The notes under the pieces were generated by a model. The model worked only from the letters and a program-made list of their open reading frames with translations, ran no database searches and had not been told where the DNA came from. Shown here piece by piece: positions 1 through 64,000 of a stretch of DNA of 64,000 bases (position 1 is the first letter of the stretch; each line of letters opens with the position of its first letter). Source of the DNA: Ostreococcus lucimarinus. Taxonomy: Eukaryota. The position numbers and the translations under genes are program-made. Where the stretch lies: NCBI GenBank assembly GCA_000092065.1, contig CP000594.1. One strand, written 5' to 3'.

Positions 1-26
1 TTCCCTCCGCCACGAGCGCCGCGACG

Positions 27-1499
27 ATGGTAGCCGACGATCGACAGCGAAATCGCGCGCTCGGACGGCGTCGTGCGACGGCAATACGCTTAGCCTTTAG
101 TGCGCTCATGTTCACGTGCGCGGCGAACTCGCTGGTGTGGCTTCAGGGATTGACGTCGAGCGCGGGTGCTACCGAACGCGAAGTGTCATCACGCGCGCGA
201 CGTCGAGATGCGGAGACGTGTAAAGTCGATGCGCCGACGAGGCTGGCTGAACGTACGGCGCGTGATAGACTTTTCGGGTACAGACGACGAGACGTAGGCG
301 CGCTCGCGGCGTTGCGAGGCGATGGTGTGACGCTCTCAACGTCGACGACGCGCTGGCGCGATCTCCAATATGGAGACGCACTGGATCGGTACGGGTTCTT
401 TGTTACGTCTGAACCGGTTTTAAGCGAGAAAGAGGCGGACAAGACGCGGGCGCACCTGCTCAGTCTGTTGCGAAGTACGGATGTGTACGAGCAAAACGAT
501 GGGTGTCTCGGCGAACTTGCGGACTGTCAGGAGAGATTTGATTTGTCTCTTCGACTCACAACGACTGTGACACGCGCGGTGAATAAGATTGTGTCCACAC
601 TTAAGCCCGCACTGGTGGATATATTCGGCGATGAAGACTGTGAACTCGTAGAACTGAGTGCGTTGATCACATGTAAAGGCTCACCCACGCAAGGCATCCA
701 CAGTGATGCGGAAGGGGTGAAAGGAGACGATCGACTTGTCAGCGTGTTCGTATCATTACAAGACACCCCCACGAATCTTGGTCCAACGCACGTTTTCTTT
801 AACTCACCGAATGCTGTAACAGAGTTTGACTACTATTCCGCACTCATGCTGATGAGGATTGTGGCGGCCGAGCTCAAGAACTCGACGGTTGCGTTAAGAG
901 ATCATGGTCTTGGTGATATTTATATCAAGCAAGGCGTCGCAGCCATCCCAGAAAACGAGGTTGCGACAGAAGAAGAACTAAAATTCTTCAATGCGCACTG
1001 TAGAGTCGATGAGAGGGATAATACACTGGCATTCTATCCCCCTTGGGAGTCCTCCCCAAACGCCCGTCTCGTGTTTGGCGTCGTCGCTGCTACGCGACAG
1101 GGAGCCGCTCTCGTGTATGACTCGCGGACTCAACACAGAGGTGGAGCTAACACAGTAGGAGCGCGAGTACAACTTATGTTTAGTTTTCAGACGAAGCGTG
1201 CTTTTGTGGCTGGGTCGACATTCACAATGCGACGTAGGTATCATCGCATTGAACGCATGCCACTGACCCTCATGGAGAGAGCGACTCTGACATCATTTGG
1301 GCATGAATACGAGAAAAGCAAGTCGAACCTTGCGTGGTACCTGCGAGTATTCGGAAAGATACGCCTTCGAGACTTCCCATTACGAGCTGACACCACTGAT
1401 CAGGAACGTGAATGGGTGAATGCTGACTTAGTGCAAAACTCTGAAAACAAGTCGGACTTTGATGTCGATAGGATGGGGTTACAAGGTGGAGTGTTGTGA
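27..1499 (+). CDS. Putative 2-oxoglutarate/Fe(II) oxygenase-like (PhyH-like) protein with an N-terminal hydrophobic signal or anchor
   Basis: 490-aa ORF. It has an HxD motif ('QGIHSDAEG') and a distal His/Arg cluster ('YDSRTQHRGGAN') at PhyH-like spacing, plus an N-terminal hydrophobic stretch 'LAFSALMFTCAANSLVWL'. No closer homolog recognised. Confidence 0.35.
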   Translation: MVADDRQRNRALGRRRATAIRLAFSALMFTCAANSLVWLQGLTSSAGATEREVSSRARRRDAETCKVDAPTRLAERTARDRLFGYRRRDVGALAALRGDGVTLSTSTTRWRDLQYGDALDRYGFFVTSEPVLSEKEADKTRAHLLSLLRSTDVYEQNDGCLGELADCQERFDLSLRLTTTVTRAVNKIVSTLKPALVDIFGDEDCELVELSALITCKGSPTQGIHSDAEGVKGDDRLVSVFVSLQDTPTNLGPTHVFFNSPNAVTEFDYYSALMLMRIVAAELKNSTVALRDHGLGDIYIKQGVAAIPENEVATEEELKFFNAHCRVDERDNTLAFYPPWESSPNARLVFGVVAATRQGAALVYDSRTQHRGGANTVGARVQLMFSFQTKRAFVAGSTFTMRRRYHRIERMPLTLMERATLTSFGHEYEKSKSNLAWYLRVFGKIRLRDFPLRADTTDQEREWVNADLVQNSENKSDFDVDRMGLQGGVL

Positions 1500-1666
1500 T
1501 GTAGATGTTGGTATAATTGCAGTTACCTCGACTACCGCTACATCATGCTCATGTTTGTTTTAAGTTCCTCTTCGAATCGAACGGTGCTCGGGTAATGCTC
1601 GGCGACCGGCGGCTCCTCAGAAATTTCTCCAGGTTCGTCAGAAGGCTCTTCAGATTGAACTGGATT

Positions 1667-3095
1667 CTTAACTATGATATTGTATGGTGTACCATCGGAC
1701 ATCGCGCGCAATATATTGGACATAACTTTTCATACTTAAAGGGGAGCCGCGTGATACACGAGGGACCATCTCACCACGAAGAAATGGGCACCTCTGGTAC
1801 CGAAAAACGTGGCACCCTCGTTCACGCGCGACCACTCTTGAGCCATGAACGGGAGCGACCCATCAAAGGAGACACGCGCACACCGATTCTCGACCACCCG
1901 TCTTCGCCGTGTGCTTTGCAGTACCCCGATCTCGTCGAAAAAGTAGCAAAATGTTGACCAGTGGGGCGTGCTGGCGTGCTTTTCCAGGCTGTTGAAAAAC
2001 TTGAAAATCAGTCATCGCGCCGATGTGACCAGGAAAAACACGGCTTAAAGAATTCTTTTCTTATGTGATATATATGGACGCCAGAGAATTTACGAACGGC
2101 ATGCATCTGATCCCACTCGACCAGGACAAGGAACCAACATGCGGCAGGGGGTTCCTCGATGAAGCAAACTATGAACAGAACACGCAGAAAGTCATCCCAG
2201 GAGAAATGTACGGCGTGCTGACAGGGCGACCGAACCGTGTCCTCGTCGTCGACTGGGATTGTTACGGTGGCAAGTGCGAGTTTGAACTCACGGAAGAAAT
2301 GTTGACGCGCAAGGTTGGCGGGGAAGGCGCGTACATCGTCAAAACGCGATCAGGCGGGTACCACACGTACTTCGCATGGGACGAAGAACGAGTCGGCGAT
2401 TGGAAAGGCACAGTAGGCATCGAAGGGTTCGTCGATATCCGTACGACGGGTAACTACGTGGTCGGTGCCCATGCCCCGGGCTACGAGCTACTCCGAGGAG
2501 ACATCAACAATTTACCACCAATGCCCAACGATTTGTACAGTTTCTTTGATGGCAAAGTCGGTCACAAGGTCGAACGCGCCGACACGGAGTGCAGCTTTAC
2601 GCAAGCATCTGTGACACCTTTGCTCGAGGACATGGGGTTCACCGGCATACATTGGCTCAGTGGAGCGACATCGTATGATTTTGAATGCGACCAATGTCGC
2701 CCACAGCGAGGCACCTCTGTGGGCCAATGTCCTTGCTGTGGGGGCTTCCACGAAGGCAATGGAAAGGGCGGCGGGAACCACTTTTACGTCGCCGAGGTCG
2801 GCCTCGGCGTGCTCACCGTGAAAAACCATGGCAACTGCAAGCCCAGGCAGTTTCGCTTTGAGGTTGGGTGTCTGGTGACCGGTATCACCGAAAAGGAGCA
2901 GAACGAAATCAAAGAGGGCACGTCTGCGGGCTACATCGAGGTCCGCCGTGAGTTCGAGAAGCACGTCGCAAAGATCTTGACCAAGGACCTCTTCTGCGAC
3001 GATAGCTGTTATGGAACCACCGGGGAGATCGCCAAATTCAGCGAGGCCGCTTTGGTGAGGCGCTATCGAGAACTCTCCTTTGTCGATGAGAACGG
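1667..3095 (+). mobile_element. Fragment A-left of the Prim-Pol/S3H + GIY-YIG element family. It carries the 5' terminus, the leader and the first ~343 codons of the primase-helicase, in + orientation.
   Basis: About 95% nucleotide identity to 18552..17364 and 47116..45682. Homology starts at the shared terminus 'CTTAACTATGA' and stops abruptly after 'gatgagaacgg' at 3095. Confidence 0.7.
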
Positions 3096-3345
3096 CGCGT
3101 CCGATGAGCGTCTTGCTCACGGTGCAACCGTCCTGTTGGACCTTGAACTGAATTTTGGCGAAAGAGAGAAAGTCCTCGGGATCATTTGTCTTTTCAAAGA
3201 GCGCATTCAGACGGTCGCAGAGGTCGTCGTTCTCCGCCCATTCGGCGATGCTCTTCCTCACTGCATCGGGCGCGACGGGCTTCGTCGCCTCGTACGCCTT
3301 GAGGAGCAGCGAACGCGAAACGAACCGGTGATATATATATATTAA
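2065..3345 (+). pseudogene. Truncated primase-helicase. The Prim-Pol domain is intact through 'ELSFVDENG', after which the frame runs into unrelated sequence.
   Basis: The first ~343 aa are near-identical to the 736-aa ORFs at 16183..18393 and 44501..46711. The remainder, 'ASDERLAHGATVLLD...', has no counterpart in the full copies. Confidence 0.75.
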
Positions 3346-3415
3346 GTAAAATTTGGCTATTGAGTCTTCATATGGGAAGCGTACCGATTACAAATTTCTA
3401 CTTCTGGCCCATCAC

Positions 3416-4132
3416 TTACTCAGCTGACTGGCACGAGGTGTACAGGTTCGCTGGGTCGTCCACCTTGACGAACTCGTACTTCGCGTGAGGGCTTATGGTA
3501 CCGGGGAAAGAGCACTCTTGCTTGCCACCCTTATCTTGACAGTACTTGTTCCGCTGCTGACTATAGATGGAGGTCTTGCCGTCTGCCAGCGTGGCGAGAG
3601 TAAACTTGGCGCCGACGAAAATTTCTTCGCCCTCAGCCTCCTTCGGCACGTCACACATAATTAGAGTCTTCCTCCATCCCGGGGGACCACGACTGAGGGT
3701 GTCATCAGCGTCCGTCGCGCAACGGAACTCGGCACCCGTCTCGTCCAAGCGAGTGAGGGTGTAAAAATTGCCCTCGTTCTTCAGGTACACGAGCTTTGGA
3801 GCGTTGTTCGCCGCCGAGGGATCCTCAGACGCAACGCATCGCTGCGAACAGGCGAAGCCCCACTGTCCATTTCCAGCGGTTCCGATGTTATAGTTGCAGA
3901 AGTTTTGATTCATCATGTTAGTCCCATACTTCGATGGGACCCAACCCCCTCGCATCAAGTACGCTCCGTCCTCGAGCGTCGCGCCTTGGCCGAGCGTCGG
4001 AAAGTGTGTTGAACCGACTCCCACGAGCGCGACGACACCGAGACAAGCGATCACGAGCGTTTTACCTCGGCGCACGTCGCTCGCCGCCTTGGCCGCGCGC
4101 ACTTCATCGCGCAGAGGCGTCGATTCGTCCAT
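3416..4132 (-). CDS. Hypothetical type-II (signal-anchor) membrane protein with a Cys-containing ectodomain
   Basis: ORF 3416..4270. The first ATG is at 4132..4130, giving 'MDESTPLRDEV...'. A single TM 'TLVIACLGVVALVGVGS' is followed by a ~190-aa Cys-containing domain. It lies between the two inverted element fragments of copy A. Confidence 0.35.
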   Translation of the reverse strand: MDESTPLRDEVRAAKAASDVRRGKTLVIACLGVVALVGVGSTHFPTLGQGATLEDGAYLMRGGWVPSKYGTNMMNQNFCNYNIGTAGNGQWGFACSQRCVASEDPSAANNAPKLVYLKNEGNFYTLTRLDETGAEFRCATDADDTLSRGPPGWRKTLIMCDVPKEAEGEEIFVGAKFTLATLADGKTSIYSQQRNKYCQDKGGKQECSFPGTISPHAKYEFVKVDDPANLYTSCQSAE

Positions 4133-4357
4133 CGAATTAGTGTTGAGCGAACCCCTTCCGGCTGCTGTTTCGATCCCGTCGACCACGATTAACGACGCGC
4201 GTGTTTCACTCGTGCGTCCGACGCGCTTTTTCCCGACGCGGTTCCCGACTGCACTGACGTGCGTCGTCAAGTGCCTCGTCGTCGAGGGTGCTCGAGTTTT
4301 ACTTTTACTGTTGACGCGCCACGTCGGATTCCGACAGGCCCAGGCGCGGCCGCAATG

Positions 4358-4489
4358 CTACTTTAAACTTAGTATATTTTTTTTGAAAAAAGAGTAGTAA
4401 GAGTAATAAAAACAAACTTTTTGCTACTTTAAACTTAGTATATTTTTTTTGAAAAAAGAGTAGTAAGAGTAATAAAAACAAACTTTTTT
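4358..4489. repeat. 2 x 66-bp tandem duplication in the element 3' terminus ('ctactttaaacttagtatattttttttgaaaaaagagtagtaagagtaataaaaacaaactttt')
   Basis: Direct reading shows two adjacent copies. Copy C (43413..43480) has a single unit. Confidence 0.8.
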
Positions 4490-4583
4490 TTGAGTTGCGG
4501 CACCCCAACATGATAAAACCGCACATCGACGTCGATGTACCACATGTAAGATTTCTCCAGAACCAATCGTGTGAGTGAAGTGG

Positions 4584-5081
4584 TCAAACCAAGCCACGCA
4601 ACTCGTCTACCGTAAATTGATACTTGTCGAGACTGCGCTTCGAAGGCAGCGTGCCGCGCGCTCGAGCATTCTTGAGGCACGTCTTACGCAGTATTCTTTT
4701 CGCGTGCTGCTTGTAATAATTGAGTTGTCTGTAGTTACCATCGCCGCCGTCCCGCTTCGGCGTATATTTAGCTCTGCCAAGGGTTCGACTCTCGTCCACG
4801 TTCTCGTGGCACGTGTGTTTCTGGCTGAGTCCAGCAGCTCGGGAGTTGAATAAGCCGTCACGCTTCTCTCTCATGTAGGCACTTTTACGTTGATGGAGCT
4901 CTCCAGCTGGAATGTCCTTTTCGAGAACTCTCACGTTCGCGTCGCCAAACTTGAAGATTGGATGCCGTGCGTATTTATGCGAGGCAAGGCGCGCTCTGAG
5001 CGAACCTGTCGTCGATCCGATGTACGTTTTGTTACATTTTGCATTATCGCTAAACATTTCGTACACGCATCCCGACGGCAT
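4584..5081 (-). CDS. GIY-YIG family nuclease (homing-endonuclease-like), 165 aa
   Basis: Canonical motifs are present: 'CVYEM' (GIY), 'YIGST' (YIG), 'RARLASH' (Arg/His), the catalytic Glu in 'EKDIPAGE' and Asn in 'LFNSR'. It is near-identical to 15262..15759. Confidence 0.8.
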   Translation of the reverse strand: MPSGCVYEMFSDNAKCNKTYIGSTTGSLRARLASHKYARHPIFKFGDANVRVLEKDIPAGELHQRKSAYMREKRDGLFNSRAAGLSQKHTCHENVDESRTLGRAKYTPKRDGGDGNYRQLNYYKQHAKRILRKTCLKNARARGTLPSKRSLDKYQFTVDELRGLV

Positions 5082-5514
5082 TTGTCCTGGTCACCTATCT
5101 ATCCCTAAGAAAATATAGTTGCCAAAAGTGCTCCTCTTGCGGTTTGCAGTCACATTCGAGAGATCATAGGTGCTCGTGTTGCTGCGTGGGGTGCAAGGTC
5201 TGGGATGTAGATATCGAACCGCCTGATTTCACACCTGGACGTTCGTGATCCGACGAGACCTGACGAAATGACGAACTTGTTTTGTCGTCCCCAAATTCGT
5301 CAGCCCGTCGTTCGGTCACACTTTGTGTGTACCAATGATGAAAATGACGAAATGTTAAAATATTTCAATGTTTATTTTTATTTTAGATCTATGAAAAGCA
5401 ACAGTGTAGACCTTTATGAAAACAGTTCGTCATTCGTCATTTCGTCAGGATCCAAACCATGGTCTTTTTGGTGTCTTGTTGAGTCTTCATATTGCAAATG
5501 TACGAATCACAAAA

Positions 5515-5655
5515 TTAGTATGAACACCAGACGACCGCCGGCGCGAGCTCCGTCTCCCCCGTTTACCCATTGTCCTTCAGCCACTCGAAGCACCCGTCGC
5601 GGTCAATTTCCCAATAGACGCCATTCTCGTCCCTAGCTTGCCTCAGGTGGTCCTC
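5515..5655 (-). pseudogene. C-terminal remnant of the primase-helicase (last 46 codons plus stop)
   Basis: Matches 16183..16320 and 44501..44640. It is cut off at the junction with the upstream-module repeat. Confidence 0.7.
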
Positions 5656-5889
5656 TTAATACACCAAAAAGTAAATGCAATTATGGTGTTTCATTATTCC
5701 ATACGAGTACCCCAGAACGACGAGTCGTGACCCATACGGTAAAAATATCACGTCCCGCCGGTCCGGTCCCCATAGTATATAGAATTTATACAATTCAGCC
5801 CGCGTCATTACGGGGGTACAGTAATCTATGTGTCCGACATTAAACTCGATTTTTGCTAGGGTTTAGCGTCCCCGGTGTCCCGCGCGCGC
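5656..5889 (+). promoter_or_regulatory. Conserved upstream module (copy 1). It ends with 'AAACTCGATTTTTGCTAGGGTTTAGCG' about 30 bp before the first ATG.
   Basis: It shares 'catacgagtac..gacgagtcgtgac..tacggtaaaaatatcacgtcccgccggtccggtcccc..atagtatat' and the 27-bp terminal box with 19750..20125 and 36130..36585. It contains a 'gtacagtaatc' half-palindrome. Confidence 0.55.
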
Positions 5890-6366
5890 ATGCGTTGGCG
5901 CCGTCGACACTCGTCGACGCCCCGGCCCGCGGTCGTTCGCGTCCACACGGTTCAAGTAGTGCCCTTGGACGACGAACGTGCGCTTGTGCACCCTTGCGCG
6001 GATGAAGTGCGTTTCCATCGTGCGTCGCCGCCGTTCGGTCCTTTAAGGGCGACCGTAGCGCAACCGGGCGATCTCCGTGCGGACGGCGCGATGCCGGCGT
6101 ACGCATCGCAAGGAGTGCACACCGGGGGCACTGCGCCATTCGCGACGTACCGTGCAGCACAACACGCGTTTGCAACGCCAGACGGCATGCATTGGCGCGG
6201 TGGACGCAGCGTTTCATTGAAAATTGCGCGCAGCACTAGTGGGCAAAGCGGCTCGTTGGCACCCCAACGGGTCTTAAACACAATACTTGTTTTGTTCGGA
6301 TACTCGCCCAGGGATCTAGACACACGTGAGGGTAGTCGAAGGGCTAGCGTCCGGTGCCAAAAGAAC

Positions 6367-9300
6367 ATGCTCTTTGCTACGGCCACGTGGATGCTGCTAT
6401 TGCTCACGTCGTTTGTCGATGGGGCAATAGTAGACCGCGACGCTTTGAAAGTTGCAGTGGACAACTGTTTGGCGGCAAATGCCACTGGTAACTGCGATTG
6501 TAGCAGTGACTCTGTGGACTGCGGTACCGCTGGAAGTCTTCCCATCTCGCAGTGGGATACGAGCCGCGTGAACGATATGAATAGACTATTCAGCAACCAG
6601 GGTTCATTTAACGCGAATATCTCCGCGTGGGACGTGAGCGGCGTGACGGACATGACTCGAATGTTCGAGGGCGCTAATAGTTTCGCTCAGGACATCAGCT
6701 CGTGGAACGTGGTGAACGTCACGAGCATGGACACTATGTTCTATCGCGCGGATGCGTTCAACGCGCCCATCGGCAGTTGGAACACAGACGGCGTGACAAA
6801 CATGTTTCAGATGTTCCACTCAGCACATTTGTTCGATCAACCGATCGGAAGCTGGAACACGGAACGGGTGACGACCATGCAGTGTATGTTCATGTATGCG
6901 CGTGAATTCAATCAGGATATCAGCTCCTGGAACACGGCCAACGTGGTAAATATGTGGGATATGTTTTATAGTGCGGATGCGTTCAACCAGAACATTGGGT
7001 CATGGAACACAGAGGAGGTGACGGATATGAGGTACATGTTTTATAGTGCGGATGCGTTCAACCAGAACATTGGGTCATGGAACACAGAGAAGGTGACGGA
7101 TCTGAGCGGAATGTTTCAGGGCGCAGCGGCGTTCAACCAGGACATTGGCTCATGGAACACAGAGGAGGTGACAGACATGAGCGGAATGTTTCAGGGCGCA
7201 GCGGCGTTCAACCAGGACATTGGTTCATGGACGACGACGTCGGTGAAGAACATGGAGAGCATGTTCGAGGATGCGACGGCGTTCAACCAGAACATTAGCT
7301 CCTGGAACGTCAGTGCCGTCACAGACTTCGATCGGATGTTCTACACAGCGACCGCCTTCAACAAAGGCATAATCACCACGAAAACGACATGGACTGGCGC
7401 CACCGGCGCGTCCGCGACAGACATGTTCTCCGCCGCCACGGCGTGGCTGCAGAGGTATGAGTACACGACGAATCCCAGCGGAAGCGTCGTGAATGGTCCC
7501 GCGTCGGCTTGGAGTGTGAAGAAGTGTTCGTCCAATCAGTACGTTTTGAGCAACACATGCAAGGCGTGTGCCTCTGGCAAATTTCGCAGTGCTGGTGACG
7601 ACCCTGATGGCTCCAATACGGCGTGTACGTACGCGTCGCCGTTTGCTTCAAATACCCAGCTGAAAGACACGATCGAGTCTTCGTACTGCTTGGGAGGCAG
7701 CGACGCCACGGGCGCGAATTGCACGGACGGCAAGGGTATGTATATAGCGCAGTGGGATACGAGCTTGATCACGGATATGAATCACTTGTTCTACAACAAA
7801 ATTTCATTCGACGCCAATATCAGCACGTGGAACACGGCGAAAGTGACAAAAATGGATAGCATGTTTTCTCAAGCACGTGCATTTAACCAGAGGATTAATG
7901 AATGGAATACATCGAGCGTGGTGACAATGGAAGCTATGTTCCGCTACGCCGAGTCCTTTGACCAGCCCATTGGTGAGTGGAATACCGGAAGAGTCACCAA
8001 TATGAAAGACATGTTTTCGCAGGCGTCTGAATTCAATCAGAATATCGGTAATTGGGATACATCGAGTGTGACGACGATGGATACTATGTTTCGCTACACC
8101 GAGTCCTTTAACCAGCCCATTAGTGAGTGGAATACCGGAAGAGTCACCAATATGAAAGACATGTTTTCGCATGCGTACGCATTCAATCATTCAATCGGTG
8201 ACTGGAACACGGGTGCCGTGGAGAATATGGAGCTTATGTTCCAAAATACCGGCGTTTTCAACCAGGACATCAGCAGTTGGAACACGGCGGCGGTGACTCA
8301 GATGGACTCAATGTTTTACGGTGCTTCAGCCTTCAATTATGACATCACTGGTTGGAGTTCAGCAAGCCTTACGTCGTCGACGGACATGTTTCTCTCCGCG
8401 ACGGCTTGGCTGGCGAGGTACAAGAACACCGCCTCCCCAGGTAGCAAAAATGGGCCATCGTCGAACTGGCTCGGTCCCGGTCCGTTCACGACCAAGTCGG
8501 CGTTGGAGACCGCTACATGGAACTGCTTGGCGGGGAGCGCCGATGCCGATGGCAACTGCGACTGTACGACCGTCGATTGTGGCGCGGCGGTGTATGAATC
8601 GATTTCGAACTGGAACACGAGTTTGATCACGGACATGACCGGTTTGTTTGAAGGTAAGTCTTCATTCAACGCGAATATCGGCGGATGGAACACGGGGAGC
8701 GTCACAAACATGCACCAGATGTTTAACGGCGCGACTGCTTTCAACCAAGACATCGGTTCTTGGGATGTCTCGGATGTAGCGGACATGTATCAAATGTTCG
8801 GTAGCGCGTCCTCGTTCAATCAAAACATTGGGTCGTGGAACACAGGCAGTGTGACGGATATGAGCGGTATGTTCATGAATGCATCTGCGTTTAACCAGCC
8901 CGTTGGTGACTGGAACACAGGCAGCGTCGTGGATATGAGCGGCATGTTTGAGAGCGTGTCTGCGTTTAACCAGCCCATTGGTGAGTGGAATACCGGAAGA
9001 GTCACCAATATGAAAGAAATGTTTTCGCAGGCGTCTGAATTCAATCAGAATATCGGTAATTGGGATACATCGAGTGTGACGACGATGGATACTATGTTTC
9101 GCTACACCGAGTCCTTTAACCAGCCCATTAGTGAGTGGAATACCGGAAGAGTCACCAATATGAAAGACATGTTTTCGCATGCGTACGCATTCAATCATTC
9201 AATCGGTGACTGGAACACGGGTGCCGTGGAGAATATGGAGCTTATGTTCCAAAATACCGGCGTTTTCAACCAGGACATCAGCAGTTGGAACACGGCGGCG

Positions 9301-12300
9301 GTGACTCAGATGGACTCAATGTTTTACGGTGCTTCAGCCTTCAATTATGACATCACTGGTTGGAGTTCAGCAAGCCTTACGTCGTCGGCGAGCATGTTTC
9401 TCGACGCGCCGGCTTGGCTGGCGAGGTACAAGAACACCGTCGCCTCTGGTAGCAAAAATGGGCCATCGTCGAACTGGCTCGGTCCCGGTCCGTTCACGAC
9501 CAAGTCGGCGTTGGAGACCGCTACATGGAACTGCTTGGCGGGGAGCGCCGATGCCGATGGCAACTGCGACTGTACGACCGTCGATTGTGGCGCGGCGGTG
9601 TATGAATCGATTTCGAACTGGAACACGAGTTTGATCACGGACATGACCGGTTTGTTTGAAGGTAAGTCTTCATTCAACGCGAATATCGGCGGATGGAACA
9701 CGGGGAGCGTCACAAACATGCACCAGATGTTTAACGGCGCGACTGCTTTCAACCAAGACATCGGTTCTTGGGATGTCTCGGATGTAGCGGACATGTATCA
9801 AATGTTCGGTAGCGCGTCGTCGTTCAATCAAAACATTGGGTCGTGGAACACAGGCAGTGTGACGGATATGAGCGGTATGTTCATGAATGCATCTGCGTTT
9901 AACCAGCCCGTTGGTGACTGGAACACAGGCAGCGTCGTGGATATGAGCGGCATGTTTGAGAGCGTGTCTGCGTTTAACCAGCCCATTGGTGAGTGGAACA
10001 CAGGTAGCGTGGCGGATATGAACGGTATGTTCAGGAGCGCATCCGCGTTTAACGAGCCCGTTGGTGCATGGAACACAGGCAGCGTGACGGATATGAGCGG
10101 CATGTTTGAGAGCGTGTCTGCGTTTAACCAGCCCATTGGTGAGTGGAACACAGGTAGCGTGGCGGATATGAACGGTATGTTCAGGAGCGCATCCGCGTTT
10201 AACCAGCCGATTGGTGAGTGGGCCACAGGAAGCGTGGCGGATATGAGCGGCATGTTTGAGAGTGCATCCGCGTTTAACCAGCCGATTGGTGAGTGGGACA
10301 CAGACAGCGTGACGGATATGAGCAGCATGTTTGAGAGCGCGTCTGAATTCAATTATAACATCACTGATTGGAGTTCAGCTAGTCTCACGACGGACATGTT
10401 TCTCGATGCGACAGCTTGGCTGGGAAGATTTGCACGCAAAGATGGCGAAGACACCACTGATGGCCCACCATCCAAGTGGGGCGAACCGTGTGGCAATGAG
10501 TGGTACGATGCGACCTTTGAGGAGAAGTGTGAGCCAAGAGTGAACGGGATTGAAGTGAAAGGATGCAATTCTACGTGCGGGATAAAAGACAACTGGCGGT
10601 GCGACAATTTCGACTTGCTACGCCCCCCCGGTGATGACTTAGATAGCTACAATTGTACGTGCGACAACCCGGCGGGCACGTACGCATCGCCTGATCTTGA
10701 TTGTGCTCGCACAGATTGCATTTACGGCGAGCGGTGTCTCGCTAACGGCCTAGGCTGTGCGCCCGGTGCCGGTGGAAACGCATGCGACCGGTGTTTGACG
10801 GCCGCTGATATTGCCGAGCTTCCACTCAACGAACGAAGTCTCAGCAAGAATGGCTATTACAAGACTGGGCAGATGTGCACGGCTTGTCCAGAGACATCGG
10901 CTGGTCAACTTTTCGCTGCGGCTGCGGTTGTCGTCGTCCTCGCTTTTTGTGGTTTCAAAGCCTCTCAATTGATGGGCGCTCAAGCGACGAACAATTTGAA
11001 GAAAATTGTCGAGTCGCTGCAGTTCTTCTCTCTTTCGCTCAGTATGAGTATCAAGTGGCCTGGACCCGTACTCAATCTCGGTAAATATTTGGAAGCTTTC
11101 ACGTTCAGTATTGAGTTTCTACGACCCGAATGCGTCGCTACGGGGCTGAATTGGCTCAATATATTTTTGTCCTCAGTGTTTTTCGTTCCCGCTCTCATCT
11201 TCATAATCATCGTCGTGAACAATAGACGGGCGAAGCACCGTTACAAAACAACGGTGCGCGCGATCGACAGTGAACGACACGAGGATGGCGAAACAGTCTA
11301 CTGGATCAAGAAACCAGGTTTCTTGTGGGGTACGCGGAGAGCTTACGAGTCCAAGGGTGGAGATAAGATTGTTCGCGAGTTGCAGCGCCAGTATCGGTTT
11401 CGAGCCGCGCTTCGATCTTTCGGCGTACTGTCGCTGACCGTCCTATACCTTCCCATCGTGCGTATGTGCCTTCAGTCATACGATTGCATAAAGATAGACG
11501 GCGTGGATGGGCTTCGATTGGAGCATGACATAGATATCCTCTGTGAAAGCGAAGGGCACGTGATCATCCAGGCCGCCGCCGCGGTGATGTTGGCCATTGT
11601 CGGTATCGGCATGCCAATTTACGTCATAATGCAAGTTCGTAAGATCCGTTTGAGCGGTAAACTGGATGATCCACAGACTATCGACTCGTATGGTCCGTTC
11701 TACGACGTCTACCGGCGCGAGGAGCTCACACACGATCACAAATTGGAGATTGCGAGCATTCGACAAACCGCGGTCGAGTCGTCCTCATTTCGACGAGGCG
11801 AAGGCACGAGCGACGAACGTCCTTTCGATGCAGCAACTGATGATATTGCAGAAGAAATCGCAAATGAAGCCAGGGTCGATACGGAAGAAGATTCAAGCGA
11901 CGTTGATCGTGTTGACGTCGAGGACGATAGTGATACTCCACCACCTCAGAAAGTTGCATCCGGTCTCGGTAAGCTCGCTCGGGCGTTAACGATGACGAAG
12001 TCTGCTTTAGGCCGGACGACGTCAGCGAAAGCGCGCGAACGGGCACATCGAATGCACTGGAAGGACAGGTTCGCGCTTCACTACCTGGCCGTTGAACTAG
12101 TGCAGAAGAGTTGCGTCATTTTGACGACGTCTCCGCTAGTGGCCGAAACCGCGGTGAGCGGTTGGGCTCTGGTTGTCGTACACTGGTTTACCGGCGCCTT
12201 CGTCTACGTGTGTCAGCCTTGGCGCATCATGACGCTCGGCTTCGGCAAATACAAGGTGCGAAATTGCTTAAACAAAGTCGAGTCCTTGGCTGGATTTTTG

Positions 12301-12597
12301 CAGGGCGTGGGACCGTTCTTGGCGATGATCTTCCCTGTTCAGAGAAACGAGTTGGGCGAGGTGAAGCAAACTGTGACACTCTCAGCCATAACTGTCCTGC
12401 TGACCATCATAATCACCGGGCTGCTTTCTATTCGTATCATTGTTTTCGTCGGCGAACGCGTCGCCGTCAAACGAAAGAAGATGGACATTGACAAGGATCC
12501 CGAGAAATGCATGCAAAATGTTCACAAACAACTGGTCAAGCTCGCAACCAACAGAGCGATTGTGAGCATGTTGCTTTCAAGGCAGATTTCGACATAA
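6367..12597 (+). CDS. Giant DUF285-repeat (BspA-like) cell-surface protein. It has a signal peptide, about 40 DUF285 units, Cys-rich EGF-like spacers and a C-terminal multi-pass TM region.
   Basis: The ORF is open from 5875 (GTG) and the first ATG is at 5890. A clear signal peptide 'MLFATATWMLLLLTSFVDGA' begins at 6367 and was chosen as the start; an upstream start or 5' intron is not excluded. The repeat 'AFNQxIGxWNTxxVTxMxxMF' occurs throughout. At least 7 hydrophobic helices follow aa ~1680 ('AAAAVVVVLAFCGF', 'FFVPALIFIIIVV', 'VIIQAAAAVMLAIVGIGMPIYVI' and others). Confidence 0.6.
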   Translation: MLFATATWMLLLLTSFVDGAIVDRDALKVAVDNCLAANATGNCDCSSDSVDCGTAGSLPISQWDTSRVNDMNRLFSNQGSFNANISAWDVSGVTDMTRMFEGANSFAQDISSWNVVNVTSMDTMFYRADAFNAPIGSWNTDGVTNMFQMFHSAHLFDQPIGSWNTERVTTMQCMFMYAREFNQDISSWNTANVVNMWDMFYSADAFNQNIGSWNTEEVTDMRYMFYSADAFNQNIGSWNTEKVTDLSGMFQGAAAFNQDIGSWNTEEVTDMSGMFQGAAAFNQDIGSWTTTSVKNMESMFEDATAFNQNISSWNVSAVTDFDRMFYTATAFNKGIITTKTTWTGATGASATDMFSAATAWLQRYEYTTNPSGSVVNGPASAWSVKKCSSNQYVLSNTCKACASGKFRSAGDDPDGSNTACTYASPFASNTQLKDTIESSYCLGGSDATGANCTDGKGMYIAQWDTSLITDMNHLFYNKISFDANISTWNTAKVTKMDSMFSQARAFNQRINEWNTSSVVTMEAMFRYAESFDQPIGEWNTGRVTNMKDMFSQASEFNQNIGNWDTSSVTTMDTMFRYTESFNQPISEWNTGRVTNMKDMFSHAYAFNHSIGDWNTGAVENMELMFQNTGVFNQDISSWNTAAVTQMDSMFYGASAFNYDITGWSSASLTSSTDMFLSATAWLARYKNTASPGSKNGPSSNWLGPGPFTTKSALETATWNCLAGSADADGNCDCTTVDCGAAVYESISNWNTSLITDMTGLFEGKSSFNANIGGWNTGSVTNMHQMFNGATAFNQDIGSWDVSDVADMYQMFGSASSFNQNIGSWNTGSVTDMSGMFMNASAFNQPVGDWNTGSVVDMSGMFESVSAFNQPIGEWNTGRVTNMKEMFSQASEFNQNIGNWDTSSVTTMDTMFRYTESFNQPISEWNTGRVTNMKDMFSHAYAFNHSIGDWNTGAVENMELMFQNTGVFNQDISSWNTAAVTQMDSMFYGASAFNYDITGWSSASLTSSASMFLDAPAWLARYKNTVASGSKNGPSSNWLGPGPFTTKSALETATWNCLAGSADADGNCDCTTVDCGAAVYESISNWNTSLITDMTGLFEGKSSFNANIGGWNTGSVTNMHQMFNGATAFNQDIGSWDVSDVADMYQMFGSASSFNQNIGSWNTGSVTDMSGMFMNASAFNQPVGDWNTGSVVDMSGMFESVSAFNQPIGEWNTGSVADMNGMFRSASAFNEPVGAWNTGSVTDMSGMFESVSAFNQPIGEWNTGSVADMNGMFRSASAFNQPIGEWATGSVADMSGMFESASAFNQPIGEWDTDSVTDMSSMFESASEFNYNITDWSSASLTTDMFLDATAWLGRFARKDGEDTTDGPPSKWGEPCGNEWYDATFEEKCEPRVNGIEVKGCNSTCGIKDNWRCDNFDLLRPPGDDLDSYNCTCDNPAGTYASPDLDCARTDCIYGERCLANGLGCAPGAGGNACDRCLTAADIAELPLNERSLSKNGYYKTGQMCTACPETSAGQLFAAAAVVVVLAFCGFKASQLMGAQATNNLKKIVESLQFFSLSLSMSIKWPGPVLNLGKYLEAFTFSIEFLRPECVATGLNWLNIFLSSVFFVPALIFIIIVVNNRRAKHRYKTTVRAIDSERHEDGETVYWIKKPGFLWGTRRAYESKGGDKIVRELQRQYRFRAALRSFGVLSLTVLYLPIVRMCLQSYDCIKIDGVDGLRLEHDIDILCESEGHVIIQAAAAVMLAIVGIGMPIYVIMQVRKIRLSGKLDDPQTIDSYGPFYDVYRREELTHDHKLEIASIRQTAVESSSFRRGEGTSDERPFDAATDDIAEEIANEARVDTEEDSSDVDRVDVEDDSDTPPPQKVASGLGKLARALTMTKSALGRTTSAKARERAHRMHWKDRFALHYLAVELVQKSCVILTTSPLVAETAVSGWALVVVHWFTGAFVYVCQPWRIMTLGFGKYKVRNCLNKVESLAGFLQGVGPFLAMIFPVQRNELGEVKQTVTLSAITVLLTIIITGLLSIRIIVFVGERVAVKRKKMDIDKDPEKCMQNVHKQLVKLATNRAIVSMLLSRQIST
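7962..9977 (+). repeat. Near-perfect 2 x 1008-bp in-frame tandem duplication inside the DUF285 gene (336 aa each)
   Basis: ORF-track artefacts 8321..8626 and 9329..9634 are identical in length and about 98% identical. The nucleotide text 7962–8969 repeats at 8970–9977. Smaller 126/252-bp DUF285 unit repeats follow to about 10330. Confidence 0.85.
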
Positions 12598-12641
12598 AGC
12601 GCCGTAAAGCACGCGCGAGGCTGGAAGATACCCGCCAAGCG

Positions 12642-14399
12642 ATGTTATCGCGCATCGATATCTTGAAGTCACAACAGACCGACGAGGACCATTCCGATAA
12701 AATTACCGCGTTGTACGAAGTGGCGAATGAAATGGCACACATCGTGAATACGATCGTACCCCAAGCACCCCCAACCGGTCCCAACGCAGAAGGGTCTATC
12801 GAATTGCTGGATGAACAACTGGCATCAATTCTCAAGGACGTCGACGTCCGAGCGCGGGCGAACGCGTTAGATGCCCCAAATTCTGCGGCAGTACATATCG
12901 TGATGAAAGTCCACGCGTTCGATACAATCATATGTCGACTTGACGAACATTTGCTCGAATTCGCGGCGGCAGAACTTGTGAGTGAGCTTGCCGAGCTGGG
13001 TCGAAGACACGCTGAATTACGACATACGCGAAGTTGTGTCGCGATAGGTTTCGGTGACGCAGAGCTTCGAGCTACTTTCGATGCGCTACGATCGTCTATC
13101 GAGACACTTCGCCATGCCGTTGAGAACGACGACTTCGAAGCTGTATTCACCACTTTGAATGGTGGGAAGGAGATCATTGATTCTCACTTACGATGGTGTC
13201 GGGATCAATGTGAATTGTTCAAGAGCGCCGAGGACGAGCACCCCGATTTCCTCGAGGACGAGCCTCCACTGACGACCAAGTTTTTCAAGGCGACAGTCAA
13301 GGTGATACAATCCCATGAAAAGCAACTGTCTAAATTCAAATCGGAGTGTATTCGTAACTGGCCCCCGCTTTTCAAGAACTTTGGCCGCGTCAAGTACATA
13401 CAAGGCTTTGCTGAGCAACTTCAGAATCAACTCCATCTCGATCTCAATGAAAGCACGCCGGAGGAGGCCAAGGCTGTTTTCGATCAGGTGTTGGCCTTCA
13501 CAGATGGCTTCGCGGTTTGGTGCGGCGATTTAGTGGCACAGGTCGAAGGCTCAGATGTCTTCATCTTGTTTGAGCCAATCGCCCGCGCGATGATGGAAAG
13601 CTTGAAAGCCATCAGAACAGACGCTGAGTCGCAAAGTGCACTCGCGAGGCAAGCATTGAGTATGATAGATTATGCGGTGACGCAACGGGCGTTGGCCGCA
13701 ACGACGCGATCGGGCTTGCAGACAGCACTCGCAGATGGTACGTCTGCGCTTGAAGACCAGCTCGCCGCAGAAATTGCACACATGGACGCTGCGAAGATTT
13801 CTCGAGAGACTACTTTCGAGACCGACAAGATGCGCATCGAGGAAGCTTTGACTACATCAGAGCAAGAGTCGGACGGTAGGCGAGCGGTTTTAGAGGATGA
13901 CATTCGATCGCAACAGGACACTATCGCGCGGCTACAAAACTTGAAACGGGAAGAGGCCGCGGCATCGAGCTCTATAAACCCGTTGAAATGGGAGCGTTTC
14001 AGTCGAAGCACTGAGCTCGCCGAAGCTGTAAGTGCACTCCGTATGAGCAAACAAAACTTGAAGAATGAAGAGCTTGCAAATGAGAAGGCCCGCGGGGATG
14101 CCCGTAAGGCTGTTCATTCGTTGGAACGGGGCCTGAAAAAGGACCTGGTCGAATGTGACGTCCGAGCAAAAAAAATCCGAGACGATGTGGCAAAGGAGCT
14201 GAAGAAACAAACTCTGGATGCTCAGAGGAAGACACCCGAAGACGCTAAAGCCCATAAGGCTAGTCTGGCTTCCAGGCGCGCGGTGTTCCAGCAACAACGC
14301 GCCGCCGCCAAACTCATCGCGAGCGAAAGTAGAGAAGCTACGCGAATCCAAGCACAGCTTGCATACTACATGCGAAATTTAAAGGCGCGCGAATCGTGA
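12642..14399 (+). CDS. Hypothetical coiled-coil protein
   Basis: 630-aa ORF from 12507 overlaps the end of the preceding gene by 90 nt. The in-frame Met at 12642 ('MLSRIDILK') avoids the overlap. It is rich in heptad-like charged segments with no recognisable enzymatic motif. The start is uncertain, and it could instead be a frameshifted or spliced cytoplasmic tail of the upstream gene. Confidence 0.35.
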   Translation: MLSRIDILKSQQTDEDHSDKITALYEVANEMAHIVNTIVPQAPPTGPNAEGSIELLDEQLASILKDVDVRARANALDAPNSAAVHIVMKVHAFDTIICRLDEHLLEFAAAELVSELAELGRRHAELRHTRSCVAIGFGDAELRATFDALRSSIETLRHAVENDDFEAVFTTLNGGKEIIDSHLRWCRDQCELFKSAEDEHPDFLEDEPPLTTKFFKATVKVIQSHEKQLSKFKSECIRNWPPLFKNFGRVKYIQGFAEQLQNQLHLDLNESTPEEAKAVFDQVLAFTDGFAVWCGDLVAQVEGSDVFILFEPIARAMMESLKAIRTDAESQSALARQALSMIDYAVTQRALAATTRSGLQTALADGTSALEDQLAAEIAHMDAAKISRETTFETDKMRIEEALTTSEQESDGRRAVLEDDIRSQQDTIARLQNLKREEAAASSSINPLKWERFSRSTELAEAVSALRMSKQNLKNEELANEKARGDARKAVHSLERGLKKDLVECDVRAKKIRDDVAKELKKQTLDAQRKTPEDAKAHKASLASRRAVFQQQRAAAKLIASESREATRIQAQLAYYMRNLKARES

Positions 14400-14883
14400 T
14401 ATAGCGGTCGTCTACGAGGAATACACGCATAGTCTAAACATGACCATCCTGTTGGAGAAGGAGCTGAGTTTCCGCTTCGTTACGGATGAGATTGTCGCGA
14501 GGAGATGAGCCTTCAAATTCGGGGCGATGGCTCACAAATCAGGCAAGGGAAGACAGGTGCACGTGCAAACTCTCAGCGGAAAGAGTTCATCGTCTCGAAG
14601 ATCTCGGTGTTTGGTGAGACAAACTCGACACACAGCAGGAGCACTTCACTGCCTGAGTGTACAGAAGATGTAACTAGCCTGAAGCGTTCGACCGTTGAGA
14701 CCTCAAGTTTTGGTGCCCTCGCTTAAGATTTCTTCAGAATAGAATCTCTGAAAGCAAGGGATGCTCAAAGCAGCAAAAATGACTTCCTACTACGGGCCAC
14801 ACAGGACGCCGAGCCCGATTTCTCTGTGCGTTCCGACCCCCCTTAACAGCGGACCCTTGGGTCTTAAGAAATTTCAACCTTTA

Positions 14884-14912
14884 AGGTTATAGGTTATATA
14901 GGTTATAGGTTT
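14884..14912. repeat. Short (aggttat)n-like microsatellite
   Basis: 'aggttataggttatataggttataggttt' read directly. Confidence 0.5.
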
Positions 14913-15261
14913 ATTTATAAAGTTTACATGTGACGTTTTTTTTCAAAAATGGAAAAAAAAGTGACGGAGAGAAAGTTCCTCACAGGACCTCCAACCACTA
15001 AACCCATAACCGGTCACTCTTCCTCGCCCCGTTCTTTGATACACGTTCGCCCCACGACGGTTCGACCTGAAATTTTTTTCGGTTTGGCTTCGAACCCGAG
15101 CTTGGTCAGCGCGCGTCCGATGAGCATCTTGCTCACGGTGCAGCCGTTAAAAATATCAACTTTTTTGTTTCAGTTGGGGCACCCCAACATGATAAAACGC
15201 TCATCGACGTTGATGTACCGCATGTACGATTTCTTCAGAACCAATCGTTCGAGTGAAGTGG

Positions 15262-15759
15262 TCAAACCAAGCCACGCAACTCATCTACCGTAAATTGATA
15301 CTTGTCGAGACTGCGCTTCGAAGGCAGCGTGCCGCGCGCTCGAGCATTCTTGAGACACGTCTTACGCAGTATTCTTTTCGCGTGCTGCTTGTAATAATTG
15401 AGTTGTCTGTAGTTACCATCGCCGCCGTCCCGCTTCGGCGTATATTGAGCTCTGCTGTAGGCCAGACTCTCGTCCACGTTCTCGTGGCACGCGTGTTTCC
15501 GACTGCGTCCAGGAACTCGGGAGTTGAATACGCCGTCGCGCTTCTCTCTCATGTATGCACTTTTACGTTGACGGAGCTCTCCAGCTGGAATGTCCTTTTC
15601 GAGAACTCTCACGTCCGCGTCGCCAAACGTGAAGATTGGATGCCGTGCGTATTTATGCGAGGCAAGGCGCGCTCTGAGCGAACCTGTCGTCGATCCGATG
15701 TACGTTTTGTCACATTTCGCATTATCGCTAAACATTTCGTACACGCATCCCGACGGCAT
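15262..15759 (-). CDS. GIY-YIG family nuclease, 165 aa
   Basis: Same motifs as 4584..5081. Confidence 0.8.
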   Translation of the reverse strand: MPSGCVYEMFSDNAKCDKTYIGSTTGSLRARLASHKYARHPIFTFGDADVRVLEKDIPAGELRQRKSAYMREKRDGVFNSRVPGRSRKHACHENVDESLAYSRAQYTPKRDGGDGNYRQLNYYKQHAKRILRKTCLKNARARGTLPSKRSLDKYQFTVDELRGLV

Positions 15760-15926
15760 TTGTCCTGGTTACCTGTCTATCCCTAAGAAAATATTGTTGT
15801 CAAAAGTCCTCCTGCTGCGGTTTGCAGTCGCATTCGAGAGACCGTATCGCTGCGTGGGCTGCAAGGTCTGGGATGTAGATATCGAACCGCCCGATTTCAC
15901 ACCTGGACGTTCGTGATCCGTCGAGA

Positions 15927-16117
15927 CCTGACGAAATGACGAACTTGTTTTGTCGTCCCGAAATTCGTCAGCCCGTCGTTCGGTCACACTTTGTGTGTAC
16001 CAATGATGAAAATGACGAAATGTTAAAATATTTTAATGTTTATTTTTATTTTAGATCTACGACAAGCAACAGTGTAGACCTTTATGAAAACAGTTCGTCA
16101 TTCGTCATTTCGTCAGG
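15927..16117. promoter_or_regulatory. Intra-element inverted repeat ('cctgacgaaatgacgaac' and 'gttcgtcattcgtcatttcgtcagg') around an AT-rich spacer, between the primase-helicase and GIY-YIG genes
   Basis: The arms are reverse complements at 15927..15944 and 16093..16117, with one extra heptamer in the right arm. The spacer contains 'atgatgaaaatgacgaaatgttaaaatattttaatgtttatttttattttag'. It is conserved in all three copies (5268–5460 and 44254–44440). Confidence 0.6.
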
Positions 16118-16182
16118 ATCCAAACCATGGTCTTTTCGGTGTCTTGTTGAGTCTTCATATTGCAAATGTACGAATCACAAAA

Positions 16183-18393
16183 TTAGTATGAACACCAGAC
16201 GACCGCCGGCGCGAGCTCCGTCTCCCCCGTGTACCCATTGTTCTTCAGCCACTCGAAGCACCCGTCGCGGTCAATTTCCCAATAGACGCCATTCTCGTCC
16301 CTACCTTGCCTCAGGTGGTCCTCGCGCATTGGGATCCTGTGGCCCTTTTCCTTCTTGAAGAAGTCCTTGAGCTTATTGCCGACCCTGGTCGCGCTATCTT
16401 GACCGCGCGTAGCCGCTGGCAACCACGTCTGGTATTCGATGAAGATGTCACTGTTGCGGATTTTATTTCCAACCCACTTCTCAGGGAATTCAACAGTGAC
16501 GCAATGCTCAAACCATCGAGTGAACTTGGGCATGCAGCCACGCTTCATTTCCGAATACGCGTCGGTCGTAGGTCTGTCTTTCACGTAGTCAAAAGTCGAT
16601 AGGTCGAGCCCCATGAGGTGGTCGTAGATCGCCCTCAAGTTCCTCAGATCCTTGATGTACACGTCGCGGAATTCCTTCAAGAATCCAGTCTGGTCGTTCA
16701 AGTGCGTGAGCAGTGGCTCCATAACGACGAACCGACGATCACTCATTTCCAGAAAAACGGGGTAGTCGTCGTTCGAGAAAAATAGGAACCCAACCAGATT
16801 CATGATGACGTACAGCTGCACGTGCTTCGGGTTGATTGTGAAACTCGTGTCCGTGAGCATCGATTTCAGCAACTTTCTATACATTTTCATGATGCACTCA
16901 TCTGCTTCGTTCAACGCGAGACACTTTTTGCCTTCAATCATGTTCGCATGCGTCCCAAATATGTCCTTTTTCGGATCAGCCGTCTCATGAAACGTCTTGC
17001 CCATGAGCGCATGAAGCAGGTGCAGGAAAGTGCCCTTGCCGGTACCTTGGACTCCTCGAAACACGAGCGACGTGATCGGCTTCTCTTCGGGTCTCTGGAA
17101 GAGACACGCGAACCAATTCAAAGCGTACTCGAGCGCATTTTCTGAACCGCCACATAGCACCAGGAGGAGCTCGAGGAAAGGCTTTACGTCGCCCTCTTTG
17201 CCCAGTTCACTGGGGATGCCTTCGACCGGATAGCCTCGCCACAGATTGTACGTCTTGTTGCTGCAGTTTTTCGGGACGACATCGAGGGTATCGTACACCC
17301 GTTTATTGTCGTCGTCGAGCCACTTTTCGATGAACCCGTTCTTCTTGCCTTTCCTCAAGACACCGTTCTCATCGACAAAGGAGAGTTCTCGATAGCGCCT
17401 CACCAAAGCGGCCTCGCTGAACTTGGTAATGTCCCCGGTGGTTCCATAACAGCTATCGTCGCAGAAGAGGTCCTTGGTTAAGATCTTTGCGACGTGCTTC
17501 TCGAACTCACGGCGGACCTCGATGTAGCCCGCAGACGTGCCCTCTTTGATTTCGTTCTGCTCCTTTTCGGTGATACCGGTCACCAAACACCCAACCTCAA
17601 AGCGAAACTGTCTGGGCTTGCAGTTGCCATGGTTTTTCACGGTGAGCACGCCGAGACCGACCTCGGCGACGTAAAAGTGATTCCCACCGCCCCTTCCATT
17701 GCCTTCGTGGAAGCCCCCACAGCAAGGACATTGGCCCACAGTGGTGCCTCGCTGTGGGCGACATTGGTCGCATTCAAAATCATACGATGTCGCTCCACTG
17801 AGCCAATGTATGCCCGTGAACCCCATTTCCTCGAGCAAAGGTGTCACAGATGCTTGCGTAAAGCTGCACTCCGTGTCCGCGCGTTCGACCTTGTGACCGA
17901 CTTTGCCATCAAGGAAACTGTACAAATCGTTGGGCATCGGTGGTAAATTGTTGATGTCGCCTCGGAGTAGCTCGTAGCCCGGGGCATCGGCACCGACCAC
18001 GTAGTTACCCGTCGTACGGATATCGACGAACCCTTCGATGCCCACCGTGCCTTTCCAATCGCCGAATCGTTCTTCGTCCCATGCGAAGTACGTGTGGTAC
18101 CCGCCTGATCGCGTTTTGACGATGTACGCGCCTTCCCCGCCAACCTTGCGCGTCAACATTTCTTCCGTCAGTTCAAACTCGCACTTGCCACCGTAACAAT
18201 CCCAGTCGATGACGAGGACACGGTTCGGTCGCCCTGTCAGCACGCCGTACATTTCTCCTGGGATGACTTTCTGCGTATTCTGTTCATAGTTTGCTTCATC
18301 GAGGAACCCTCTGCCGCATGTTGGCTCCTTGTTCTGGTCGAGTGGGATCAGATGCATGCCGTTCGTAAATTCTCTGGCGTCCATATATATCAC
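16183..18393 (-). CDS. Primase-polymerase (AEP/Prim-Pol) fused to a D5-like SF3 helicase, 736 aa
   Basis: AEP motifs are present: 'VLVIDWDCY' (DxD), 'SGGYHTYF' (motif II His) and 'VDIRTTGNYVVGADAPGY' (motif III). A Cys4 Zn-ribbon 'CDQC...CPCCGGFHEG' follows. Walker A is 'GVQGTGKGTFLHLL', Walker B is 'KKCLALNEADE', and SF3 motif C is 'FFSND'. Confidence 0.85.
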   Translation of the reverse strand: MIYMDAREFTNGMHLIPLDQNKEPTCGRGFLDEANYEQNTQKVIPGEMYGVLTGRPNRVLVIDWDCYGGKCEFELTEEMLTRKVGGEGAYIVKTRSGGYHTYFAWDEERFGDWKGTVGIEGFVDIRTTGNYVVGADAPGYELLRGDINNLPPMPNDLYSFLDGKVGHKVERADTECSFTQASVTPLLEEMGFTGIHWLSGATSYDFECDQCRPQRGTTVGQCPCCGGFHEGNGRGGGNHFYVAEVGLGVLTVKNHGNCKPRQFRFEVGCLVTGITEKEQNEIKEGTSAGYIEVRREFEKHVAKILTKDLFCDDSCYGTTGDITKFSEAALVRRYRELSFVDENGVLRKGKKNGFIEKWLDDDNKRVYDTLDVVPKNCSNKTYNLWRGYPVEGIPSELGKEGDVKPFLELLLVLCGGSENALEYALNWFACLFQRPEEKPITSLVFRGVQGTGKGTFLHLLHALMGKTFHETADPKKDIFGTHANMIEGKKCLALNEADECIMKMYRKLLKSMLTDTSFTINPKHVQLYVIMNLVGFLFFSNDDYPVFLEMSDRRFVVMEPLLTHLNDQTGFLKEFRDVYIKDLRNLRAIYDHLMGLDLSTFDYVKDRPTTDAYSEMKRGCMPKFTRWFEHCVTVEFPEKWVGNKIRNSDIFIEYQTWLPAATRGQDSATRVGNKLKDFFKKEKGHRIPMREDHLRQGRDENGVYWEIDRDGCFEWLKNNGYTGETELAPAVVWCSY

Positions 18394-18695
18394 ATAAGAA
18401 AAGAATTCTTTAAGCCGTGTTTTTCCTGGTCACATCGGCGCGATGACTGATTTTCAAGTTTTTCAACAGCCTGGAAAAGCACGCCAGCGCGCCCCACTGG
18501 TCAACGTTTTGCCACTTTTTCGACGAGATCGGGGTACTGCAAAGCACACGGCGAAGACCCGAGAGATCAGCAGATCGACGAACTCCGCAGTGAGCTCAGT
18601 GACATCGTGTCAAGACTGGAGGCGGTGGAGAGCGCCTAATCATCGTTTTTCTATATCGCGCCATTCGTGGACAACAAAATATACGTCCACATATA

Positions 18696-19693
18696 TTAAC
18701 TCCCCGTGCTTGCCTCGTCCAAATTGGCATCGCCCATGCGCCGTCGAAGCGAAGACGTGTCATCTCCCGAACCACTGAGCGCCTTTAGCGCGCCCTCTAC
18801 GCCACGAAGCGCGCTGTAAAGAAGGTCTTGGGCGCCAACTTTGTTGTACCAATCTTGGAAGCTTTTGCACGCACAAAATTGCTTCTCAGGTCCCCATTCA
18901 GGCTGCCACTTTGGTACGTTACACTGACCATAACCATCATAGTTAACGTATCCATCAACGCTGAGGTTACTGCCATCGCAGCCAATGACACCCACAGGAT
19001 GAACAATGAAGCTACTTGAGCCACTTCGGTGGCCAACATACTGGGGTGGACATGACCCATAATTCCCACGATAATTCCACAGTGTGAGCCTCTGTTGTTC
19101 CATTTTCGCCTCGTAGCTGCGCAACGCATCGCTCAACTCCTCGAGGTTGCGTTCCAAAGATACACTAGTCCTTTTTCTTTTGTGTTGCTGGAGTTGTTCA
19201 GAGGCGTGTTCTTTTATGTCGGCAATTTTATCGGGCAAGCCTTTCAAATCTGCGATAACCGCATCCACATCGGCGCACATCGCGTTCAATGAATTGTCTT
19301 TCTCTTTTAATTTCGCACGAGTGTCCTCGATGTGCTGCGGGATAACCGACCGTCGCGTTTCGGAGATATTCTCGTCTTGTAGCTGCGCTTCCAGAACTCG
19401 GATATCTTTATCGATGCGCTCTACGGTGCGAAGATAACTCGCCCGTAAGAGGCGCTTGAACTCCTCGAGGCCGTCGGGCGTCGGTTTGTCATACTCGTCT
19501 CGTGATCTGGCGAATTTCTCGTAGCATGGGTCCTTGAAGAATGGCTTGTTCTTGTACGAGCGCTCGAGATCATCCTCCGCTGTTTTGACCGCCTCTGACT
19601 CCGCCGTGCCGTTCATCCAGTCCGGTTGCAGCGACGGGTCTAATGAGTTCGTTCTCCATGTCGGTGAGGCGTGCGCGACTGAATCGGTCATCG
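18696..19693 (-). CDS. Hypothetical protein with a coiled-coil N-terminal half and a Cys-containing C-terminal half
   Basis: ORF 18696..19769 starts inside the conserved upstream box via TTG. The first ATG, 'MTDSVAHASP', is at 19693, about 60 bp downstream of the 27-bp box, the same spacing as gene 36586. Confidence 0.4.
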
Positions 19694-19719
19694 CGTGCGT
19701 CGATGAGTGGCGCCGACAC

Positions 19720-19749
<30 letters not shown>

Positions 19750-19751
<2 letters not shown>

Positions 19752-19753
19752 GC

Positions 19754-19786
<33 letters not shown>

Positions 19787-20125
19787 TTGTCGATTTTTAA
19801 CACGTTTACAGTGGAACCTCTGCGGTTTTTGACGCCTAAACCCTAATTTCTAAACCCTAATGTGTAAATACGAGTACGACGTTTCATTAACCCATACGAG
19901 TACCCCCGAACGACGAGTCGTGACTCATACGGTAAAAATATCACGTCCCGCCGGTCCGGTCCCCATATACTATGGAATTTATGCTATTCAGCCCGCGCAA
20001 ACAGTCGGGTAGATTACTGTACAGTAATCTACCCGTATCTTACTGTACAGTAATCTGTGCGCGGAATCAGTAATCTGTACCCGGAATGACGCGGGATGTG
20101 GCGTAATCTATACCCGACATCCCGT
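19750..20125 (-). promoter_or_regulatory. Conserved upstream module (copy 2), with telo-box-like AAACCCTAA x3, a perfect 18-bp palindrome GATTACTGTACAGTAATC and the 27-bp terminal box
   Basis: Read directly. The palindrome is at 20012..20029 with a second 14-bp palindrome at 20040..20053. 'ctaaaccctaatttctaaaccctaa' is at 19846..19868. Confidence 0.55.
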
Positions 20126-20437
20126 GTTCTGTACACTGTGGGGCTTCAGGCCGCCGAGTATGATTAAGCCTATTTTGCATCACAATTGTCGGTCTACTCT
20201 TAACATTTGGCGGACTCGCGTTACATGCTATTCTGATCGAGTGGAATTTTCCATAGTTATTGTCCGTATGTTGAACGGCCCTCTCTTAAGATTGGGTGCG
20301 CATCTGAAGCGAGGCTTCCAGGATCTGAACAGTCGTGTACAGGTGGTTCGGTTAACGGCGTCTTCTGTACCCTCAGGTGGCGAACTTCATCTCCAAGATA
20401 TCAGGTTTTTGTGCCAAAACACACTCACTTCTTCGAC

Positions 20438-23400
20438 TCAACGGCTTGATTCCAAGGTCGAGCCGTAATCATACGCTCGCGAGCCTACGAACACCGCATC
20501 GCACTCGTTTATTGGCGCGCGTCGCGACTTACGACGTACAATCGCCACAAACGCAACAAAGGTAAACATCGCAAGGTACAGAGTTAATGTGAAGGGTCGA
20601 GGCGCCCCCAATCTGGCTCTCGACTGTTGCACGGCGTTACATTCGCACAGTTCCAATGCCTTGCTTCGTTGCTCGGCATTTTTCCAGTTACGCGTGAAGC
20701 TGACATTAAAGTTTGCGACTCCACGAAACATTTCGTCGACGTTCGCGTCAGCGCTCAATACCCACGAATTCAGATCTTGATTGAAACTTTTGGCGAAAGC
20801 AAACATCCGATGAAAGCTCTTGACGTTGGAGACGTTCCAATCGCTTAGGTTTTGATTGAAATTTCGATTGTACGCGAACATTTCTGACATGTCCGTAGCA
20901 GACGCCGTGTTCCACGCACTGATGATGGTCGCCGCCGTCGATCCAACGCCATTCAGACTATCGTAATGTGTTTGAAATAGACTTCTGAAATTCCTCACCT
21001 CACTTGTATCCACCATGTTTAGAGGCCCAAATCTACAACAGTAGCTGTACTTCGAGAAATTCGACCCCATGCAGTTACTCCGAGCTGACTCTTGGCTTCG
21101 GCAGGAGCGTATCACTTGGTATAAACTCGAACGATCGCCACGAAGTGGTGATAAACCTTGCGCCGTACCAGAATACGCAAAGAGATCTATAAACTGTTGA
21201 TGATCGCTTCGGTGAGTATTGACTTGTTTTTCCTTGATATTTTCGGCAAATGACGGCGAACGATAGCTTGGATTCAGAAAGTAGGTGGAATGGAACATCC
21301 CGTAAGCGGTCGTAACCGAGGAAACATCCCACGTCCACTTTCGCAAATCGCGCGAGAATGCGCGCGCGCCATTGAACATGTATTGCATGTTCTGAACTTT
21401 TTTCACGTTCCATGACGACAAATCCTGATCAAAACTTGTCGCATATTGAAACATTTTCACCATCGTCCCGACTTGCGCGACATTCCAAGATCCGATTGAC
21501 GCGTTGAAGTCTCTCCGATTTTGGAAAAGTTCATTCATGTTCGTTACCCTACTGACATCCCACGTCTCCATGGTCCCAAACTGTAAGTCTCGACACATAC
21601 CTCCGACGGGATCGACTTCCAAACATTTATCTATGATATCATCGATGTTGTCGTTATCGATGTGCTCCATAACTTTGGTTTCAGCGATTTTCGGTTTCCA
21701 ATTGCACGGGGGGCCATGTCTCATGTTCGACTTGCTGATTGAGACGAGTTTGAAATCGAACGAGCTCCGTCTGCCTCTTGCATAGTGACTGAACCATTTG
21801 GTAACGCGAACTTCGTCCTTCAATGCGTACTTCACCTTCCACGCGGCGGCGTTCAGGAACATGTCACCCACGATTGGCTGCAGAACGGTCGATTGCGACG
21901 TTGCGTGCTGGGCGAGACAAACGTACTCGCCTCGAACGGCAGCTTCGCCGCGGCCCCAATTTGTAATGTCGGCATCAAACATCCAAGCGTCGTCAAACAT
22001 TTTATAAAAGTCTGTGACTGATCTCACGTTCCAATCCCCCAAGTCTCCGTTAAATTTATAGGCGTTGGAAAACATCTGGTTCATGTCTTCAACCTGGGCG
22101 ACGTTCCAAAGTTTCAAAGAGCCCCGGAATCGACGCGCGCCGTAGAACATGCGGAACATACTCGTGACTGAAGCAACGTTCCAGTTTTCGATATTGCCAT
22201 TGAAGTCGCGTGCGCCCGAGAAGGCTTCAGACATATCGAACACACCTGAAGTATTCCAGGTTGACATCGCGCCATACTTGGAGTCGACGCAAGCGCCATC
22301 AGTGGGATGTGTCTCCAAACATTTGCCGACGGCGTACAAGAAATTACCTTGATGTACTTCGGCGAAGGTTGATGAATTCGTTGAGTTCTTGCTCGTTGTA
22401 GGCACGGTGCACTTAGCTGGCGAAGCACGATTTGGTTTCTTCGCCAACCCAACACAGTCGACATCACCATATATGGCGTGGCGACCATATTTCCCGTCTT
22501 TGTCGCGCCCCCACTTGTAGCCAATTTTCGTATTGTATTCCAGGCAAGTGCGCGGCTTGCAGGTCCACTTCGACACGGGACCAGAGAGAGACCACGTTCT
22601 TCTACGTTCGTGGCCTTCGCGCGTGCATGCCTCAAGCCAGGCCGTCGCAAGACCAAACATATTGGCACTCCCCAACCTGTCCAGACTCGCGGAATCCCAC
22701 TTGGAGATATCTTGCGCAAACTTCGACGCGCCGTAAAACATCCCCTCCATATTGTACACGTTGCGTACGTCCCAATTGCCAATGTCTTGATTGAAACTCG
22801 AAGCGCCTTGAAACATGCGCAACATAAATGTTACGGAACTCACATCCCAAGCAGATATATCGCCATCGAACTGGTCTCTGCCCTTAAATGCCTCGCGCAT
22901 GTCGGTGACTCGGCTTACGTCCCAGCCAGACATACATCCGTGTCTAAATCCAGAGCAGTCTCCGTACTTTGGGTCTTCACTCAAGCATTCTTCAATCGCA
23001 TCATAGAAGACAGCATTTTCAATGTTTACGTGCTTTCGTTTCCAAACAATCGGTGGTCCATCACTTTTCCCTCCGACGGCGAGAGGATCGCGATAAAACT
23101 CCATTTGAAACTCCGTGATGCCGTCGAACATCTTCGTCGAAACTTCCAACGAAGCCGTCGACCAAGAAGTGACATCAGGAAAGTCTGGGACCACTACTCT
23201 GGAAAACATCTCGCGCATGTTTTTCACTTTTCGCACATTCCAGTGCGATATCTCTGATGGGATCTTTCCAAAGCGAACGCCCTTGAACATCATTTCCATA
23301 CTTGTAGCCGAACTCGTGTCCCATGAAGCAAATCCTGAAGGCAAGCGGGTAGTGCGATATCGCGATGAAAACATGCTCCTAAAGTTCGTTATACCAATGG

Positions 23401-26400
23401 TGCGCATGTTGGATACATCGCAGGTCGTCGACACGGGTGAATTCAAACCAGAAAACATGGAATCAGCATCGACGTTTGATCCGAAACTCCATGAGATGTT
23501 GACATCCGTGCACTCAGAACCCTTCATCATTGCCTTGATATCATTGGCAGAGTCTAGTTTCCACGCGCTCGCTTGACGAAGAATGGGTGGTTTTGAGAAA
23601 GCAAACGCGGATTGCATCTTCTGAACTCGTTTAGGATCCCATTTGCCAAGACCGTCGATGGCGTCGTGACCAATCCGAGCAAATGCAAGCTCCATGCTCT
23701 TCACATTCCTCACGTCCCAAGAACCAATATCGCCGATGCGTCCTTGATTTGTCATTTTGAAGAATATTCCGTCCATGTTGGTGACCGAGGAGACATCCCA
23801 ATGTTTGAACATATTGTGCCAATCACGCCCCAGACCACTGAAGGTGAACCGCATGCTCCGCACGCTACTTACATTCCACGCACCCAAGTTACCAAAAGTC
23901 GCTCCCGGTAGAATGACCACAGTGCGTGGAACATCTAATCTGAAACGCGTTTCGGAATGCGAAGATGCCTTCCATTCTCCCGTATCATTGAAATACCGTT
24001 CTCCATATCTGAAAATGTGGTAATTATAGCGCTGCATGAACATTGCATCCATGTTCACGACTGAACTCGTGTTCCACTGTGACAAGTCGCCCACGTCGCC
24101 TTCAAAATCCTCAAACATCGCACCCATGTCCGTCACGGAGCTCACGTCCCATCTCGACAGGTCACGTGAAAAGTTGGGCGCGTCCTTGTATGCAGCACCA
24201 AACTCTCCAGGGCTTGCTTGAAAGAATTTCCATCGCAAACATACGTAGCCGAACGTTCGGTAATGTCCCGGAAACGCGGCTTGGTCAAACTGAAAGTGGT
24301 TAACAGTACCAATTTTGAACGCGTACGACATGTCGGTTACTCGCGAGACATCCCATTCTGACATCGGCCCGTATCTCAATTCGCATGTCGTTAAATTCTT
24401 TCTGCATGCGATGATCGCGGTATAGAAATCATCATCTGTACGAGTCAAGTTGAGTGGTTTGGATACCAGAGCGCTCAAAAGTCGGCGTCCAAGTGGAAGC
24501 CGAACAGGATCGTCGATACTTTTACCCAAACGTGCGCTGACGCTCATCGCCGGCGACTTGGCGGAGGTGAGCTCCTCTTCGAGCCTTCGCAGCTTGGCCC
24601 GCAAACCTACAAGCCCTCGGTTCCTCGGATTGCGAGCCTCGATCCGCGCAATTTTTGTGCGGAGCTTTGTCATTTCCGGCGTCGGGCTCGGTGGCGGCGG
24701 GCTCGGACTTGTCGACGGCGTGTCGCCGAAGAGCTCCTCTTCGAGCCTTCGCAGCTTGGCCCGCAAACCTACAAGCCCTCGGTTCCTCGGATTGCGAGCC
24801 TCGATCCGCGCAATTTTTGTGCGAAGCTTTGTCATTTCCGGCGTCGGGCTCGGTGGCGGCGGGCTCGGACTTGTCGACGGCGTGTCGCCGAAGAGCTCCT
24901 CTTCGAGCCTTCGCAGCTTGGCCCGCAAACCTACAAGCCCTCGGTTCCTCGGATTGCGAGCCTCGATCCGCGCAATTTTTGTGCGGAGGTTTGTCATTTC
25001 CGGCGTCGGGCTCGGTGGCGGCGGGCTCGGACTTGGTGTAGTCGTCAGATAATCGATCGATGAGCTCGGCGATTGACTCGGACTCGGCGAGCTCTTCTCT
25101 TCGTCAGCGTCCTCCTCTTCGTCAGCATGTTCGACTTCGTCTTTGTCTGCCTCTTCGTCCTCCTCTTCGTCTGCATTGTAAGGCGATGGACTCGGACTCG
25201 GCGAGCTCTTCTCTTCGTCAGCGTCCTCCTCTTCGTCAGCATGTTCGACTTCGTCTTTGTCTGCCTCTTCGTCCTCCTCTTCGTCTGCATTGTAAGGCGA
25301 TGGACTCGGACTCGGCGAGCTCTTCTCTTCGTCAGCGTCCTCCTCTTCGTCAGCATCTTCGACTTCGTCTTTGTCTGCCTCTTCGTCCTCCTCTTCATCT
25401 GCATTGTAAGGCGATGGACTCGGACTCGGCGAGCTCTTCTCTTCGTCAGCGTCCTCCTCTTCGTCAGCATGTTCGACTTCGTCTTTGTCTGCCTCTTCGT
25501 CCTCCTCTTCGTCAGCATTGTAAGGCGATGGACTCGGACTCGGCGAGCTCTTCTCTTCGTCAGCGTCCTCCTCTTCGTCAGCATGTTCGACTTCGTCTTT
25601 GTCTACCTCTTCGTCCTCCTCTTCGTCAGCATTGTAAGGCGATGGACTCGGACTCGGCGCACTTGCTTGTGCGTCGATACCTGTATATTCTGGTTCATCG
25701 GATGGCGTGTAGTTCTGAAATGGTTCATACGAATCTGTGGTTGTATTCGTTTTACTCGACGCAGCACGATGACCGATGGTATCCGCGTCGACCTCAAAAC
25801 TAAAATTGCCATTAAGACGGAAACTGGACTCCTTAGAGTCAAGAATTGCTTGGTCGTCGTCACTCACGGATACTTTATCGAGAATTTTGAGCGAATGTAT
25901 CGTTGGTAGCGGAGCACCTAGTACACTGCGGCGTACGTCATGAAGACGATCGCGAGTGGACAGCAAACGACGGTGACTTGGGCTCGTGGCAGTACACATC
26001 TTGAACAGTTTCTCGTCGTGCAATGACGAATATAGTACCTTTTTGCTTCGGGCGAGCACATCAAAGCTTGAAGTAAGTAGCGCGTCTAAATGACTCGGTA
26101 TACCAACGCCCCTCACGGACGTTAACAATTCAAACGAAGAAGCTCGTGGCGGTAAACTTTTCAGCTTTTCACGCCTCGCCCACGGGAGAGGCTTGGCAAG
26201 GTCTACCATTTCTTCCTCACCGTCTTCATTTTCGCATTTCCCATCGTCGTCGTAGACGCACATTTGACAGGTTGTCTCGTTGATGCTTGCTACATACTTG
26301 AGCGGTAGTTCGGGCAGTACAATATTCTGTAAAAAGCCAGTCACGTTTCCCACGATACTCAAACCCTGCTCTGAATCGGGATATTTCCCCCAGAAATTGA

Positions 26401-29400
26401 GCACCGGTTTGACGTGAAGATCCAGAAGGGTCCCGAATCGACTCTTCACATCACGCGCACCGTGGAAATTACTCTTTGATCGGTTCACCATGGCGTACAA
26501 AGGCCGAAGCGCATCTGTTGGCTCGACAAGTCGAGTTTCACATTCACCCCATGCCGCGCGAATCAAATCTTCGTACACATACGTCACATCCGATGTGTTG
26601 AACCATTGGCGTTTGCAATTATGATTCAGCGTGTGCAGCATCCATTTTCGCGCTTCGATATCGCAGAACGGCCGAGTAACTTGAATGACATCCTCCATGA
26701 GAATTTTGTGTATCTCTGGGTCCTCTTTGCATTTTAATGTCATAGATACTGAGCGTATCATCTTGTAGAATGTGCTCGGGTAATACATCGCGTGTGGGCG
26801 AAATACGGCGTACACACGCTTGATGAGGGTTTGATTCGTGATTGACGCCACGTCGATGTGGTTAATGAGCGTCTCCCAAGCCTCGATGTTGTGTGGATTC
26901 GATTCTAACGCTGAGAGTAAAATCGCACCGACGCGATCGACAACTTGAGCGCCAGCATCCATGTACACGTTCTGGAACAAAAGCATCGCCAAGCGCGTCT
27001 CAACGTACGAATCCAACCCTTTGCTTACCGCTCTTGAAAGTGCACGGACATGGTCGACGGAAACGATGGCATTCTTCTTCACACCTGGCGCGTTACGATG
27101 TTCCAAAATACTCAACGTCGTTCTCGCAAACGTCGAGTTGGTGGGCCAATGCAGTGGTACCGTACGCCACAAGCGCGAGAGTTCATCAAATTTAAAGCTA
27201 ATACCTCCAGGAATGGCTCCCCTCTTTTTGGAAACTTTCGTCGGGATCCCGAGACATGTTTGCATACCGATGGACAGATAAGCGATCATCGCGGCGTCAC
27301 CGCCGTCTTGAGCGATCCGTGGAAGAGAATTCGGGTGCCAGTTTGACGCCTTGCATAGAGTTTCCGCGCGTTCGGTGACGTTTGCGTGATTCAACCTCAA
27401 CCAAGTTGTATTGAGATTCCTTCTGCTGGCAATGTGCATGCATTCACTCGTTGGAAAGTGCGCACCAGCGTGCATGGCTACGACTGGCCACGGAATTCGA
27501 CCAAAATTCATCGCTCCGTTGACGTTTGCATTCAACGTGCTGTGCATGTAGTGAATTGCCTGGAGCGGACTCGGATTCAATTCTCGACTTCCTGGCATGG
27601 CCAATGTCCCATTTATGAGCTTCTTCCTGATTTCACAGACATCGCCGACTTCTTCATCCCGAGACTGATCCAAAAGCGTTGAAGTAGAGTCTGCGATGAA
27701 ATTCATATGACGATAATTGAAAGCTGTCGCAAGGATAGCATCGGATATGTTCGCGGCATCACCTCTAAAATAATTTGCCAAATATCGCACGTGATCCAAC
27801 GCTTTCATGTGCGTCGGCATCGTTAGACTATAAAGTGCTTTTCGAAACGAAACGCCTTGGCTTAACTTGGTGTGTTCTATCCATTCCCAAATAGGGTCGC
27901 TCTGCGGTATTCTCGTCAGCCGCTTGCTGAGACGCTCGTTGGATTCGAGAACTTGTTTTGAAAGCGCCTCACTCCAAGCACCCTTTGCATTTTGAACAGC
28001 AATCAAGAGCTCGTCTTGTGGAAACGCTGTGAGGAAACCACGACGCATAAATGTGTGCTCAGCAGAAATGTCCGAACGTGATAGAGAGGACAAATCAAAT
28101 TGAAGATGATGAATGAGCCGACACGTACCCGCGGCCGCAAACCCAATGAAGACGAATCCTGGGCACTTGGGCGTGTTCATACACAGAGAAGAGCACACAT
28201 CGACGGACACAGACACCGGCGACACTGGATAACTCGTCATCGTCATTTGCGGGAGGAGAACAAAATGAGTTGCAGCCGCTCGTCGCGCTGTGGTGTTCCA
28301 TGCGTGCGGTAAATCCATGATCGGTGTTGACCCTGAGACGCTGATTCTCGGCCGCGAGCCTTTAAACAGATTTGAGGAGCACCCTGTCTGTTGTTCCGAG
28401 GGTTTTGTCACGGGGTCGCAGACGACATCGCAATGCGCGTCTTCGTCATCCCTTCGAACACACTCTACGTCACGAATACGGATGCCGTTGATGCACGCGC
28501 CCCACGTAGTTTTCACGCGCCAGGACGCGCCTACACATCTGGGAATCTGAACATCGCAAGCGCCAGTTTCACCGCGTGTCCAACCATTCAAGCAGGTACA
28601 CTTGTAGTCGTAAGTCCAAGGTTTCGTGTCGTGATAATGTTTCTCACATGCGCCATTCGCGCACGACGTTGCGCCTCTTCTGGTTAAAGAGCAAGCTTGA
28701 GGAGGACACTCTTCACGCGTGTTGCAACTCCGAATACTTTCTGGCCTCGCGAGGGGACATAGAGCGCTTCTGGCGAGAGTCCCATTGGCATACGTACACG
28801 ATAACGATCTGACTTGAAAGGGCCGAGCGTCGTAGTCCAAAGTAGCACACTGTGCGCTGCACTCGCCATATGGCATACTGATCCAGTCAGCGTCGTCTCG
28901 TGGAGGCGGCGCGTAACATTCACGTTCGCGAAAATCTGTCATGATTACCCCGTCAGGTCGAGGGACAAAGCAACATCCATGATCTTCGCATACCAAAGCA
29001 CGAACTTCAGGGCTCGTGGAGCCCCGTCGATCATCGCTCTCGTAGCCAGCACACACCATTCTTCCGGAGTCTTGTCTACACTGCGCATCGCAATGGAAAT
29101 GATTACAGAATTCCTTTTCAGTAGGCTTTTCTGCGTGCGTACAGTGATCATCGGGCAGCGTTATATTTGTGCCTCTTTCGTCTTCGTGCGAGCACCAGAC
29201 CCTACGAATGCGCACTCCACCACCACACGATTTGGAACAAGAGGTAAAAGGGGAGGATTTCCAACGCACGAATTTGAGCTTTGTGAAGAAGCTTGACTGG
29301 ACGGAACTCACCACGAATTCGCGTAGGCCGTCGATCGTGACTGGGTGTTCGTACTCGACATTCGTGTACAACGTTGATCCAGATTCGCTCTCAATCGGCT

Positions 29401-32400
29401 TTGGTAAATCACTTCGTGAACGCACACCGTGAGGTTGTTCGGCGTCACCGCACGCAGATGACCATAAAGTACACTGTCCACTCGGCGAATATTCAGCCGC
29501 CGTGCACGAATTCTCTAGCGCGCATAGCGAAACGCATTCACTTGAAGAATTTGCATCTCGTGTCGCACCATTTCCAGTACAACGCTTCTTCAAGCATGAA
29601 CGAGAGAAAGTGCCATCCCGAACTAGGTCCGGCTCGGTAAATTCAATGGTCGCACACAATGGTATCACTTCACTAGGATTTTCCATCGGCGATCCGGACT
29701 TTTTAACTTGTCTTGTACCCCAAGTACCGTAGATTGGTGGGAGTGTGGGTATGACGTTATCCATCGCGCTCCAAAAGAAGCCAATCGCCACGCTATCAGC
29801 GTCGCACGCAAGATGATCGATATCGGAACTTTCCGGTATATCGTGCTCGGTGTAGTCCTTGACGCTGAATCCTGCCGGCACCCCGCATCGAGGCATGACA
29901 CCTGTAGTGTTTTCCGAAGATCCAAGAATGCCGGCAATACCGGTGAGGACTTGGCCGGGTGGACATAAAATACGAATCATACTTTCACCTCGATTGCGAT
30001 AGGCAGCGTTAACACTACGAGGTTTCCATCCATCGGTGTTGTAAATCTTGTTGCCTTGAGCGCTACCGCTTAAAACCTCTCCGGTAGTGGGATCAGTATA
30101 TCCATAGCCTGAAGTGAGGCTCAACGGGTGCGCCAACATACGCGATGTCATACCATGAATCTCCCCATTGAATCCAGGCCAATGTTGGAACTCTGTGTAT
30201 CTTTCGCTTGAAACGCACAAAGAGCTGCGAAGACGAAGTCGACACGTGCGGCGTAAGTGCTCAGAGCCAACGTTTAGGAATGGCACACCACTGGAAGTGC
30301 GATAACTTCCTCCAAAACGATTAACTCCATTGTCACCGAATGTGTTGGCCTTGGCCTGAAAAGCCATCCACAGCGAGTTGTCGCACGCAATCGCGTCCAC
30401 GGGCGCGTGCCAATCATCGGTGAGCATTTGAACTTCGCCACCCCTAAATCGTGTGTTATGCGATGCCTTCTCGCGTCCAAAAGGTCTGGTCCATTGCTCC
30501 TTGACTATAGCTTCGCATTCGCAGTAACCCCATCGGGAAAGCTTTTTGTTTGTGAAACAAGCTAGACGCGTACGATTTGGATCAATGTCTATAGAACACT
30601 GCGGATTAATCACGTCAGCGTTGCGTGGGTCTCTACTGAACATGACGTTACACGGAGCGCCATTCGCGTTTCCACCACAGGTTCGTCTCGGTTTCGCTTG
30701 ATACAGTCCCCCCTTAATTTTAGTGACGCTTCGAGGGGCGGCGCACTTTTGCGATTCGTCAAGCGATCCAGGAACATCATCTGATTCTGTGATGACAACC
30801 GAGACGTTTGCAAGTCGACCTCGGTTTTCTTCAGACGCGTACGGATATACAATAACTTTGGAAATGTCGACAACCCGACCAAGATCAATCATGAGGAAGT
30901 TTTGAGGGGTGTCCATCCGCATCGTGCTATAACGTTGCCATGTGCTATAACGTTGCCATGATATAGCACGATCGCTATATCCCGGTGATTTCTCCCCGTC
31001 GATGAGTGCAGGCCAATTTCCGGTTGCAGGCCAATTTCCGGTTCCGGTTGCGCTGATGGCAACATTCTCACCATTTTTGTCAATGATTTCCAATTCAGCA
31101 ATGTAGTAGCGGTACTCTCTACAACAAGAATTCCTCCAAGAGCTGCAGCAACTGTACGCGTACGTTTGATGATCTCCAGGTTTGACGTGCTTCCGCACGA
31201 TGACGTATCGTCCCCGTCCCCCCGCCACGGTGTAGTTGTCGTGAACGCCACTCAACTCACGAGTAACGCAGGGGGCATGAGTACGCATGTTCTCTTTGAC
31301 GCAGGAATCAAGCCCACTACGCCGTGGTATTTTTTCACTTGTTGAGCCGATGAACACGCCCCCCGTGGGAGGCGAGAAAGAGCCAGTTCGCTGGGCGGGA
31401 AGAAAATCGAATATTTGACCGTCTCCAGAATGCACGCTGTAATGACGGTCTTCGACGCCATCAATATGATCAGTTCGATCACCTTCAGCACGAAGGTATT
31501 CCAAATTGGAATTCCGCACGTATCGGCGCTGAGCCATTCCGTATGGTTTCCGACCAAACACGTGCATTGACATGAAGAAGTTCCGTAAACGTCTAAAGGA
31601 GACAGCAGAGACGTTGAAGAAATGAGCTCGGAATCCAGCCAGGCCCTCTGGAAGCTCTTGATCAAATCCAGCGGGAATTTGAATAACTCTGCGAGACGCA
31701 TACGTTTCATTTACCGAAGGATACCAATCCCAGTCTTCTCTTCGTGCAATTGTATCGAAATAAAATTCGTGCAAGGCTGATGGTACCTTGTGCAGAACGT
31801 AATTTTCACCACGTAGTCGACAGAACCGTTGAATAAGTCCGCGTTCGTCGACGCTGTCGGCGTGTACGAATTCGCCCTTGAGCCAAGAGTGAGGCATATG
31901 CGTTCTCAACTGCGACCCGTCGTGATTCATCTCATCGAGAGAAAGCGCGCTCGGACCGTAATCAAATCCGACGCACAGCGCATTCGCCTTGCAGCGTTGC
32001 GCGCAGAATTCCTTGAAGACCCCATGTTGACGCGAAACACTCGTCTTCGAGAGCGCAAAAGCCGGGTAGTGCGGAAGAACATCCGACATTGTGTATCGTT
32101 CCAACAAGTCTCCGCCAAAACCAATCACCCCGCTGGTGATTCGTCTATCCTTGATCACACCAGTCGCGTCCGGGCGCGTGACGCTCGTCTTGTAGATTTG
32201 AGTTTTCTCCGGAATCGACCCTGTCGTATAGCCCTGAAACCACGTCATGTCGCGAAGATCGATTTCGAAGATACCGAGATCGTGCCAGTTCGCAGCCTTC
32301 GAACACCGACTTGAGTCAGAGGCGTCGCATAAGCAAACGTGACCCCGGCGATCAACAAACGAGTCGCTCTTTTGGGCGCTCATATCCAACTCGAGATCGC

Positions 32401-35400
32401 GCCATTCCAAAAACGGGCGCATGGACGTCTCAATCTTTTGGTCGCGGGAATACAACTCTCCCGACAACAAGCCCGCACAAGTGGATTGGTTTACAGACTG
32501 GACTGAATCGACAGCACCGGGAAAGCACTGGCTCAAGGGATATCGACGTCGTTCAAATGTATCCGGCAAACCTTTGTCTCGTAGTCTTTGGAGAGCCTTT
32601 TTGTCGTACCTGTATGGTGCACGCATGCTGTACGACAAGTCCTCTTCGACGGGTCGGCCGACCGGCCGGACAATGTGATCACTTTGCCGAGCGAGCGTAG
32701 TCTCGGCCCAAATGGTGGTAGTATCGTCCCACGCGCCCATACATCCGACGTTGTCGCCCGCAAGCAGTCGTATCCATGCCTTGCGAGGTATTATGGACGT
32801 CCCACCTTCAACAAAGATCATATTCGTACGCTGACCAGAGAGCAGCCGCTTCGGCCCAAATCGTATCTGCTGCTCATCATATTTGGGAATACAAACGCTA
32901 GCCTTGTCGTCAAAACCATACTTGGCGCCGATCCGACGCGCGCATTGCAATCCGTAAGCGCACTGGTCGTCGCTCATGCAATGTCCTTCGTACGCCTGGC
33001 ATACCTCTCCACCTCCGAGACCTCCACAGTAGTCGTAGTCACCATTCGTGAGATTGAATCGAGCGTTGTAAGCTTCCTTGTTTTCAAAGTAGCCATCAGA
33101 GCCCGAAAAATCGGCGCAACACGCGTACGGGTGAATTTCACTCTCCAGCGCGCACTGCTTTCCAGGAAGTCCCCCTCGAGAAGCGACGAAATATCCTCTG
33201 TCTGTAGCGTTTCCACACGTTTCGTTTGTCCAATAATACTTGCCGACGATATTTGGATCTCCATAACGTCTGGGGTTGCCTCCCCATTGCGTTCGTACGT
33301 AGCTGAGATCACATGTGTCACCGAATGCAAACCCACCGACGACGCCGCTAAGAAGTTCGTTCGCTGAACACAGACGCGTGCCAGCCTGCGCACACTGTCG
33401 CATGGCAAAATGACGCGAGCCAATGCTCTTGCCGCTCACGCCAGGCAAATTTCCTCTCGCGACGTGTTCCATATCACTCAATGCCTTTTTACACTGCTCC
33501 GATTTCTTTGCGCTCGCATCTCGATCAAAGCATGCGGAAGTGTCCGGAGCCACGGCTCTGAAGCCAGGCGCGCCGCACGTGTCAGAGCCTTGCCTCAGCG
33601 CAAAATAGTTTTTGAAAGTGAATCCGTCGGGCTGCATTCCGCCTTCAAGCTTTTCACAGTTCCGTGTCACGTTACACTCATTGTAGCATATTTGCTCAAT
33701 CTCGGGTGGCCCATGACCAACCAATAAACCAATCCAACCGCTGGTATAGCGGCTAGAGTTTTTCGTCAAACTTGCCTTATCGTACGCAATAAGCCCTTGA
33801 GGATCATATGAATGCCAGTCCAAGTCGTATCGCTTCTCGCAGTAGTGAAGTGGCACCTCGCGCACGCAAGGATTTATCATATCACCAGCCGCAAAACACT
33901 TTACCTCCCGACGACGCGACACTGAGCATGTTTCAAAATCGGACGTCCAGTTCCGTGCGAGGCATGGCGACCATTCACCGATAGAGTAAAAATGATTATG
34001 TTGAAACACAATTCTGACAGTGTCATCGTCACCCGTTTTCAGCCTCAGGCCGTAATGCCATCCTTTCATTTGTGCATCCGCAGCGCCATTCACCATCACA
34101 GAAAGATCGCCCTCCAAATCACCAACGCCGTACTTTTTCTGAGTTTTAAAGTCGGTGAAACTCGCCACACAAATGGACTCTCGCCTATTGAAGTTAAACG
34201 AGTTGCAAGCCATGTTGCGAGTTGGACCTTTTTTTAGCGAATCACAGAGCGCAATACACTCTGCCATAGTGAAGGCGGCGCTGCTCTCGATCGCAATGGC
34301 TGGTACGTACTTTTCCGGGTACAAGCGATAATTGTCCTTCATTTTGTTGTCAAATCGACTGCACGCTCCTCGATTACTTCCGAGCATCGCGGATCCAACA
34401 GTATGCGTACAGGGTCCAAGTTTCGTGTCACCTCTGCAGCATGAGCGACCACACTGTGTGACTACGTTGGTCTTCGTGCGAGGCGCCATAGTCCCAGTGA
34501 TTGTATTTCTTCTCTCAGGGCACTGTAAACGGTTCCATTCCAAGTGTATCGAAAGTCTTCCGCCGACGATGGGGTCAATACATCCAGTGTCATCAATCTC
34601 GTTGCCATGATAACACTCGTGACCGGTCAGATTCTTGGCGAAATCAAAGCAGCACCCGTAATCATGGCACGCGCGCGCGCGAGAATCAATGGACATGAAC
34701 TCACTTCGAACGTCGCCGTAGTACGCCGTACACTTGAAACGATCTTCCATTTTAAGCGCACAATCAGCTTTACAAGAGTGGGTGTTACACTCTCGAGAAG
34801 TCTGTGGTAAAACACCACAGATGTGATCTTGGAGCTGCTCGCCGGATGTGGTGTTGACGCAAATCGCGCTCCGCGTTTGTCCACCTCGCTCGCACTTTCG
34901 CGAACAGTTACTCCATTCGCTAATTTCCCATCGGAATCCAAGTGGGTCTTCACCGTAACAATCAGCGTAGCCCCACAAGCCAGGCTTGGAGGTGTAGCAC
35001 CAAGGTCTCGTGGAAGGCTCGGCCGGCGCACGACCCACAAGGGTTGGTTCAAAGAATTCAACGACTGTCTGCCTTTGACGCGCGTTATAGTCGGTGGTAA
35101 AGGGAAAGACGCACGGCGCGCCACCAGCTGTACCTTCACACGTCGGTATCGCTCTTGAATGCACGACAAAATCTGCATCATTGAGCATCGAAGAGCCATC
35201 GGTGACGCTCTTGAGCAACATCGCGCTCGTCGTCGACACATCAAACGGACGCGTTGTCGAAAGTCCAAGCGTGTCGTGCTTTTTGTACATCCGCGCGGCA
35301 CAGTCCGTCGTGTTTATGCACGTATAATACCCTTGGCATTGGGAATCGCTTGCACAAAGCGTTCGTAGCCCAGTCTCTGATTTCCCGTTCACCGCGCGCC

Positions 35401-35908
35401 AAGCGAGAAGATCTGGAAACGCAACCATTTTCCCCTTGTGCGCCTTCCACTTGGCCTTGGAGTGCACACTCTTCTTGCGATAAAAATCACTCTCCGCCGC
35501 TCGTTGTAACCCGAATCCGCGACCGACCAAAGTACAGAAGTCCGTGGTCAGATCCTTCTTGAAACCCGCGCAGGCGAACCCTTTCGCGTCGCACTCGCGT
35601 TCACACGCGTCGAAAGACTCATAAGTCTCCATCAGGTTACTCCCGACTGGAATGCGGCTTCCGTGCCACCAATAATTTGTTAAATCATCCTCCAACGACC
35701 CAAGAGCGGCTTCGGGAACGTTCACGCCCGCTTTTTTCATGGCGCGCCCCAAGCGTCCTTCGGGAACGCACCAAGCATATGCCGTTCGACCGTGAATTCC
35801 GATTAACACGAACGTAGCGACGAGGATGAACGCGGCCGAGTTCCACCCAATCCATCTATCGCGCGTTCTTGTTCTTCTCGTCGTCATCGGTGCGTCAACG
35901 CCCGTCAT
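20438..35908 (-). CDS. Giant (5156 aa) mosaic cell-surface protein. It combines an N-terminal signal anchor, kringle/FN2-like and PAN-like Cys modules, TSP1 repeats, acidic and coiled-coil tandem repeats, a C-terminal DUF285 array and a C-terminal TM.
   Basis: Single uninterrupted ORF. TSP1 signatures are '[25 protein letters not shown]' and '[24 protein letters not shown]'. A kringle/FN2-like module is 'CVFPFTTDY...[17 protein letters not shown]'. DUF285 units are '[34 protein letters not shown]' and others in the last ~1300 aa. TM segments are '[14 protein letters not shown]' (N-terminal) and '[17 protein letters not shown]' (C-terminal). Confidence 0.6.
   Translation of the reverse strand: [5156 protein letters not shown]
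24560..25045 (-). repeat. 3 x 162-bp coding tandem repeat (54-aa unit '...[46 protein letters not shown]')
   Basis: Visible in the ORF translation and in the antisense ORF 24450..25052. Confidence 0.8.
25065..25650 (-). repeat. 5 x 114-bp coding tandem repeat (38-aa acidic unit '[38 protein letters not shown]')
   Basis: Visible in the ORF translation. The antisense ORFs 25060..25803 and 25073..25909 are repeat artefacts. Confidence 0.8.
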
Positions 35909-36129
35909 GGGCGTTCGATTCTCGACCTCGTTGCCACGGATGGTGTTGGCGGAAACCTCGAGTGATAGCGCGGGTGAGTCTCGAACGAACGGGTGAGTTA
36001 CGGGTGAGTCTCGAACGACTGTTTCTTTTCTCGGCCACGCGCGCGTTTTCTTTTGTCCGCCTCTCTCTCTCGCGCGCGTCGTCGAGTGATGCTGGTGCCG
36101 CTCGTGACGGATTTAAGGGCTTGAACACC

Positions 36130-36585
36130 CGCGTGTAAAGGCAGACACTTTATATAGCACTTTGGGAGGTTAAAAGGTGTCCCAAAGTCTCATACATTGG
36201 CCTATACTTTGGCAACATCCCGCGCTTTGATTACAGTACAGTAATATAACCCCCGCCAATGCGCGGGATGAATGGCATACATTCCATAGTATATGGGGAC
36301 CGGACCGGCGGGACGTGTGATTTTTACCGTATGGGTCACGACTCGTCATTCGGAGTACTCGTATGGAATAATGAAACACCATAACTGCATTTACTTTTTG
36401 GTTCATTAAAAAAACCGTACGGGCATTTACTGCAGAATTGGCCACTTTTCGCGCGGGTTTCACTGGACACGTGTCAAAAACGTGGCTTTTCTGAAACTCG
36501 ATTTTTGCTAGGGTTTAGCGTCTCAGTGTCCCGACGGAGATACAGTGCGGGGATCCCGTCGGCAGCACTCTCCGTCGCGCACGCA
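36130..36585. promoter_or_regulatory. Bidirectional intergenic region between the two giant genes. It carries module copy 3, TATA-like 'ctatataaag', a hairpin 'ctttggg..ggttaaaa..cccaaag', a palindrome 'ttacagtacagtaa', and the 27-bp box 60 bp before ATG 36586.
   Basis: Read directly. The module sequence is conserved with 5656..5889 and 19750..20125. Confidence 0.55.
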
Positions 36586-39500
36586 ATGTCGAAGAAATCT
36601 GATCCACTGTATGTACCAGTCAACACGTGTGAAGACGACACAGTCGGTCTTCTTCGGACGATCGATGAAGTTCAAGTAGACGAGGGTGAAACCAACGTTA
36701 CTTCGCCCGAAGATAATAATTGTGACGGCGGCGTTCGAGTAGTAGACATGGTTGGGTTGATACGGAACGGGCTGCATGCGCGGAGGTGCGCGAGCAGACG
36801 ACGGTCCACCGCGATCATCCACGTTTTGTTAACTGTCGTTCTGGCAAGTTTTTTGCGTTCGACCTTGGCGTTTGAAAGGACAGATGGGTTTCAAGGCGAG
36901 CTTGAAGATACCGCACACGAAGGACCGGGAGCATCAAGGAGTTCGGTGGCGAACGAAACCGCGGCGCTGGGGTGTGCATGGGGGATACCTTGTCCGCCAG
37001 TGGCTCAGGCGGTGGTGGATGTCGTGTCAGATCCACATGGTGCTGCCGAAGATGCTGCGAACCTGGCTGGAGATGGACTCAATAGTGCTGTAGATGCAGC
37101 AGCGGCTGGGGCAACATTTTTGTACGATCAAGGGACGGCAGCCGCGAGCGCAGCAGCGGCAGCGGCGACAGAGTTGGCGTCGGCTGGATTTGAATTCGCC
37201 AAGGGTGCGGCCACAAGCGCATACGCGATGGGTTGCTCCGCGGCGGCGATGGCTTGGAACACGGCGACGGCGGTCTATGACCGTATGAGCGACCCAGAAA
37301 AATTTTTGTCAGACATGATTGACAGCTTTCCCACATCTTTGGGGGATTTGAAGTCGCTTTCGGGCAAGGCACTCGCAGTCGGTGGAGAAGCCTTCGTGGA
37401 GATGAATGCGAATAATCCCGTTGGACGCCAAGCGCTCGCTGCTGTCAAAAAGGCAAACGAAATCGGCGGCAAGTACGGTTTCGAGAACCTTCAGAAATTC
37501 ACCGCTGTGGGCGCGTCGTTGACGAATCGCGTTATCCCCGGCGGTGGCATAATTTTTGAAGCCGTGGACGTCGTCGGTGAAACGGCGCAAGATGCTGTGG
37601 ATACTGCGATTCTCATCGTGGAGTCTATGCTCAACGCTCTTGAGTGCAAAGTGTCGCCAGTCGATGTTATGGAGGTGATACAAAAAGTTGTCATCGAACA
37701 AATATCAAGCTGGAATGCGTTTGCGAAAATGTTCGAGGAGAAGAAGGGGACTGACTTCTTCTACAAACTCGATCATGTCATCTGCAATACTCTTTGGACA
37801 GTGGCTATGCCGCATGCGGACTTGATGGTGACGGCGATTGGCGTCCTCCTGGAAAAAGTCCAAGCCACTTGTCCAGGAGTTATCCCAGCGGATTCCAAAC
37901 CAGCAGCTACGCTGGGGTTGATTTTTGACGCGTCTGTAAAAGGGGGCTCAATGAAAGGTGTATCTGCTGAGGTTGGCATCGGTGCTGACATTGATGGGAA
38001 CAAATTTTGCTATTTCGGCTCCTGCGCTTACGCAGGTATATCGTTTGGTGGCTACGGTGCTGATGGGACGATGTTGGCGGGACTCAGTGTTTGGAAGTCT
38101 ATGGATTCAGTTCCGGGCACCTCGAGTACATTTGCGTTCGCGGCCGATATCACCATGCCATTACTCCCCTCGTTTGATCCCGGAGTCACGTTCGTTTCAA
38201 ACGACGCCGGGCTCATCGGCATCAGTGTCTCAAAAGAAATCCCCGGCGGCGACGAACCAAGTGGTGAATTTTCGGTCACGAAAGGGCGATGCGTAACGCC
38301 TGTTTGTGTCAAGACAGATGGTAATCCTTGTGGTGAGGGTCAGGCTGCTTGGTCCGACGTGGGCTCGCATGCGACTGCTGCAGTGGAGGCGATCAAGACG
38401 GATGAGTGCATAGTTGCTGGTGCCGGTGTGATTGAACAAAATGGTGGAATTTCCGTGAGTCGAGAAATCCGGTTACCGGCGTCTGGGGTGAACCTTCTTG
38501 CCGATGCTGAGGCAAACCCGACGGGAATGAAGAATTTTAAGCCCTCAAGCGTGAGGATTCCTGAGGGTAAATTCTTACTTGCGTTTACCGGTGGTGATGA
38601 AGCATTTAAGGGGAGCGAGACAGTGATTCGTAGCTATAAGTCAAAACTCAACAACCGTTTGTATTCAATGACGTCCTTTGTCGTTTCTGACATTGCAGCC
38701 GAGTTTCACGAAGAAGCGCCAAAATCAGTTGGCCCAGAACATGCTGGTTCAATCAGTAAATGTAAAGCGATGTGCGCGGTGAAGAAACACTGCTGCAATA
38801 CGGATGAATCCATCGGAAGTAACCAGTATCTAAGCTGCCTACAGGCATGCGTCGTCCGCGTGCGTGGAACCGACGAGCGGACATGTAACTCTTACTGTGC
38901 ATCTGCAACGACTTCTCGTCACATTAATGGTTACATGTACAACCTCGCAACATCTTGCGCTGATGTCGTTGCATCCGAAGGAAAGTTATGTTCTACTCGG
39001 TACGGTAGCGATCGTTCAACCTGCCTATACGGTTGTTCGATCGGACGCGACCCCGAACAATCGCTCGCAGTCGTCAAATCCACTGGATTCTATATGCAAC
39101 TTCCTGCGGCACATGTTACCCCCAGGTCGACGAATAATTTGCGCGATCGGACGTTGAGTAGTGTGATTGTTCGAGCCGGGTTTGTTGTTAAACTGTACGC
39201 CGGGCGCGACCTGAAAGGTCAATACCTGACGCTCGGGAGTTCGGCGACGCTGTATGGTAACCATGCGAGGTTCTATTCATCCTTACGCGGATCATTCCCG
39301 AACACGAAGTTTGCCTGGGCAAATTTCAATGACAGAACTCGGAGCATCGCCATCTTGGAGGCGCCTGTGACGCTTTATACGCAACCCAATTTCCATGGCG
39401 ATCATGAATCAAAACTTGAGCATGCATTTGACTACACCAGTCTCGGTCCGACAGTCGGGGACAGGCATGTTAATTCCATCTTTCTAAGAGAAGGATCTGT

Positions 39501-42500
39501 GGTTGAAGTATACGAGGGACGCAGTTTCAACGGTCGAGGCATGCAGTTCATATCCAGCGTATCAGATGTCCGCCGCGCAACTGAATCCATCGGTGACCTT
39601 TCTAGACCGACATGGCAAAGAGTTTATGGAACTGCAAGTATGGTTGACGCGGGTCGTGAAGAAGTATATAGTATTCACGCAGATGACGTCGCAAATACAA
39701 AGCCAGTTGATAATTCTGGTGACTGGTCGGACTTTTTGACACTGAAGTGGAGTCATATTTCTGTTGGGCCCACAGGCCATGTATGGGCGATTCGTAAACC
39801 TTACGGCAACGCTTATCACTGCATGCCACATCAAACCTCTTGCAAGACCAAATGGGAGTATACCAGGCTCACCCAGCTGGATGCTGGAAGTTTGTACGTT
39901 TGGGGGGTGACGTACTCGGGATACGTATACAGGCATCTCGTGAACACACACGAGGGTTCATGGACACGTGTAAATGCGCCAGATACGATGAAGCATATCT
40001 CAATAGGCCCAAGTGGCGATGTCTGGGCGGTATCGACGACGAATAAAGTATATTTCTGCGTGCATCCGTGTACTGGATCGTGGCGTGTCATCGGCGCATC
40101 CGCACCCGTAAAACGTCTCATATTTACTGTGAACAATGACAAATATATGGCTCGTGTCGATTTGAAGACTGACGGTAGTATTAATTTCAACGCTGGTCAT
40201 AAAGTAGCTGGCTGGTTGAGTCTAAGCGGAATCACGTACGCCACGAGCGGTCTCAACTATCTTTCCCTAAACTCGCGTTATTGGGAACATTATAGTGGCA
40301 TGAATGGCTACTGGTCGCCAGCCCAATACTCGTGCTCGAACGGCCTCGTTTCTGTGACTGGGCTCGTGAAGACAAAAAATCATGGCTGGGGGCAGGTCAT
40401 CGGTACTCTCCCGTCAGGGTGTCGTCCGACGAAAGCACTCATCTTCACCACGAATAACCACGATGAGCAGGCGCGAGTGAACGTATACGCCGACGGGACG
40501 ATCAAATGGGGTGCCGGCGGCAAGGGTCACGGATGGTTGAGCCTAAGTAACATTGTCTTTTCGACCAGTGGCAACGCGCTTTTACCTCTGAGCAATGGTT
40601 GGGCGCACTACAGTGGCACGAGTGGCTACTGGTCGCCTGCTGAGTACTCGTGCGCCGACGGCCTCGTGGTCTTGAGTGGATTAGTACGCGGTAGTAACTG
40701 GGGTTCTACTATCGGCACTCTTCCTCCGGGTTGTCGTCCGAAACAAGCTCTCATCTTCACCACGAACAACAGCGATAAGCAAGCGCGAGTGAACGTGTCA
40801 CCGGGGGGGGTGATCAAATGGTCACGTGGTGGCAAGGGCCACGGTTGGTTGAGCCTGAGCGGCATCGTATTTGCAATGACTGGGCTGCAGTTGATGCCTC
40901 TGAGCAACGGTTGGAAGTACTATAACGGCGCGAGAACGAGCGGGTATTGGGCACCCGCACAGGTCGCGTCTGTGCGCGGCCTCACCGTTGCTCAAGGCCT
41001 TATCAAAGGCGGTGGATGGGGTGGAACAATGGCAAAAATTACCGGTGGATGCGGATATATGAGTGATTTAATGTCCCTGACTAAGAAGAACGCGGGTCAA
41101 CATAGCACAGCACATAATGGCGTTGCAAGCCGCCCGTTGACGTCGACTCCAAATGGGCGCTGGGGGGGTGGCACGTGCACGCACACGAATCATGCGTCCG
41201 ACCCATGGTGGCGACTTGATATGGGGACGACGAGGACCTTGAGTTCGGTGGAGTTGTTGAATCGCAACGACTGCTGCAGTGACCGCTTTATCGGCCTCCG
41301 CGTCTACATCAGCAATCATAACTCCTACGTAAAGGATCATCCGAGTAACAAACAGTGCGGGCAGACGTTGGGATCGCCGAATACTGCCTGGAATATATTC
41401 GACTGCGGCGATGCCATCTCTGGGCGCTACGTATACGCCACCCTATATGGTAAAGCAGCACCGTTAACTATCTGCGGTGTCAGGATGTTCGAATCAAATA
41501 CGATGATAAAGCAGCTGGACGTTGGAAAGCGCTATGTTTACGGAACCAGTACGAATGGTCATCTTTTTAAAATCCGTGCCGATGGGGGCGAGGATAACTG
41601 GTCCCTCGTACATCGTTATAGCGAATTCGGCGGTATTGATGCCAATTATGTTTCAGTCTCACCGCATTCCGAACAATCGTCGTTCCTGTGGGTTACAAAC
41701 CAAGCGAACGAAATTTATCGCCAATCCATCGGAATACAAATCTCTTCCATGAGAGTCGCCTCGGCAATCGTAACTGCTTACAAAGGTGTGGGATTTACCG
41801 GTGATAGTCTGCCCCTGACTTCCGGTTTTTATAACTTTAAGACGCTCGAGGCAGACTCAGACGCCGGATTTAAGCTCACGAACCTCAGAGCGTTTGTGCG
41901 AAGCATCAAGTCTATAAGGATCCATCCAGACTACGAGGTTGAGCTGCGCGGTTATAATCAAGCACGAGCAGTCGTCACCTCTAGTACAATGGGAGTACAC
42001 GATTTTCATAAACTGGACACAGAGGGCAAGGAACACGAAGAGAATATAGTTGGAGCTACAAGATTTCCGCGACCGAGCGGTGTCTCACGCAAATCGACGT
42101 TTATGCCAATCGAAGCAACTACGCTAGGAACATGGATCCAAACACGAACTGCCAACGTTTACGTGATGTCAGATCTATCAGCCACCCCAAGTGCTCTCAT
42201 TAGGTACATTGCTGCGTACGGCGATGCAGAATATTGCAAAATGATCATGTTTCACGTGCGTCACGGCGATGAAGTCTCTGTTGTGCCTGAGGAGGCTGGA
42301 TATGCGACTTTTGGCATCAGAGATGCGTCTTCCGACAAGTGTCAGAATCGCGACGGTGTACTATCGCTCTGGCGTATAAAGCAAACTCCGAGATTGGCGC
42401 GCCGCGCGACAGATGCAGGCTACGGCATCGGAAAGTTGAAATTCTCGATTTTGGGAGGCTGGACGGGAGAAATAGCCTCAATGAAAGTGATGAGAAAACT

Positions 42501-42996
42501 CACTTATGTCCAAGGGTACTCCGGTGGCCGTCATCGTAATGAGGGAGGAAATCCAAAACGGACTCCACGAGAATGTCGGGACATCGCTAAAAGCAAGGGT
42601 TTACCTGCCTGGGGATTTCGAACCGGCCGTCATAATGATCCTAACTGGCGGTTTACGTGCTTCTTTTATGAGCACGGATTTGGGAGATTTGCGGGTAATG
42701 ATGACACAATGCATATGACAGGATGCGTCGATATATCCCGAAAGACCGCAAATGGCTGCGCACTGAGCGCATCAGCCAGCGCGCGGTTGGGTTCTGAAGA
42801 CTTAGAGACTTACCCTCGCGCGATGGCGAGACCAAAGGCGAGACTGCTAGAATCAGACTGGTACTATATCTCTGTCTGCTGTGTTCTCGTCAGCCTAGCG
42901 TCTGTGGTAGCGTTCGTCGCATTTCGACGCTCGCGAACGTCGGGCAAACGCATTCTACTTGAACGAGTCTCAACGAACTACGGTGCCACAATTTAA
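36586..42996 (+). CDS. Giant (2137 aa) lectin-like surface protein with a signal anchor, beta-gamma-crystallin-like and tectonin-like repeats, 3 x 105-aa repeats, a fucolectin/F5-8-type-C-like domain and a C-terminal TM
   Basis: The ORF is open from 36505 (TTG) and the first ATG is at 36586 ('MSKKSDPLYV'). The TM is 'AIIHVLLTVVLASFL'. Tectonin-like units are 'HISVGPTGHVWAIRK' and 'HISIGPSGDVWAVSTTNKVYFC'. The FTP/discoidin-like block is 'WWRLDMGTTRTLSSVELLNRNDCCSDRFIGLRVYISN...GRYVYATLYGKAAPLTICGVRMF'. The C-terminal TM is 'YYISVCCVLVSLASVVAFVAF'. Confidence 0.55.
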   Translation: MSKKSDPLYVPVNTCEDDTVGLLRTIDEVQVDEGETNVTSPEDNNCDGGVRVVDMVGLIRNGLHARRCASRRRSTAIIHVLLTVVLASFLRSTLAFERTDGFQGELEDTAHEGPGASRSSVANETAALGCAWGIPCPPVAQAVVDVVSDPHGAAEDAANLAGDGLNSAVDAAAAGATFLYDQGTAAASAAAAAATELASAGFEFAKGAATSAYAMGCSAAAMAWNTATAVYDRMSDPEKFLSDMIDSFPTSLGDLKSLSGKALAVGGEAFVEMNANNPVGRQALAAVKKANEIGGKYGFENLQKFTAVGASLTNRVIPGGGIIFEAVDVVGETAQDAVDTAILIVESMLNALECKVSPVDVMEVIQKVVIEQISSWNAFAKMFEEKKGTDFFYKLDHVICNTLWTVAMPHADLMVTAIGVLLEKVQATCPGVIPADSKPAATLGLIFDASVKGGSMKGVSAEVGIGADIDGNKFCYFGSCAYAGISFGGYGADGTMLAGLSVWKSMDSVPGTSSTFAFAADITMPLLPSFDPGVTFVSNDAGLIGISVSKEIPGGDEPSGEFSVTKGRCVTPVCVKTDGNPCGEGQAAWSDVGSHATAAVEAIKTDECIVAGAGVIEQNGGISVSREIRLPASGVNLLADAEANPTGMKNFKPSSVRIPEGKFLLAFTGGDEAFKGSETVIRSYKSKLNNRLYSMTSFVVSDIAAEFHEEAPKSVGPEHAGSISKCKAMCAVKKHCCNTDESIGSNQYLSCLQACVVRVRGTDERTCNSYCASATTSRHINGYMYNLATSCADVVASEGKLCSTRYGSDRSTCLYGCSIGRDPEQSLAVVKSTGFYMQLPAAHVTPRSTNNLRDRTLSSVIVRAGFVVKLYAGRDLKGQYLTLGSSATLYGNHARFYSSLRGSFPNTKFAWANFNDRTRSIAILEAPVTLYTQPNFHGDHESKLEHAFDYTSLGPTVGDRHVNSIFLREGSVVEVYEGRSFNGRGMQFISSVSDVRRATESIGDLSRPTWQRVYGTASMVDAGREEVYSIHADDVANTKPVDNSGDWSDFLTLKWSHISVGPTGHVWAIRKPYGNAYHCMPHQTSCKTKWEYTRLTQLDAGSLYVWGVTYSGYVYRHLVNTHEGSWTRVNAPDTMKHISIGPSGDVWAVSTTNKVYFCVHPCTGSWRVIGASAPVKRLIFTVNNDKYMARVDLKTDGSINFNAGHKVAGWLSLSGITYATSGLNYLSLNSRYWEHYSGMNGYWSPAQYSCSNGLVSVTGLVKTKNHGWGQVIGTLPSGCRPTKALIFTTNNHDEQARVNVYADGTIKWGAGGKGHGWLSLSNIVFSTSGNALLPLSNGWAHYSGTSGYWSPAEYSCADGLVVLSGLVRGSNWGSTIGTLPPGCRPKQALIFTTNNSDKQARVNVSPGGVIKWSRGGKGHGWLSLSGIVFAMTGLQLMPLSNGWKYYNGARTSGYWAPAQVASVRGLTVAQGLIKGGGWGGTMAKITGGCGYMSDLMSLTKKNAGQHSTAHNGVASRPLTSTPNGRWGGGTCTHTNHASDPWWRLDMGTTRTLSSVELLNRNDCCSDRFIGLRVYISNHNSYVKDHPSNKQCGQTLGSPNTAWNIFDCGDAISGRYVYATLYGKAAPLTICGVRMFESNTMIKQLDVGKRYVYGTSTNGHLFKIRADGGEDNWSLVHRYSEFGGIDANYVSVSPHSEQSSFLWVTNQANEIYRQSIGIQISSMRVASAIVTAYKGVGFTGDSLPLTSGFYNFKTLEADSDAGFKLTNLRAFVRSIKSIRIHPDYEVELRGYNQARAVVTSSTMGVHDFHKLDTEGKEHEENIVGATRFPRPSGVSRKSTFMPIEATTLGTWIQTRTANVYVMSDLSATPSALIRYIAAYGDAEYCKMIMFHVRHGDEVSVVPEEAGYATFGIRDASSDKCQNRDGVLSLWRIKQTPRLARRATDAGYGIGKLKFSILGGWTGEIASMKVMRKLTYVQGYSGGRHRNEGGNPKRTPRECRDIAKSKGLPAWGFRTGRHNDPNWRFTCFFYEHGFGRFAGNDDTMHMTGCVDISRKTANGCALSASASARLGSEDLETYPRAMARPKARLLESDWYYISVCCVLVSLASVVAFVAFRRSRTSGKRILLERVSTNYGATI
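40110..41060 (+). repeat. 3 x ~315-bp coding tandem repeats (105-aa unit 'ALIFTTNN..ARVNV..G.IKW..GGKGHGWLSLS.IVF...G..L.PLSNGW.HYSG.SGYWSPA.YSC..GLV...GLV')
   Basis: Visible in the translation. Confidence 0.7.
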
Positions 42997-43265
42997 ACAA
43001 ATCATTTCAAACCATCCTATTATTGGCATTGTGGTAAGTACAATCGACCTCACGGAAAAGGCAGGCGGTACTGGCGTCGAAGAGTCGCGTGAGATTTCGC
43101 TTAAGATTTCGGCACCCTCGCTTAAGATCTCTTCAGAATCGAATCTCTGAACGCAAGGCGTGGATGTACATTAAACCATGAACGAGGCGGGACACGGTTC
43201 GATTTTTGGATTACAAGTGTAGGTCTACTTTTACGTTTCGTGGACTCCGCTCGAGTCGGCCGATG

Positions 43266-44075
43266 TCACCATGTCAGGTGTTTCGAGTGCACTAGAGACG
43301 TGACCGCCGATACACAGGACGTCGAGCTCGGCGTGCCTGATTTCACGACTCGGCGACCATGGTTTGAAACCGAAATGACCATCGGCTTCAGGCCCAGGCG
43401 CGGCCGCAATGCTACTTTAAACTTAATTTTTTTTTTTTGAAAAAAGAGTAGTAAGAGTAATAAAAATAAACTTTTTTTTTGTTTGAGTTGGGGCCCCCCC
43501 AACATGATAAAACCGCACATCGACGTTGATGTACCACATGTAAGATTTCTCCGGGAACCAATCGTGTGAGTGAAGTGGTCAAACCAAGCCACGCAACTCA
43601 TCGACCGTAAATTGATACTTGTCGAGACTGCGCTTCGAAGGCAGCGTGCCGCGCGCTCGAGCATTCTTGAGGCACGTCTTACGCAGTATCTTTTCGCGTG
43701 CTGCTTGTAATAATTGAGTTGTCTGTAGTTACCATCGCCGCCGTCCCGCTTCGGCGTATATTGAGCTCTGCTGTAGGCCGGACTCTCGTCCACGTTCTCG
43801 TGGCACGCCTGCTTCTGGCTGCGTCCAGTAGCTCGGGAGTTGAATAAGCCGTCACGCTTCTCTCTCATGTAGGCACTTTTACGTTGATGGAGCTCTCCAG
43901 CTGGAATGTCCTTTTCGAGAACTCTCACGTCCGCGTCGCCAAACGTGAAGATTGGATGCCGTGCGTATTTATGCGAGGCAAGGCGCGCTCTGATCGAACC
44001 TGTCGTCGATCCGATGTACGTTTTGTCACATTTCGCATTATCGCTATACATTTCGTACACGCATCCCGACGGCAT
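43266..44075 (-). CDS. GIY-YIG nuclease, copy C. The catalytic core is intact, but the C-terminal third is frameshifted by a 1-bp deletion, making it a possible pseudogene.
   Basis: The first ~120 aa match copies A and B. 'cgcagtatcttttcgcg' lacks one T relative to 'cgcagtattcttttcgcg' in A and B, so the frame runs on to 269 aa. Confidence 0.6.
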   Translation of the reverse strand: MPSGCVYEMYSDNAKCDKTYIGSTTGSIRARLASHKYARHPIFTFGDADVRVLEKDIPAGELHQRKSAYMREKRDGLFNSRATGRSQKQACHENVDESPAYSRAQYTPKRDGGDGNYRQLNYYKQHAKRYCVRRASRMLERAARCLRSAVSTSINLRSMSCVAWFDHFTHTIGSRRNLTCGTSTSMCGFIMLGGPQLKQKKSLFLLLLLLFFQKKKIKFKVALRPRLGLKPMVISVSNHGRRVVKSGTPSSTSCVSAVTSLVHSKHLTW

Positions 44076-47000
44076 TTGTCCTGGTTACCTATCTATCCCT
44101 AAGAAAATATTGTTGCCTCCTCCTGCGGTTTGCAGTCACATTCGAGAGACCATAGGTACTCGTGTCGCTGCGTGGGGTGCAAGGTCCGGGATGTAGATAT
44201 CGAACCGCCCGATTTCACACCTGGACGTTCGTGATCCGTCGAGACCTGACGAAATGACGAACTTGTTTTGTCGTCCCGAAATTCGTCAGCCCGTCGTTCG
44301 GTCACACTTTGTGTGTACCAATGATGAAAATGACGAAATGTTAAAATATTTTAATGTTTATTTTTATTTTAGATCTATGACAAGCAACAGTGTAGACCTT
44401 TATGAAAACAGTTCGTCATTCGTCATTTCGTCAGGATCCAAACCATGGTCTTTTTGGTGTCTTGTTGAGTCTTCATATTGCAAATGTACGAATTACAAAA
44501 TTAGTATGAGCACCAGACGACCGCCGGCGCGAGCTCCGTCTCCCCCGTGTACCCATTGTTCTTCAGCCACTCGAAGCACCCGTCGCGGTCAATTTCCCAA
44601 TAAACGCCCTTCTCGTCCCTACCTTGCCTCAGGTGGTCCTCTTGCATTGGGACCCTGTGGCCCTTTTCCTTCTTGAAGAAGTCCTTGAGCTTATTACCGA
44701 CCTTCGTCGCGCTATCTTGACCGCGCGCAGCCGCTGGCAACCACGTCTGGTATTCGATGAAGATGTCACTGTTGCGGATTTTATTTCCAACCCACTTCTC
44801 AGGGAATTCAACAGTGACGCAATGCTCAAACCATCGAGTGAACTTGGGCATGCATCCACGCTTCATTTCCGAATACGCATCGGTCGTAGGTCTGTCTTTG
44901 ACGTAGTCAAAGGTCGATAGGTCGAGCCCCATGAGATGGTCGTAGATTGCCCTCAAGTTCCTCGGATCCCTGATGTAAACCTCGCGGAATTCCTTCAAGA
45001 ATCCAGTCTGGTCGTTCAAGTGCGTGAGCAGTGGCTCCATGACGACGAACCGACGATCACTCATTTCCAGAAAGACCGGGTAGTCGTCGTTCGAGAAAAA
45101 TAGGAACCCAACCAGATTCATGATGACGTACAGCTGCACGTGCTTCGGGTTGATTGTGAAACTCGTGTCCGTGAGCATCGACTTCAGCAACTTTCTATAC
45201 ATTTTCATGATGCACTCATCTGCTTCGTTCAACGCGAGGCACTTTTTGCCTTCAATCATGTTCGCATGCGTCCCAAATATGTCCTTTTTCGGATCAGCCG
45301 TCTCGTGAAACGTCTTGCCCATGAGCGCGTGAAGCAGGTGCAGGAAAGTGCCCTTGCCGGTACCTTGGACTCCTCGAAACACGAGCGACGTGATCGGCTT
45401 CTCTTCGGGTCTCTGGAAGAGACACGCGAACCAATTCGAAGCGTACTCGAGCGCATTTTCTGAACCGCCACATAGCACCAGGAGGAGCTCGAGGAAAGGC
45501 TTCACGTCGCCCTCTTTGCCCAGTTCACTGGGGATGCCTTCGACCGGGTAGCCTCGCCACAGATTGTACGTCTTGTTGCTGCAGTTTTTCGGGACGACGT
45601 CGAGGTTATCGTACACCCGTTTATTGTCGTCGTCGAGCCACTTTTCGATGAACCCGTTTTTCTTGCCTTTCCTCAAGACACCGTTCTCATCGACAAAGGA
45701 GAGCTCTCGATAGCGCCTCACCAAAGCGGCCTCGCTGTACTTGGTAATGTCCCCGGTGGTTCCATAACAGCTATCGTCGCAGAAGAGGTCCTTGGTTAAG
45801 ATCTTTGCGACGTGCTTCTCGAACTCACGGCGGACCTCGATGTAGCCCGCAGACGTGCCCTCTTTGATTTCGTTCTGCTCCTTTTCGGTGATACCGGTCA
45901 CCAAACACCCAACCTCAAAGCGAAACTGTCTGGGCTTGCAGTTGCCATGGTTTTTCACGGTGAGCACGCCGAGACCGACCTCGGCGACGTAAAAGTGATT
46001 CCCACCGCCCCTTCCATTGCCTTCGTGGAAGCCCCCACAGCAAGGACATTGGCCCACAGTGGTGCCTCGCTGTGGGCGACATTGGTCGCATTCAAAATCA
46101 TACGATGTCGCTCCACTGAGCCAATGTATGCCCGTGAACCCCATTTCCTCGAGCAAAGGTGTCACAGATGCTTGCGTAAAGCTGCACTCCGTGTCCGCGC
46201 GTTCGACCTTGTGACCGACTTTGCCATCAAGGAAACTGTACAAATCGTTGGGCATCGGTGGTAAATTGTTGATGTCGCCTCGGAGTAGCTCGTAGCCCGG
46301 GGCATCGGCACCGACCACGTAGTTACCCGTCGTACGGATATCGACGAACCCTTCGATGCCCACCGTGCCTTTCCAATCGCCGAATCGTTCTTCGTCCCAT
46401 GCGAAGTACGTGTGGTACCCGCCTGATCGCGTTTTGACGATATACGCGCCTTCCCCGCCGACCTTGCGCGTCAACATTTCTTCCGTGAGTTCAAACTCGC
46501 ACTTGCCACCGTAACAATCCCAGTCGATGACGAGGACACGGTTCGGTCGCCCTGTCAGCACGCCGTACATTTCTCCTGGGATGACTTTCTGCGTATTCCG
46601 TTCATAGTTTGCTTCATCGAGGAACCCCCTGCCGCATGTTGGCTCCTTGTCCTGGTCGAGTGGGATCAGATGCATGCCGTTCGTAAATTCTCTGGCGTCC
46701 ATATATATCACATAAGAAAAGAATTCTTTAAGCCGTGTTTTTCCTGGTCACATCGGCGCGATGACTGATTTTCAAGTTTTTCAACAGCCTGGAAAAGCAC
46801 GCCAGCACGCCCCACTGGTCAACATTTTGCCACTTTTTCGACGAGATCGGGGTACTGCAAAGCACACGGCGAAGACGGGTGGCCGATGATCCATGTGTCC
46901 GTGTCTTCTCTGATGATTCGCTCCCGTTCATGGCTCAAGTGGTCGCGCGACCTCGCGCGTGAACGAAGGTGCCAAATTTTAGGTACCAGAGGTGCCCATT

Positions 47001-47116
47001 TCTTCGTGGTGAGATGGTCCCTCGTGTACCACGCCGCTCCCCTTTAAGTATGAAAAGTTATGTCCAATATATTGCGCGCGATGTCCGATGGTACACCATA
47101 CAATTTCATAGTTAAG
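43389..47116 (-). mobile_element. Copy C, the longest copy of the Prim-Pol/S3H + GIY-YIG element (about 3.73 kb), in minus orientation
   Basis: Termini are 'caggcccaggcgcggccgcaatgctactttaaactta...' (3' end, shared with copy A-right) and '...tcatagTTAAG' (5' end, shared with copy A-left). Internal order is 5' leader (~405 bp), primase-helicase, inverted-repeat spacer (~420 bp), GIY-YIG, 3' region (~320 bp). Confidence 0.75.
44501..46711 (-). CDS. Primase-polymerase/SF3 helicase, copy C (736 aa, intact)
   Basis: About 98% amino-acid identity to 16183..18393, with the same motifs. Confidence 0.85.
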   Translation of the reverse strand: MIYMDAREFTNGMHLIPLDQDKEPTCGRGFLDEANYERNTQKVIPGEMYGVLTGRPNRVLVIDWDCYGGKCEFELTEEMLTRKVGGEGAYIVKTRSGGYHTYFAWDEERFGDWKGTVGIEGFVDIRTTGNYVVGADAPGYELLRGDINNLPPMPNDLYSFLDGKVGHKVERADTECSFTQASVTPLLEEMGFTGIHWLSGATSYDFECDQCRPQRGTTVGQCPCCGGFHEGNGRGGGNHFYVAEVGLGVLTVKNHGNCKPRQFRFEVGCLVTGITEKEQNEIKEGTSAGYIEVRREFEKHVAKILTKDLFCDDSCYGTTGDITKYSEAALVRRYRELSFVDENGVLRKGKKNGFIEKWLDDDNKRVYDNLDVVPKNCSNKTYNLWRGYPVEGIPSELGKEGDVKPFLELLLVLCGGSENALEYASNWFACLFQRPEEKPITSLVFRGVQGTGKGTFLHLLHALMGKTFHETADPKKDIFGTHANMIEGKKCLALNEADECIMKMYRKLLKSMLTDTSFTINPKHVQLYVIMNLVGFLFFSNDDYPVFLEMSDRRFVVMEPLLTHLNDQTGFLKEFREVYIRDPRNLRAIYDHLMGLDLSTFDYVKDRPTTDAYSEMKRGCMPKFTRWFEHCVTVEFPEKWVGNKIRNSDIFIEYQTWLPAAARGQDSATKVGNKLKDFFKKEKGHRVPMQEDHLRQGRDEKGVYWEIDRDGCFEWLKNNGYTGETELAPAVVWCSY

Positions 47117-47181
47117 CCACACTTATTATATGACGACAGTGCCTACCTGTCGGTGGTCACGGAAAAGTTGCGTCTCAGACT

Positions 47182-47329
47182 GAGGATGGCGTGGCTCATG
47201 CGAGCTATATATACCTCATATATACATATATTAACACTTATAACACTATTAATGTACAATTGATTGGATGAGGTGCTCAGTCCACCCGCGCGAGGTCAAC
47301 AGCAGCAATTGTCTATGCACTTGGAGCAT
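47182..47329. repeat. Direct repeat DR-1 (~150 bp). It contains TA-rich 'gctatatatacctcatatatacatatattaacac' and the 3' coding end of the metallothionein-like gene.
   Basis: About 88% identical to 48858..49006. Confidence 0.8.
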
Positions 47330-47595
47330 GAGTTTTTGCACTCGCACGACGGACACGCGCAGGAGGTGCATCCGCACGACTTACACGTGGTCGCATCGGG
47401 ACACGCGCATTTGTCGGGGCCACAAGCATCACAGTCTTTCGGGCAGCACGCCTTGTCCGTGGACTCAGATTGTACCGTCCGTGCTGCAACCCGCGTCGGG
47501 CGCGAGACGACGCGCACGGCGCGTGGCGCGGTTCTTGACAATACGAAATCTGGTATCTGCGTACTCTTTACCTTAACGGCGGAGACTTTGAGCAT
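47296..47595 (-). CDS. Metallothionein-like Cys-rich protein
   Basis: ORF 47296..47643. The last ~52 aa are about 40% Cys: 'ACCPKDCDACGPDKCACPDATTCKSCGCTSCACPSCECKNSCSKCIDNCCC'. The Met at 47595 ('MLKVSAV') was taken as the start. The N-terminal ~45 aa are non-Cys, so the true start or exon structure is uncertain. Confidence 0.4.
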   Translation of the reverse strand: MLKVSAVKVKSTQIPDFVLSRTAPRAVRVVSRPTRVAARTVQSESTDKACCPKDCDACGPDKCACPDATTCKSCGCTSCACPSCECKNSCSKCIDNCCC

Positions 47596-47810
47596 TGTTG
47601 CGTCGAGGAATGGGCCAAGGGTAAGTAACCTCGTGGTCGGCACGTGCCCGCCTTATACAATCGACGCCTGAAAAGGGAGACTGGATGAGATCGAGGGCAC
47701 CCCGTGAGCGATCACTCTTCGACGCGGAACTCGTTCCTGTAGACGGCCAGCCACCACTCGAACGACCATACGGCAGCACAAAAGTACATCCACAACGTGT
47801 ACGTATCGAA

Positions 47811-48542
47811 ATGGCTGCCTATACTCAAGCGACGTTAACAGCACCTTCGTCGTCGACAGCCGTAAGCAATTCGAAGATAAGACTACGCCGTTCACGAACA
47901 ACTACGCGCACACATTCTGATCCGTCCGAAAGTACGCCGTTGAGTGAAGAGGCGCAAATCATAGTTGATGCATCGGAGGCGTACCCAGCGCAGACAAGCG
48001 TGGATTATTCGTTCGCAAGGAGTGGGTTCAGTAACCAGTGTGAACGAGCACTCAACGAGCAAATCAATGTCGAGTACAATATTTCGTACGTCTATCACGC
48101 CATGTGGGCGTACTTCAATCGTGACAATATCGCATTGGCTGGCTTTGCTGAACACTTTCGAAAAGAGTCACTGGAGGAGCGTGCGCATGCGGAACAACTC
48201 ATGGAGTACATGAACTTACGAGGCGGCAAAGTTGAGCTCCAACAATTGTTACCACCACAGAGTGAATACGATCGCCCGGAGAAAGGATGCGCACTATTAG
48301 CCCTGGAGCTGAGTTTGAGTCTCGAAAAGTTGAATAAAGAGAAACTGTGTGAACTGCATCGCGTCGCTGAGGATGCAGGAGACGCACATATGTGCGATTT
48401 TATTGAAGGCGAGTTATTAGACTCGCAGGTTCAAAGTGTGCGACAGGTTAGCGAGATGGTCGCCACGCTATTACGCATGGGACCGCCAGCAGATGGTATG
48501 GCAACTTGGCACTTCGATCAAACCTTACTTGAGGTGGCATAG
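47811..48542 (+). CDS. Ferritin with an N-terminal transit-peptide-like extension
   Basis: Classic ferritin signature: 'CERALNEQINVEYNISYVYHAMWAYFNRDNIALAGFAEHFRKESLEERAHAEQLMEYMNLRGG'. The ORF is open from 47685, the first ATG is at 47811 ('MAAYTQATLTAPSSS...'), and the Ser/Thr/Arg-rich leader is consistent with organellar targeting. Confidence 0.8.
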   Translation: MAAYTQATLTAPSSSTAVSNSKIRLRRSRTTTRTHSDPSESTPLSEEAQIIVDASEAYPAQTSVDYSFARSGFSNQCERALNEQINVEYNISYVYHAMWAYFNRDNIALAGFAEHFRKESLEERAHAEQLMEYMNLRGGKVELQQLLPPQSEYDRPEKGCALLALELSLSLEKLNKEKLCELHRVAEDAGDAHMCDFIEGELLDSQVQSVRQVSEMVATLLRMGPPADGMATWHFDQTLLEVA

Positions 48543-48640
48543 AAGCGGATTGTATCTCGTTGAGTCTAGTCACTTTCGTGTGCTCGTTTCGTTGGTTTCT
48601 GGTTACGAGTTCTTCCGTTGTTCTAAATATAACATATATT

Positions 48641-48862
48641 TAGACATATCCAAACCCTAGTACAATCACCCTAGGGTTTAGTCAAACTTTAATCAGTTTT
48701 ATCTAAATTAATTTTCATCTGTCGTCGCGAAAGATGAATCCTCGCGACAGAAAAACAGGTCTAAACCTTAAACCCTAACTTCGGTTGGGCTATATAGCAC
48801 TTTGGGCGGTTAAAACCGCGCCCAAAGCCCCATATATTGTCCCATGTTTCGGCCAAATCCCG
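48641..48862. promoter_or_regulatory. Partial copy of the upstream-module repeat, with telo-box-like 'aaaccctag', 'ccctagggtttag', 'taaaccttaaaccctaac', TATA 'gggctatatagc' and hairpin 'ctttgggcggttaaaaccgcgcccaaag'
   Basis: Similar to 36130..36240. It sits just 5' of direct repeat DR-2. Confidence 0.45.
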
Positions 48863-49006
48863 CGCTTTGAGGATGGCGTGGCTCATGCGACCTATATATG
48901 CCTCATGCGTACATATATTAACATTTATAAGGGTATTAATACATAATTGATTGGATGGGGTGCTCAGTCCACCCGCGCGAGGTCAACAGCAGCAATTGTC
49001 TTTGCA
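48858..49006. repeat. Direct repeat DR-2, partner of 47182..47329
   Basis: Aligned by eye. The minus strand here again ends an ORF with '...CKDNCCC*'. Confidence 0.8.
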
Positions 49007-49177
49007 CTGATCAGTCCGTGTTTGACAAGGAGACGTTCGCGCGAAAGTGAGTGGAGTGAGATAAGCAAAATTGGGATTTTTTGTTATTTAAAATGACTTC
49101 TTTTATATCGACGATCTTGTCTCGATTATACGCTGACCTTCGCGGGTGCTTGTTGTACTTGTACGTACACGACCCAG

Positions 49178-50968
49178 CTAGTCCGCTTTGTTGTGGATCT
49201 TGTCGCACTTGTCGAAAGCGTATGCGGCGACGGTACTGCTGACCCCGGACGGATCAAAGACTGATGCGAGCTCAGCTGCCGCGCGGACCGCATCCGTCTC
49301 TGATTCCGCGCTGTTTACGTTTTTCATCGCAGAAAAATAGCCGGTAGTCTTACCAACCGCCTCCATACCTTGGTCGAGACTATTTGCCGCCTTTTTCAAA
49401 GCAGCAAGCTTACTCCCAGCTTCGGCAACGTTAGCACCGGCACGGGCTGCAGCCTTGGCCCCAGTTGTCGCAGCTCCACTACTCCCAGCGGTCGCTACAA
49501 ATGCAATAATTTCCAACGGCCCGAGAATCATATTAGTTACCGCGGAGCCACAAGCGGCGTCATCTTTTGCGGCACCCATACCGCAGTTCACCCACTTCTC
49601 ACCGCTCACTGTTGGAGGTTGGCCCCAGCAAACTGGACCGACGCCATTGTAACCACTGCGACATTTCTTGTAACACAAACCAGCGTCGTACTCCAAACCA
49701 GGAGGACACGTGGCTGCTTCAAAGCCGTGTGAGCAGTATATCTTTTTCGGGCAACTCGGCGCAATTCCATGTGCGTACCCATTGCCGGTGCAAGAAACGC
49801 CGCACAAGTTGCAGCCAATCCGGTTCGGATGACTGCTAGGGCAAGGAGGATAACAAAGTCCAAGACAGTCTTGTCTTCCTTTTCTGCTACAGTGCCTTCC
49901 GCCGCATACGAGTCTTGTCCTCGCGTTCCCCAAAAGGCGTCGACCGTTGGCCGCATGTTCGCCAAGGGTGGATGATGATGATGACCAGTACTCCCAGCCA
50001 CACTGGACGGTACCAACACCACGACCGCGGTTACCTCTGTTACAAAAAAGACCATGATCATTCCAGCCCGAGCCGCAGCGTTGATGGCAGTCGTAGCCAA
50101 ATCTGGCATAATTACCGAGGTGGTGGCATTTGGTATAGCACAAGACGCCCCCTGCAATTGTTTCTTTATTGGAAGGGCAATGAGACGGGACTTTGCCCAC
50201 ATCGCGGCCGTATGAGTTTTTCCAACAGAACTCGACGGTGATGGCGTTCGCAACGACAGCACCCTTCGCATTCGACGCAGCACTTACACCATCACTAAAG
50301 CTGTCCCATTTTCCGCCCAACCGAGCAGATAGCATCGCTTCGTGTACCTCCAATAATGCCTTGTCTTGCTCAATCTCTTCGTGCAGTTTTTGCATATATG
50401 CTGAGACGTTCACTGGCGCCGGTTGCGTCGCACCCTCATCCACCGTGGCCTGCCAAACGAAGTTCGAATGCTCATCATTAGCAAGATTTTCATCGTCACG
50501 CCTGCGCAAATGTTGTTTAAGCATCTTAATTCGTAATAGCGTCGCGTTTCTTCCGCCCTTGGTCGATATGAACATGCCATCCTCGGCTCCTGCCGCATTC
50601 AACCTGGGTTCGGCACCTGGGATCACCTCCCCAGGACCCGCACTCCCGAGCAACGCGTGGACTTCTGGACCGAATTCCATCTCGTCAACGAATTCGTCCA
50701 AGTGATCAGGGAGATCAAATTCACCCTGGATCGAGTGCGCGGACAATCCCAGCAACGCAGACGGCCCTTTCGGTGCACTTTCACGGTACGAGAACGAAAT
50801 CACACCCACAGCAAACAGCACAGCGGCCTGCTTCACGGTACACCAGCCGCATGCCGCCGCTTTTCGCCCTTCACGTTCCTCCGTTTGTTGCCAACTGCGA
50901 GCGCCGTCGTTCGACGAGCCGGGCGCGCCGTATGTCTCACTAATCGCCGCCGCTTCGTACGTCGGCAT
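49178..50968 (-). CDS. Hypothetical Cys-rich type-II membrane protein
   Basis: 596-aa ORF. It has the N-terminal TM 'AAVLFAVGVISFSY', repeated 'C..C...G...G..C' modules ('CYTKCHHLGNYARFGYDC', 'CYKKCRSGYNGVGPVC') and an Ala/Gly-rich C-terminus. Confidence 0.4.
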   Translation of the reverse strand: MPTYEAAAISETYGAPGSSNDGARSWQQTEEREGRKAAACGWCTVKQAAVLFAVGVISFSYRESAPKGPSALLGLSAHSIQGEFDLPDHLDEFVDEMEFGPEVHALLGSAGPGEVIPGAEPRLNAAGAEDGMFISTKGGRNATLLRIKMLKQHLRRRDDENLANDEHSNFVWQATVDEGATQPAPVNVSAYMQKLHEEIEQDKALLEVHEAMLSARLGGKWDSFSDGVSAASNAKGAVVANAITVEFCWKNSYGRDVGKVPSHCPSNKETIAGGVLCYTKCHHLGNYARFGYDCHQRCGSGWNDHGLFCNRGNRGRGVGTVQCGWEYWSSSSSTLGEHAANGRRLLGNARTRLVCGGRHCSRKGRQDCLGLCYPPCPSSHPNRIGCNLCGVSCTGNGYAHGIAPSCPKKIYCSHGFEAATCPPGLEYDAGLCYKKCRSGYNGVGPVCWGQPPTVSGEKWVNCGMGAAKDDAACGSAVTNMILGPLEIIAFVATAGSSGAATTGAKAAARAGANVAEAGSKLAALKKAANSLDQGMEAVGKTTGYFSAMKNVNSAESETDAVRAAAELASVFDPSGVSSTVAAYAFDKCDKIHNKAD

Positions 50969-51222
50969 AGTTTGTTCCTTTAGTCGAGCGTCGGATTGTG
51001 GCGAAACGGCGGGTGCCCTCGGTCGGTCGGACGGACTTTCGCGGTCGGTCGGACGAGGGGCCCGTTGGCGCCCCGCGGGTGTGTGTACCAGCCCTTAGGG
51101 TTTAATGTATATTAATGTATTTATGGGTATCATCCCGCGCAATTCGAGGGGTAGATTACTGTACTGTACAGTAACCCTCTAGTAGAACACGCTAGGTGAA
51201 ATCAAGCGCCGCGACCGTACGC

Positions 51223-51304
51223 TTATTCTCGTCGGCGTTTGCCGCTGCCGCTGCTACTGCTACTGCTACTGCTACTGCTCGAGGACGAGCTCGAAGACGA
51301 ACTT

Positions 51305-51342
<38 letters not shown>

Positions 51343-51912
51343 CCACGTCGATTCATCCTCGTCTTCATCCTCTCTTAATTCATCCGCAAACTCGCGCGAA
51401 CTGCGCACCAAAGCCTCTTCAAACTGCCGCTGCGCCTCGCTCCGCGCGCCTTCGAATCGAAACACCAACCGCGGCGTGTGTTTCATCGTCAACATCTTCG
51501 ACAGCATCGTCCGTATTTTCTGCGCGTTCCGCTCCAACGCGTTCCCCGCGATGTGTTCCTCCCCCATCCGCGTCGTTCCGTACAGCACGTGCACCGTCTT
51601 AAAATCTTTCGACACGCGCGCGTCCATCACGTTCGCCCCCGTGCCGTCAAACTTGTGCGCCAGCTCCTCGTGCACCACGCGCTTCAGCGCTTTGCGCACG
51701 CGCGCGCTCTGTCGAATCTGCGCCTTGTCCTGATCGATCGTCGTCCGCTCCACCTCGATCGGGCGTCGCGCCGCGCGCGGGCGCCGCGTCGTCGTCCCCG
51801 CGAAGTGCGCGCCGCTCGCCGCGCTCGCCGCGCCGCGCTCGCGCGCGCCCGCGCGCGCCGACGACGCCGTCGCGGTCAGGCGCATCAGCGCTCGCGTCGC
51901 GCGTCGACGCAT
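51223..51912 (-). CDS. rbfA: Ribosome-binding factor A (RbfA)-like protein with an Arg/Ala-rich presequence and an acidic poly-Asp/poly-Ser tail
   Basis: RbfA-like core: 'RQSARVRKALKRVVHEELAHKFDGTGANVMDARVSKDFKTVHVLYGT'. The first Met in the Arg-rich leader is at 51912..51910. The rest of the 399-aa ORF upstream is a high-GC open frame. The (GTC)n and (GCTACT)n microsatellites at 51246–51352 encode the D/S tail. Confidence 0.45.
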
Positions 51913-52008
51913 CGTCGCGTCCCGCGTCGCGTCGCGTCGCGTCCCGAGCGCCGCGATGTCCCGAGCGCCAATCGCCGCCGCGCCGCTCGGCGCCGCGCGC
52001 GGGACGCG

Positions 52009-52887
52009 ATGCCACCGCCGACGCGCGCGACGCCCGCGCGCGGCGCGCCCGACGTCGCCCGCGAGTGGGCGGCCGCGGGCGTCGGGTGCGCGCTCGCGGA
52101 CACGGTGTTCAACCCGCTCGAGGTGCTCAAGGTTCGCGCGCAACAACGACCGGACGCGGTCGCGCTGCGAGCGCTCGCGCGCGAGGCGATCGCGCGCGAT
52201 GGATTCGCGCGGGGCTTGCTCGCGCCGGGACTCGCGGCGACGTGGATGCGAGGGCTGTCGTACACGGGGTTTCGAATCGGGCTGTACCCGACGACGCGGG
52301 ACGAGGCGCTGCGCGTCTTCGGCGGCGACGGCGTCGGCGCGCGAGTGCTCGCGGGGGCGGTCACGGGCGGGATAGGCGCGGTGGTGTTTAATCCGATCGA
52401 CGTCGTGCGAGTGCGGATGCAATCGAGCGAGTGCGGGTATCGAAGCACGGTGGGGGCGTTCGCGGAGGTGGCGAGAGAGGAAGGCGTGAGACGCGGATTG
52501 TGGCGAGGCGCGGGGGCGTGCGTGGCGCGCGCGATGACGCTGTCGGGGTCGCAGTTAGCGACGTATGATGTCAGTAAACGATGGTTGTTGAAAAATGGGA
52601 CGTTTAGCGAGGACGCGCCGCCGTTGCACTTTACGTGCTCGTTCGCGAGCGGCGTCGTCGCGCAAACCGTCACGCAACCCGTGGACACGCTCAAGACGCT
52701 CGTCATGTCCAACGTCGGCGACAAGCGAGGCGCGATGACCATCGCGCGCGATGTCATCGCCAATCACGGCGTTCGCGGGTTATACAGGGGCTACTTTGCC
52801 GCAGCCGCGCGACAAGGTCCAGTCATGACGCTCCAAATGCCCATAGTAGAGGCGCTCAGAAGATTTTTGGGCCTCGAATACTTTTGA
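52009..52887 (+). CDS. Mitochondrial carrier family (SLC25) protein
   Basis: There are three tandem ~100-aa repeats, each with a carrier signature: 'PLEVLKVRAQ', 'PIDVVRVRMQ' and 'PVDTLKTLVM'. The Met at 52009 precedes the first helix. The longer ORF from 51478 is a GC artefact. Confidence 0.75.
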   Translation: MPPPTRATPARGAPDVAREWAAAGVGCALADTVFNPLEVLKVRAQQRPDAVALRALAREAIARDGFARGLLAPGLAATWMRGLSYTGFRIGLYPTTRDEALRVFGGDGVGARVLAGAVTGGIGAVVFNPIDVVRVRMQSSECGYRSTVGAFAEVAREEGVRRGLWRGAGACVARAMTLSGSQLATYDVSKRWLLKNGTFSEDAPPLHFTCSFASGVVAQTVTQPVDTLKTLVMSNVGDKRGAMTIARDVIANHGVRGLYRGYFAAAARQGPVMTLQMPIVEALRRFLGLEYF

Positions 52888-52926
52888 ACTTTCGAGCGCG
52901 CGAGATTCGACGCTCGCAGCGATTCG

Positions 52927-53808
52927 TTGTATTTATCATCTATTCTTTCAGCGCGCTCGAAGCCTTCCCTCGCGCGTCGCGGTGCCAGAGCGCGGCCAAC
53001 CTCGTCCGTACCTCACACCTCGACGCGCCGAAGCATGCGCGCCGCGACGTCGCCGCGGGTTCGCGCCGCCCTACGGCCGTCGACGCGTCTTTCGCGCGTG
53101 CGCACATCGCGCGCGACTCACACGCGCGCGGAGCCGTCGAAAAGCGAGGAAAAGGCGTCGAAAGACGCGCAAGATGAAGATGACGCGTTCGCGATTGATT
53201 TATCCGTCGACGTCGAAAAGGAGTTCAAACGCGGCCTGGAGTTCGGGAACACTGAAGTGCGCGCGCGCTTCCGCCCAGAGGCGATCTCTGAAGTCGACCG
53301 CGGGTTGCCGATCGCGGATTCGCTCGTCGCGGTGTCCGCGCAGGTGCTCGTGGCGGTGGCGGCGCTCAGCGCGGGAAACATTCCGTCGTGGTTGGCGCCG
53401 ATTGGACCGAGGTGGCGTGGATTAGCGTATTTGTTGCCCGCAATCGTGCATGGGGCGAAATTAGCGAGCGTGTGGGTCGTGGGGGGGCTGGCGGGGAAGG
53501 CGTACGAGCGGAAGGCGTTCGATGGGACGTTTCGGGAGGCTATGCGACGAACGGTGAGCGGCGGATGTTTCGCCGTGGGGCTGCTGATATTTATCACGCA
53601 GATTGAAGTGGCGCATAAGTTTCACGAGTTAGGGTTGGGAGATCCCGTGCTTGAATCGTCGCCCGAGGGTGATTTAGTGATAAATGGAGCACTGTCTGAG
53701 CTTTTGGTTGACATCTTCAGCGAAGCCGGCGCGTTGCTGACGTGGCGAGCGATTAGGTGGAACACGTCGCCGACTGATCCGGCATCATTGCTGGAGGAGG
53801 AAGAGTAG
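52927..53808 (+). CDS. Hypothetical organelle-targeted membrane protein
   Basis: A Ser/Arg/Thr-rich presequence is followed by hydrophobic segments ('LVAVSAQVLVAVAALSAG', 'LAYLLPAIVHGAKLASVWVVGGLAG', 'GGCFAVGLLIFI'). No named domain was recognised. Confidence 0.3.
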   Translation: MYLSSILSARSKPSLARRGARARPTSSVPHTSTRRSMRAATSPRVRAALRPSTRLSRVRTSRATHTRAEPSKSEEKASKDAQDEDDAFAIDLSVDVEKEFKRGLEFGNTEVRARFRPEAISEVDRGLPIADSLVAVSAQVLVAVAALSAGNIPSWLAPIGPRWRGLAYLLPAIVHGAKLASVWVVGGLAGKAYERKAFDGTFREAMRRTVSGGCFAVGLLIFITQIEVAHKFHELGLGDPVLESSPEGDLVINGALSELLVDIFSEAGALLTWRAIRWNTSPTDPASLLEEEE

Positions 53809-53887
53809 CGATTAATTGTTGTGATTCGATTCTTGTATTATATTATTTTCAACTTTCAATTCGTGTGTGTGTATTTGAGCGCACGCG

Positions 53888-56425
53888 TCATTCTTCGCCC
53901 CACGCTTGGTCGGCACTGCCCGCGTTCTCTTGGTCTTGTTGCGCGGCGCCTCGCAAGTGAGGCGGAACCCATTTCACCTGGGACGAAGTCGGGCGATCTT
54001 GTTCGTTGGAGATATCGTTTGACGTGGACTTTGTGAACGCACTGTCCATCATGATCTTTCCGGGAGGCTTCGCCGGTGCGGGCGCCTTCTCGGGTTCGGG
54101 TTCGGGTTCGGGCGCACGCCCACCTCCCCTCTTCTTTTCGGCTTTTCGTTTCTCCGACAACAAGTTGCCGCCCGAAAACTCTTCGCGCAACTTGGCTTTG
54201 TAATCGTCGAACGATCCATTGAAAACTTGTACGCTTCCTGGGACCGGAGGATTGGATTTCATGTCGCCCTTCGTGACAATCCAAATTTCATCGACGACGA
54301 GCGAAATGAGACGCTCGTCGTGCGAGACTAACACGACGCCGCCTTCGAAGTTGTTGAGCGCCATGGCAAGTGACTCGATCGTTTCCAAGTCAAGATGGTT
54401 AGTAGGTTCATCCAAAAGGAGAATGTGAGGTTGCTTCCACGCGAGTTCGGCAAATGCTAGACGTGACTTTTGCCCGCCGGACAAAACTTTAATCGGCTTT
54501 GTCGCGAGCTCGCCAGACAGGCCGAATCGACCCAAGTACGCTCGCGCCGTCTCTATAGGCATTTCGCTGTCTAGTCTCTTCATGTGCGCTACGCAATCTT
54601 CCTCCAAGTTCATCGTCTCCAAGTGATGTTGAGAGAAACGCGCTAGCCGAAGCTTGGTGTGACGATTAATCCAACCTTTGGTGGGCAAAATGTCACCCTC
54701 GAGAAGCTTCAAAAACGTCGATTTACCAGCCCCGTTCGGTCCGACGATTGCGACTCGGCTATCCATGTCTAACCCAAAGTCTAAGTTTTGGTACAAGGTT
54801 TGATAGCCTTCGTAACCGAACGCGACGTTCATCACGGAGATGCACGGTGGCGGCAACGGCGACGCGGATGGGAAATTGATGCGTAGATACGGATCATCGT
54901 AATCCACGTCCACCCGCTCGCTCTGTAATTTTTCGAGCATCTTCATGCGACATTGTGCCTGACGCACCATTTTCTTGTGACCTTGCCCAAATCGCTGAAT
55001 GAATTGCTTCAGAGATGACTCTCGCAAACTTTGGTTTCGCTGCATCGCCTCCTCGTTGGCTCGGTGCTCAGCGCGCACCTTGAGGAAGGTATCGTAGGAT
55101 CCGCCGTAGTAGCGCAACTTTTTGTGGTGCAAGAAAATTGTTGCCGTCGTGCAATCGTTCAAAAAGCCGCGATCGTGCGACACGATGAGGACCGTCTTTT
55201 CCCACTTTCGTAAAAACTCTTCGAGCCACGTCAAAGCGTGCACGTCCAAGTGATTCGTCGGTTCGTCCAGCAACAACAAATCCGGCGTCATGAACAGCGC
55301 CGCCGCGAGCGCGATGCGCATGCGCCAACCACCGGAAAATTCTTTCGTCGCCTTCATTTGCTCCTCGGGATCGAAACCGAGACCGCCCAGAATTTGTCCC
55401 GCGCGCGCCGTCGCCGTGTCGGCGTCTATTTCGTCCAGGCGCTCGTACACCTCGTTCAAGTCGATGCCATCGATTTGATCGAGTTCTTCGTCCAACATTC
55501 GCTTCTCTAGATTGAGCAAGTACAGACGCTCGGTGTCGGTCTCCACGACGGTCTGCAACGCGGACCGCTCGTCCGGTGACGCCTCTTGCTCGACGTGAAT
55601 GATGTGCAAAAATTCTGGCAACTTGATGACGCGTTCGGAAATCGCTCGCAACAGCGTCGACTTGCCGCATCCATTTCGACCGACCAAACCGTACTTCGTC
55701 CCGAACACTAACTTCAAAACCCCTTCCTGAATCAACTCATCGCGTCCGCCGTAGAGCTGAATACCGCTGATGTGAATGTCCATGTTACAGTTGGCGCGAC
55801 GATTCGCATCCGGGCCGCTTCGAATGTGAAAGCCCAAATCCTCCGAGCTCAACCGCCCCCCGTTCGCCGCGATTCGCGCCTCCCGCTCCTTCCTCGCCCG
55901 CTCCTCCTTTTTCTTCCTCGCTTGTTCCTCTTGCTCTTGCTTCACGCTCAACATTTTCCTCGTCTTCGCCTTGCCTCGCACGACTTTTTCCTCCGGCAGC
56001 GTCTCGCCGTTCGCCACCCTCTCCCCGTTTTCCCTCGCTCGCTTCACCCTCGCCAGCATCACCCTGTACTGCTGACAGCACTCCATCGCGTCTCGTCCAT
56101 CGACGTGCGTCGCGATCGCCTCCCACCTCTCCTCATCGCTCGTCGCCGCGTCCCTCGCCGCCGACGTCCCTCGCGCTCGCAAGCCCTCCACGAGCGCCAG
56201 GTCCTCCGCCTCGTCCCACGCCCCACCGCGTCGCGCGTCCTCGCGCGTCCGTCCCTCGTCCCGCGTCTCGCCCGCGTCGCCCGCGTCCTCGCGCGCCTCC
56301 GCGCGCGTCGCCTTGGCCGCGTCGCGCGCCGCGCGCTTCGCCGCGAGCGCCGCGCGCTTCGCCTCCTTCTCTCGATTCTTCTGTTCGAGCGCTTCGAGTC
56401 GCTCGCGCTCCTTCCGCGTGCTCAT
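53888..56425 (-). CDS. ABC-F family ATPase (GCN20/ABCF1/EF3-like) with two ABC cassettes and no TM domains
   Basis: Two Walker A motifs ('GRNGCGKSTLL', 'GPNGAGKSTFL') and two signature/Walker B blocks ('LSGGQKSRLAFA...LLLDEPTNHLD'). The N-terminus is Lys/Glu/Ala-rich, typical of ABCF. Confidence 0.85.
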   Translation of the reverse strand: MSTRKERERLEALEQKNREKEAKRAALAAKRAARDAAKATRAEAREDAGDAGETRDEGRTREDARRGGAWDEAEDLALVEGLRARGTSAARDAATSDEERWEAIATHVDGRDAMECCQQYRVMLARVKRARENGERVANGETLPEEKVVRGKAKTRKMLSVKQEQEEQARKKKEERARKEREARIAANGGRLSSEDLGFHIRSGPDANRRANCNMDIHISGIQLYGGRDELIQEGVLKLVFGTKYGLVGRNGCGKSTLLRAISERVIKLPEFLHIIHVEQEASPDERSALQTVVETDTERLYLLNLEKRMLDEELDQIDGIDLNEVYERLDEIDADTATARAGQILGGLGFDPEEQMKATKEFSGGWRMRIALAAALFMTPDLLLLDEPTNHLDVHALTWLEEFLRKWEKTVLIVSHDRGFLNDCTTATIFLHHKKLRYYGGSYDTFLKVRAEHRANEEAMQRNQSLRESSLKQFIQRFGQGHKKMVRQAQCRMKMLEKLQSERVDVDYDDPYLRINFPSASPLPPPCISVMNVAFGYEGYQTLYQNLDFGLDMDSRVAIVGPNGAGKSTFLKLLEGDILPTKGWINRHTKLRLARFSQHHLETMNLEEDCVAHMKRLDSEMPIETARAYLGRFGLSGELATKPIKVLSGGQKSRLAFAELAWKQPHILLLDEPTNHLDLETIESLAMALNNFEGGVVLVSHDERLISLVVDEIWIVTKGDMKSNPPVPGSVQVFNGSFDDYKAKLREEFSGGNLLSEKRKAEKKRGGGRAPEPEPEPEKAPAPAKPPGKIMMDSAFTKSTSNDISNEQDRPTSSQVKWVPPHLRGAAQQDQENAGSADQAWGEE

Positions 56426-56563
56426 GCCGTCGTCGAGCGCCGCGCGTTTCGCGTAACGTCGCGTCGCGCGTCCTCGCTCGACGTCGCGATCGCGCGCCGC
56501 GCCGCGCCACGCGCCGACGAGTGCGCGCGACGACGACGTCTCGAGCGATTCGCAATCCGCACC

Positions 56564-57031
56564 ATGACGCGCGTCGTGCGCGGCGTGCGCCTGCGCGCCG
56601 CCTTCGTCGCGCCCGACGTCGACGCCGACGTCCTCGACGCGTCGAGCGATCTCGCGCGGCGCTTCCGGCGACGCCGCGACGCGACGCGCGACGCGCGGTC
56701 GTCGACGCCGTCGCTCTTTTCGTCGTCGACCGACGCCGACGCGCGCGCGATCGCGACGTCGAGCGACGCGCGCGACGCGCGCGACGACGACGCGGTCGAA
56801 CGCAGGGAGGCGGCGATCGCGACGACGCGGGTCTCGAACGCGTGCGATCGCGCGACGGCGGCGCTGGCGGTGGATTTAAGGATCGATCCGACGCGCGTCG
56901 GCGATTTCGCGCGCGGGTTGGAGGAGATGGCGCGGATGGGGTTCGTCGACGACGGGACGTGCGCGGGCGCGCTGGTGCGGTGCGGCATGGACGTCGCGCG
57001 CGCGGTGGAGACGGTGCTCGCGTCGCGGTGA
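56564..57031 (+). CDS. Small UBA/CUE-like domain protein (tentative)
   Basis: The C-terminal 'DFARGLEEMARMGFVDDGTCAGALVRCGMDVARAVETVL' fits the UBA pattern (MGF, Gly, AL, VE.AV..L). The N-terminal ~110 aa are low-complexity Arg/Asp/Ala. The start is taken at the Met at 56564 within the longer GC-artefact ORF from 55772. Confidence 0.3.
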   Translation: MTRVVRGVRLRAAFVAPDVDADVLDASSDLARRFRRRRDATRDARSSTPSLFSSSTDADARAIATSSDARDARDDDAVERREAAIATTRVSNACDRATAALAVDLRIDPTRVGDFARGLEEMARMGFVDDGTCAGALVRCGMDVARAVETVLASR

Positions 57032-57185
57032 CGCGCGAACGCGGAGACGGTGACGCGCGCGCGACGATCAGGCATTCGTCATTCGTTGTAACGCACTCGT
57101 AACGAACTCGACATCGCGCGACGCGCGGGCGACGCGCGGGCGACGGCGACGGTGGACGACGACGCGGATCGACGCGCGACGGTCG

Positions 57186-60143
57186 ATGGACTTCGTCGCG
57201 CGCGCGCGGGCGAGGGAGACGCCGCGCGGAGGAGGACAGGAGGCGACGACGTCGGCGACGTCGGGAAGGGAGATTTTGCTGCGCGAGGCGAGGGACGCGA
57301 GAGACGCGCGGCGGTGGGCGCGCGAGCGCGCGAGCGCGGCGGTGCGGTGTCAACGCGCGCGTCGGAGGCACGTGGCGCGACGGGAGGCGACGCGGCGGGA
57401 GATCGAGGCGTTGGACGCGGTGATTGAGAGAATGGCGAGGGAGGCGAACGCGAACGCGAACGCGAACGCGAAGGCGACCGTCGCGTTTTTCGACGTCGCG
57501 ATCGCGATCTTGCGCAGGAGGGGAAGTTTTAAGGAAATGGGACTCGAACGTGCGTTCCGAGCGTACGCGCTGGCGCTGAAGTGGGTGGAGGGATTGCGAA
57601 TGGGATACGACGCCGGGACGCTCGAGGCGCTCGCGACGAACGCGTTGGCGACGGCGAGCGACGAAGACGCGAGGGCGCGTTTACCGGCACTCGTGGCGTG
57701 TGCGGTGAAATTCGCGTGCGGATTGTGTGATGCGGATGAAAATTTGGCGGCGCGCGTGCACGGTGCGGTGTGTGAGGCGTTGACGGTGGTGTTGGAGGCG
57801 GACGGGTTCGAGCATCGCGCCGTCGTGGCGCGAGCGCTCGCGCCGTCGGCGTTTGCGCCGTTGACGAGCGGTGGTGACGACGCGTCGTTCAGCGCGCTCG
57901 CTGTGCGTTTGCTCGGCATACCGCAGTTGCGAACAAATCTACCTGCCGATGCCGTGCGCATTCTGGAAGAGCCGAAAACGTTGACGCGCGTGCTCCGCGC
58001 GTGTTCGGCGAGACGCAATCGAGGCGCCGAGTGCGCGATTGAAAACGTTCTCGCGTTGATGTGCAAAGGCAGTAAGGGAGGCGAAAACGTTCGAGCTTTC
58101 GCGGAAGCGGATGATGATAACAGTGTCACGGCATTGCGCGCGCTCGCAGAGTTGTCCGCGAGCGCGCGAGCGCAATCAGCGAATTGGCACAGTCGACTGT
58201 CAAGCGAAAGTCGATTTCGAGCGAGCGCGACGAACGCGATGAGCGAGACGTGGTTTTTGGCGAGCTTAGTCGGCGGAAACGACGGGTGCATCGCATCGCC
58301 CGATAAAGCAGCCGAAGTGGCGTCGCTTTACGCCGAGTTGTCGCGCGCGAATAAAGATGGAGTGTATTCGGCGTGCGCTTTTTCACCTGGCTACTTGCAC
58401 TCGCTGTGGAACCATCTCGCGCGAGCGTTGTCGCTGCCAAGCAAAGTCTCAGACTCTGATCGTGCGTCGTGGGTCGCCTCGACGTTCGCGCACCGAGGCA
58501 TATTAGATTTATCACACTCCGAGCTGGAGAGATTTGGTTATTTCTGCTCGGCGTACACGTACCTTCTCGTCGTTTTGCGAGACAAGCAATTCTTTGAAGA
58601 GCAAAAGCCGTTCTCGCTGGACGAGCAGCGAGCCATAGCGGTGGCTGTGAACACTTTGATTGTTCGCTCGCATGCGTCGAATCAAGTACACTTAATCACA
58701 GAAGATATGAAGCGGTCTATAAATGCCGCGAGTGAGTTACTTCACGCGCTCACCACGCGCGATGCGCGACGCGCCTTTGCGCCGAAGGAATTGTGGCTTG
58801 CGCCGAATTCCATGGAGCTCGAGCCAGCAGTCGCCGCGTCGGCTTTGCAATCACAAATCGACGGCGGCGCGCCGACACAAATCACGGGTTTGCTGAACGA
58901 TTGTCCACATGCTTTGTCCTTCGACGAACGAGTGAAGATATTTCGTGAACTCATCAAGGCCGACAGACTCAAGGCTGGATATAGACCACAAGCCGGCGGT
59001 GCGGACGCGGCGCACGGCGATACATTTGCGCGGCCGGTGGCGCAGGTGACACTGCGACGCGAGAGCGTACTAGAGGATACGCTCACGTCAGTTTTACCTC
59101 TCGGTGCGAAAGCTCGAGGACGCATACTCGTGAAATTCGTCAACGCTGCGGGTCAAGAAGAGGCTGGCATTGACGCCGGAGGTTTATTCAAAGAGCTCCT
59201 CAGTCAAGTCACCGAACAAGGCCTCGACCCGAACCGCGGGTTGTTTCAGTCCAACGCCACTGGACTGATTTATCCGAGCCCTCGCGCAGGAGACACGCAC
59301 GAAGGGATATTGCTTCTTGAGATGATTGGAATGATGATCGGAAAGGGAATGTACGAAGGTATTTTGCAGGACATAAACATGGCACCATTCTTCGCGGCGC
59401 ACGTTTTGGGAACAGCGCGAACGATTGACGACATTCCCAGCCTTGATGAAGATCTGGCGCGATCGATCGTACAAATATTAGAATATGAAGGTGATGTCGC
59501 CGATCTGTGTTTAGACTTCACTTGCAGCGAAGAGATTTATGGCGAGCTTGTGACCAGAGAACTCGTCGCCGGCGGGAGAGACGTTGAAGTGACGGCGGCG
59601 AACAAATTATTCTACGTCTTCTCACTAGCAGATTACCACTTGAATCGACGCATTGCGACGCCAATGCTCGCTTTCATGCGAGGTCTAACGAAAATCATCA
59701 ATCAACGCTGGCTCAGGCTGTTCAATGTGACAGAGTTGAGTCTACTTCTCAGCGGCGGTGAATCCGCGATAGACGTCGACGATTGGGAGCTCCACACAAG
59801 ATACTCGGGTGGATATTCGTCCTCGAGCGCGACGGTGCGCAACTTTTGGCGCGTGATGCGAAAATTTACCCCAAAACAGCGCCAAGACGTCTTAAAATTC
59901 GTTACGTCGTCACCAAGACCACCGCTCCAAGGATTCAAGCACCTCAATCCGCCCTTTGTCATTCACAAAGTTCGCTGTGAGGCTTCGATGTTCGCCTACT
60001 TCGGCGCTACCGACGTGCGTCGCCTTCCCAGCGCCAGCACGTGTTTCAATATGCTCAAGCTTCCAAATTACCGCCGCGCGTCGACGCTGGAAAAATCCGT
60101 GTCGTACGCCTCGCAATCTCGAGCCGGTTTCGAGCTTAGTTAA
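57186..60143 (+). CDS. HECT-domain E3 ubiquitin ligase, Hul5/UBE3C-like, with an N-terminal IQ-like motif
   Basis: C-terminal HECT domain: 'GIDAGGLFKELL', and the catalytic Cys context 'SASTCFNMLKLPNYRRASTLEKSVSYA'. N-terminal 'AAVRCQRARRRHVARREATRR' is IQ-like. Confidence 0.8.
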   Translation: MDFVARARARETPRGGGQEATTSATSGREILLREARDARDARRWARERASAAVRCQRARRRHVARREATRREIEALDAVIERMAREANANANANAKATVAFFDVAIAILRRRGSFKEMGLERAFRAYALALKWVEGLRMGYDAGTLEALATNALATASDEDARARLPALVACAVKFACGLCDADENLAARVHGAVCEALTVVLEADGFEHRAVVARALAPSAFAPLTSGGDDASFSALAVRLLGIPQLRTNLPADAVRILEEPKTLTRVLRACSARRNRGAECAIENVLALMCKGSKGGENVRAFAEADDDNSVTALRALAELSASARAQSANWHSRLSSESRFRASATNAMSETWFLASLVGGNDGCIASPDKAAEVASLYAELSRANKDGVYSACAFSPGYLHSLWNHLARALSLPSKVSDSDRASWVASTFAHRGILDLSHSELERFGYFCSAYTYLLVVLRDKQFFEEQKPFSLDEQRAIAVAVNTLIVRSHASNQVHLITEDMKRSINAASELLHALTTRDARRAFAPKELWLAPNSMELEPAVAASALQSQIDGGAPTQITGLLNDCPHALSFDERVKIFRELIKADRLKAGYRPQAGGADAAHGDTFARPVAQVTLRRESVLEDTLTSVLPLGAKARGRILVKFVNAAGQEEAGIDAGGLFKELLSQVTEQGLDPNRGLFQSNATGLIYPSPRAGDTHEGILLLEMIGMMIGKGMYEGILQDINMAPFFAAHVLGTARTIDDIPSLDEDLARSIVQILEYEGDVADLCLDFTCSEEIYGELVTRELVAGGRDVEVTAANKLFYVFSLADYHLNRRIATPMLAFMRGLTKIINQRWLRLFNVTELSLLLSGGESAIDVDDWELHTRYSGGYSSSSATVRNFWRVMRKFTPKQRQDVLKFVTSSPRPPLQGFKHLNPPFVIHKVRCEASMFAYFGATDVRRLPSASTCFNMLKLPNYRRASTLEKSVSYASQSRAGFELS

Positions 60144-60205
60144 ACGTAGCCGCTTGTAGCAAGCTCGAGCGCACGAGCCAAACCACACACATCGCCGCTC
60201 GCGCG

Positions 60206-60535
60206 ATGCCCAAACGCCGCGGTAAATCCGGTCGTAAACACGACGGTCCGACGCTCCCCGGCGTGCTGTTCCGCCAGCTCGACGGTTTCGACGACGGCGG
60301 CACCGACGGTGTCCCGACCAAAAAGCGCACCGACCCGAAACTCGACCGAAAGGCGCGCCGAAACGCCGCCAAGGCGGAAGCGGCGAAGAAACGCCAGGCG
60401 AGCGCGAAGTGGAAGGCTGACGGCGCGGCGCGGCGCCGAGAATCGCGGCAGACGAGCGACGACAAACGCACGGTGGCGACGAACGCGCACGCCGGCGGCG
60501 GCTCGAAGATTTCCGTCGACGACGACGATGGACGC

Positions 60536-60572
<37 letters not shown>

Positions 60573-62617
60573 AAAGAGATAGAGCTGAAAAGAAACGTGC
60601 GGTCAATACGTCGGAGGCCGCGGTGAAGCGGGTCAAGACGGTGAAGGAGTCGAAGACGACCATGCGCGCTTCGATGCGAGAGGCGTATGAGCGGGACGAG
60701 GCGAACGCGAGACGGTTGGAGAAGAAGCTGAAGGGAAGGAAAGGACCGGACGATGGGTTGGATTCTTTGTTCGAGGGATTGCCCGGTATGGACTTTTTGG
60801 AGGAGGAATACGGCGAGGATGATGAAGAGGCAGAGGGGAGCGAAGACGATGAAGAGGGCGAGGACGACGAGAGCGATGAGAGCGATGAGAGCGATGACGA
60901 AGAGGAAGAAGAGAGCGGAGACGAAGATTTGGGCGACGAGGACGCTGAAAACGAGATACAAGGGCATGAAACAAAAATGTCTGATCCGACGGCGAACACG
61001 GGGAAGTATATACCGCCGGCACAACGTGCATTGATGGCGGCCGCCGCGGGGAAATCGCCCGGCTTTGAGCAGTGCGCGAGGCAAATCAGAGGTTTGATGA
61101 ATAGAATGGGCGAGGCGAACGTGGCCGGCATCGTCAACGATGTCTCAGATTTAGCGCAAAAGTATCCTCGCTTGGAAGTGTGCGACGCAGCGACGAAAGA
61201 AATCATGGTTGCCCTCACCGAGGGGCCTCGCGCGAGCGACCAATACTCCGCCGCCATCGCGGGCTTCGTCGCCGGCATTGCGGGCTCCATCGGGCCTGAA
61301 GCTGGCGCGCGCTTCGGCTCGGCCATTTGCGTAAGATTAGAACAAGAGCAAATGGATGGAAAGGCGAGATCATGTAGCAACATAGTGAACGTTCTCGCGA
61401 GATTGTACACGTGCGGGCTGTTTCCGTCGGCGTGTTGTTACGGTTTTCTAGTCACCTTGGCCAAGAGTTTGAGTGAGCTCGACTCTACGCTCATGCTCAC
61501 CTTGCTTCGCATCGCAGGGAACCGCTTGCGTTCAGAAGATCCAGTGGGGATGAAAGAGTTCATCTTGGCTTTGCAAGCACGCGTGGCTGAGTTACAGAAG
61601 GAGCGCGGCGACGGCGAAGACGGCGGCCAACTCTCAAAGCGCGCACGCTTGATGCTCGAGATGGTCATCGATTTGAAAAACAACAAGAAGCGAGACAGCG
61701 CACAAGATGTCGGTAAAGATCAGTGGGGCTTCCCTGTCGCGCTCAGCAAGTGGTTGCGGGGGACAAACGTGGGCGAGGCTACCGTGGCGCTTCGCGCATT
61801 GACGTACGAAAAGCTCATCAAAACTGAGAGTCAGAAAGGCCAGTGGTGGTTACCCGACGCCGCAGGAACTGCAGAGTGGTTCGCGGCGCGTGCAGCGCAA
61901 GGTGCGATCACCGAACAAGCTGGGAAGACACGCGAGGGTGGTGAGTTGCTTCAACTTGCGAAGAAGATGCGAATGAACACAGAAACGCGTCGAGCCATTT
62001 TTTGCGTCGTCATGGGCGCAGATGATTTTGCCGATGCTCTCGAGCGTTTACTGCGCTTACCACTCGCTGACAAGCAAGATCGTGAAATTCCTCGCGTTCT
62101 GCTCGAGTGCTGTCTTCAAGAAAAGGCGTACAATCCGTACTACGAGGTTCTCGCCAGCAAATTGTGCGAGCGTCAGCGCTCGCATCGGCTGACGTTTCAG
62201 CTCTGCATTTGGGATCAGCTCAAAGAGATCGACGATCCGTCATCTTCGGTCAGACGCATATCGAACATGGCGCGATTTTTTGCCGGATTGGTGCTTTCAG
62301 GTGCGCTCGCACCGACTGCGCTCAAGGCTTTGGAATTCGGCGTCGACATCGCGCCGCGCGTCGCGCTCCATCACAAGCTCTTCCTCCAAACTGTCCTAGA
62401 CGATCGCTCGCGAACGTCTGCCGCAGATAGCCTCTTCCAAAGGATTGCTGTCCACCCAGAACTCATGTCCGCCAAGGCTGGCTTCTTACGACTTCTTCGT
62501 GATCCTGCGTCGCTGGCCGCCGTCGCCGTCGGCGGCTCGAGCGATCCTAAAGCCGCCGCCAAGCGGCTCGCTGCGCGCGCCGGTGCGGCGCGCAACCTCC
62601 TCGGTGGCGTCTCGTGA
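60206..62617 (+). CDS. NOM1/Sgd1-like nucleolar MIF4G plus MA3 domain protein
   Basis: The N-terminal region is basic with acidic stretches. The MIF4G-like block is 'VNVLARLYTCGLFPSACCYGFLVTLAKSL'. The MA3-like block is 'ETRRAIFCVVMGADDFADALERLLRL...EIPRVLLECCLQEKAYNPYYEVLASKLCE'. A (GAC)n tract at 60527–60580 encodes poly-Thr. Confidence 0.65.
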
Positions 62618-62764
62618 TGATAGCACTATTTAGTAATTCACATTCCTAGCGAAATATACACATCCTCGGCGAATGCATCGGCACCGAAGTCGTCCGAATC
62701 CGTCGCGACGGCGCGACTTCGATGCTAACCCTCGTCGCTCGACCACTCTGGCGCTCGCGCGACG

Positions 62765-63772
62765 ATGTCGTCGTCGTCCGTCGCGACTCGATGCGCGCGC
62801 CTCGCACGAGCGATGGTCACGCCGCTCATCGAACGCCCCGCGCGCGCGCTATCGTCCTCGTGCGCGCACGCCGACGCGGCGGCGCGCGACGTCGCGACGA
62901 TCGCCGGCGGCTCGACCGCGAGTTCGACCGCGAATCCAGCGCGCGCACGACGCGAACGCGCGAGCGGCGCGCGCGCGAGCGCGACTGGGATGTTTGTGCG
63001 CGAGTACGCGGCGCGTGGGCGGACGTTCGCGTCGACGTCGGGGTCGGGAGACGAGGGCGAAGGCGCCGAAGGCGACGCGAGTGAAGCCGCCGCGAGCGAA
63101 AGCGTGACGGAGGAGAAAACGATGACCACGGAGAGCGCTGAGGATGGTGGGTGGGTGTTCGGGATAAAAAACCAGCGAAGACCGACCAGGAGGGATAAAG
63201 GGTCGTACGATGGATTCTTGACGGAGATGGATTCGTATCCCACGCGTCACGACGTTCGGGACGTGTACAACGCTCGAGAGTGGGTGGAGGCGAGTCTGGA
63301 AGAGAGCTGCGCGCGAGCGGAGGAACTCATCGATAAGATGATGCGTGGTGTGAGAGAGGGCGAAGAGTTGGCGGCGAAGTACGCCGATGTGTTCCCGAAG
63401 ACGCTCGGTGAAGAAGTCGATCCGGAAGCGGTGTTGACGTGGACGAGCGAATTCATCATGGAGCCGGGAGACGAGCAGGAGCACCCGCTCAACTGGAAGG
63501 TTTCGATGGAAGTGAACCTGAGCGAGTTACAGCGCGTCACTGGTTTAAGCGATGAGGCTATCGAGTACATCAAGCTGTTGGTGGACAAGAGGTACAACGC
63601 GAAGCAAGACGTATTGCGGATTGTGTGCCGAAGAAACGCCAATCGCGAGCACAACAGACAGTGGTGCTTAAAGGTGCTGTACGATTTAATTCAAGAAGGC
63701 AATAGAGAGTACCCTAGCGACTCTTATCAGTTTACTGGGAATTTAGGAGGCGACAACGCGGGCGAGGCGTAA
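62765..63772 (+). CDS. Hypothetical protein, possibly organelle-targeted
   Basis: 335-aa ORF. It has an Arg/Ala/Ser-rich N-terminus and a conserved-looking C-terminal half ('DKGSYDGFLTEMDSYPTRHDVRDVYNAREWVEASLEE...'). No family assigned. Confidence 0.3.
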   Translation: MSSSSVATRCARLARAMVTPLIERPARALSSSCAHADAAARDVATIAGGSTASSTANPARARRERASGARASATGMFVREYAARGRTFASTSGSGDEGEGAEGDASEAAASESVTEEKTMTTESAEDGGWVFGIKNQRRPTRRDKGSYDGFLTEMDSYPTRHDVRDVYNAREWVEASLEESCARAEELIDKMMRGVREGEELAAKYADVFPKTLGEEVDPEAVLTWTSEFIMEPGDEQEHPLNWKVSMEVNLSELQRVTGLSDEAIEYIKLLVDKRYNAKQDVLRIVCRRNANREHNRQWCLKVLYDLIQEGNREYPSDSYQFTGNLGGDNAGEA

Positions 63773-63891
63773 ACTCACTTTTATTAATATCATCGGAGCG
63801 CCGATTTTAGAAAATAATTCTTGGTTTGTTTTATTGACACCGTACACTTGTTCGCGATCTACCCGACCAGCGAATGAATGAATGGAAGCGT

Positions 63892-64000
63892 TTACTTCTT
63901 CGATTCATCCGCATACTTGCCCTTCATGACCCCGTACAAGCCCGCACCGACGATGGCGATGGCGGAACCGACCAGCGTTTGCGTGGAAATCTTGTTTCCG
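63892..64000 (-). CDS. Partial C-terminus of a drug/metabolite-transporter superfamily protein (TPT/nucleotide-sugar-transporter-like). The gene continues beyond the window.
   Basis: The minus-strand translation ends '...GNKISTQTLVGSAIAIVGAGLYGVMKGKYADESKK*', matching the conserved last TM helix of plastidic phosphate translocators and NSTs. Confidence 0.45.
   Translation of the reverse strand, partial: GNKISTQTLVGSAIAIVGAGLYGVMKGKYADESKK

What the first reader, a model, noticed from the sequence alone, without database searches (positions are those of the whole stretch)
5875..42996. Cluster of three giant, apparently intron-less genes for mosaic surface adhesin- or lectin-like proteins. Two carry long arrays of the bacterial-type DUF285 repeat.
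The genes 6367..12597 (+), 20438..35908 (-) and 36586..42996 (+) encode proteins of 2077, 5156 and 2137 aa in single ORFs. All have an N-terminal signal peptide or anchor and a C-terminal TM segment or segments. DUF285 ('Mycoplasma lipoprotein'/BspA-type) units are best known from Mollicutes and Firmicutes surface proteins. To my recollection they are also expanded in some marine algae. Here they are combined with eukaryotic adhesion modules (TSP1, kringle/FN2-like, PAN-like, EGF-like) in one gene. A second gene combines tectonin, beta-gamma-crystallin-like and fucolectin-like lectin modules. Such genes often mediate cell-cell or cell-virus recognition. Their co-location with active mobile elements in an AT-richer region suggests a fast-evolving surface-protein island.
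Basis: partly seen in the sequence, partly recalled or inferred. Interest (0 to 1): 0.6.

Follow-up and report, generated by a model that had tools for sequence, protein, structure and literature searches.

The report
Three giant algal surface-protein genes
Three very large genes in the tiny marine alga Ostreococcus lucimarinus encode membrane-anchored proteins built from binding modules (LRR-like DUF285 arrays, thrombospondin repeats, fucose lectin, tectonin); they are real but sit in an already published genome and belong to protein families shared with related algae.

Summary
The window is Ostreococcus lucimarinus CCE9901, and the three uninterrupted ORFs exist. Pfam confirms DUF285 arrays in genes 1 and 2. 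It confirms TSP1 in gene 2 and one borderline PAN. It confirms tectonin, an F-type lectin and a borderline beta/gamma-crystallin in gene 3. EGF is not supported, and FN2/kringle only weakly.

Corrections:
- Gene 1 really ends at 14399. A 99.8%-identical metagenome contig carries one extra T at about 12571, which fuses it to the next ORF (about 2,677 aa).
- Gene 1 is not a simple adhesin. It has four capped LRR-like DUF285 blocks, a Cys-rich stalk, a multi-pass membrane module distantly related to fungal Pkd2/Flc (PF06011), and a roughly 600-aa helical cytoplasmic tail.
- Genes 1 and 2 belong to old Mamiellales families. Homologues occur in Micromonas pusilla and O. mediterraneus, some among housekeeping genes.
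- Those homologues are also AT-richer than their flanks, so low GC does not prove an imported island.
- Gene 3 has no detectable relative outside its own cluster.

The interleaved mobile elements encode a PrimPol-helicase and a GIY-YIG nuclease. DUF285/PARCEL proteins in Ostreococcus were described in 2010.

Verdict: new members of a known kind, of moderate interest.

The parts
6367..14399 (+). Gene 1, corrected model (about 2,677 aa). The reference sequence lacks one T at about 12571, so it reads as two ORFs: 6367..12597 and 12507..14399.
   Evidence: Metagenome contig L013 is 99.78% identical over window 11412-15004 and shows a single gap, ATGTTTGC against ATGTTGC. Proteins P0102 and P0103 (99% identical) and P0101 read through the site.
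6439..10491 (+). Gene 1 ectodomain: four capped DUF285 blocks (aa 25-385, 420-705, 706-1040, 1041-1375). Each has a Cys-containing N-cap, 25-aa repeats and a C-cap of the form ...AW..Y...NGPxSxW.
   Evidence: Pfam PF03382 at 1419 bits. The AF2 model of block 3 has pLDDT 85.9 and pTM 0.85, with one short strand per repeat. All 50 top Foldseek PDB hits are LRR solenoids, but none is significant (E>=0.017). A 1,008-nt tandem duplication (7957-8990 against 8965-9998) is 98.7% identical.
10492..12570 (+). Gene 1 Cys-rich stalk followed by a multi-pass membrane module with an acidic loop insert.
   Evidence: TM segments are. phmmer against 1.84 billion representatives gave 204 hits. Among distant members, 7/30 hit PF06011 TRP, 11/30 hit DUF7630 and 7/30 hit Ephrin_rec_like. 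hhalign against PF06011-positive proteins gave probability 99.8% and E 9e-29. The AF2 model has pLDDT 80.8. No solved fold matches it. Gene 1 itself has no direct Pfam hit here.
12573..14399 (+). Gene 1 cytoplasmic tail of 608 aa, rich in charged residues plus Ala and Leu. It is probably helical or coiled-coil.
   Evidence: Translation and composition: 55-67% E/K/R/Q/D/A/L. The tail is conserved in P0100, P0101 and P0104. No Pfam hit.
20438..35908 (-). Gene 2 (5,156 aa), a type I membrane protein. It has a signal peptide or signal anchor at aa 20-38 (35795-35851) and a TM segment at aa 5106-5124 (20537-20593).
   Evidence: Collinear with P0108-P0111 at 30-37% identity over aa 67-3265. The P0108 and P0111 clusters contain Micromonas pusilla CCMP1545 proteins.
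28073..29263 (-). Gene 2 cluster of TSP1 repeats (aa 2216-2510) followed by a PAN/apple domain (aa 2548-2612). A further TSP1 repeat lies at 34772-34930 (aa 327-379).
   Evidence: TSP1_ADAMTS at 71.9 bits in 4 stretches; PAN_1 at 22.6 bits against a cut-off of 21.4.
34919..35161 (-). Gene 2 aa 250-330: a possible FN2/kringle-like Cys module (GAPCVFPFT...WCYT...WGY..C).
   Evidence: No Pfam hit. The top PDB sequence hits are all FN2 modules or kringles, at E 0.002-0.5. Support is weak.
24551..25773 (-). Gene 2 low-complexity stalk: a 162-nt x3 array (Pro/Ser-rich plus basic helix) and a 114-nt x6 array (acidic, SPSPSP), nearly identical within each array.
   Evidence: the repeat finder families D3 and D6; 98-99% identity.
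20609..24406 (-). Gene 2 membrane-proximal DUF285 region: at least 4-5 capped blocks, more degenerate than those of gene 1.
   Evidence: PF03382 at 544 bits in 8 stretches. Cap motifs are and alignment A3.
36586..42996 (+). Gene 3 (2,136 aa; XP_001421296.1 / UniRef A4S7M0). It has an N-terminal hydrophobic segment at aa 76-94 and a TM segment at aa 2095-2113.
   Evidence: Exact match to the NCBI protein. Among 5.8 billion proteins, only its own 90% cluster was found. Seven metagenome contigs are 99.8-99.99% identical. No relative was found in IMG/VR.
39319..41502 (+). Gene 3 lectin core. In order: beta/gamma-crystallin-like region (about aa 912-939), tectonin (aa 1018-1169), three unassigned repeats of about 105 aa (about aa 1170-1500), and an F-type fucose lectin (aa about 1501-1639).
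   Evidence: Pfam results. PDB matches: 3cqo at E 1e-30 and 1k12 at E 4e-15. The motif H-x26-R-x-D-x4-R, with the vicinal Cys pair (..THT..NRNDCCSDR..), can be read.
14767..18558 (-). Mobile element copy B: a PrimPol + SF3/D5-like helicase ORF (16183..18393) and a GIY-YIG ORF (15262..15759).
   Evidence: Pfam Prim-Pol and DUF5906; PHROGs DNA primase, E 5e-31. The UniRef name is 'GIY-YIG domain-containing', and the motif VY-x11-YIG..R..H is visible. The same unit occurs at 96% identity in 8 long metagenome contigs.
43389..47116 (-). Mobile element copy C (ORFs 44501..46711 and 43266..44075). Copy A is rearranged, at 1667-3095 (inverted) and 4335-5657.
   Evidence: Self-comparison shows 94-97% identity.
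36229..36409 (-). Repeat of about 150 nt in the divergent gene 2 / gene 3 promoter region. Further copies lie at 5656-5817 (+, about 550 nt upstream of gene 1) and 19881-20029 (+, downstream of gene 2).
   Evidence: No Rfam match. Function unknown.

Best explanation
The locus encodes three giant, cysteine-rich glycoproteins displayed on the plasma membrane of a wall-less, scale-less picoalga. They serve multivalent recognition of external ligands: glycans and proteins on other cells, particles or viruses.

Gene 1 is receptor-like. Four LRR-like DUF285 solenoids sit on a Cys-rich stalk. The stalk connects to a polytopic membrane module of the superfamily that includes fungal Pkd2/Flc (Pfam PF06011). 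A helical cytoplasmic tail of about 600 aa follows. This is the same overall layout as fission-yeast Pkd2 (signal peptide, ectodomain, TM module, cytoplasmic coiled coil). I therefore infer that ligand binding or force on the ectodomain is transmitted across the membrane.

Gene 2 is a type I protein. Its 3,400-aa distal ectodomain (TSP1, PAN, unknown regions) is held away from the membrane by repeat stalks and DUF285 blocks.

Gene 3 is a lectin array (tectonin, F-type fucose lectin with an intact binding triad, crystallin-like and unassigned repeats) with a C-terminal TM anchor.

Shown: the ORFs, the domains, the TM segments, the homologues, and transcription of a gene 1 homologue in O. mediterraneus. 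Inferred: surface location, the ligands, signalling, and any role in mating, adhesion or virus interaction.
For: - ORFs and the organism are established.
- Domain hits lie above curated cut-offs.
- F-type lectin homology to solved fucolectins is strong, and the binding motif is intact.
- Signal/anchor and TM segments are present.
- The DUF285 block model is an LRR-like solenoid.
- The gene 1 membrane module links to PF06011-positive proteins and gives a confident helical-bundle model.
- The Pkd2 layout comes from PMC6727746, and its stretch-activated Ca2+ permeability from PMC9727806.
- The intact gene 1 reads through into a conserved tail.
- Homologues of genes 1 and 2 occur in O. mediterraneus (MMETSP transcripts, complete ORFs) and M. 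pusilla. JGI labels several of them 'surface protein'. They lie among ordinary nuclear genes.
Against: - There are no expression, localisation or binding data for these three genes.
- Gene 1 carries a frameshift in the reference, so it may be inactive in strain CCE9901.
- Gene 1's membrane module has no direct Pfam hit and no match to any solved channel fold. The 'channel' idea rests on distant, transitive homology to a family whose own mechanism is unsettled.
- The LRR-like similarity of DUF285 is not statistically significant (best E 0.017, TM<=0.33).
- Large parts remain unassigned: gene 3 aa 95-900, gene 2 aa 700-2200 and 2620-3400.
Confidence: 0.65

Rival explanations
1. The locus is a virus-interaction locus. 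The proteins would act as prasinovirus receptors, decoys or shields. The island would be a second hypervariable 'immunity/recognition' region, remodelled by the PrimPol-helicase/GIY-YIG elements in the way the small outlier chromosome is remodelled.
For: - Recently active element copies flank each gene.
- Recent internal duplications are present.
- Gene 3 has no detectable homologue elsewhere.
- One metagenome contig (L001) joins gene 3 to a different upstream neighbour.
- DUF285 arrays also occur in giant algal viruses.
- Surface changes and SOC rearrangements underlie virus resistance in Ostreococcus (titles and abstracts listed).
Against: - No experimental link exists.
- Seven metagenome contigs of gene 3 are 99.8-99.99% identical to the reference, so the gene is not hypervariable in sequence.
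- The ferritin-side junction is the same in many samples.
- Homologues of genes 1 and 2 sit in stable housekeeping contexts in other species.
- L001 is a single contig.
Confidence: 0.15
2. The proteins are gamete or cell-cell recognition (agglutinin-like) proteins used in the cryptic sexual cycle.
For: - The architecture (giant ectodomain plus lectins) resembles sexual agglutinins and the sperm REJ/polycystin-1 receptors (my own knowledge).
- Mamiellales have mating types and evidence of sex (PMC7016971).
Against: - The locus is not on chromosome 2, where the mating-type region lies. It lies on a 708,927-bp chromosome whose right-hand flank, within the window, is normal-GC housekeeping DNA.
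- No mating-type-specific presence or absence has been shown.
Confidence: 0.1
3. The whole region of about 47 kb is a horizontally acquired or virus-derived island, and the giant genes are its cargo.
For: - GC is 51.7% against 60% next door.
- The PrimPol-helicase + GIY-YIG pair recalls virophage/PLV replication modules (PMC3671162 and PMC4642659, listed).
- Roeske et al. proposed HGT for PARCEL ORFs.
Against: - Gene 2 is collinear with M. pusilla proteins, and gene 1 has an O. mediterraneus homologue in housekeeping surroundings.
- Those homologues are AT-richer than their flanks as well.
- The ORFs scanned show no capsid, integrase or packaging genes.
- No close viral relatives of gene 3 or of the element were found.
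Confidence: 0.07
4. The genes are decaying or non-functional: long ORFs kept by chance in a repeat-rich region.
For: - The reference carries a frameshift in gene 1.
- The region has a high density of mobile elements.
Against: - ORFs of 5,156 and 2,136 codons without stops cannot persist without selection.
- Wild sequences of gene 1 are intact.
- Conserved cysteines and motifs are shared with homologues at 30-60% identity.
Confidence: 0.03

Closest known systems
PARCEL / DUF285 (PF03382) membrane proteins of Mollicutes, marine bacteria, diatoms and Mamiellales (Roeske et al. 2010, PMC2996958)
   Same: Both have tandem 25-aa repeats well above the Pfam cut-off, predicted to lie outside the membrane on mono- or polytopic proteins. 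The paper inventories O. lucimarinus ORFs; its chromosome 14 has two, and the paired O. tauri chromosome has none. It suggests mobilisation near transposons.
   Different: Here the repeats form discrete capped blocks. They are fused to eukaryotic modules (TSP1, PAN) or to a PF06011-like membrane module with a long cytoplasmic tail. That paper did not describe these architectures, the frameshift, or the Micromonas and O. mediterraneus homologues.
Fungal Pkd2 / Flc1-3 'TRP-like' proteins (Pfam PF06011)
   Same: Both share the order signal peptide, ectodomain, multi-pass membrane module, helical cytoplasmic tail. The gene 1 module aligns with PF06011-positive proteins (hhalign probability 99.8%).
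   Different: Gene 1 itself does not hit PF06011. Its ectodomain is DUF285 plus a Cys-rich stalk, not an ML-like domain. A large acidic loop is inserted. Channel or transport activity is untested, and no solved structure exists for comparison.
TSP1/PAN adhesins of apicomplexans (TRAP/MIC families) and metazoan thrombospondin-repeat proteins
   Same: These are also type I membrane proteins that combine TSP1 and PAN/apple modules with a short cytoplasmic tail.
   Different: Gene 2 is about ten times larger. No vWA/integrin-I domain was detected in it. It carries DUF285 blocks and tandem-repeat stalks, and most of its ectodomain is unassigned. It comes from a free-living green alga.
F-type lectins (eel agglutinin 1k12, striped bass FBP32 3cqo) and tectonins
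   Same: The gene 3 domain matches FBP32 at E 1e-30 and keeps the His/Arg/Arg fucose-binding motif and the vicinal Cys pair. The tectonin propeller scores above the cut-off.
   Different: In gene 3 these are single modules embedded in a 2,136-aa membrane-anchored mosaic, together with unassigned repeats. No other protein with this combination was found.
Polycystin-1 / sea-urchin REJ and adhesion GPCRs (analogy only)
   Same: All have a giant adhesive or lectin ectodomain joined to a multi-pass membrane domain.
Small and big outlier chromosomes of Mamiellales (low-GC, hypervariable, linked to virus resistance or mating type)
   Same: The region shares their lower GC, transposable elements and surface-related genes.
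   Different: It lies beside normal-GC housekeeping genes on a 709-kb chromosome. No evidence of population-level hypervariability was found beyond one variant contig.

Membership tests
DUF285 / PARCEL (PF03382) | Tandem repeats of about 25 residues scoring above the Pfam gathering cut-off (25 bits) | tested here: met
   Gene 1: 1419 bits in 13 stretches. Gene 2: 544 bits in 8 stretches.
DUF285 / PARCEL (PF03382) | Palindromic character of the coding DNA (the PARCEL definition of Roeske et al.) | not tested
   No palindrome analysis was run on these repeats.
Leucine-rich-repeat solenoid fold (for DUF285 blocks) | Significant structural match to solved LRR proteins | tested here: inconclusive
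   AF2 model pLDDT 85.9. All 50 top Foldseek hits are LRR proteins, but the best is E 0.017 with TM<=0.33.
Thrombospondin type 1 repeat | Pfam TSP1_ADAMTS/TSP_1 above cut-off, with W..W/CSxxCG-type motifs | tested here: met
   71.9 bits against a cut-off of 23.8, in 4 stretches. Motifs such as FTSCSKSCGGGVRIRR are visible.
PAN/apple | Pfam PAN_1 above cut-off (21.4 bits) | tested here: met
   One copy at 22.6 bits (aa 2548-2612). Two others at 16-17 bits fall below the cut-off. The result is borderline.
FN2 / kringle | Pfam fn2 or Kringle hit, or a significant match to solved modules | tested here: inconclusive
   No Pfam hit at E<=1. PDB phmmer: MMP-2 FN2 at E 0.002, kringles at E 0.02-0.5.
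EGF-like | A Pfam EGF-family hit | tested here: not met
   None at E<=1 in any segment. Homologues of the gene 1 stalk hit Ephrin_rec_like or DUF7630 instead.
F-type lectin (fucolectin) | Homology to solved F-type lectins plus the H-x26-R-x-D-x4-R/K fucose-binding motif | tested here: met
   3cqo at E 1e-30 and 1k12 at E 4e-15. F5_F8_type_C_2 at 53 bits. The motif THT...NRNDCCSDR was read. The motif definition is from my own knowledge.
Tectonin | Pfam PF19193 above cut-off (30 bits) | tested here: met
   55.9 bits, aa 1018-1169.
Beta/gamma-crystallin | Pfam PF00030 above cut-off (25 bits) with a significant stretch | tested here: inconclusive
   25.1-27.2 bits for the whole protein, but no single stretch passes.
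Pkd2/Flc 'TRP-like' family (PF06011) | Direct match of the protein to PF06011 above cut-off (28.5 bits) | tested here: not met
   No Pfam hit for gene 1 aa 1340-2076 at E<=1.
Pkd2/Flc 'TRP-like' family (PF06011) | Profile-level homology to proteins that do match PF06011 | tested here: met
   7 of 30 aligned relatives hit PF06011 (best E 1e-9). hhalign of the Ostreococcus family against three of them: probability 99.8%, E 9e-29, 287 columns.
Pkd2/Flc 'TRP-like' family (PF06011) | Ca2+-permeable, stretch-activated channel activity | not testable with these tools
   Needs reconstitution or electrophysiology. No solved structure of the family was found for comparison.
Canonical TRP / polycystin channels, adhesion GPCRs | 6-TM channel or 7-TM GPCR fold; GPS/GAIN or PKD_channel domains | tested here: not met
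Polinton-like virus / virophage (for the flanking elements) | Capsid (MCP, penton), packaging ATPase and protease genes alongside the replication module | tested here: not met
   Only the PrimPol-helicase and GIY-YIG ORFs were recognised. Other ORFs in and between the elements gave no Pfam or PHROGs hits. The closest IMG/VR relative is 26% identical.
Mamiellales outlier chromosome (BOC/SOC) | Location on the species' chromosome 2 low-GC region or on chromosome 18 | not testable with these tools
   The record is a 708,927-bp chromosome whose number is not given. The accession order and the Roeske table suggest chromosome 14; this is inference. The right-hand flank is 60% GC housekeeping DNA.

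The most novel reading that the evidence does not exclude
Two unproven readings remain open.

1. The DUF285 + Cys-stalk + PF06011-like + coiled-coil family (gene 1 and its Mamiellales relatives) could be a previously unrecognised class of algal surface receptor-channels. An LRR-like ectodomain would gate a Pkd2-like membrane module.

2. The PrimPol-helicase/GIY-YIG units of about 3.4-3.8 kb that bracket the three genes could be an undescribed class of capsid-less, self-replicating eukaryotic DNA element. They would reshuffle this recognition-gene locus and so alter virus or mate recognition.
Probability: 0.12. Interest if true: 0.7.

Novelty: new member of a known kind. Interest (0 to 1): 0.38.

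Why it matters
Ostreococcus is a naked cell of about 1 micrometre with a 13-Mb genome. Even so, it spends about 30 kb on three surface proteins. These are prime candidates for the molecules that viruses, mates, bacteria and grazers first touch, and no receptor for a prasinovirus is known to me.

The corrected gene 1 model, and its link to the Pkd2/Flc superfamily, gives a concrete, testable receptor hypothesis in a genetically tractable group. O. tauri and O. mediterraneus have related genes.

The practical gain is modest. It amounts to better gene models, domain maps and a list of homologues for genes so far labelled 'predicted protein'.

Tried and rejected
- PDB sequence searches found nothing for a DUF285 block, for the gene 3 N-terminal 810 aa, or for gene 2 aa 2579-3400.
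- Relaxed Pfam scans assigned nothing to the gene 1 tail, the gene 3 N-terminus or the middle of gene 2.
- IMG/VR scans found no viral relative of gene 3 and only a 26%-identical relative of the PrimPol-helicase. The DUF285 hits in giant-virus MAGs share only the repeat motif (33-42% identity).
- Rfam found nothing in the window, including the 150-nt repeat.
- Exact look-ups of the element proteins with my chosen start codons failed.
- I first thought contig L001 carried gene 2's N-terminus. That was my own error: I searched a file holding several loci.
- I first read the element as having one precise and one ragged end. A wider comparison showed that copy B and the metagenome copies share both ends (14767 and about 18558), while copies A and C carry a different 3' extension. 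I found no terminal inverted repeats or target-site duplications and make no claim about the transposition mechanism.
- The O. lucimarinus genome paper (PMC1863510) is not held in the library.

Full report
**Identity of the window.** Seven ORF products from the window are exact matches to proteins in the public collection. Four of them carry an Ostreococcus lucimarinus CCE9901 accession on a 708,927-bp record, for example ABO99584 and ABO99774. Gene 3 is XP_001421296.1, a 2,136-aa 'predicted protein' that UniRef names 'Fucolectin tachylectin-4 pentraxin-1 domain-containing protein'. Window 1-47600 is 51.7% GC and 50000-64000 is 60.0%. The right flank holds ordinary genes: ferritin, an ABCF ATPase and a MIF4G protein.

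**The observation.** The three long ORFs are present at the stated coordinates.
- Gene 1: DUF285 at 1419 bits.
- Gene 2: DUF285 at 544 bits in the C-terminal half, TSP1_ADAMTS at 72 bits in four stretches, and one PAN_1 just above cut-off in the N-terminal part.
- Gene 3: Tectonin, F5/8-type-C (NedA-like) and a borderline Crystall hit.
- The gene 3 lectin domain matches the solved F-type lectins FBP32 (E 1e-30) and eel agglutinin (E 4e-15). It keeps the H-x26-R-x-D-x4-R motif with the vicinal Cys pair (read; the motif definition is from my own knowledge).
- EGF is not supported.
- The FN2/kringle idea has only weak support. All the best PDB hits of gene 2 aa 250-330 are FN2 modules or kringles, but at E 0.002-0.5.
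- A hydropathy scan finds strong hydrophobic segments near the N-terminus of genes 2 and 3, a single C-terminal TM in each, and at least five strong TM segments in gene 1. Gene 1's short N-terminal signal-like segment (MLFATATWMLLLLTSFVDG, read) falls below that scan's threshold.

**Gene 1 is longer than stated, and is not a simple adhesin.**
- Homologues of its C-terminal part continue beyond the reference stop.
- A JGI metagenome contig (L013) is 99.78% identical over window 11412-15004. It differs by a single extra T at about 12571, which joins 6367..12597 to the ORF 12507..14399. The intact protein is about 2,677 aa. Whether the reference deletion is a sequencing error or a strain mutation cannot be decided here.
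- The ectodomain consists of four discrete capped DUF285 blocks. One block of 1,008 nt was duplicated recently, at 98.7% identity.
- An AlphaFold model of one block is confident (pLDDT 85.9). It shows one short strand per 25-residue repeat. All top PDB matches are LRR solenoids, but none is significant.
- Downstream lie a Cys-rich stalk and a multi-helix membrane module.
- A full HMMER search of 1.84 billion representatives found 204 relatives. These are typically the C-terminal part of very large proteins with other ectodomains (FG-GAP, Kelch).
- Among 30 aligned relatives, 11 hit DUF7630, 7 hit Ephrin_rec_like and 7 hit PF06011 'TRP'.
- hhalign links the Ostreococcus family to PF06011-positive proteins at 99.8% probability. 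Gene 1 itself gives no direct Pfam hit.
- The module models confidently (pLDDT 80.8), but no solved structure resembles it.
- PF06011 covers fungal Flc proteins and fission-yeast Pkd2. Pkd2 has the layout signal peptide, ectodomain, TM domain, cytoplasmic coiled coil (PMC6727746). It shows stretch-activated Ca2+ permeability (PMC9727806). Gene 1 has the same layout, with a 608-aa charged, helical-looking tail. I infer a receptor-like role, but this is not shown.

**Gene 2.** It is a type I protein.
- Residues 67-3265 are collinear, at 30-37% identity, with four metagenome protein clusters.
- Two of those clusters contain Micromonas pusilla CCMP1545 proteins. One cluster (P0108, 5,351 aa) has the same TSP1/PAN + DUF285 architecture.
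- P0111 lies among photolyase, RRM, eIF3 and aspartyl-protease genes. The architecture is therefore old within Mamiellales.
- Between the distal ectodomain and the DUF285 blocks lie two near-identical tandem arrays, 114 nt x6 and 162 nt x3.

**Gene 3.**
- Among 5.8 billion proteins, only its own 90% cluster was recovered. The word prefilter may miss remote relatives.
- No IMG/VR relative was found.
- Seven metagenome contigs are 99.8-99.99% identical. The gene is therefore conserved in wild populations.
- One contig (L001) has 4.6 kb of different sequence upstream, in place of gene 2. It includes a 626-aa ORF that is 31% identical to gene 3 aa 367-582. This hints at structural variation, but it is a single contig.

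**Gene 1 homologues elsewhere.** The P0106 cluster is O. mediterraneus. It includes complete MMETSP transcripts identical to metagenome ORFs. That homologue is therefore transcribed and intron-free, and it lies among housekeeping genes.

**Is this an imported island?** Probably not. The homologous giant genes are AT-richer than their own flanks in three other genomes:
- 64.4% against 67.5-70.4%
- 54.1% against 63.3%
- 52.5% against 56-60%

Low GC therefore seems to be a property of these genes.

**Mobile elements.** The region does carry three copies of a unit of about 3.4-3.8 kb, 94-97% identical.
- The unit encodes a PrimPol + SF3 helicase and a small GIY-YIG protein.
- The 90% clusters of the two proteins hold 601 and 898 sequences.
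- The same unit occurs at 96% identity in eight long metagenome contigs. These share a constant flank on one side and have differing flanks on the other.
- I found no capsid or integrase genes, no terminal repeats and no close viral relative.

**Prior knowledge.** Roeske et al. 2010 (PMC2996958) defined PARCEL/DUF285 repeats. They listed O. lucimarinus and O. tauri ORFs by chromosome and membrane topology. They noted differences between paired chromosomes and speculated on transposon-aided dispersal. DUF285 proteins also abound in the Aureococcus virus. I found no paper describing these three genes, the DUF285-PF06011-like architecture or the PrimPol/GIY-YIG unit. The library is incomplete, however.

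**Verdict.** The finding is real and mostly well read, and it concerns annotated genes of a genome published in 2007.
- My additions are a corrected gene 1 model, evidence that gene 1 is a polytopic receptor-like protein of a wider superfamily, evidence that genes 1 and 2 are ancient Mamiellales families, and a characterisation of the flanking element.
- Function remains inferred.
- I rate it as new members of a known kind, with interest about 0.38.

Noticed in passing
window 14767-18558 (-), 43389-47116 (-), 1667-3095 (+) and 4335-5657; loci L018-L025: A repeated unit of about 3.4-3.8 kb encodes a PrimPol + SF3/D5-like helicase (733 aa) and a GIY-YIG protein (165 aa). The three copies here are 94-97% identical. 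Eight long Ostreococcus-like metagenome contigs carry it at 96% identity, with a constant flank on one side and differing flanks on the other. Near its 3' end is the hairpin GTTGGGG-N2-CCCCAAC followed by an A-run. No capsid or integrase genes, terminal inverted repeats or target-site duplications were found. It may be an undescribed type of eukaryotic DNA element.
   Followed up: partly
window 12571: The reference lacks one T in a TTT run compared with a 99.8%-identical metagenome contig. This splits gene 1 into two ORFs. It is either a sequencing error or a strain-specific frameshift.
   Followed up: yes
window 5656-5817 (+), 19881-20029 (+), 36229-36409 (-): A conserved repeat of about 150 nt (86-92% identical) lies upstream of gene 1 and, in the same relative orientation, upstream of gene 2 in the divergent gene 2 / gene 3 promoter region. 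A third copy lies downstream of gene 2. It has no Rfam match and its function is unknown. Metagenome contigs often break at it.
   Followed up: partly
locus L001 1-4831 against window 36220: One metagenome contig joins gene 3 (99.8% identical) to 4.6 kb of different upstream sequence in place of gene 2. That sequence includes a 626-aa ORF that is 31% identical to gene 3 aa 367-582. This may be a structural variant or a second locus.
   Followed up: partly
window 47296-47643 (-): A 115-aa ORF next to the ferritin gene has a C-terminal Cys-rich, metallothionein-like stretch (CCPKDCDACGPDKCACPDATTCKSCGCTSCACPSCECKNSCSKCIDNCCC). It has no Pfam hit. Part of it recurs at the end of L001.
   Followed up: no
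window 7957-9998; 24551-25773: Recent internal duplications are present. Gene 1 has a 1,008-nt unit (one DUF285 block) at 98.7% identity. Gene 2 has 114-nt x6 and 162-nt x3 arrays at 98-99% identity. These are likely sites of length polymorphism.
   Followed up: partly
loci L009, L011, L012: Homologous giant genes in Micromonas-like and other Ostreococcus contigs are 3-9 GC points below their flanking genes. The AT shift therefore follows the gene family across species.
   Followed up: partly
window 20438-20536 and 42925-42996: The short cytoplasmic tails of genes 2 and 3 both end with a basic stretch and then ..Y-G-[SA]-T-[LI].. near the C-terminus. This may be a shared sorting signal, or it may be chance.
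   Followed up: no
window 56000-58000: GC rises to 71% over 2 kb, where long ORFs overlap on both strands (55772..57031 +, 56133..57371 -, and the start of 57186..60143 +). Not examined.
   Followed up: no

Follow-up and report, generated by a model that had tools for sequence, protein, structure and literature searches.

The question raised by this locus is what a 191-bp block of direct and inverted repeats (15927-16117) does in a repeated unit from the nuclear genome of the green picoalga Ostreococcus lucimarinus CCE9901; several ORFs around it are identical to proteins of this strain encoded on a 708,927-bp chromosome. The stretch analyzed here (64 kb, below called the window) has a G+C content of about 50% in its first 50 kb and a higher one in the remainder. 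An earlier note had offered two roles for the block, that of a replication origin and that of an internal promoter of a GIY-YIG gene. We describe the block, below called the module, together with the protein encoded next to it and its counterparts in related elements, and then weigh these and several other explanations.

Self-comparison of the window yields a repeated unit of approximately 3.4-3.7 kb, in which a 736-aa ORF, the module and a GIY-YIG-like ORF follow each other on the minus strand (Table 1). The same block is present in all three element copies, one of which (copy A) is composite, and it begins 66 nt past the stop codon of the 736-aa ORF, which encodes a putative helicase. The place assigned to the block earlier, between the helicase stop and the GIY-YIG start, is hence correct, while the identity of the GIY-YIG-like ORF in the window is established only through a relative: the ORF itself has no Pfam match, but it is similar to a GIY-YIG protein from the related locus L002 (BLASTP E=6e-7), and that protein matches Pfam family PF01541 (6e-7).

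The module is bounded by a perfect 17-nt inverted repeat (15927-15943/16101-16117, repeat search of the window), with a spacing of 157 nt between the arms. Extended by one nucleotide, the distal arm reads CCTGACGAAATGACGAAC (15927-15944, plus strand), and its reverse complement is found at 16100-16117 with one mismatch; alternatively, the second arm can be described as 16093-16117, including a 7-nt duplication, ATTCGTC. Searching the window for the arm pattern CCTGACGAAATGACGAAC gives six matches, one for every arm of the three copies, with zero expected from shuffled sequences. The repeated word is the heptamer TGACGAA. Seven exact heptamers are present in each 191-bp block, the expectation being 16.5 for the entire 64-kb window, both strands counted, and they are accompanied by degenerate copies (Table 1). 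The iterons are arranged around an AT-rich core. On the helicase side the core is flanked by three minus-strand iterons, on the other side the nearest iterons are the plus-strand TGATGAA and TGACGAA, and the distal arm adds two more plus-strand iterons beyond this core-proximal pair. The G+C content at 16020-16059 is 10%, and the only 40-nt windows with at most five G+C nucleotides in the 64 kb are the three module cores. The single strand of the module is predicted to fold with -36 kcal/mol (z = -5.1 compared to shuffles). Thus, the earlier description of an inverted repeat with the arms about 150 bp apart in all copies, a very AT-rich core and further gacgaa/ttcgtc iterons agrees with our data.

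Table 1. Coordinates of the unit, its copies and the parts of the module in the 64-kb window
Feature	Position	Strand	Remarks
Copy A of the unit, composite	4422-5657 and 1667-3095		self-comparison; 1667-3095 is the inverted 5' half of the helicase gene
Copy A module	5259-5449	.	arm pattern match; truncated, rearranged copy
Copy B of the unit	15148-18558	-	self-comparison
GIY-YIG-like ORF, copy B (165 aa)	15262-15759	-	cassette beyond the conserved helicase and module unit
Small convergent ORF remnant	15590-15919	+	C-terminal tail, ending with RCVGCKVWDVDIEPPDFTPGRS before the stop, matches the TM/Cys-rich ORF after the module in L001 and L002
Exact TGACGAA sites, copy B	15929, 15937, 16013	+	
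Exact TGACGAA sites, copy B	15964, 16094, 16101, 16109	-	
Distal arm	15927-15944	+	two tandem TGACGAA (15929-15935, 15937-15943); outer limit of the inter-lineage conserved unit
Internal iterons	15952-15970	-	TGACGAA at 15964-15970, exact; GGACGAC at 15952-15958, degenerate
Conserved box 2, GGTCACACTTTGTGTGTACC	15982-16001	.	near-palindromic; its part GTCACACTT is invariant across lineages
Two internal iterons	16004-16019	+	TGATGAA at 16004-16010 (degenerate), TGACGAA at 16013-16019
AT-rich core, candidate DNA-unwinding element	16009-16062	.	includes the 14-nt palindrome TTAAAATATTTTAA (16023-16036)
Conserved box 1, ATAAAGGTCTACACT read on the minus strand	16071-16085	-	no differences between the lineages of the window, L001 and L002
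Helicase-proximal arm	16093-16117	-	three tandem TGACGAA (16094-16100, 16101-16107, 16109-16115); invariant in nine copies of ~97% identity
736-aa replication protein, copy B	16183-18393	-	N-terminal Prim-Pol (AEP) region, Zn-finger-like Cys cluster, SF3/D5-like helicase (DUF5906), predicted C-terminal winged-helix-like domain (aa ~600-720)
Copy C of the unit	43410-47116	-	self-comparison
GIY-YIG-like ORF, copy C (269 aa)	43266-44075		cassette beyond the helicase and module unit
Copy C module	44245-44435	.	arm pattern match
Helicase, copy C	44501-46711	-	

The 736-aa protein has the features of a replication protein. It matches DUF5906, the D5-like SF3 helicase domain (2e-14), and the PHROG families annotated as "DNA primase"; the Pfam Prim-Pol domain PF09250 is recorded for its relatives P0002-P0010. 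The family profile matches the helicase region of NrS-1 in PDB, and NCBIfam adds a weak match, to the C-terminal domain of P4-family primases (23 bits, below the cutoff). Foldseek comparison of the AF2 model (mean pLDDT 71.5) returned the NrS-1 helicase region, poxvirus D5/E5, and SaPI PriRep1 together with the SaPI5 primase-helicase (7pds, 7ola), the latter structures with E of about 1e-8 at sequence identity of 9-15%, as well as the prim-pol of pRN1 ORF904 (1ro0, 7.8e-6) and ASFV PrimPol; neither large T antigen nor E1 is among the 50 matches listed for the model. The C-terminal domain is predicted to adopt the winged-helix fold, and the segment aa 651-700 within it is the most variable one among close relatives. 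The protein look-up gave no exact record of the 736-aa protein, no member of the family carries a product name in the source annotations, and the protein scan of IMG/VR gave one distant match (25% identity).

The three copies in the window are mutually about 97% identical and hence carry little information on constraint, so that more copies were needed. Nucleotide diversity was calculated for nine copies of approximately 97% identity, the three window copies plus six metagenomic ones. It equals 0.0145 in the module, close to the value for codon positions 1+2 of the helicase (0.0152), while the value for codon position 3 (0.051) is 3.5 times that of the module; the non-coding stretch from the outer arm to the GIY-YIG start has the diversity of 0.0495. 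The module contains eight variable sites, none of them in an iteron. This comparison of the spacer with coding regions, suggested in the earlier note, favours constraint, and the observed diversity indicates that the module is under purifying selection.

Relatives were collected by a protein search and one metagenome scan, which gave about 80 metagenomic loci with 98% to 28% identity; further look-ups placed some of them on long contigs. In relatives with 81-84% identity (L001, L002, L009, L116, L118) a positionally homologous module is found past the helicase stop, and the boxes ATAAAGGTCTACACT (box 1) and AAGTGTGAC are common to it and the window module. The latter is the minus-strand reading of GTCACACTT, a part of box 2 that is invariant across lineages, the first module of L012 included. 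Each locus has a single copy of box 1, located about 100 nt past the helicase stop; the exception is L012, where it lies, with one substitution, in the second of two tandem modules. We recorded an iteron cluster if some 7-mer, not of low complexity, occurred at least four times in the 300 nt directly downstream of the helicase. Such clusters are seen in 18 of the 45 distinct downstream regions, compared to none of 175 coding control windows, and in 17 of the 45 both orientations of the word are present two or more times. By this 7-mer definition, no obvious iteron cluster is seen in about 60% of the distinct regions downstream of the gene in more distant relatives.

The design of the module is retained over large distances, while its words are not. 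In distant lineages, too, the helicase stop is followed by short words in tandem, then by an AT-rich stretch and then by inverted copies of these words, and a hairpin with an A/T stem and a third set of words often come next; positionally homologous modules with different words are found down to approximately 33% protein identity. The window word TGACGAA corresponds to TGATGAA in L001, GGTGGTG in L012 and L003, TGTAGGACA in L019 (with 22-nt arms), ACTCTACAC and CAAGTG in L020 (three tandem modules), CACTCTA in L024, TATACAC in L025, CTCTCC in L035, CCCTACAC in L040 and L042, and GGAGG in L026, L036 and L039. In two loci, L030 and L045, a similar module is located upstream of a block formed by an ORF of unknown function, a GIY-YIG gene and the helicase gene. 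Gene order in the window is permuted as well, and both observations would fit an ancestral element that was circular or arranged in tandem. No circular contigs were found, and the contig ends showed neither terminal overlaps nor terminal repeats, inverted ones included.

In close lineages, the two outer arms have changed in concert at 4 of 17 positions and are still 97% complementary; in the slid controls, one such pair is seen at slide +1 and none at the other five offsets. Moreover, the internal and direct iterons have shifted in the same way, so that TGACGAA occupies seven of eight sites in the window and TGATGAA six of eight in L001. Since direct copies have changed along with the inverted ones, recognition by a protein is a better explanation than base pairing on its own. 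Between the closest lineages the iteron change amounts to C/T at one position plus flanking bases, and what looks like a change of iteron specificity becomes clear only over larger distances. Protein P0004 (L003 and L012) is about 80% identical to the window protein in aa 1-300 and about 40% identical in aa 301-736, and its module is composed of GGTGGTG; L012 has, behind its own module, a second, orphan one with the word TGAYGAA. The foreign C-terminal 60% of P0004, its foreign iteron and the orphan module suggest that the helicase, or its C-terminal half, and the iterons travel together. The variation of iteron words by lineage and the recombinant P0004 with a foreign iteron constitute a correlation.

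A role in transcription was the other suggestion made for this block. In its general form it states that the module is a control region, either a set of operator sites through which the element's own protein exerts repression or termination, or the poly(A) site or terminator of the helicase gene combined with a GIY-YIG promoter. The block is intergenic and AT-rich, and in the window the GIY-YIG start is 168 nt downstream of it; a module upstream of the gene block, as in L030 and L045, also agrees with such a role, and an autoregulatory operator would predict lineage-specific iterons as well. However, L001, L002, L116 and L118 lack a GIY-YIG gene downstream of the module; there it separates two ORFs that converge on it with their 3' ends and has no gene to drive. 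The convergent ORF of the 81-84% relatives is small and encodes a transmembrane segment and a Cys-rich tail. Of this ORF the window has kept just the tail, whose stop codon is 8 nt away from the distal arm, the rest being replaced by the GIY-YIG cassette, and the blastn homology of the window to L001, L002 and L012 ends at 15929, in the outer arm, short of this cassette. GIY-YIG homologues are located directly upstream of the helicase gene in at least ten other lineages; the module thus stays with the helicase across lineages, and the GIY-YIG gene does not. Since in the relatives the module lies between convergent gene ends, driving the GIY-YIG gene does not appear to be its core role, and we rejected a dedicated promoter of this gene, although the module of the window lineage may have a secondary promoter function. 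Moreover, opposed sets of iterons around an AT-rich core form the layout of a helicase-loading origin and not of a simple operator (PMC9371898). On the whole we consider a control region unlikely as the explanation of the module; it is also partly compatible with an origin rather than exclusive of it, as origin function and autoregulation often coexist in iteron replicons.

The position of the outer arm at the exact end of the inter-lineage homology, with the GIY-YIG cassette starting just past it, inside the small ORF, brings to mind a site of recombination, a terminus or a homing site, that is, a sequence serving excision or integration of the unit, or a target beside which a GIY-YIG/HNH cassette has been inserted, and not a start of replication. 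Tandem modules with different words in L012 and L020 also suggest recombination at or near modules, and the ragged ends of the copies elsewhere look like the outcome of gene conversion. Against this, domain searches of the ORFs of the element detected no integrase or transposase, each unit has a single module and not one per end, the arms lack adjacent target-site duplications, and homing endonucleases of the GIY-YIG type recognize a long target of their own and not arrays of heptamers; an origin accounts more simply for the AT-rich centre, the opposed iterons and a helicase with a winged helix. This makes a recombination site decidedly unlikely. The strong predicted folding of the module and the paired changes in its complementary arms might instead reflect a structured nucleic acid, either an RNA stem in the 3'-UTR of the helicase mRNA or a cruciform or stem-loop acting through base pairing alone, and the pRN1 origin is indeed a 100-nt stem-loop downstream of a prim-pol-helicase gene (PMC4234260). 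But pairing needs no shift of the direct tandem and internal copies of the word alongside the arms, the arms are 157 nt apart, and a known RNA was rejected, as no Rfam family reached its gathering score (Rfam 15, search of 2 kb; the sole match, U8, has 25.9 bits compared to the gathering score of 41, E = 0.04). We regard a function by structure alone as very improbable, whereas a DNA stem-loop within an origin would be compatible with our main explanation and is not a true rival of it. Finally, terminal inverted repeats of 17-18 nt around an AT-rich unit of about 190 bp resemble a MITE which, once inserted into the spacer, would have been propagated together with the rest of the element. However, the three window copies all occupy the same place in the element, no solo copies exist in the window or in 118 loci, box 1 being always downstream of the helicase, no target-site duplication adjoins the arms, and the positional homologues have different words. 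A scan of IMG/VR for box 1 gave 27 matches, all lacking the iteron context and hence attributable to chance, with no link to known viral contigs. A MITE was therefore rejected as hardly credible.

All this leaves the origin as the explanation that we prefer. In our opinion, the 191-bp block is probably the cis-acting iteron origin of a small selfish replicon with a self-loading initiator-helicase, by analogy with SaPI, P4 and pRN1. The adjacent Prim-Pol/SF3-helicase/winged-helix protein is, with much the same likelihood, the only replication gene of this replicon. The linkage to the helicase gene, the lineage-specific words, the constraint and the predicted winged helix all argue for the origin; of the two roles suggested originally, it is this one that our data favour, and not that of a GIY-YIG promoter. 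Under this explanation, the predicted C-terminal winged helix would recognize the TGACGAA iterons, and helicase rings would assemble on both sides of the AT-rich core, in opposite orientations, since the iterons face each other across it. The core, with its 10% G+C, would then melt, and the Prim-Pol domain would lay primers on the exposed strands, from which host polymerases could take over. Both the binding of the iterons by the protein and the start of DNA synthesis at the module are what we infer from the features described above. A contribution of a stem-loop to the origin, as in pRN1, is compatible with the strong single-strand folding. Several points speak against an origin. The elements are chromosomal, and a helicase-loading origin within a eukaryotic chromosome would need silencing. 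The contig ends gave no sign of circular forms, about 60% of the distinct downstream regions in more distant relatives lack an obvious cluster, and in L030 and L045 the module precedes the gene block. Moreover, lineage-specific words would suit an autoregulatory operator equally, and between the closest lineages the words differ very little.

The genomic setting of the element has several features of its own. In the window the repeats neighbour giant surface-protein genes. TTTAGGG telomere repeats are found at the end of or within loci L002, L008, L029, L046 and L082, and an interstitial stretch of them in L070, indicating that the hosts are eukaryotic and that the elements tend towards chromosome ends; four long contigs carry the element at a distance of 6-73 kb from a contig end. 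This suggests a subtelomeric bias, with the closeness to contig ends possibly inflated by assembly breaks at repeats. Among the neighbouring ORFs of unknown function (Pfam, PHROG, PADLOC, NCBIfam) and the conserved flanking ORF clusters of related loci (Pfam), nothing usable was found except a RING finger and weak noise hits. Our literature search found no description of the element or the module in Ostreococcus or other Mamiellales, which does not prove its absence.

Eukaryotic chromosomal origins are normally defined by the host ORC and not by element-specific iterons. As a cis element, the module is of a well-known kind; unusual is its multi-copy home in eukaryotic nuclear chromosomes, often near telomeres. 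If it works as an origin, a plasmid- or satellite-type pair of initiator and origin resides inside the nuclear chromosomes of a very abundant marine picoalga. Tentatively, and with considerable doubt, one might see in these units a eukaryotic counterpart of bacterial satellite islands and iteron plasmids, that is, minimal nuclear replicons of Mamiellales which are silent in subtelomeric regions rich in surface-protein genes and which combine an initiator and its own iteron origin with homing-endonuclease cassettes. Such units could fire independently of the host ORC, perhaps when a prasinovirus infects the cell, and either exist as episomes or over-replicate locally, and their initiator and origin specificities could be swapped as cassettes between lineages. 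Located beside giant surface-protein genes and often near telomeres, the repeats may add to regional hypervariability or to virus-host interplay. Moreover, the lineage-specific iterons and swapped C-terminal halves form a natural system for studying the evolution of initiator specificity, and the helicase with its module could serve as the basis of an episomal vector for Ostreococcus.

Several known systems share parts of this organization. The subtelomeric Y' elements of yeast are repeated units with a helicase gene and a replication origin, but this origin is an ARS used by the host ORC and free of element-specific iterons, the helicase is unrelated to SF3 and there is no primase, so that the analogy is one of setting only. 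At the core origins of SV40 and other polyomaviruses and of papillomaviruses, which are replicons of the eukaryotic nucleus, an SF3 helicase-initiator, large T antigen or E1, binds inverted short words beside AT-rich DNA and forms a double hexamer with the two rings head to head. The algal element shares with them the inverted short words next to AT-rich DNA, the type of helicase and the nuclear location; however, the origin-binding domains of large T antigen and E1 have a fold other than the winged helix, these replicons encode no primase, and they are encapsidated viruses.

P4 resembles the algal element in that primase, helicase and winged helix (predicted in the alga) belong to a single polypeptide and repeats are present at the origin, a probable one in the alga. 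A further repeat region at a distance of several kb, crr, is required by P4 as well; no second repeat site of this kind was found in the algal element. According to the summary given in PMC4234260, the alpha protein of P4 combines a primase and an SF3 helicase with a C-terminal winged helix that binds repeated octamers of ori, and its primase is of the bacterial Toprim type, unlike the AEP of the algal protein. With pRN1 of Sulfolobus the algal protein has in common the N-terminal AEP prim-pol, the SF3 helicase and the C-terminal winged helix (again, predicted here), these being the domains of ORF904, and in both systems the cis element lies 3' of the replication gene. In pRN1, 166 bp downstream of orf904 are needed for replication and can form a long stem-loop, and the origin is a stem-loop of about 100 nt with no iteron structure (PMC4234260). 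The algal module, in contrast, has clear iteron arrays around its AT-rich core, and pRN1 is a free archaeal plasmid, whereas the algal element is a eukaryotic chromosomal repeat.

An extensive likeness is that to SaPI and related islands (PICI). There are also differences: the host is a eukaryotic alga and not a bacterium, the algal copies are chromosomal repeats, often near telomeres, no integrase, packaging or phage-interference genes are seen in the algal element, and no helper virus is known for it. At the origin itself, SaPIs have 6-12 iterons immediately downstream of rep, divided by an AT-rich centre so that each side carries two or more and the two sets point in opposite directions; Rep binds the iterons through its C-terminal winged helix with a specificity that differs between islands, and in SaPI5 the primase and the helicase are fused (PMC9371898). 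The window module likewise has an AT-rich centre with at least two opposed iterons on each side, it lies directly 3' of the ORF of the putative initiator-helicase, and this protein is predicted to end with a winged helix.

Relatives of the element (L-numbered loci, mostly metagenomic contigs) carry a small ORF converging on the iteron module, the candidate replication origin 3' of the helicase stop; this ORF encodes a transmembrane segment and a tail rich in Cys (...DVEL..PDFT..R*). In the window, only the tail of this ORF stands beside the module, the place of the remainder being taken by the GIY-YIG cassette, on whose far side the tail occurs once more. Judging by this arrangement of sequences, the small ORF of the window looks like one invaded by a free-standing homing-endonuclease gene. 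L002, an 84% relative, has both an HNH and a GIY-YIG ORF, and therefore the units have collected two kinds of homing-type nucleases.

The module and the helicase gene themselves also vary among the relatives. Modules with differing iteron specificity stand in tandem in two loci, L012 and L020. The helicase protein of L012 and L003 (P0004) is approximately 80% identical to the window protein over the first 300 aa and approximately 40% identical over the remainder, and on this sequence comparison it is a recombinant protein. In L045 and L030, the iteron module is separated from the block's first gene by a second array, which is built of another word and may be regarded as a candidate regulatory array. 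Moreover, in the long-contig copy of L118 (3001-5180) the helicase is split into two ORFs (538 and 188 aa), probably due to a frameshift; the module 3' of the split gene is identical to the modules of L001 and L116.

Features near element copies in the window and in loci with helicase relatives
Feature	Locus	Coordinates	Strand	Remark
Giant ORF, 2240 aa	window	5875-12597	+	neighbour of element copy
Giant ORF, 5156 aa	window	20438-35908	-	neighbour of element copy
Giant ORF, 2163 aa	window	36505-42996	+	neighbour of element copy
Small-ORF remnant	window	15590-15919	+	
Small-ORF tail	window	43240-43440	+	
Small convergent ORF	L001	8462-8680	-	
Small convergent ORF	L002	~3566-3790	-	
HNH endonuclease ORF	L002	698-943	-	upstream of helicase
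GIY-YIG ORF	L002	85-663	+	upstream of helicase
Tandem modules	L012	2381-2830		GGTGGTG, then TGAYGAA
Tandem modules	L020	2854-3370		ACTCTACAC x2, then CAAGTG
Second array	L045	930-1060		CACGAG/CACGAA/CACGGG, ~8 copies
Second array	L030	400-620		CACGAG/CACGAA/CACGGG, ~8 copies
TTTAGGG repeat	L002	3889-3951		~580 bp 3' of helicase stop
TTTAGGG repeat	L008	4189-4251		~580 bp 3' of helicase stop
TTTAGGG repeat	L029	1193-1234		~580 bp 3' of helicase stop
TTTAGGG repeat	L046	4-101		~2.5 kb upstream of helicase
TTTAGGG repeat	L082	5-95		~2.5 kb upstream of helicase
TTTAGGG repeat	L070	4442-4476		interstitial stretch

Every element copy in the window adjoins a giant ORF without introns. Across the three giant ORFs, DUF285/BspA-like repeats, a TSP1 domain, Tectonin and discoidin domains are found, together with long internal tandem repeats (75, 114 and 162 nt), and the products resemble surface or adhesin proteins. 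The DUF285 ORF also has similar counterparts flanking helicase relatives in L026, L027, L036, L046, L059-L062, L082 and L083. The elements lie in a low-GC island, since the part of the window holding them and the giant ORFs (1-50000) has approximately 48-55% G+C, while the part with housekeeping genes (51000-64000; an RbfA-domain protein, ABC-F, MIF4G/MA3) reaches 60-74%.

Telomere repeats (TTTAGGG) are often close to related elements, and on four long contigs (L001, L116, L117, L118) the distance from the element to the contig end is 6-73 kb. This suggests a subtelomeric preference of the elements, with a possible bias from assembly breaks at repeats.

Copy A is a composite of window segments 4422-5657 and 1667-3095. 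Its 3' fragment, comprising the final 140 bp of the helicase gene, the module and the GIY-YIG ORF, is followed by 1.3 kb of unrelated sequence and then by the 5' half of a different helicase copy in inverted orientation. The junction is shared with the metagenomic contigs L007, which carries a full-length copy where the first one of copy A is truncated, and L014, which starts within the helicase gene. On the 5' side the copy boundaries are ragged (46876, 47074, 47116 and 47292), unlike the fixed ends of a transposon.

Follow-up and report, generated by a model that had tools for sequence, protein, structure and literature searches.

A candidate portable promoter and leader cassette ends in palindromic joints between gene modules of a low-GC island in Ostreococcus lucimarinus

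The DNA analysed here, referred to as the window, is a stretch of 64,000 nucleotides from Ostreococcus lucimarinus CCE9901. Bases 1-51182 form a low-GC island: GC content is about 51% up to roughly 51 kb and 54-71% beyond. Host DNA begins at 51183, next to joint J4, which is the right edge of the island, and at least 13 kb of normal DNA follow. Proteins encoded in the window match those of this strain exactly, on a chromosome that measures 708,927 bp. As ABO99473 is found on the same chromosome, the window must lie somewhere in the right ~40% of it; from this and from the normal DNA to the right, we dropped a subtelomeric location. A telomere-like array in another locus (L039), four units long, is interstitial and does not mark a chromosome end.

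Several kinds of repeats form a mosaic in the island, and its cargo includes ferritin, flavodoxin, ferredoxin and LHC genes next to adhesin-like surface giants. Three large modules follow one another (Table 1). S1 holds the DUF285 gene, a 630-aa gene, a GIY-YIG/PrimPol-helicase repeat and the 331-aa gene. S3 holds the Tectonin gene, the same kind of repeat, the ferritin gene and the 596-aa gene. The ends of S2 read CAGTAATCTGTGCGCGGAAT and, as reverse complement, CTGTAATCAAAGCGCGGGAT.

Table 1. Position of cassette parts, joints, modules and genes in the window.
Feature	Position	Strand	Remarks
Dead arm pointing left ('inverted' block of copy A)	5656..5816	-	
Joint J1 and minimal arm	5817..5841	+	TA-CAGTAATCTATGTGTCCGACATT, directly adjoining box A
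Module S1, 14.2 kb	5819..20019	.	promoters at both ends facing inward
Box copy A	5842..5868	+	exact; leader 5869-5889, ATG 5890 of 2235-aa DUF285 gene
331-aa coiled-coil orphan gene	18696..19691	-	downstream of cassette B
Leader of cassette B	19692..19753	-	between box B and ATG 19691
Box copy B	19754..19780	-	exact; holds telomere-type motif CTAGGGTTTAG
Spacer of cassette B	19781..19880	-	TAGGGTTTAG at 19838-19845 and 19852-19859; CAAAAAYCG motifs
Arm of cassette B	19881..20019	-	shared block of the original prediction
Joint J2	20006..20056	.	30-bp perfect palindrome CGGGTAGATTACTG-TA-CAGTAATCTACCCG at 20006-20035
Module S2, 16.2 kb	20048..36236	.	sole gene: 5156-aa TSP1/PAN/DUF285
5156-aa ORF	20438-35908	-	diverges from cassette C
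Promoter arm of 5156-aa gene, box-less	36130..36236	-	TATA-like CTATATAAAG
Joint J3	36229..36254	.	GATTACAG-TA-CAGTAATATAACCCCC
Arm of cassette C	36239..36409	+	
Module S3, 14.9 kb	36239..51161	.	both arms similar inverted repeats, ~50 nt
Box copy C	36494..36520	+	exact; leader 36521-36585, ATG 36586 of 2136-aa Tectonin/discoidin gene
Partial arm	48791..48870	+	like promoter arm of 5156-aa gene; ends just short of terminus
596-aa gene	49178-50968	-	box-less promoter arm
Promoter arm of 596-aa gene, box-less	50969..51161	-	one telo-box, 51096-51103
Joint J4, right island edge	51150..51182	.	GGTAGATTACTG-TACTGTA-CAGTAACCCTCTAG

Three unrelated genes in the window are preceded by the same 27-bp box, AAACTCGATTTTTGCTAGGGTTTAGCG, as the original prediction had it. 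No further copy was found in the window at up to three mismatches, and none occurred in 100 shuffled sequences (three exact copies versus 0 expected). From the box end to the first in-frame ATG of a long ORF we measured 21, 62 and 65 nt for copies A, B and C. The predicted distances of about 30 bp for copy A and 60 bp for the other two thus held approximately, and the minus-strand start codon had to be moved from 19693 to 19691.

The box is part of a cassette of about 350-450 bp that comprises, from outside to inside, a 13-nt terminus (TA followed by CAGTAATCTACCC), an arm of about 170 bp with TATA-like motifs and the motifs GCGCGGGATGA, CATAAAT and TATATGG, a spacer, the box, and a leader of 20-100 nt that ends at the start codon. 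In arm B, the terminus CAGTAATCTACCC is followed by GCGCGGGCTGAAT, CATAAAT, CCATAGTATATGG, GGACCGGACCGGCGGGACGTG and GACGAGTCGTGAC. The shared upstream block is real in all three loci, although nearer to 160-170 bp than to the ~250 bp assumed before. Its pairwise matches are 5656-5817 against 36409-36249 (89%, inverted), 5688-5804 against 19881-19997 (92%) and 19881-20029 against 36377-36229 (86%). It does occur in either orientation, being inverted relative to the box in copy A, where the dead arm is truncated at 5656 by a primase-helicase gene remnant. The two orientations are two arms that stand head to head around a palindromic joint. Both partial copies anticipated further right, near 48641..48862 and 51107..51180, were also recovered, at 48791-48870 (81% identical to 36151-36230) and at 51108-51168 (75% identical to 19966-20026). 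Cassette C lies in a bidirectional region as foreseen: the 5156-aa ORF diverges from it, with CTATATAAAG 240 nt from its ATG.

The spacer contains two telomere-type TAGGGTTTAG motifs, and a third such motif lies inside the box. For the corresponding plant telo-box, AAACCCTA, we counted nine occurrences in the window, where 0.53 would be expected; all lie within complete or partial cassettes, and the motif is kept in the consensus of the cassette family. The original prediction had mentioned neither the telo-box within the box nor the outer, palindrome-forming terminus as a recurrent breakpoint.

Conservation is concentrated in short blocks. In the window, the box is 100% identical across the three copies, and its flanks are 83-93% identical; at 89% identity, an invariant box would arise by chance with a probability of about 0.04 in one pair and of about 0.002 in two. 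In copies chosen independently of the box, per-site conservation reached 80-100% for the box, CAAAAACG and TAGGGTTTAG, and 50-70% for the flanks. Both box flanks exist in several unrelated versions. Box conservation could in part reflect gene conversion, and most box copies were recovered by searching for the box itself. There are arms without a box, as well as one box copy without an arm (L016/L075) in DNA of normal GC content, from which it follows that the cassette parts are separable. No inverted-repeat pair and no target-site duplication bound the cassette; its single conserved terminus stands opposite an end that grades into leader and ATG.

The leader is conserved ahead of unrelated genes. 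In cassette B it encodes a 15-codon uORF (19735..19688), the TGA of which overlaps the main ATG. RNAalifold predicted 0 pairs across 26 leaders, and hence we rejected a conserved RNA hairpin. Rfam gave 0 matches at the gathering score in the whole window and, at E<1 in cassettes B and C, only weak miRNA-like matches on the palindrome; tRNAs were not found either. A structured RNA or ncRNA gene was accordingly dismissed as well.

Two termini placed head to head produce a perfect palindrome of 28-30 bp (...GATTACTG-TA-CAGTAATC...), laid out as 11-bp arms around TGTACA. Cores of this kind are present at J1, J3 and J4 and at 33 places in the collected loci, J2 being the perfect 30-bp form. At J2, the palindrome is followed by GTATC and a second core, TTACTG-TA-CAGTAATCT, at 20040-20056. 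J3 joins the promoter arm of the 5156-aa gene on its left to cassette C on its right. We collected 40 distinct arms, all of which start with TA followed by CAGTAAT (or TA followed by CTGTAAT). Most are paired head to head, and about eight solo arms adjoin unrelated DNA exactly at TA. Half-palindromes also lie on the 3' side of genes and where normal-GC DNA begins. Mini-units that consist of two termini only measure 24 nt at 20022-20045 and 29 nt in two other loci (L048 and L074). Some joints are scarred at the centre: J4 has five additional nucleotides (TACTGTA), and L094 and L103 show central deletions.

Outside the window, the cassette is widely dispersed. The 22-nt box core was found on 76 metagenome contigs, none of them viral. 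A profile search yielded 122 box modules, 35 of which lack the exact 22-mer and have a box that differs by only 1-3 bases, so that marine metagenomes hold at least 120 copies. All contigs recovered with box-linked genes are METAG-labelled or stem from metagenome assemblies. The sequences downstream of the box fall into about 36 DNA clusters and 29 protein families, among them an LHC protein, an aspartyl protease, a methyltransferase-like protein and many orphans, and the module adjoins genes of at least three chromosomes. The predicted positional bias towards gene starts is present in these contexts. In 28 of 35 contexts, an ORF of at least 100 aa began no more than 260 nt downstream of the box on its strand, compared with 4 of 23 for the opposite direction (Fisher p=3e-6; p=6e-8 against random positions at 35%, p=2.5e-4 against a 50% null), with a median of about 84 nt between box and ORF. 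In three contigs (L077, L083, L084) the same gene without box carries a different promoter, which joins at the leader. Haplotype pairs that differ by the cassette alone were not found; instead, cassette and gene vary as a block.

In wild contigs at least 97% identical to the window we located about 30 breakpoints in unique sequence, 24 of them at most 8 nt from a core and three at a box edge. Left of 5825, at J1, L042 and L057 diverge from the window. At J2, contigs break at 20027 (L067/L078-L082) and 20040 (L090), and at J4 the breakpoints of L078 and L090-L097 fall at 51162-51168. Left partners other than the one seen here occur at J3 in L098, in L102 and L104, in L099 and in L029. Although its identity is 99.8-99.99% over 7 kb, the Tectonin block has at least four different left partners, and the arm of the 596-aa gene has at least five partners. 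Two junctions, 18434-20027 joined to 51162-51559 and 46090-51168 joined to 20040-20569, match the window at 100% to the left and to the right of the joint, and each appears in several independent assemblies. In L113 and L114, S2 has the opposite orientation. A few breakpoints coincide with other repeats (43282, 47284, 49041 and, in L113 and L114, 43416). These junction variants come from short-read metagenome assemblies of mixed populations, in which allelic and paralogous arrangements are not told apart.

The island as a whole is also variable. It is absent from eight of the ten longest wild contigs of the neighbouring gene, where host genes stand in its place. In these empty-site contigs (L108-L112 and L115-L117) the match to the window begins only at 51183, and the empty site reads ACATA/TAGAAC. 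A target-site duplication was not seen at this island-level site. The outer island edges are truncated arms rather than clean termini; the wild left junction was obtained from contig L118. At least five different occupants use the same chromosomal site. The data place an accessory island of at least 51 kb on a standard chromosome and show that the allele without it is common in the sea. The site is reminiscent of the genomic-island hot spots of bacteria, here in a eukaryote that is among the smallest.

Known mobile agents were sought in the same material. Neither a transposase nor a recombinase appeared among the best 25 Pfam families per batch for the window ORFs and for 137 plus 52 ORFs of related contigs, nor was a clear nuclease found in the ~190 ORFs of window and related contigs. 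The GIY-YIG assignment is a weak one, with a Pfam E-value of 0.007, below the cut-off, and one UniRef name; PDB and NCBIfam gave no match for it. An integrated virus was rejected because box and arm motif are absent from IMG/VR, where the only match to a core 20-mer was a chance one in an AT-rich phage capsid gene. Polinton-like viruses did not fit the 15-kb modules, the otherwise unassigned ORFs of which are of coiled-coil or Cys-rich membrane type with no capsid-like signal. Nor does the cassette belong to the primase-helicase repeat: the repeat edges lie elsewhere, and another island with the repeat (L106, 17 kb) has no box and no core.

The cassette in the window is best explained as one copy of a modular 5' family of low-GC accessory islands in O. 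lucimarinus-type genomes. We propose, with a probability of roughly 0.55, that it is the portable promoter and leader arm of gene modules that are exchanged at palindromic joints. Of the two options in the original prediction, this favours the co-opted promoter or leader cassette, for which position and orientation in about 36 contexts speak. It is from its position that we assign a putative promoter and leader function to the cassette, with the arm as the probable core promoter. The cassette would supply promoter and 5' leader to whatever gene comes next. The telomere-type motifs and the box are candidate protein-binding sites through which the genes of the island may be switched on and off together. 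Two TRF-like Myb proteins of O. lucimarinus (XP_001421395 and XP_001416857; PMC3400083) are candidate binders; true TRB proteins are a streptophyte innovation (PMC10167121). In plants and in Neurospora, PRC2 is recruited by interstitial telomere motifs, and PRC2 subunits are on record for O. lucimarinus (PMC8788455).

The outer terminus would mark the end of a gene module, and abutting modules would create the perfect palindrome. Double-strand breaks at the palindrome centre in different copies, followed by rejoining, could then swap, invert, delete or insert whole promoter-plus-gene blocks and regenerate the palindrome, sometimes with small central scars. Candidate agents for this presumed break-and-rejoin chemistry are the putative GIY-YIG protein of the island (165/269 aa), a transposase of Tc1/mariner type whose gene lies elsewhere, or the repair machinery of the host acting on a palindrome prone to breakage. 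A palindrome of 28-30 bp is short for spontaneous cruciform breakage.

Several other readings account for part of these observations. The arms might be terminal inverted repeats of non-autonomous, cargo-carrying transposons of the Tc1/mariner/pogo type: a transposase encoded elsewhere would cut between TA and CAGT and reinsert modules at TA, often beside an existing end, and the promoter would lie in the subterminal region. The termini do begin with CAGT and are always TA-flanked, S2 and S3 are bounded by similar inverted ends, and mini-units of two termini exist. J4 carries TA-CTG-TA, which resembles the footprint that Tc1/mariner excision canonically leaves. However, a size of 14-16 kb is well above what is usual in this superfamily, and repeated insertion exactly at the TA that flanks another end would be an unusual target preference. 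Furthermore, a DDE transposase was not among the best 25 Pfam families per batch for the window and for related contigs totalling about 0.6 Mb, and the available empty site, which is that of the island, shows no target-site duplication and faces truncated arms. A Tc1/Mariner element reported in O. tauri outlier regions counts in favour of this origin (bioRxiv 10.1101/2025.04.21.649811); overall we hold it to be unlikely. The MITE-like repeat that keeps landing in 5' regions, i.e., the second option of the original prediction, which we extended to a solo LTR, would be compatible with size, copy number and TA-flanked terminus, and inverted head-to-head copies do look like long inverted repeats. 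Its anatomy is wrong for both: only one end is defined and the other merges into leaders of several types and the ATG, so that neither inverted repeats at both ends of a short non-coding unit nor a defined 3' end of an LTR exist. The target-site duplications that the prediction had asked about do not surround the cassette copies, no haplotype pair differs by the cassette alone, and neither a primer-binding site nor, among the best 25 families per Pfam batch, a reverse transcriptase or integrase was found in the loci. We therefore rejected both identities as hardly credible.

A dedicated site-specific recombinase could instead use the palindrome as its target. Modules would then leave the chromosome as circles and enter it in the manner of integron cassettes or integrative elements; S2 plus S3 could make up a circle of 31 kb that is copied by a primase-helicase of its own. 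The layout of the palindrome resembles dif, lox and FRT sites, both half-sites are retained at nearly every junction, and a symmetric spacer permits inversions and deletions, both of which are seen (the inverted arm of copy A; S2 in L113 and L114). The S1-host junction, with 20028-51161 deleted, and the S3-S2 junction look reciprocal, and each has a single clean palindrome. S2-S3 and S3-S2 junctions share one sample, ERZ27276839, but this is co-occurrence in a metagenome and not necessarily in one genome. Solo half-sites, double cores 5 nt apart and central indels are not products of conservative recombination, and the ORFs searched gave no tyrosine or serine recombinase among the best 25 Pfam families per batch, which makes this a very improbable mechanism in our view. 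A further alternative would be a passive repeat: an ordinary intergenic promoter region copied by segmental duplication and rearranged by microhomology, with box and palindrome functionless. The mosaic nature of the island and the few breakpoints at other repeats fit with this. The core, moreover, is the only sequence that unrelated arms share, and any homology-guided event between them would hence fall there. Such copying does not readily explain a module in front of about 36 unrelated genes and beside genes of at least three chromosomes, its strongly biased orientation to gene starts, an invariant box between flanks in several unrelated versions, or half-palindromes at 3' gene flanks and normal-GC edges, where a promoter copy is unexpected. 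We thus regard a passive origin as rather improbable.

The exchange of promoter-bearing modules at palindromic joints, our preferred reading, may touch on a broader question. Mamiellales (Ostreococcus, Micromonas, Bathycoccus) resist giant viruses via hypervariable low-GC regions. Rearrangements in these regions have been described, their mechanism has been called unknown, and chromothripsis-like events or end joining have been proposed (PMC5498103, PMC13390643). O. lucimarinus has been described as having hardly any transposable elements (bioRxiv 10.1101/2025.04.21.649811). We may tentatively speculate, while doubting it more than we trust it, that Ostreococcus has a eukaryotic gene-cassette system: promoter-bearing modules of 1-16 kb that end in TA followed by CAGTAATCTACCC would be cut and re-joined by a sequence-specific nuclease or recombinase, possibly with circles replicated by the primase-helicase, and the telomere-motif box would act as one chromatin switch. 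If so, the low-GC accessory islands would owe their assembly and reshuffling to this machinery, and so, by extension, would the hypervariable 'outlier' chromosome regions that have been connected with virus resistance. The 13-nt terminus, the 28-30-bp joint and the 27-bp box are concrete sequences with which island plasticity and co-regulation can be tested, and the island cargo genes are relevant to the ecological niche.

Each known system shares some features with the cassette. Like plant telo-box promoters, it has the same interstitial telomere motif (AAACCCTA(A), present and enriched) in 1-3 copies about 60-250 nt upstream of the start codon. In contrast to these promoters, the motif here lies within an invariant 27-bp box and a dispersed 400-bp cassette, and the downstream genes encode adhesin-like giants, LHC, a protease and orphans; a link to translation-machinery genes was not found among them. 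With Tc1/mariner/pogo inverted repeats it shares CAGT-starting, TA-flanked termini in inverted pairs and the TA-CTG-TA scar. Unlike in these elements, neither a transposase, among the best 25 Pfam families per batch, nor a demonstrable TA duplication was found; units of 14-16 kb hold several host-type genes with their own promoters, and the end of one unit mostly runs directly into that of its neighbour.

Integron cassettes with attC, as well as dif, lox and FRT sites, offer a further analogy, with a short, imperfect to perfect palindromic site at every cassette boundary, cassettes in many orders with many neighbours, and one chromosomal site with many alternative occupants. The setting here is a eukaryotic nucleus, however, each module brings a promoter of its own and does not depend on a shared one, an integrase was not among the best 25 Pfam families per batch, and scars and solo half-sites point to non-conservative joining. 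In recurrent palindrome-mediated rearrangements with centre-break repair, such as the human PATRR translocation t(11;22), breakpoints likewise fall at exact palindrome centres with small central deletions or insertions, and halves of different loci are exchanged. The perfect palindrome described here has only 28-30 bp, reaching hundreds of bp only where similar arms face each other, and is GC-balanced and tied to promoters. Finally, the downstream genes in our case are mutually unrelated and have no single expression site, in contrast to contingency gene families such as Pneumocystis MSG with its UCS/CRJE, trypanosome genes with 70-bp repeats and Plasmodium var genes with their ups sequences; a possible parallel is that in these families as well, a short conserved element just upstream of many surface-protein genes lies in a hypervariable compartment and doubles as a recombination junction.

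In the window, our scan found exactly three exact copies of the 27-bp box AAACTCGATTTTTGCTAGGGTTTAGCG (copies A, B and C) and no fourth copy with up to three mismatches, and 100 shuffled sequences contained no match. All three boxes face a long ORF at distances of 21–65 nt from the first in-frame ATG, which confirms the original prediction of such a box ahead of three start codons. Upstream, the copies have in common a block with 86–92% identity; it had been expected to measure about 250 bp and is only about 160–170 bp long. This block was also said to occur in either orientation, and indeed in copy A it is inverted relative to the box, as two arms, the segments of about 170 bp that precede the conserved module, meet head to head at J1, one of four joints in the window. 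Partial copies of the cassette were likewise found as anticipated. The box is identical in 3/3 copies vs flanks that are 83–93% identical, and at 89% identity the chance of an identical box would be about 0.04 per pair. One leader variant contains a uORF with a stop that overlaps the main start codon (ATGA); the ATG of this uORF is absent from the other leader variants.

Features of the cassettes, joints and low-GC genes along the window
Feature	Position	Strand	Remarks
Box, copy A	5842-5868	+	21 nt to first in-frame ATG (5890)
Box, copy B	19754-19780	-	62 nt to first in-frame ATG (19691)
Box, copy C	36494-36520	+	65 nt to first in-frame ATG (36586)
uORF in leader	19688-19735	-	15 codons
Partial cassette copies	48791-48870; 51108-51168		
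Joint J1	5817-5841		
Joint J2	20006-20056		30-bp perfect palindrome, then second core
Joint J3	36229-36254		
Joint J4	51150-51182		
Giant gene, 13 DUF285 ('PARCEL') repeats	5890-12597	+	intron-less; 75-nt periodicity
Giant gene, TSP1 + PAN + DUF285	20438-35908	-	intron-less; 5156 aa
Tandem repeats in the 5156-aa gene	24551-25036; 24954-25773		near-perfect; 162 nt x3 at 94% identity, 114 nt x6 up to 99%
Giant gene, Tectonin + discoidin	36586-42996	+	intron-less; 2136 aa
Primase-helicase repeat, three copies	15148-18558; 43389-47116; 1667-3095 and 4335-5657		
66-nt AT-rich unit	4356-4488; 43410-43476		
Ferritin gene	47685-48542		
Direct repeats around ferritin gene	47181-47321; 48868-49008		141 bp, 90% identical

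Alignments showed that the conserved module is much larger than the box and runs from TAGGGTTTAGAAATTAGGGTTTAGACGTCAAAAATCG...GTCAAAAACGGGCCTTTTCTG through the box to CTCCGGTTTTCCGACGGAGGAATTGCGTGCGGGCAGATCGCGTCGTCGGCGCCACT...ATG; the preceding arm always starts with CAGTAATCTACCC. The 22-nt core of the box matched 76 metagenome contigs, most of them with 50–55% GC, and no viral contig. These contigs adjoin genes from three or more O. lucimarinus chromosomes. DNA at +130 to +730 downstream of the box falls into about 36 clusters, and the downstream ORFs into 29 protein families, with Pfam matches for a chlorophyll a/b-binding protein, an aspartyl protease and a methyltransferase-like protein and none for the rest. 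A same-strand ORF of at least 100 aa begins within 260 nt downstream in 28/35 usable contexts (median about 84 nt). The proportion is 4/23 on looking the other way (Fisher p=3e-6) and 35% for positions drawn at random (p=6e-8); against the 50% that an intergenic element would give, p=2.5e-4. By profile search, the sequences collected yielded 122 module copies, 35 of which had not been chosen via the exact 22-mer; their boxes deviate by only 1–3 bases. Across these 35 copies, per-site conservation reaches 80–100% in the box, the CAAAAACG motif and the TAGGGTTTAG motifs vs 50–70% in the stretches between. The box is flanked on both sides by several unrelated versions, with two spacer types and at least five leader types, and may directly abut the terminus, as in copy A. 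The motif AAACCCTA occurs nine times in the window (0.53 expected), always within cassettes; we take TTTAGGG to be the Ostreococcus telomere repeat.

Because of its position, orientation and motif-wise conservation, the cassette is best read as a portable promoter with a 5′ leader, to which we assign a probability of roughly 0.75 from sequence comparison. Position and orientation thus speak for the promoter or leader half of the original either/or prediction, while its other half, a MITE-like repeat, failed on anatomy, as did an LTR. We also rejected the cassette as part of the primase-helicase repeat, and searches returned no Rfam family, tRNA, predicted conserved RNA fold or viral match; no capsid-like domain is among the matches listed for about 190 ORFs. 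In L016/L075 (L075:6133), the box has its leader and lacks arm and terminus; it lies in normal-GC DNA (64–67% GC) before a 93-aa ORF and adjoins a gene of a 366-kb chromosome. This suggests a minimal portable unit of box, about 35 nt upstream and leader. The alga encodes TRF-like Myb proteins (PMC3400083), and the motifs suggest that these might bind the telomere-type elements, which, by analogy with plants and Neurospora, may act as a PRC2-type switch (PMC8788455).

The low-GC stretch 1–51182 is an accessory island on a standard chromosome. GC content is about 51% up to about base 51,200 and 54–71% in the remainder of the window. Among contigs with the neighbouring mitochondrial-carrier gene, eight of the ten longest (50–337 kb) match the window solely from 51183 on, and their left parts consist of host DNA at 62–67% GC with the genes for poly(A) polymerase and RRS1. 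Several window ORFs are annotated as O. lucimarinus CCE9901 proteins on a chromosome of 708,927 bp, and exact-sequence lookup recovered 7/10 window ORFs in the protein collection. A subtelomeric position, guessed from accession order, was dropped since the same chromosome also carries ABO99473. The empty site reads ...TTATACATA followed by TAGAACACGC..., the reference right edge ...GATTACTG-TACTGTA-CAGTAACCCTCTAG followed by TAGAACACGC, and at a wild left edge (L118) host DNA meets a truncated arm. Comparison of empty site and filled edges revealed neither a target-site duplication at island level nor clean termini at the outer edges; hence, the first integration looks illegitimate, with later exchange apparently centred on the cores, the palindromic terminus sequences. 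The same site exists in at least five states (L108–L118 and others): empty, with module S3 (reference, L089) or S1 beside the host, with an inverted S2-type giant gene (L113, L114) and in a further arrangement (L010).

The island encodes three giant extracellular-type proteins, for which a cell-surface or virus-contact role is plausible, as well as ferritin and several orphan coiled-coil or Cys-rich proteins. The ferritin gene lies between direct repeats, the downstream one truncating a partial promoter arm five bases short of its terminus. The primase-helicase repeat (3.4–3.7 kb; copies 94–98% identical, one rearranged) encodes a 736-aa PrimPol + DUF5906 (P4-type) primase-helicase and a putative GIY-YIG protein. 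The primase-helicase 90% cluster has 601 member sequences, its relatives, at 84, 81, 57 and about 33% identity, are without exception unnamed proteins from marine metagenomes, and the repeat looks like a proliferating selfish element. Its left end is marked by an AT-rich unit of 66 nt (GCTACTTTAAACTTAGTATATTTTTTTTGAAAAAAGAGTAG...), which one copy carries as a tandem duplicate; in two wild contigs (L113/L114, around position 5150), this unit is a breakpoint in which the palindromic core plays no part. Cargo of related islands (L007/L048 LHC and other low-GC contigs) includes a light-harvesting protein, flavodoxin, ferredoxin, thioredoxin, NeuB with cytidylyltransferase, methyltransferases, rhomboid and Peptidase_S74, a flexible-genome set of iron, light and surface-glycan flavour.

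Forty distinct arms begin TA/CAGTAAT, with the consensus CAGTAATCTACCC, about seven variable bases, GCGCGGGATGA and CATAAAT. Most are joined head to head to a second arm, giving ...GATTACTG-TA-CAGTAATC..., and about eight adjoin unrelated DNA exactly at TA. J1–J4 split the island into the modules S1 (14.2 kb), S2 (16.2 kb) and S3 (14.9 kb). The contigs compared encode exact matches to the 331-aa, ferritin, 596-aa and Tectonin proteins of the window. Homology breakpoints in unique sequence number about 30: 24 of them are no more than 8 nt from a core, three are at the 3′ edge of box B, and the remainder fall at other repeats. One junction links 18434–20027 to 51162–51559 (L067/L079, L078, L080–L082), another 46090–51168 to 20040–20569 (L090, L091, L096), both with flanks at 100% identity to the window and only about 13 nt of core in common. 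At least five different partners occur next to the arm of the 596-aa gene, and at least four next to the Tectonin unit despite its 99.8–99.99% identity over 7 kb. Three upstream versions of the DUF285 gene converge 15 nt before the box, and the 331-aa gene also occurs with its own leader behind a different, box-less promoter. J4 shows a central change of +5 nt and reads TACTGTA; L094 and L103 carry central deletions at joints. These junctions come from short-read metagenomes of mixed populations, but identical ones recur in assemblies of separate samples, made by different assemblers whose k-mers exceed the palindrome in length, which argues against chimeras. Sequence variants place module exchange at the terminus and palindrome, a reading that we consider likely with the assembly caveats included.

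For this exchange we favour, on sequence grounds, that the palindrome centre would break and the ends then rejoin, which would explain why perfect palindromes are regenerated, why central scars and solo half-sites occur and why a recombinase is lacking. The modules might instead be exchanged by a TA-specific transposase or a dedicated site-specific recombinase, but the matches listed for about 190 ORFs include no domain of either kind. In the favoured break-and-rejoin scheme, the putative GIY-YIG protein of the island is no more than a candidate for the acting nuclease.

In the papers compared (PMC5498103 and PMC13390643 among them), outlier chromosomes are hypervariable, with tandem 'accordion' repeats, chromothripsis-like change and translocations showing 4-nt microhomology, and O. 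lucimarinus is called TE-poor (bioRxiv 10.1101/2025.04.21.649811); these papers mention neither a shared promoter cassette nor a palindromic joint. As we found neither transposase, recombinase, target-site duplication nor two-ended inverted repeats around the cassette, we do not assign it to any single known family. It is akin to telo-box promoters, and its modules are akin to TA/CAGT-ended or palindrome-joined mobile modules.

Follow-up and report, generated by a model that had tools for sequence, protein, structure and literature searches.

Palindromes in the promoter regions of an Ostreococcus low-GC island are joints between repeat arms that exchange partners in natural populations

Results

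Genes and joints of the island

The window is the whole 64,000-nucleotide stretch of Ostreococcus lucimarinus DNA that was analysed. Its GC content is about 50–52% over bases 1 to ~51,200, as against 55–80% rightward, and it is an Ostreococcus low-GC variable island (1 to ~51.2 kb) adjoining core genes. The open reading frames (ORFs) between 51 and 64 kb code for RbfA-like, mitochondrial carrier, ABC-F, HECT, MIF4G/MA3, and MRP-S28 proteins; the 90%-identity cluster of the ABC-F protein includes XP_001421483 of O. lucimarinus CCE9901. The island codes for giant DUF285/TSP1/tectonin proteins (2240, 5156, and 2163 aa) whose genes lack introns, as well as for a ferritin and several proteins without known domains, and it holds three copies of a primase-helicase repeat. 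Four sites, here called joints A, B, C, and D, split the island into segments of 14.2, 16.2, and 14.9 kb (5819–20019, 20022–36236, and 36239–51161), each bounded at both ends by inverted termini of the repeat arms described below. The low-GC island ends, and the core genome begins, exactly at joint D (51154–51174). Contig L034 contains a segment, 5966–9503, that is likewise bounded by inverted termini. The cargo of these cassettes consists of ordinary-looking host genes (DUF285, tectonin, ferritin, and glycosyltransferase).

The sequence-only reading had noticed an 18-bp perfect palindrome, GATTACTGTACAGTAATC, which is indeed found at 20012–20029, but its length was understated: when the extent was computed, the perfect symmetry reached 30 bp (20006–20035, CGGGTAGATTACTGT followed by ACAGTAATCTACCCG). 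The 14-bp version, TTACTGTACAGTAA, at 20040–20053, the near-copies gattacagtacagtaat at 36229–36245 and gattactgtactgtacagtaa at 51154–51174, and the half-site gtacagtaatc at 5817–5827 are all present as described. The recurrence is far above chance: with ≤2 mismatches, TTACTGTACAGTAA has 5 matches in the window, where 0.06 are expected, and 0 of 100 shuffled sequences reached that number. The 9-mer TACWGTAAT has 7 matches, with 0.21 expected, all confined to the four joints. Each copy had also been said to be bracketed by CATCCCGCGC / GCGCGGGATG inverted repeats. This is so at 36216 and 36261, where the brackets are exact on both sides (36216–36271), but elsewhere they are approximate or one-sided: those around joint B, at 19989 and 20089, are CAGCCCGCGC and GACGCGGGATG, and the sites at 51131 and 5798 have the left bracket only. 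The "upstream cassette" in which the copies had been placed is real, since ~170–390 bp are common to 5649–5871, 19751–20130, and 36130–36520 (the last inverted). The palindromes lie in upstream regions, mostly between divergently transcribed genes. The dyad symmetry is perfect at joint B (12–30 bp) and imperfect at sites C and D.

Joint B is made up of two palindromes. In joint B1 (20006–20035), the left arm end ...GGGTAGATTACTG is followed by the central TA at 20020–20021 and then by CAGTAATCTACCCG; joint B2 is the second palindrome at 20040–20053. The 24-bp piece between their central TAs, CAGTAATCTACCCGTATCTTACTG (20022–20045), has CAGTAA/TTACTG ends with TA on both sides, and by its sequence looks like an internally deleted mini-element. 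The left arm, B-L (type 1, 19692–20019, minus strand), has the terminus CAGTAATCTACCCGAC... on the minus strand, followed by CAGCCCGCGC, a TATA-like box, and the invariant core at 19945–19966. Its far part contains telomere-like CCCTAAA repeats (19835–19862), the T-box GCTAAACCCTAGCAAAAATCGAG (19755–19777), and a conserved leader, and it stops at the ATG (19691) of a 331-aa gene (18696–19691, minus strand). The right arm, B-R (20022–20126, plus strand), is an array of 3–4 degenerate arm termini (CAGTAATCTGTGCGCGGAAT / CAGTAATCTGTACCCGGAATGACGCGGGATG / CGTAATCTATACCCGACAT) with sub-terminal direct repeats, and it lies ~300 bp past the stop (20438) of the 5156-aa gene.

Every joint fits the form TA(C[A/T]G TA)n. 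Joint C (36229–36245; central TA 36237–36238) reads GAT TA CAG TA CAG TA AT, with n = 2, and is a non-palindromic W variant. On its left, arm C-L (type 4, 36020–36236, minus strand) begins with CTGTAATCAAAGCGCGGGATG... and has a 9-bp hairpin and a TATATAAAG box; it is the promoter side of the 5156-aa DUF285/TSP1 gene (ATG 35908), and type-4 arms like it head other genes in L034 and L014. Arm C-R (type 1, 36239–36585, plus strand) begins with CAGTAATATAACCCCCGCCAATGCGCGGGATGA..., continues with the core (36293–36315), the T-box (36497–36519), and the leader, and reaches the ATG (36586) of the 2136-aa tectonin/discoidin gene. Joint D reads GAT TA CTG TA CTG TA CAG TA A, with n = 3. Its left arm, D-L (type 2, 50969–51161, minus strand, CAGTAATCTACCCCTCGAATTGCGCGGGATGATACCCATAAATACATTAATATAC...), is the promoter side of a 596-aa cysteine-rich gene (49178–50968, minus strand). 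On the right, the remnant of a terminus, D-R (CAGTAACCCTCTAGTAGAAC..., 51169–51195, plus strand), stays attached to the flanking core genome, and the 3′ end of the RbfA-like gene (51223–52422, minus strand) lies ~50 bp away. At joint A, arm A-L (type 1, 5649–5816, minus strand) has been cut short on both sides: its outer end runs into a truncated copy of the primase-helicase repeat, and at the joint its last 10 nt are missing. Arm A-R (5817–5871, plus strand) consists of TA, CAGTAATCTATGTGTCCGACATTAA, and an inverted T-box (5845–5867), directly upstream of the 2240-aa DUF285 ORF (5875–12597). An extra type-4 arm (48780–48870, minus strand), with a TATATAG box, a hairpin, and AAATCCCGCGCTTTG, does not have the terminal ATTACWG; it adjoins a further repeated module.

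The arm family

The 22-nt arm core GTCCCGCCGGTCCGGTCCCCAT was searched in JGI metagenome contigs. The search matched 30 contigs, often at contig ends, and many of them end within the arm itself. The contigs were aligned on this core, which is 45 bp off the palindrome, so the palindrome could be viewed without bias; the related metagenome set comprised 50 contigs. The 45 distinct arms that were collected start with 5′-C(A/T)GTAAT, followed by a variable 10–14 nt, GCGCGGGATGA, CATAAAT, and a TATA-like box. They share the outer ~55 bp and have different bodies behind it (types 1–4), with lengths of 55 to ~450 bp and copies that are 75–95% identical. The terminal TACWGTAAT is invariant across the arms fetched by means of the separate core.

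All copies of the type-1 arm have the order ...CATCCCGCGC-(10–14 nt)-GGGGGTAGATTACTG-TA, and what lies beyond ...GATTACTG-TA varies. In L009, it is an inverted type-1 arm. An inverted type-2 arm, CAGTAATCTACCCCCGGGATAGCGCGGGATGATAGCCATAAATCAATTAATATATG..., follows at eight loci, and type 2 is also the left side of window joint D. The type-3 arm CCTAGTCTACTGACGGAAT (GTAC/CCTAGTCTAC) is found beyond the TA in L008, L011, and L020, and the type-4 arm CAGTAATCAAAGCGCGGGATGTTGCC...TATATAAAG in window C-left, L014, and L034. Unrelated DNA follows in L015, L054, and L034:5966, and at the last of these the arm begins within the stop codon of the preceding ORF. Solo arms, whose homology stops at the central TA, exist (L015, L034:5966, L054, and L008/L011), and they are flanked by TA in 3/3 cases. 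The palindrome is the head-to-head meeting point of two arms from a dispersed Ostreococcus repeat family, with the general form ...GGGGGTAGATTACTG - TA - CAGTAATCTACCCCCG..., and the inverted repeats that had been seen to bracket it are the next conserved block of each arm. Most joints are palindromes of only 12–18 bp because the half-sites beyond the terminal TACWGTAAT differ between arm types.

The far side of the type-1 arm carries telomere-like CCCTAAA units, the 23-nt box GCTAAACCCTAGCAAAAATCGAG, and a ~55-nt conserved leader, which stops near the ATG of very different genes. Intact arms have TATA-like boxes, and the gene start lies 70–350 nt off the joint, with transcription directed away from it; the distance from joint to ATG is 72 nt for A-right, 330 for B-left, 328 for C-left, 348 for C-right, and 197 for D-left. 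The degenerate arms B-right and D-right point at gene 3′ ends. The TATA-like boxes and the orientation of the genes make it probable that the arms double as portable promoters.

Of the 18 distinct joints between two arms, 15 have n = 2, two have n = 1, and one has n = 3; no joint has n = 0. An n = 3 centre is present in L010. The W positions of TA(CWGTA)n vary, and each solo arm carries exactly one CWGTA unit. It follows from these counts that each arm ends in ...CTG / CAG..., with one TA common to the two arms. The commonest centre is CTG/CAG, which is a perfect palindrome, and CTG/CTG accounts for about seven joints, window C among them. Some arms have remnants of a lost partner beside them, which are 5 nt long (CAG+TA) in L023, L025, and L034:9492, and 12–13 nt long in L017 and L033. 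When compared with the simple products of exchange between joints B and D, window joint D has an extra CTG+TA (relative to L031/L046), and joint B has an extra 24-bp CAGTAA...TTACTG remnant plus TA. We considered whether all the central CWGTA units might be accumulated footprints; this is ruled out by the absence of n = 0 joints, the dominance of CTG/CAG, and the single unit on solo arms. Slippage by 5 bp, together with a point change, could also give centres with n = 1 or n = 3.

These results bear directly on the proposal that so long and conserved a promoter palindrome is the operator of a homodimeric transcription factor. Such an operator would be centred in the bidirectional promoters of co-regulated island genes, and the repeats and rearrangements would be incidental. 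The dyad symmetry, the invariant TACWGTAAT terminus of the core-retrieved arms, the position of every joint upstream of genes or between divergent genes, and the TATA-like boxes of intact arms with an ATG within 70–350 nt are all consistent with this proposal, and the genes of the O. tauri outlier chromosome are reported to share regulation (PMC5082852). However, three defining features of an operator are lacking. Conservation is not autonomous, since across the 30 contigs it spans the 55–450 bp of the repeat instead of a motif alone amid diverged flanks. The spacing is not fixed, with n = 1, 2, or 3. The half-sites are not necessarily paired, since they work as units alone; hybrid type 1/type 3 joints occur, and homology stops exactly at the centre. 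Furthermore, 2/8 of the window half-joints face gene 3′ ends. The proposal was partly supported: the palindrome does recur in upstream regions, far above chance, but its length and conservation do not imply an operator, since what is conserved is a repeat of 55 to ~450 bp with separable halves, variable spacing, and exchange of partners, and we regard an operator as an unlikely explanation. A protein very probably recognises the palindrome, and regulatory binding is no longer needed for explaining its conservation.

Exchange of partners at the joints

Public assemblies were searched for exact matches to the proteins coded beside the arms; for the 122-aa ORF next to arm A-L, there was no record. 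The same arm, in DNA 98–100% identical to the window, meets different partners in different samples, with 5 distinct partners for D-L, 4 for C-R, and 2 each for B-L and A-L. The 596-aa gene of arm D-L was found in nine contigs from independent JGI, ENA, and TARA assemblies, which are 99.5–99.96% identical to the window as far as the joint. Beyond it, L036 continues into the core-genome flank as in the window, L037/L038/L043 into window 20040–20569 (arm B-right) with 100% identity, L039 and L040/L042/L044 into two type-4-like arms, and L041 into a type-2 arm with n = 1. The 331-aa gene of arm B-L is joined to the D-R core flank in five independent contigs and in L031 (the set L031, L046–L050), and the 60-mer across this B-L/D-R joint is identical in every one of them. 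Three further contigs with the 331-aa gene are without the arm, and their homology ends at the outer edge of the 23-nt box. For the 2136-aa gene of arm C-R, the window's partner is kept in L055/L056 and also in L058, where the centre is TACTGTA (n = 1) in place of TACAGTACAGTA; a type-2-like partner is found in L053/L057/L059, a joint containing filler in L054, and, in L017, a 13-nt remnant beside GC-rich DNA. Arm A-L has an intact terminus in L014/L034, where its partner is a type-4 arm with a different gene.

The arms of joints B and D thus occur in each of the four att-like pairings: B-L/B-R in the window, D-L/D-R in the window and L036, B-L/D-R in 5 independent assemblies with the identical 60-mer, and D-L/B-R in 3. 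These combinations imply a 31-kb insertion/deletion, and the four junctions are what is expected if the 31-kb segment 20040–51168 can be present, absent, or else circular, tandem, or relocated. The D-L/B-R junction could be a tandem duplication or another cassette order instead of an excision product. Assembler chimeras are ruled out by the short sequence shared between partners at the exchange point (≤ ~21 bp, with k = 119–141) and by the same junction 60-mers in 2–5 independent assemblies. In natural populations, large structural variants have their exchange points at these joints. The arrangement of L034 relative to the window resembles the outcome of recombination between the inverted sites A and C.

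Could ordinary homologous recombination at ectopic, dispersed copies of the promoter repeat be responsible, with no role for the palindrome itself? The arms share 55–400 bp at 75–95% identity, and homologous recombination has been reported in Ostreococcus (PMC5082852). However, the exchanges always fall in the central 12–21 bp, even where at least 170 bp of homology is available (A vs C), and they also occur between partners that are alike only in the centre (type 2 vs B-R, type 4, or D-R). We consider this explanation very improbable.

Fragility of the palindromes themselves would account for breakpoints at their centres. The arms would extrude cruciforms or hairpins, a structure-specific nuclease would cut the tips, and the broken centres would be rejoined to other such centres, as in the human t(11;22) mediated by PATRRs. 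The predicted DNA hairpins are strong (−26 kcal/mol, z = −8.0, at joint B, and −19 kcal/mol, z = −4.9, at joint C), and breakage would fit the small variation in centre length, some of the remnants, and the deletions, of which the 10 nt missing at joint A are an example. However, perfect palindromes of 12–30 bp with imperfect arms are short for cruciform extrusion, and the joints are much more exact than those of usual end-joining. A palindrome like those of the PATRRs, near-perfect over at least 200 bp, was not found; the perfect part is ≤30 bp, the arms are alike over ~55 bp, and the joined types often differ. Since fragility also leaves the sharp TA boundary of solo arms and the spread of the arm family unexplained, it seems to us improbable.

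Searches for an enzyme and for other identities

Neither a transposase nor a recombinase was found among the window ORFs or the 71 ORFs of related contigs with Pfam, PHROGs, NCBIfam, and PDB sequences. The same ORFs gave no DDE/D transposase with an N-terminal HTH and no integrase/recombinase domain. The neighbouring 357/331-aa and 596-aa ORFs were considered as transposases and rejected, since no transposase domain is present in either: the first is a coiled-coil protein and the second a cysteine-rich membrane protein. A structured RNA or tRNA-derived element was dismissed after Rfam (gathering thresholds) and ARAGORN gave no match in the window. A viral origin was also discarded: the one IMG/VR contig matched by the 18-mer is a chance match within a T4-like capsid gene, and neither the arm core nor the arm terminus had a match in IMG/VR.

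Discussion

What are the arms, and what acts on them? The usual end of Tc1/pogo elements is CAGT, and a flanking TA is typical of Tc1, pogo, and Sleeping Beauty; TA-C(A/T)G-TA is the canonical Tc1/Sleeping Beauty excision footprint. All 45 distinct arms start with C(A/T)GTAAT, and segments bounded by inverted termini are present both in the window and in L034. A TA lies beside every end, including the solo ends, but this TA also belongs to the conserved GTAC centre, so that it is only a candidate target-site duplication. The type-3 arm (TA/CCCTAG...) was compared with piggyBac-like ends and set aside, because its flank is TA and not TTAA. Tc1/Mariner elements have been reported in O. tauri outlier regions (bioRxiv 10.1101/2025.04.21.649811). 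Against an origin as transposon ends stand the lack of a transposase in the scanned ORFs, the host-type cargo, and the size of the cassettes, up to 16 kb, which is far above that typical of Tc1/mariner. Among the window and related contigs, there was no insertion paired with its own empty site in non-arm DNA.

We propose that the cassettes are bounded by the inverted ends of a Tc1/mariner-like, TA-targeting family and that these ends act as breakpoints of rearrangement, and we judge the chances of this proposal to be about even. In this mechanism, the arms would be terminal inverted repeats of Tc1/mariner-type origin, as suggested by the CAGT terminus, the TA target, and the footprint-like C(A/T)G+TA additions, together with the mini-remnant that has CAGTAA/TTACTG ends and the sub-terminal direct repeats of arm B-R. 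A transposase provided in trans would act on pairs of ends, and this pairwise action would insert, excise, or re-pair whole promoter-plus-gene cassettes at a TA beside existing ends. The outcome would be arrays of cassettes with palindromes at the joins, each palindrome being two enzyme-binding ends, back to back. The extra CTG+TA at joint D and the 24 bp plus TA at joint B may have been left by repeated insertion and excision at the shared TA.

A site for a tyrosine-type (Crypton- or integron-like) recombinase would explain some of the same observations. The ...GATTA and TAATC... elements would lie around an 8-bp core, C(A/T)GTAC(A/T)G, and a recombinase coded elsewhere would exchange, invert, excise, and integrate the cassettes conservatively. 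The inverted arrangement ...GATTA-CWGTACWG-TAATC... is a structural resemblance to lox/att-like sites, and the four B/D junctions are reciprocal products with exchange confined to the core. Most joints are precise, with the same n in 15/18, both variable W positions are inside the putative 8-bp overlap, as heteroduplex repair predicts, and the likeness of L034 to a recombinant of the inverted sites A and C fits as well. However, no cognate recombinase is coded by the scanned ORFs, and a conservative process would not be expected to leave remnants of 5 and 13 nt, centres with n = 1 or n = 3, or the 24-bp mini-remnant at B. In addition, the presumed binding elements adjoining the core differ between arm types. 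We consider a recombinase site rather unlikely.

We also entertain, tentatively and with some doubt, a dedicated cassette-shuffling system of Ostreococcus, in which a domesticated transposase of Tc1/mariner type or a recombinase would recognise the 18-bp ATTACWG-TA-CWGTAAT and move promoter-bearing cassettes within low-GC hypervariable islands. If so, cassettes would be inserted, excised (possibly as circles), inverted, and reordered, in a eukaryotic counterpart of integrons and shufflons. Such a system could be the unexplained mechanism of the rapid restructuring of outlier chromosomes that accompanies virus resistance in Mamiellales.

In Ostreococcus and related algae, the low-GC "outlier" DNA is hypervariable from one strain to another and restructures within days as virus resistance evolves. 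Hypervariability, large inverted repeats, enrichment in transposable elements, and fusions resembling end-joining have been described for the outlier chromosomes of Ostreococcus (Yau 2016; a 2026 GBE paper on O. mediterraneus; and a Hi-C preprint). In this literature on outlier chromosomes, we found no description of the arm family or the palindromic joints and no defined mechanism or sequence signal for the rearrangement. The joints are short, defined, and searchable sites at which natural strains differ by tens of kilobases, and they make the mechanism of outlier-DNA rearrangement testable. Palindromes in such promoters should be checked for repeat ends before they are called transcription factor sites.

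In kind, the joints are probably transposon-end or recombination joints that organise promoter-bearing gene cassettes. They resemble the ends of Tc1/mariner/pogo (IS630-Tc1-mariner) elements and Stowaway-like MITEs in the 5′-CAGT ends with TA directly outside, in the repeated sub-terminal motifs (CGCGGGAT / CCGGAAT), and in the segment between inverted ends; for Tc1/mariner, the 5-bp C(A/T)G+TA additions are also identical in sequence to the canonical excision footprint, although slippage may account for them. Unlike Tc1/mariner elements, the Ostreococcus segments are 0.8–16 kb long, have host-type genes and promoters inside their ends, and show no transposase in the scanned ORFs. Their ends lie nearly always directly against another end, and their TA duplication is putative. 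Foldback (FB) elements are similar in having inverted ends composed partly of short tandem sub-repeats, as in arm B-R. The alternative ("reversed-ends") transposition of Ac/Ds or P elements also makes joint use of the ends of different copies and yields deletions, inversions, and translocations with breakpoints at the termini; unlike hAT and P elements, which make 8-bp duplications, the Ostreococcus ends abut with a single TA.

Short inverted elements around a 6–8 bp core are a feature shared with lox/FRT sites, integron attC/attI arrays, and shufflons. Integrons and shufflons are also similar in their end-to-end cassettes, in the four reciprocal junctions within a population, and in an order and content that vary between strains. 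Unlike lox sites and integrons, the Ostreococcus joints belong to a eukaryotic nuclear genome, have no recombinase in the scanned ORFs, carry footprints and remnants, and adjoin cassettes that bear their own promoters. The human PATRR11/PATRR22 translocations, such as t(11;22), likewise have recurrent breakpoints at the palindrome centres of different loci, but those palindromes are AT-rich, near-perfect, and several hundred bp long, with deletions at the junctions, whereas the Ostreococcus palindromes are 12–30 bp and their joints mostly exact. With the operators of homodimeric transcription factors, the joints have in common the dyad symmetry and the position upstream of genes; they differ from them in their variable spacing, in their separable halves, and in being embedded in a mobile or repeated module.

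Outer Edge of the Type-1 Arm

Telomere-type units (CCCTAAA/TTTAGGG) are found in the window at 19755-19777, 19835-19862, 5845-5867, 36497-36519, 48651-48682, and 48762-48785, accompanied by a 23-nt 'telo-box' motif, GCTAAACCCTAGCAAAAATCGAG, with start codons about 65-90 nt downstream. These elements are followed by a conserved leader of about 55 nt with a CTCCG...CGGAG stem, and in many metagenome contigs, unrelated genes are preceded by the same telo-box and leader. At 48651-48682, two telo-boxes (AAACCCTAG...CTAGGGTTT) make an inverted repeat of their own.

The gene for a 331-aa protein (18696-19691, minus strand) lies behind B-L, a type-1 arm, that is, one unit of the dispersed repeat family. 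The same gene is present in related metagenome contigs from three samples (L045, L051, and L052), where the region upstream differs from window 19692-19750 and has neither the telo-box nor the type-1 arm. The homology of these contigs to the window begins at CGGTTTTCC, within the leader. Thus, the arm/telo-box unit, too, ends on its outer side in a sharp boundary that is polymorphic.

Island Border and Cargo of the Arms

A step in GC content, with about 50-55% to the left and 60-80% to the right, lies at about 51165, no more than a few hundred bases from palindrome D, the joint at which two arms meet head to head (51154-51174). Hence, the exact end of the low-GC island is a joint, and the nearby core gene, which is RbfA-like, has its 3' end about 50 bp away. 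Trinucleotide runs occur in coding DNA at 51245-51345, (GCT)n and (GTC)n, and at 60528-60574, (GAC)n. The run to the right of joint D varies in length between strains, and the identity of L046 and L047 to the window there is only 88-96%.

The arm-adjacent cargo in other strains (L034, 9522-12200; L022, 9298-13023) includes a MOV10/UPF1-like helicase and a nucleotide-diphospho-sugar transferase of 1242 aa. Furthermore, an arm in L022 is at most 13 kb from core genes (Lon, BipA). The arms are therefore not limited to one island.

Repeats and Giant ORFs within the Island

A repeat of about 3.4-3.7 kb is present in three window copies of 94-97% identity, at 15148-18558, at 43389-47116, and, split and partly inverted, at 4335-5657 plus 1667-3095, the latter part being the inverted one. 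The truncation point of this split copy is exactly the start of A-L (5656), the type-1 arm to the left of joint A. The repeat encodes a 736-aa protein with Prim-Pol and DUF5906 domains (D5/P4-like primase-helicase), a second ORF of 165-269 aa with a weak GIY-YIG match, and a third of 140 aa. It looks like a self-replicating mobile element, virus- or plasmid-like, and we regard it as a candidate for one.

A TATATA-rich module of 141 bp has two window copies (47181-47321 and 48868-49008), 90% identical to each other. One comes after the primase-helicase repeat, and the other adjoins a type-4 arm without its terminal 7 nt; the module is also found beside arm fragments in L021, L026, L030, and L035.

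Within the larger of two giant intron-less ORFs, near-perfect tandem repeats of two unit lengths were observed at 24551-25773 (162 bp in 3 copies, 94%; 114 bp in 5-6 copies, 98-99%). Both ORFs, at 5875-12597 (2240 aa) and 20438-35908 (5156 aa), are densely filled with DUF285 ('PARCEL') repeats, whose periods in the smaller, at 6727-10372, are 75 bp and about 1 kb; the larger also contains a thrombospondin type-1 domain. Horizontal mobility has been proposed for the PARCEL genes of Ostreococcus (PMC2996958).
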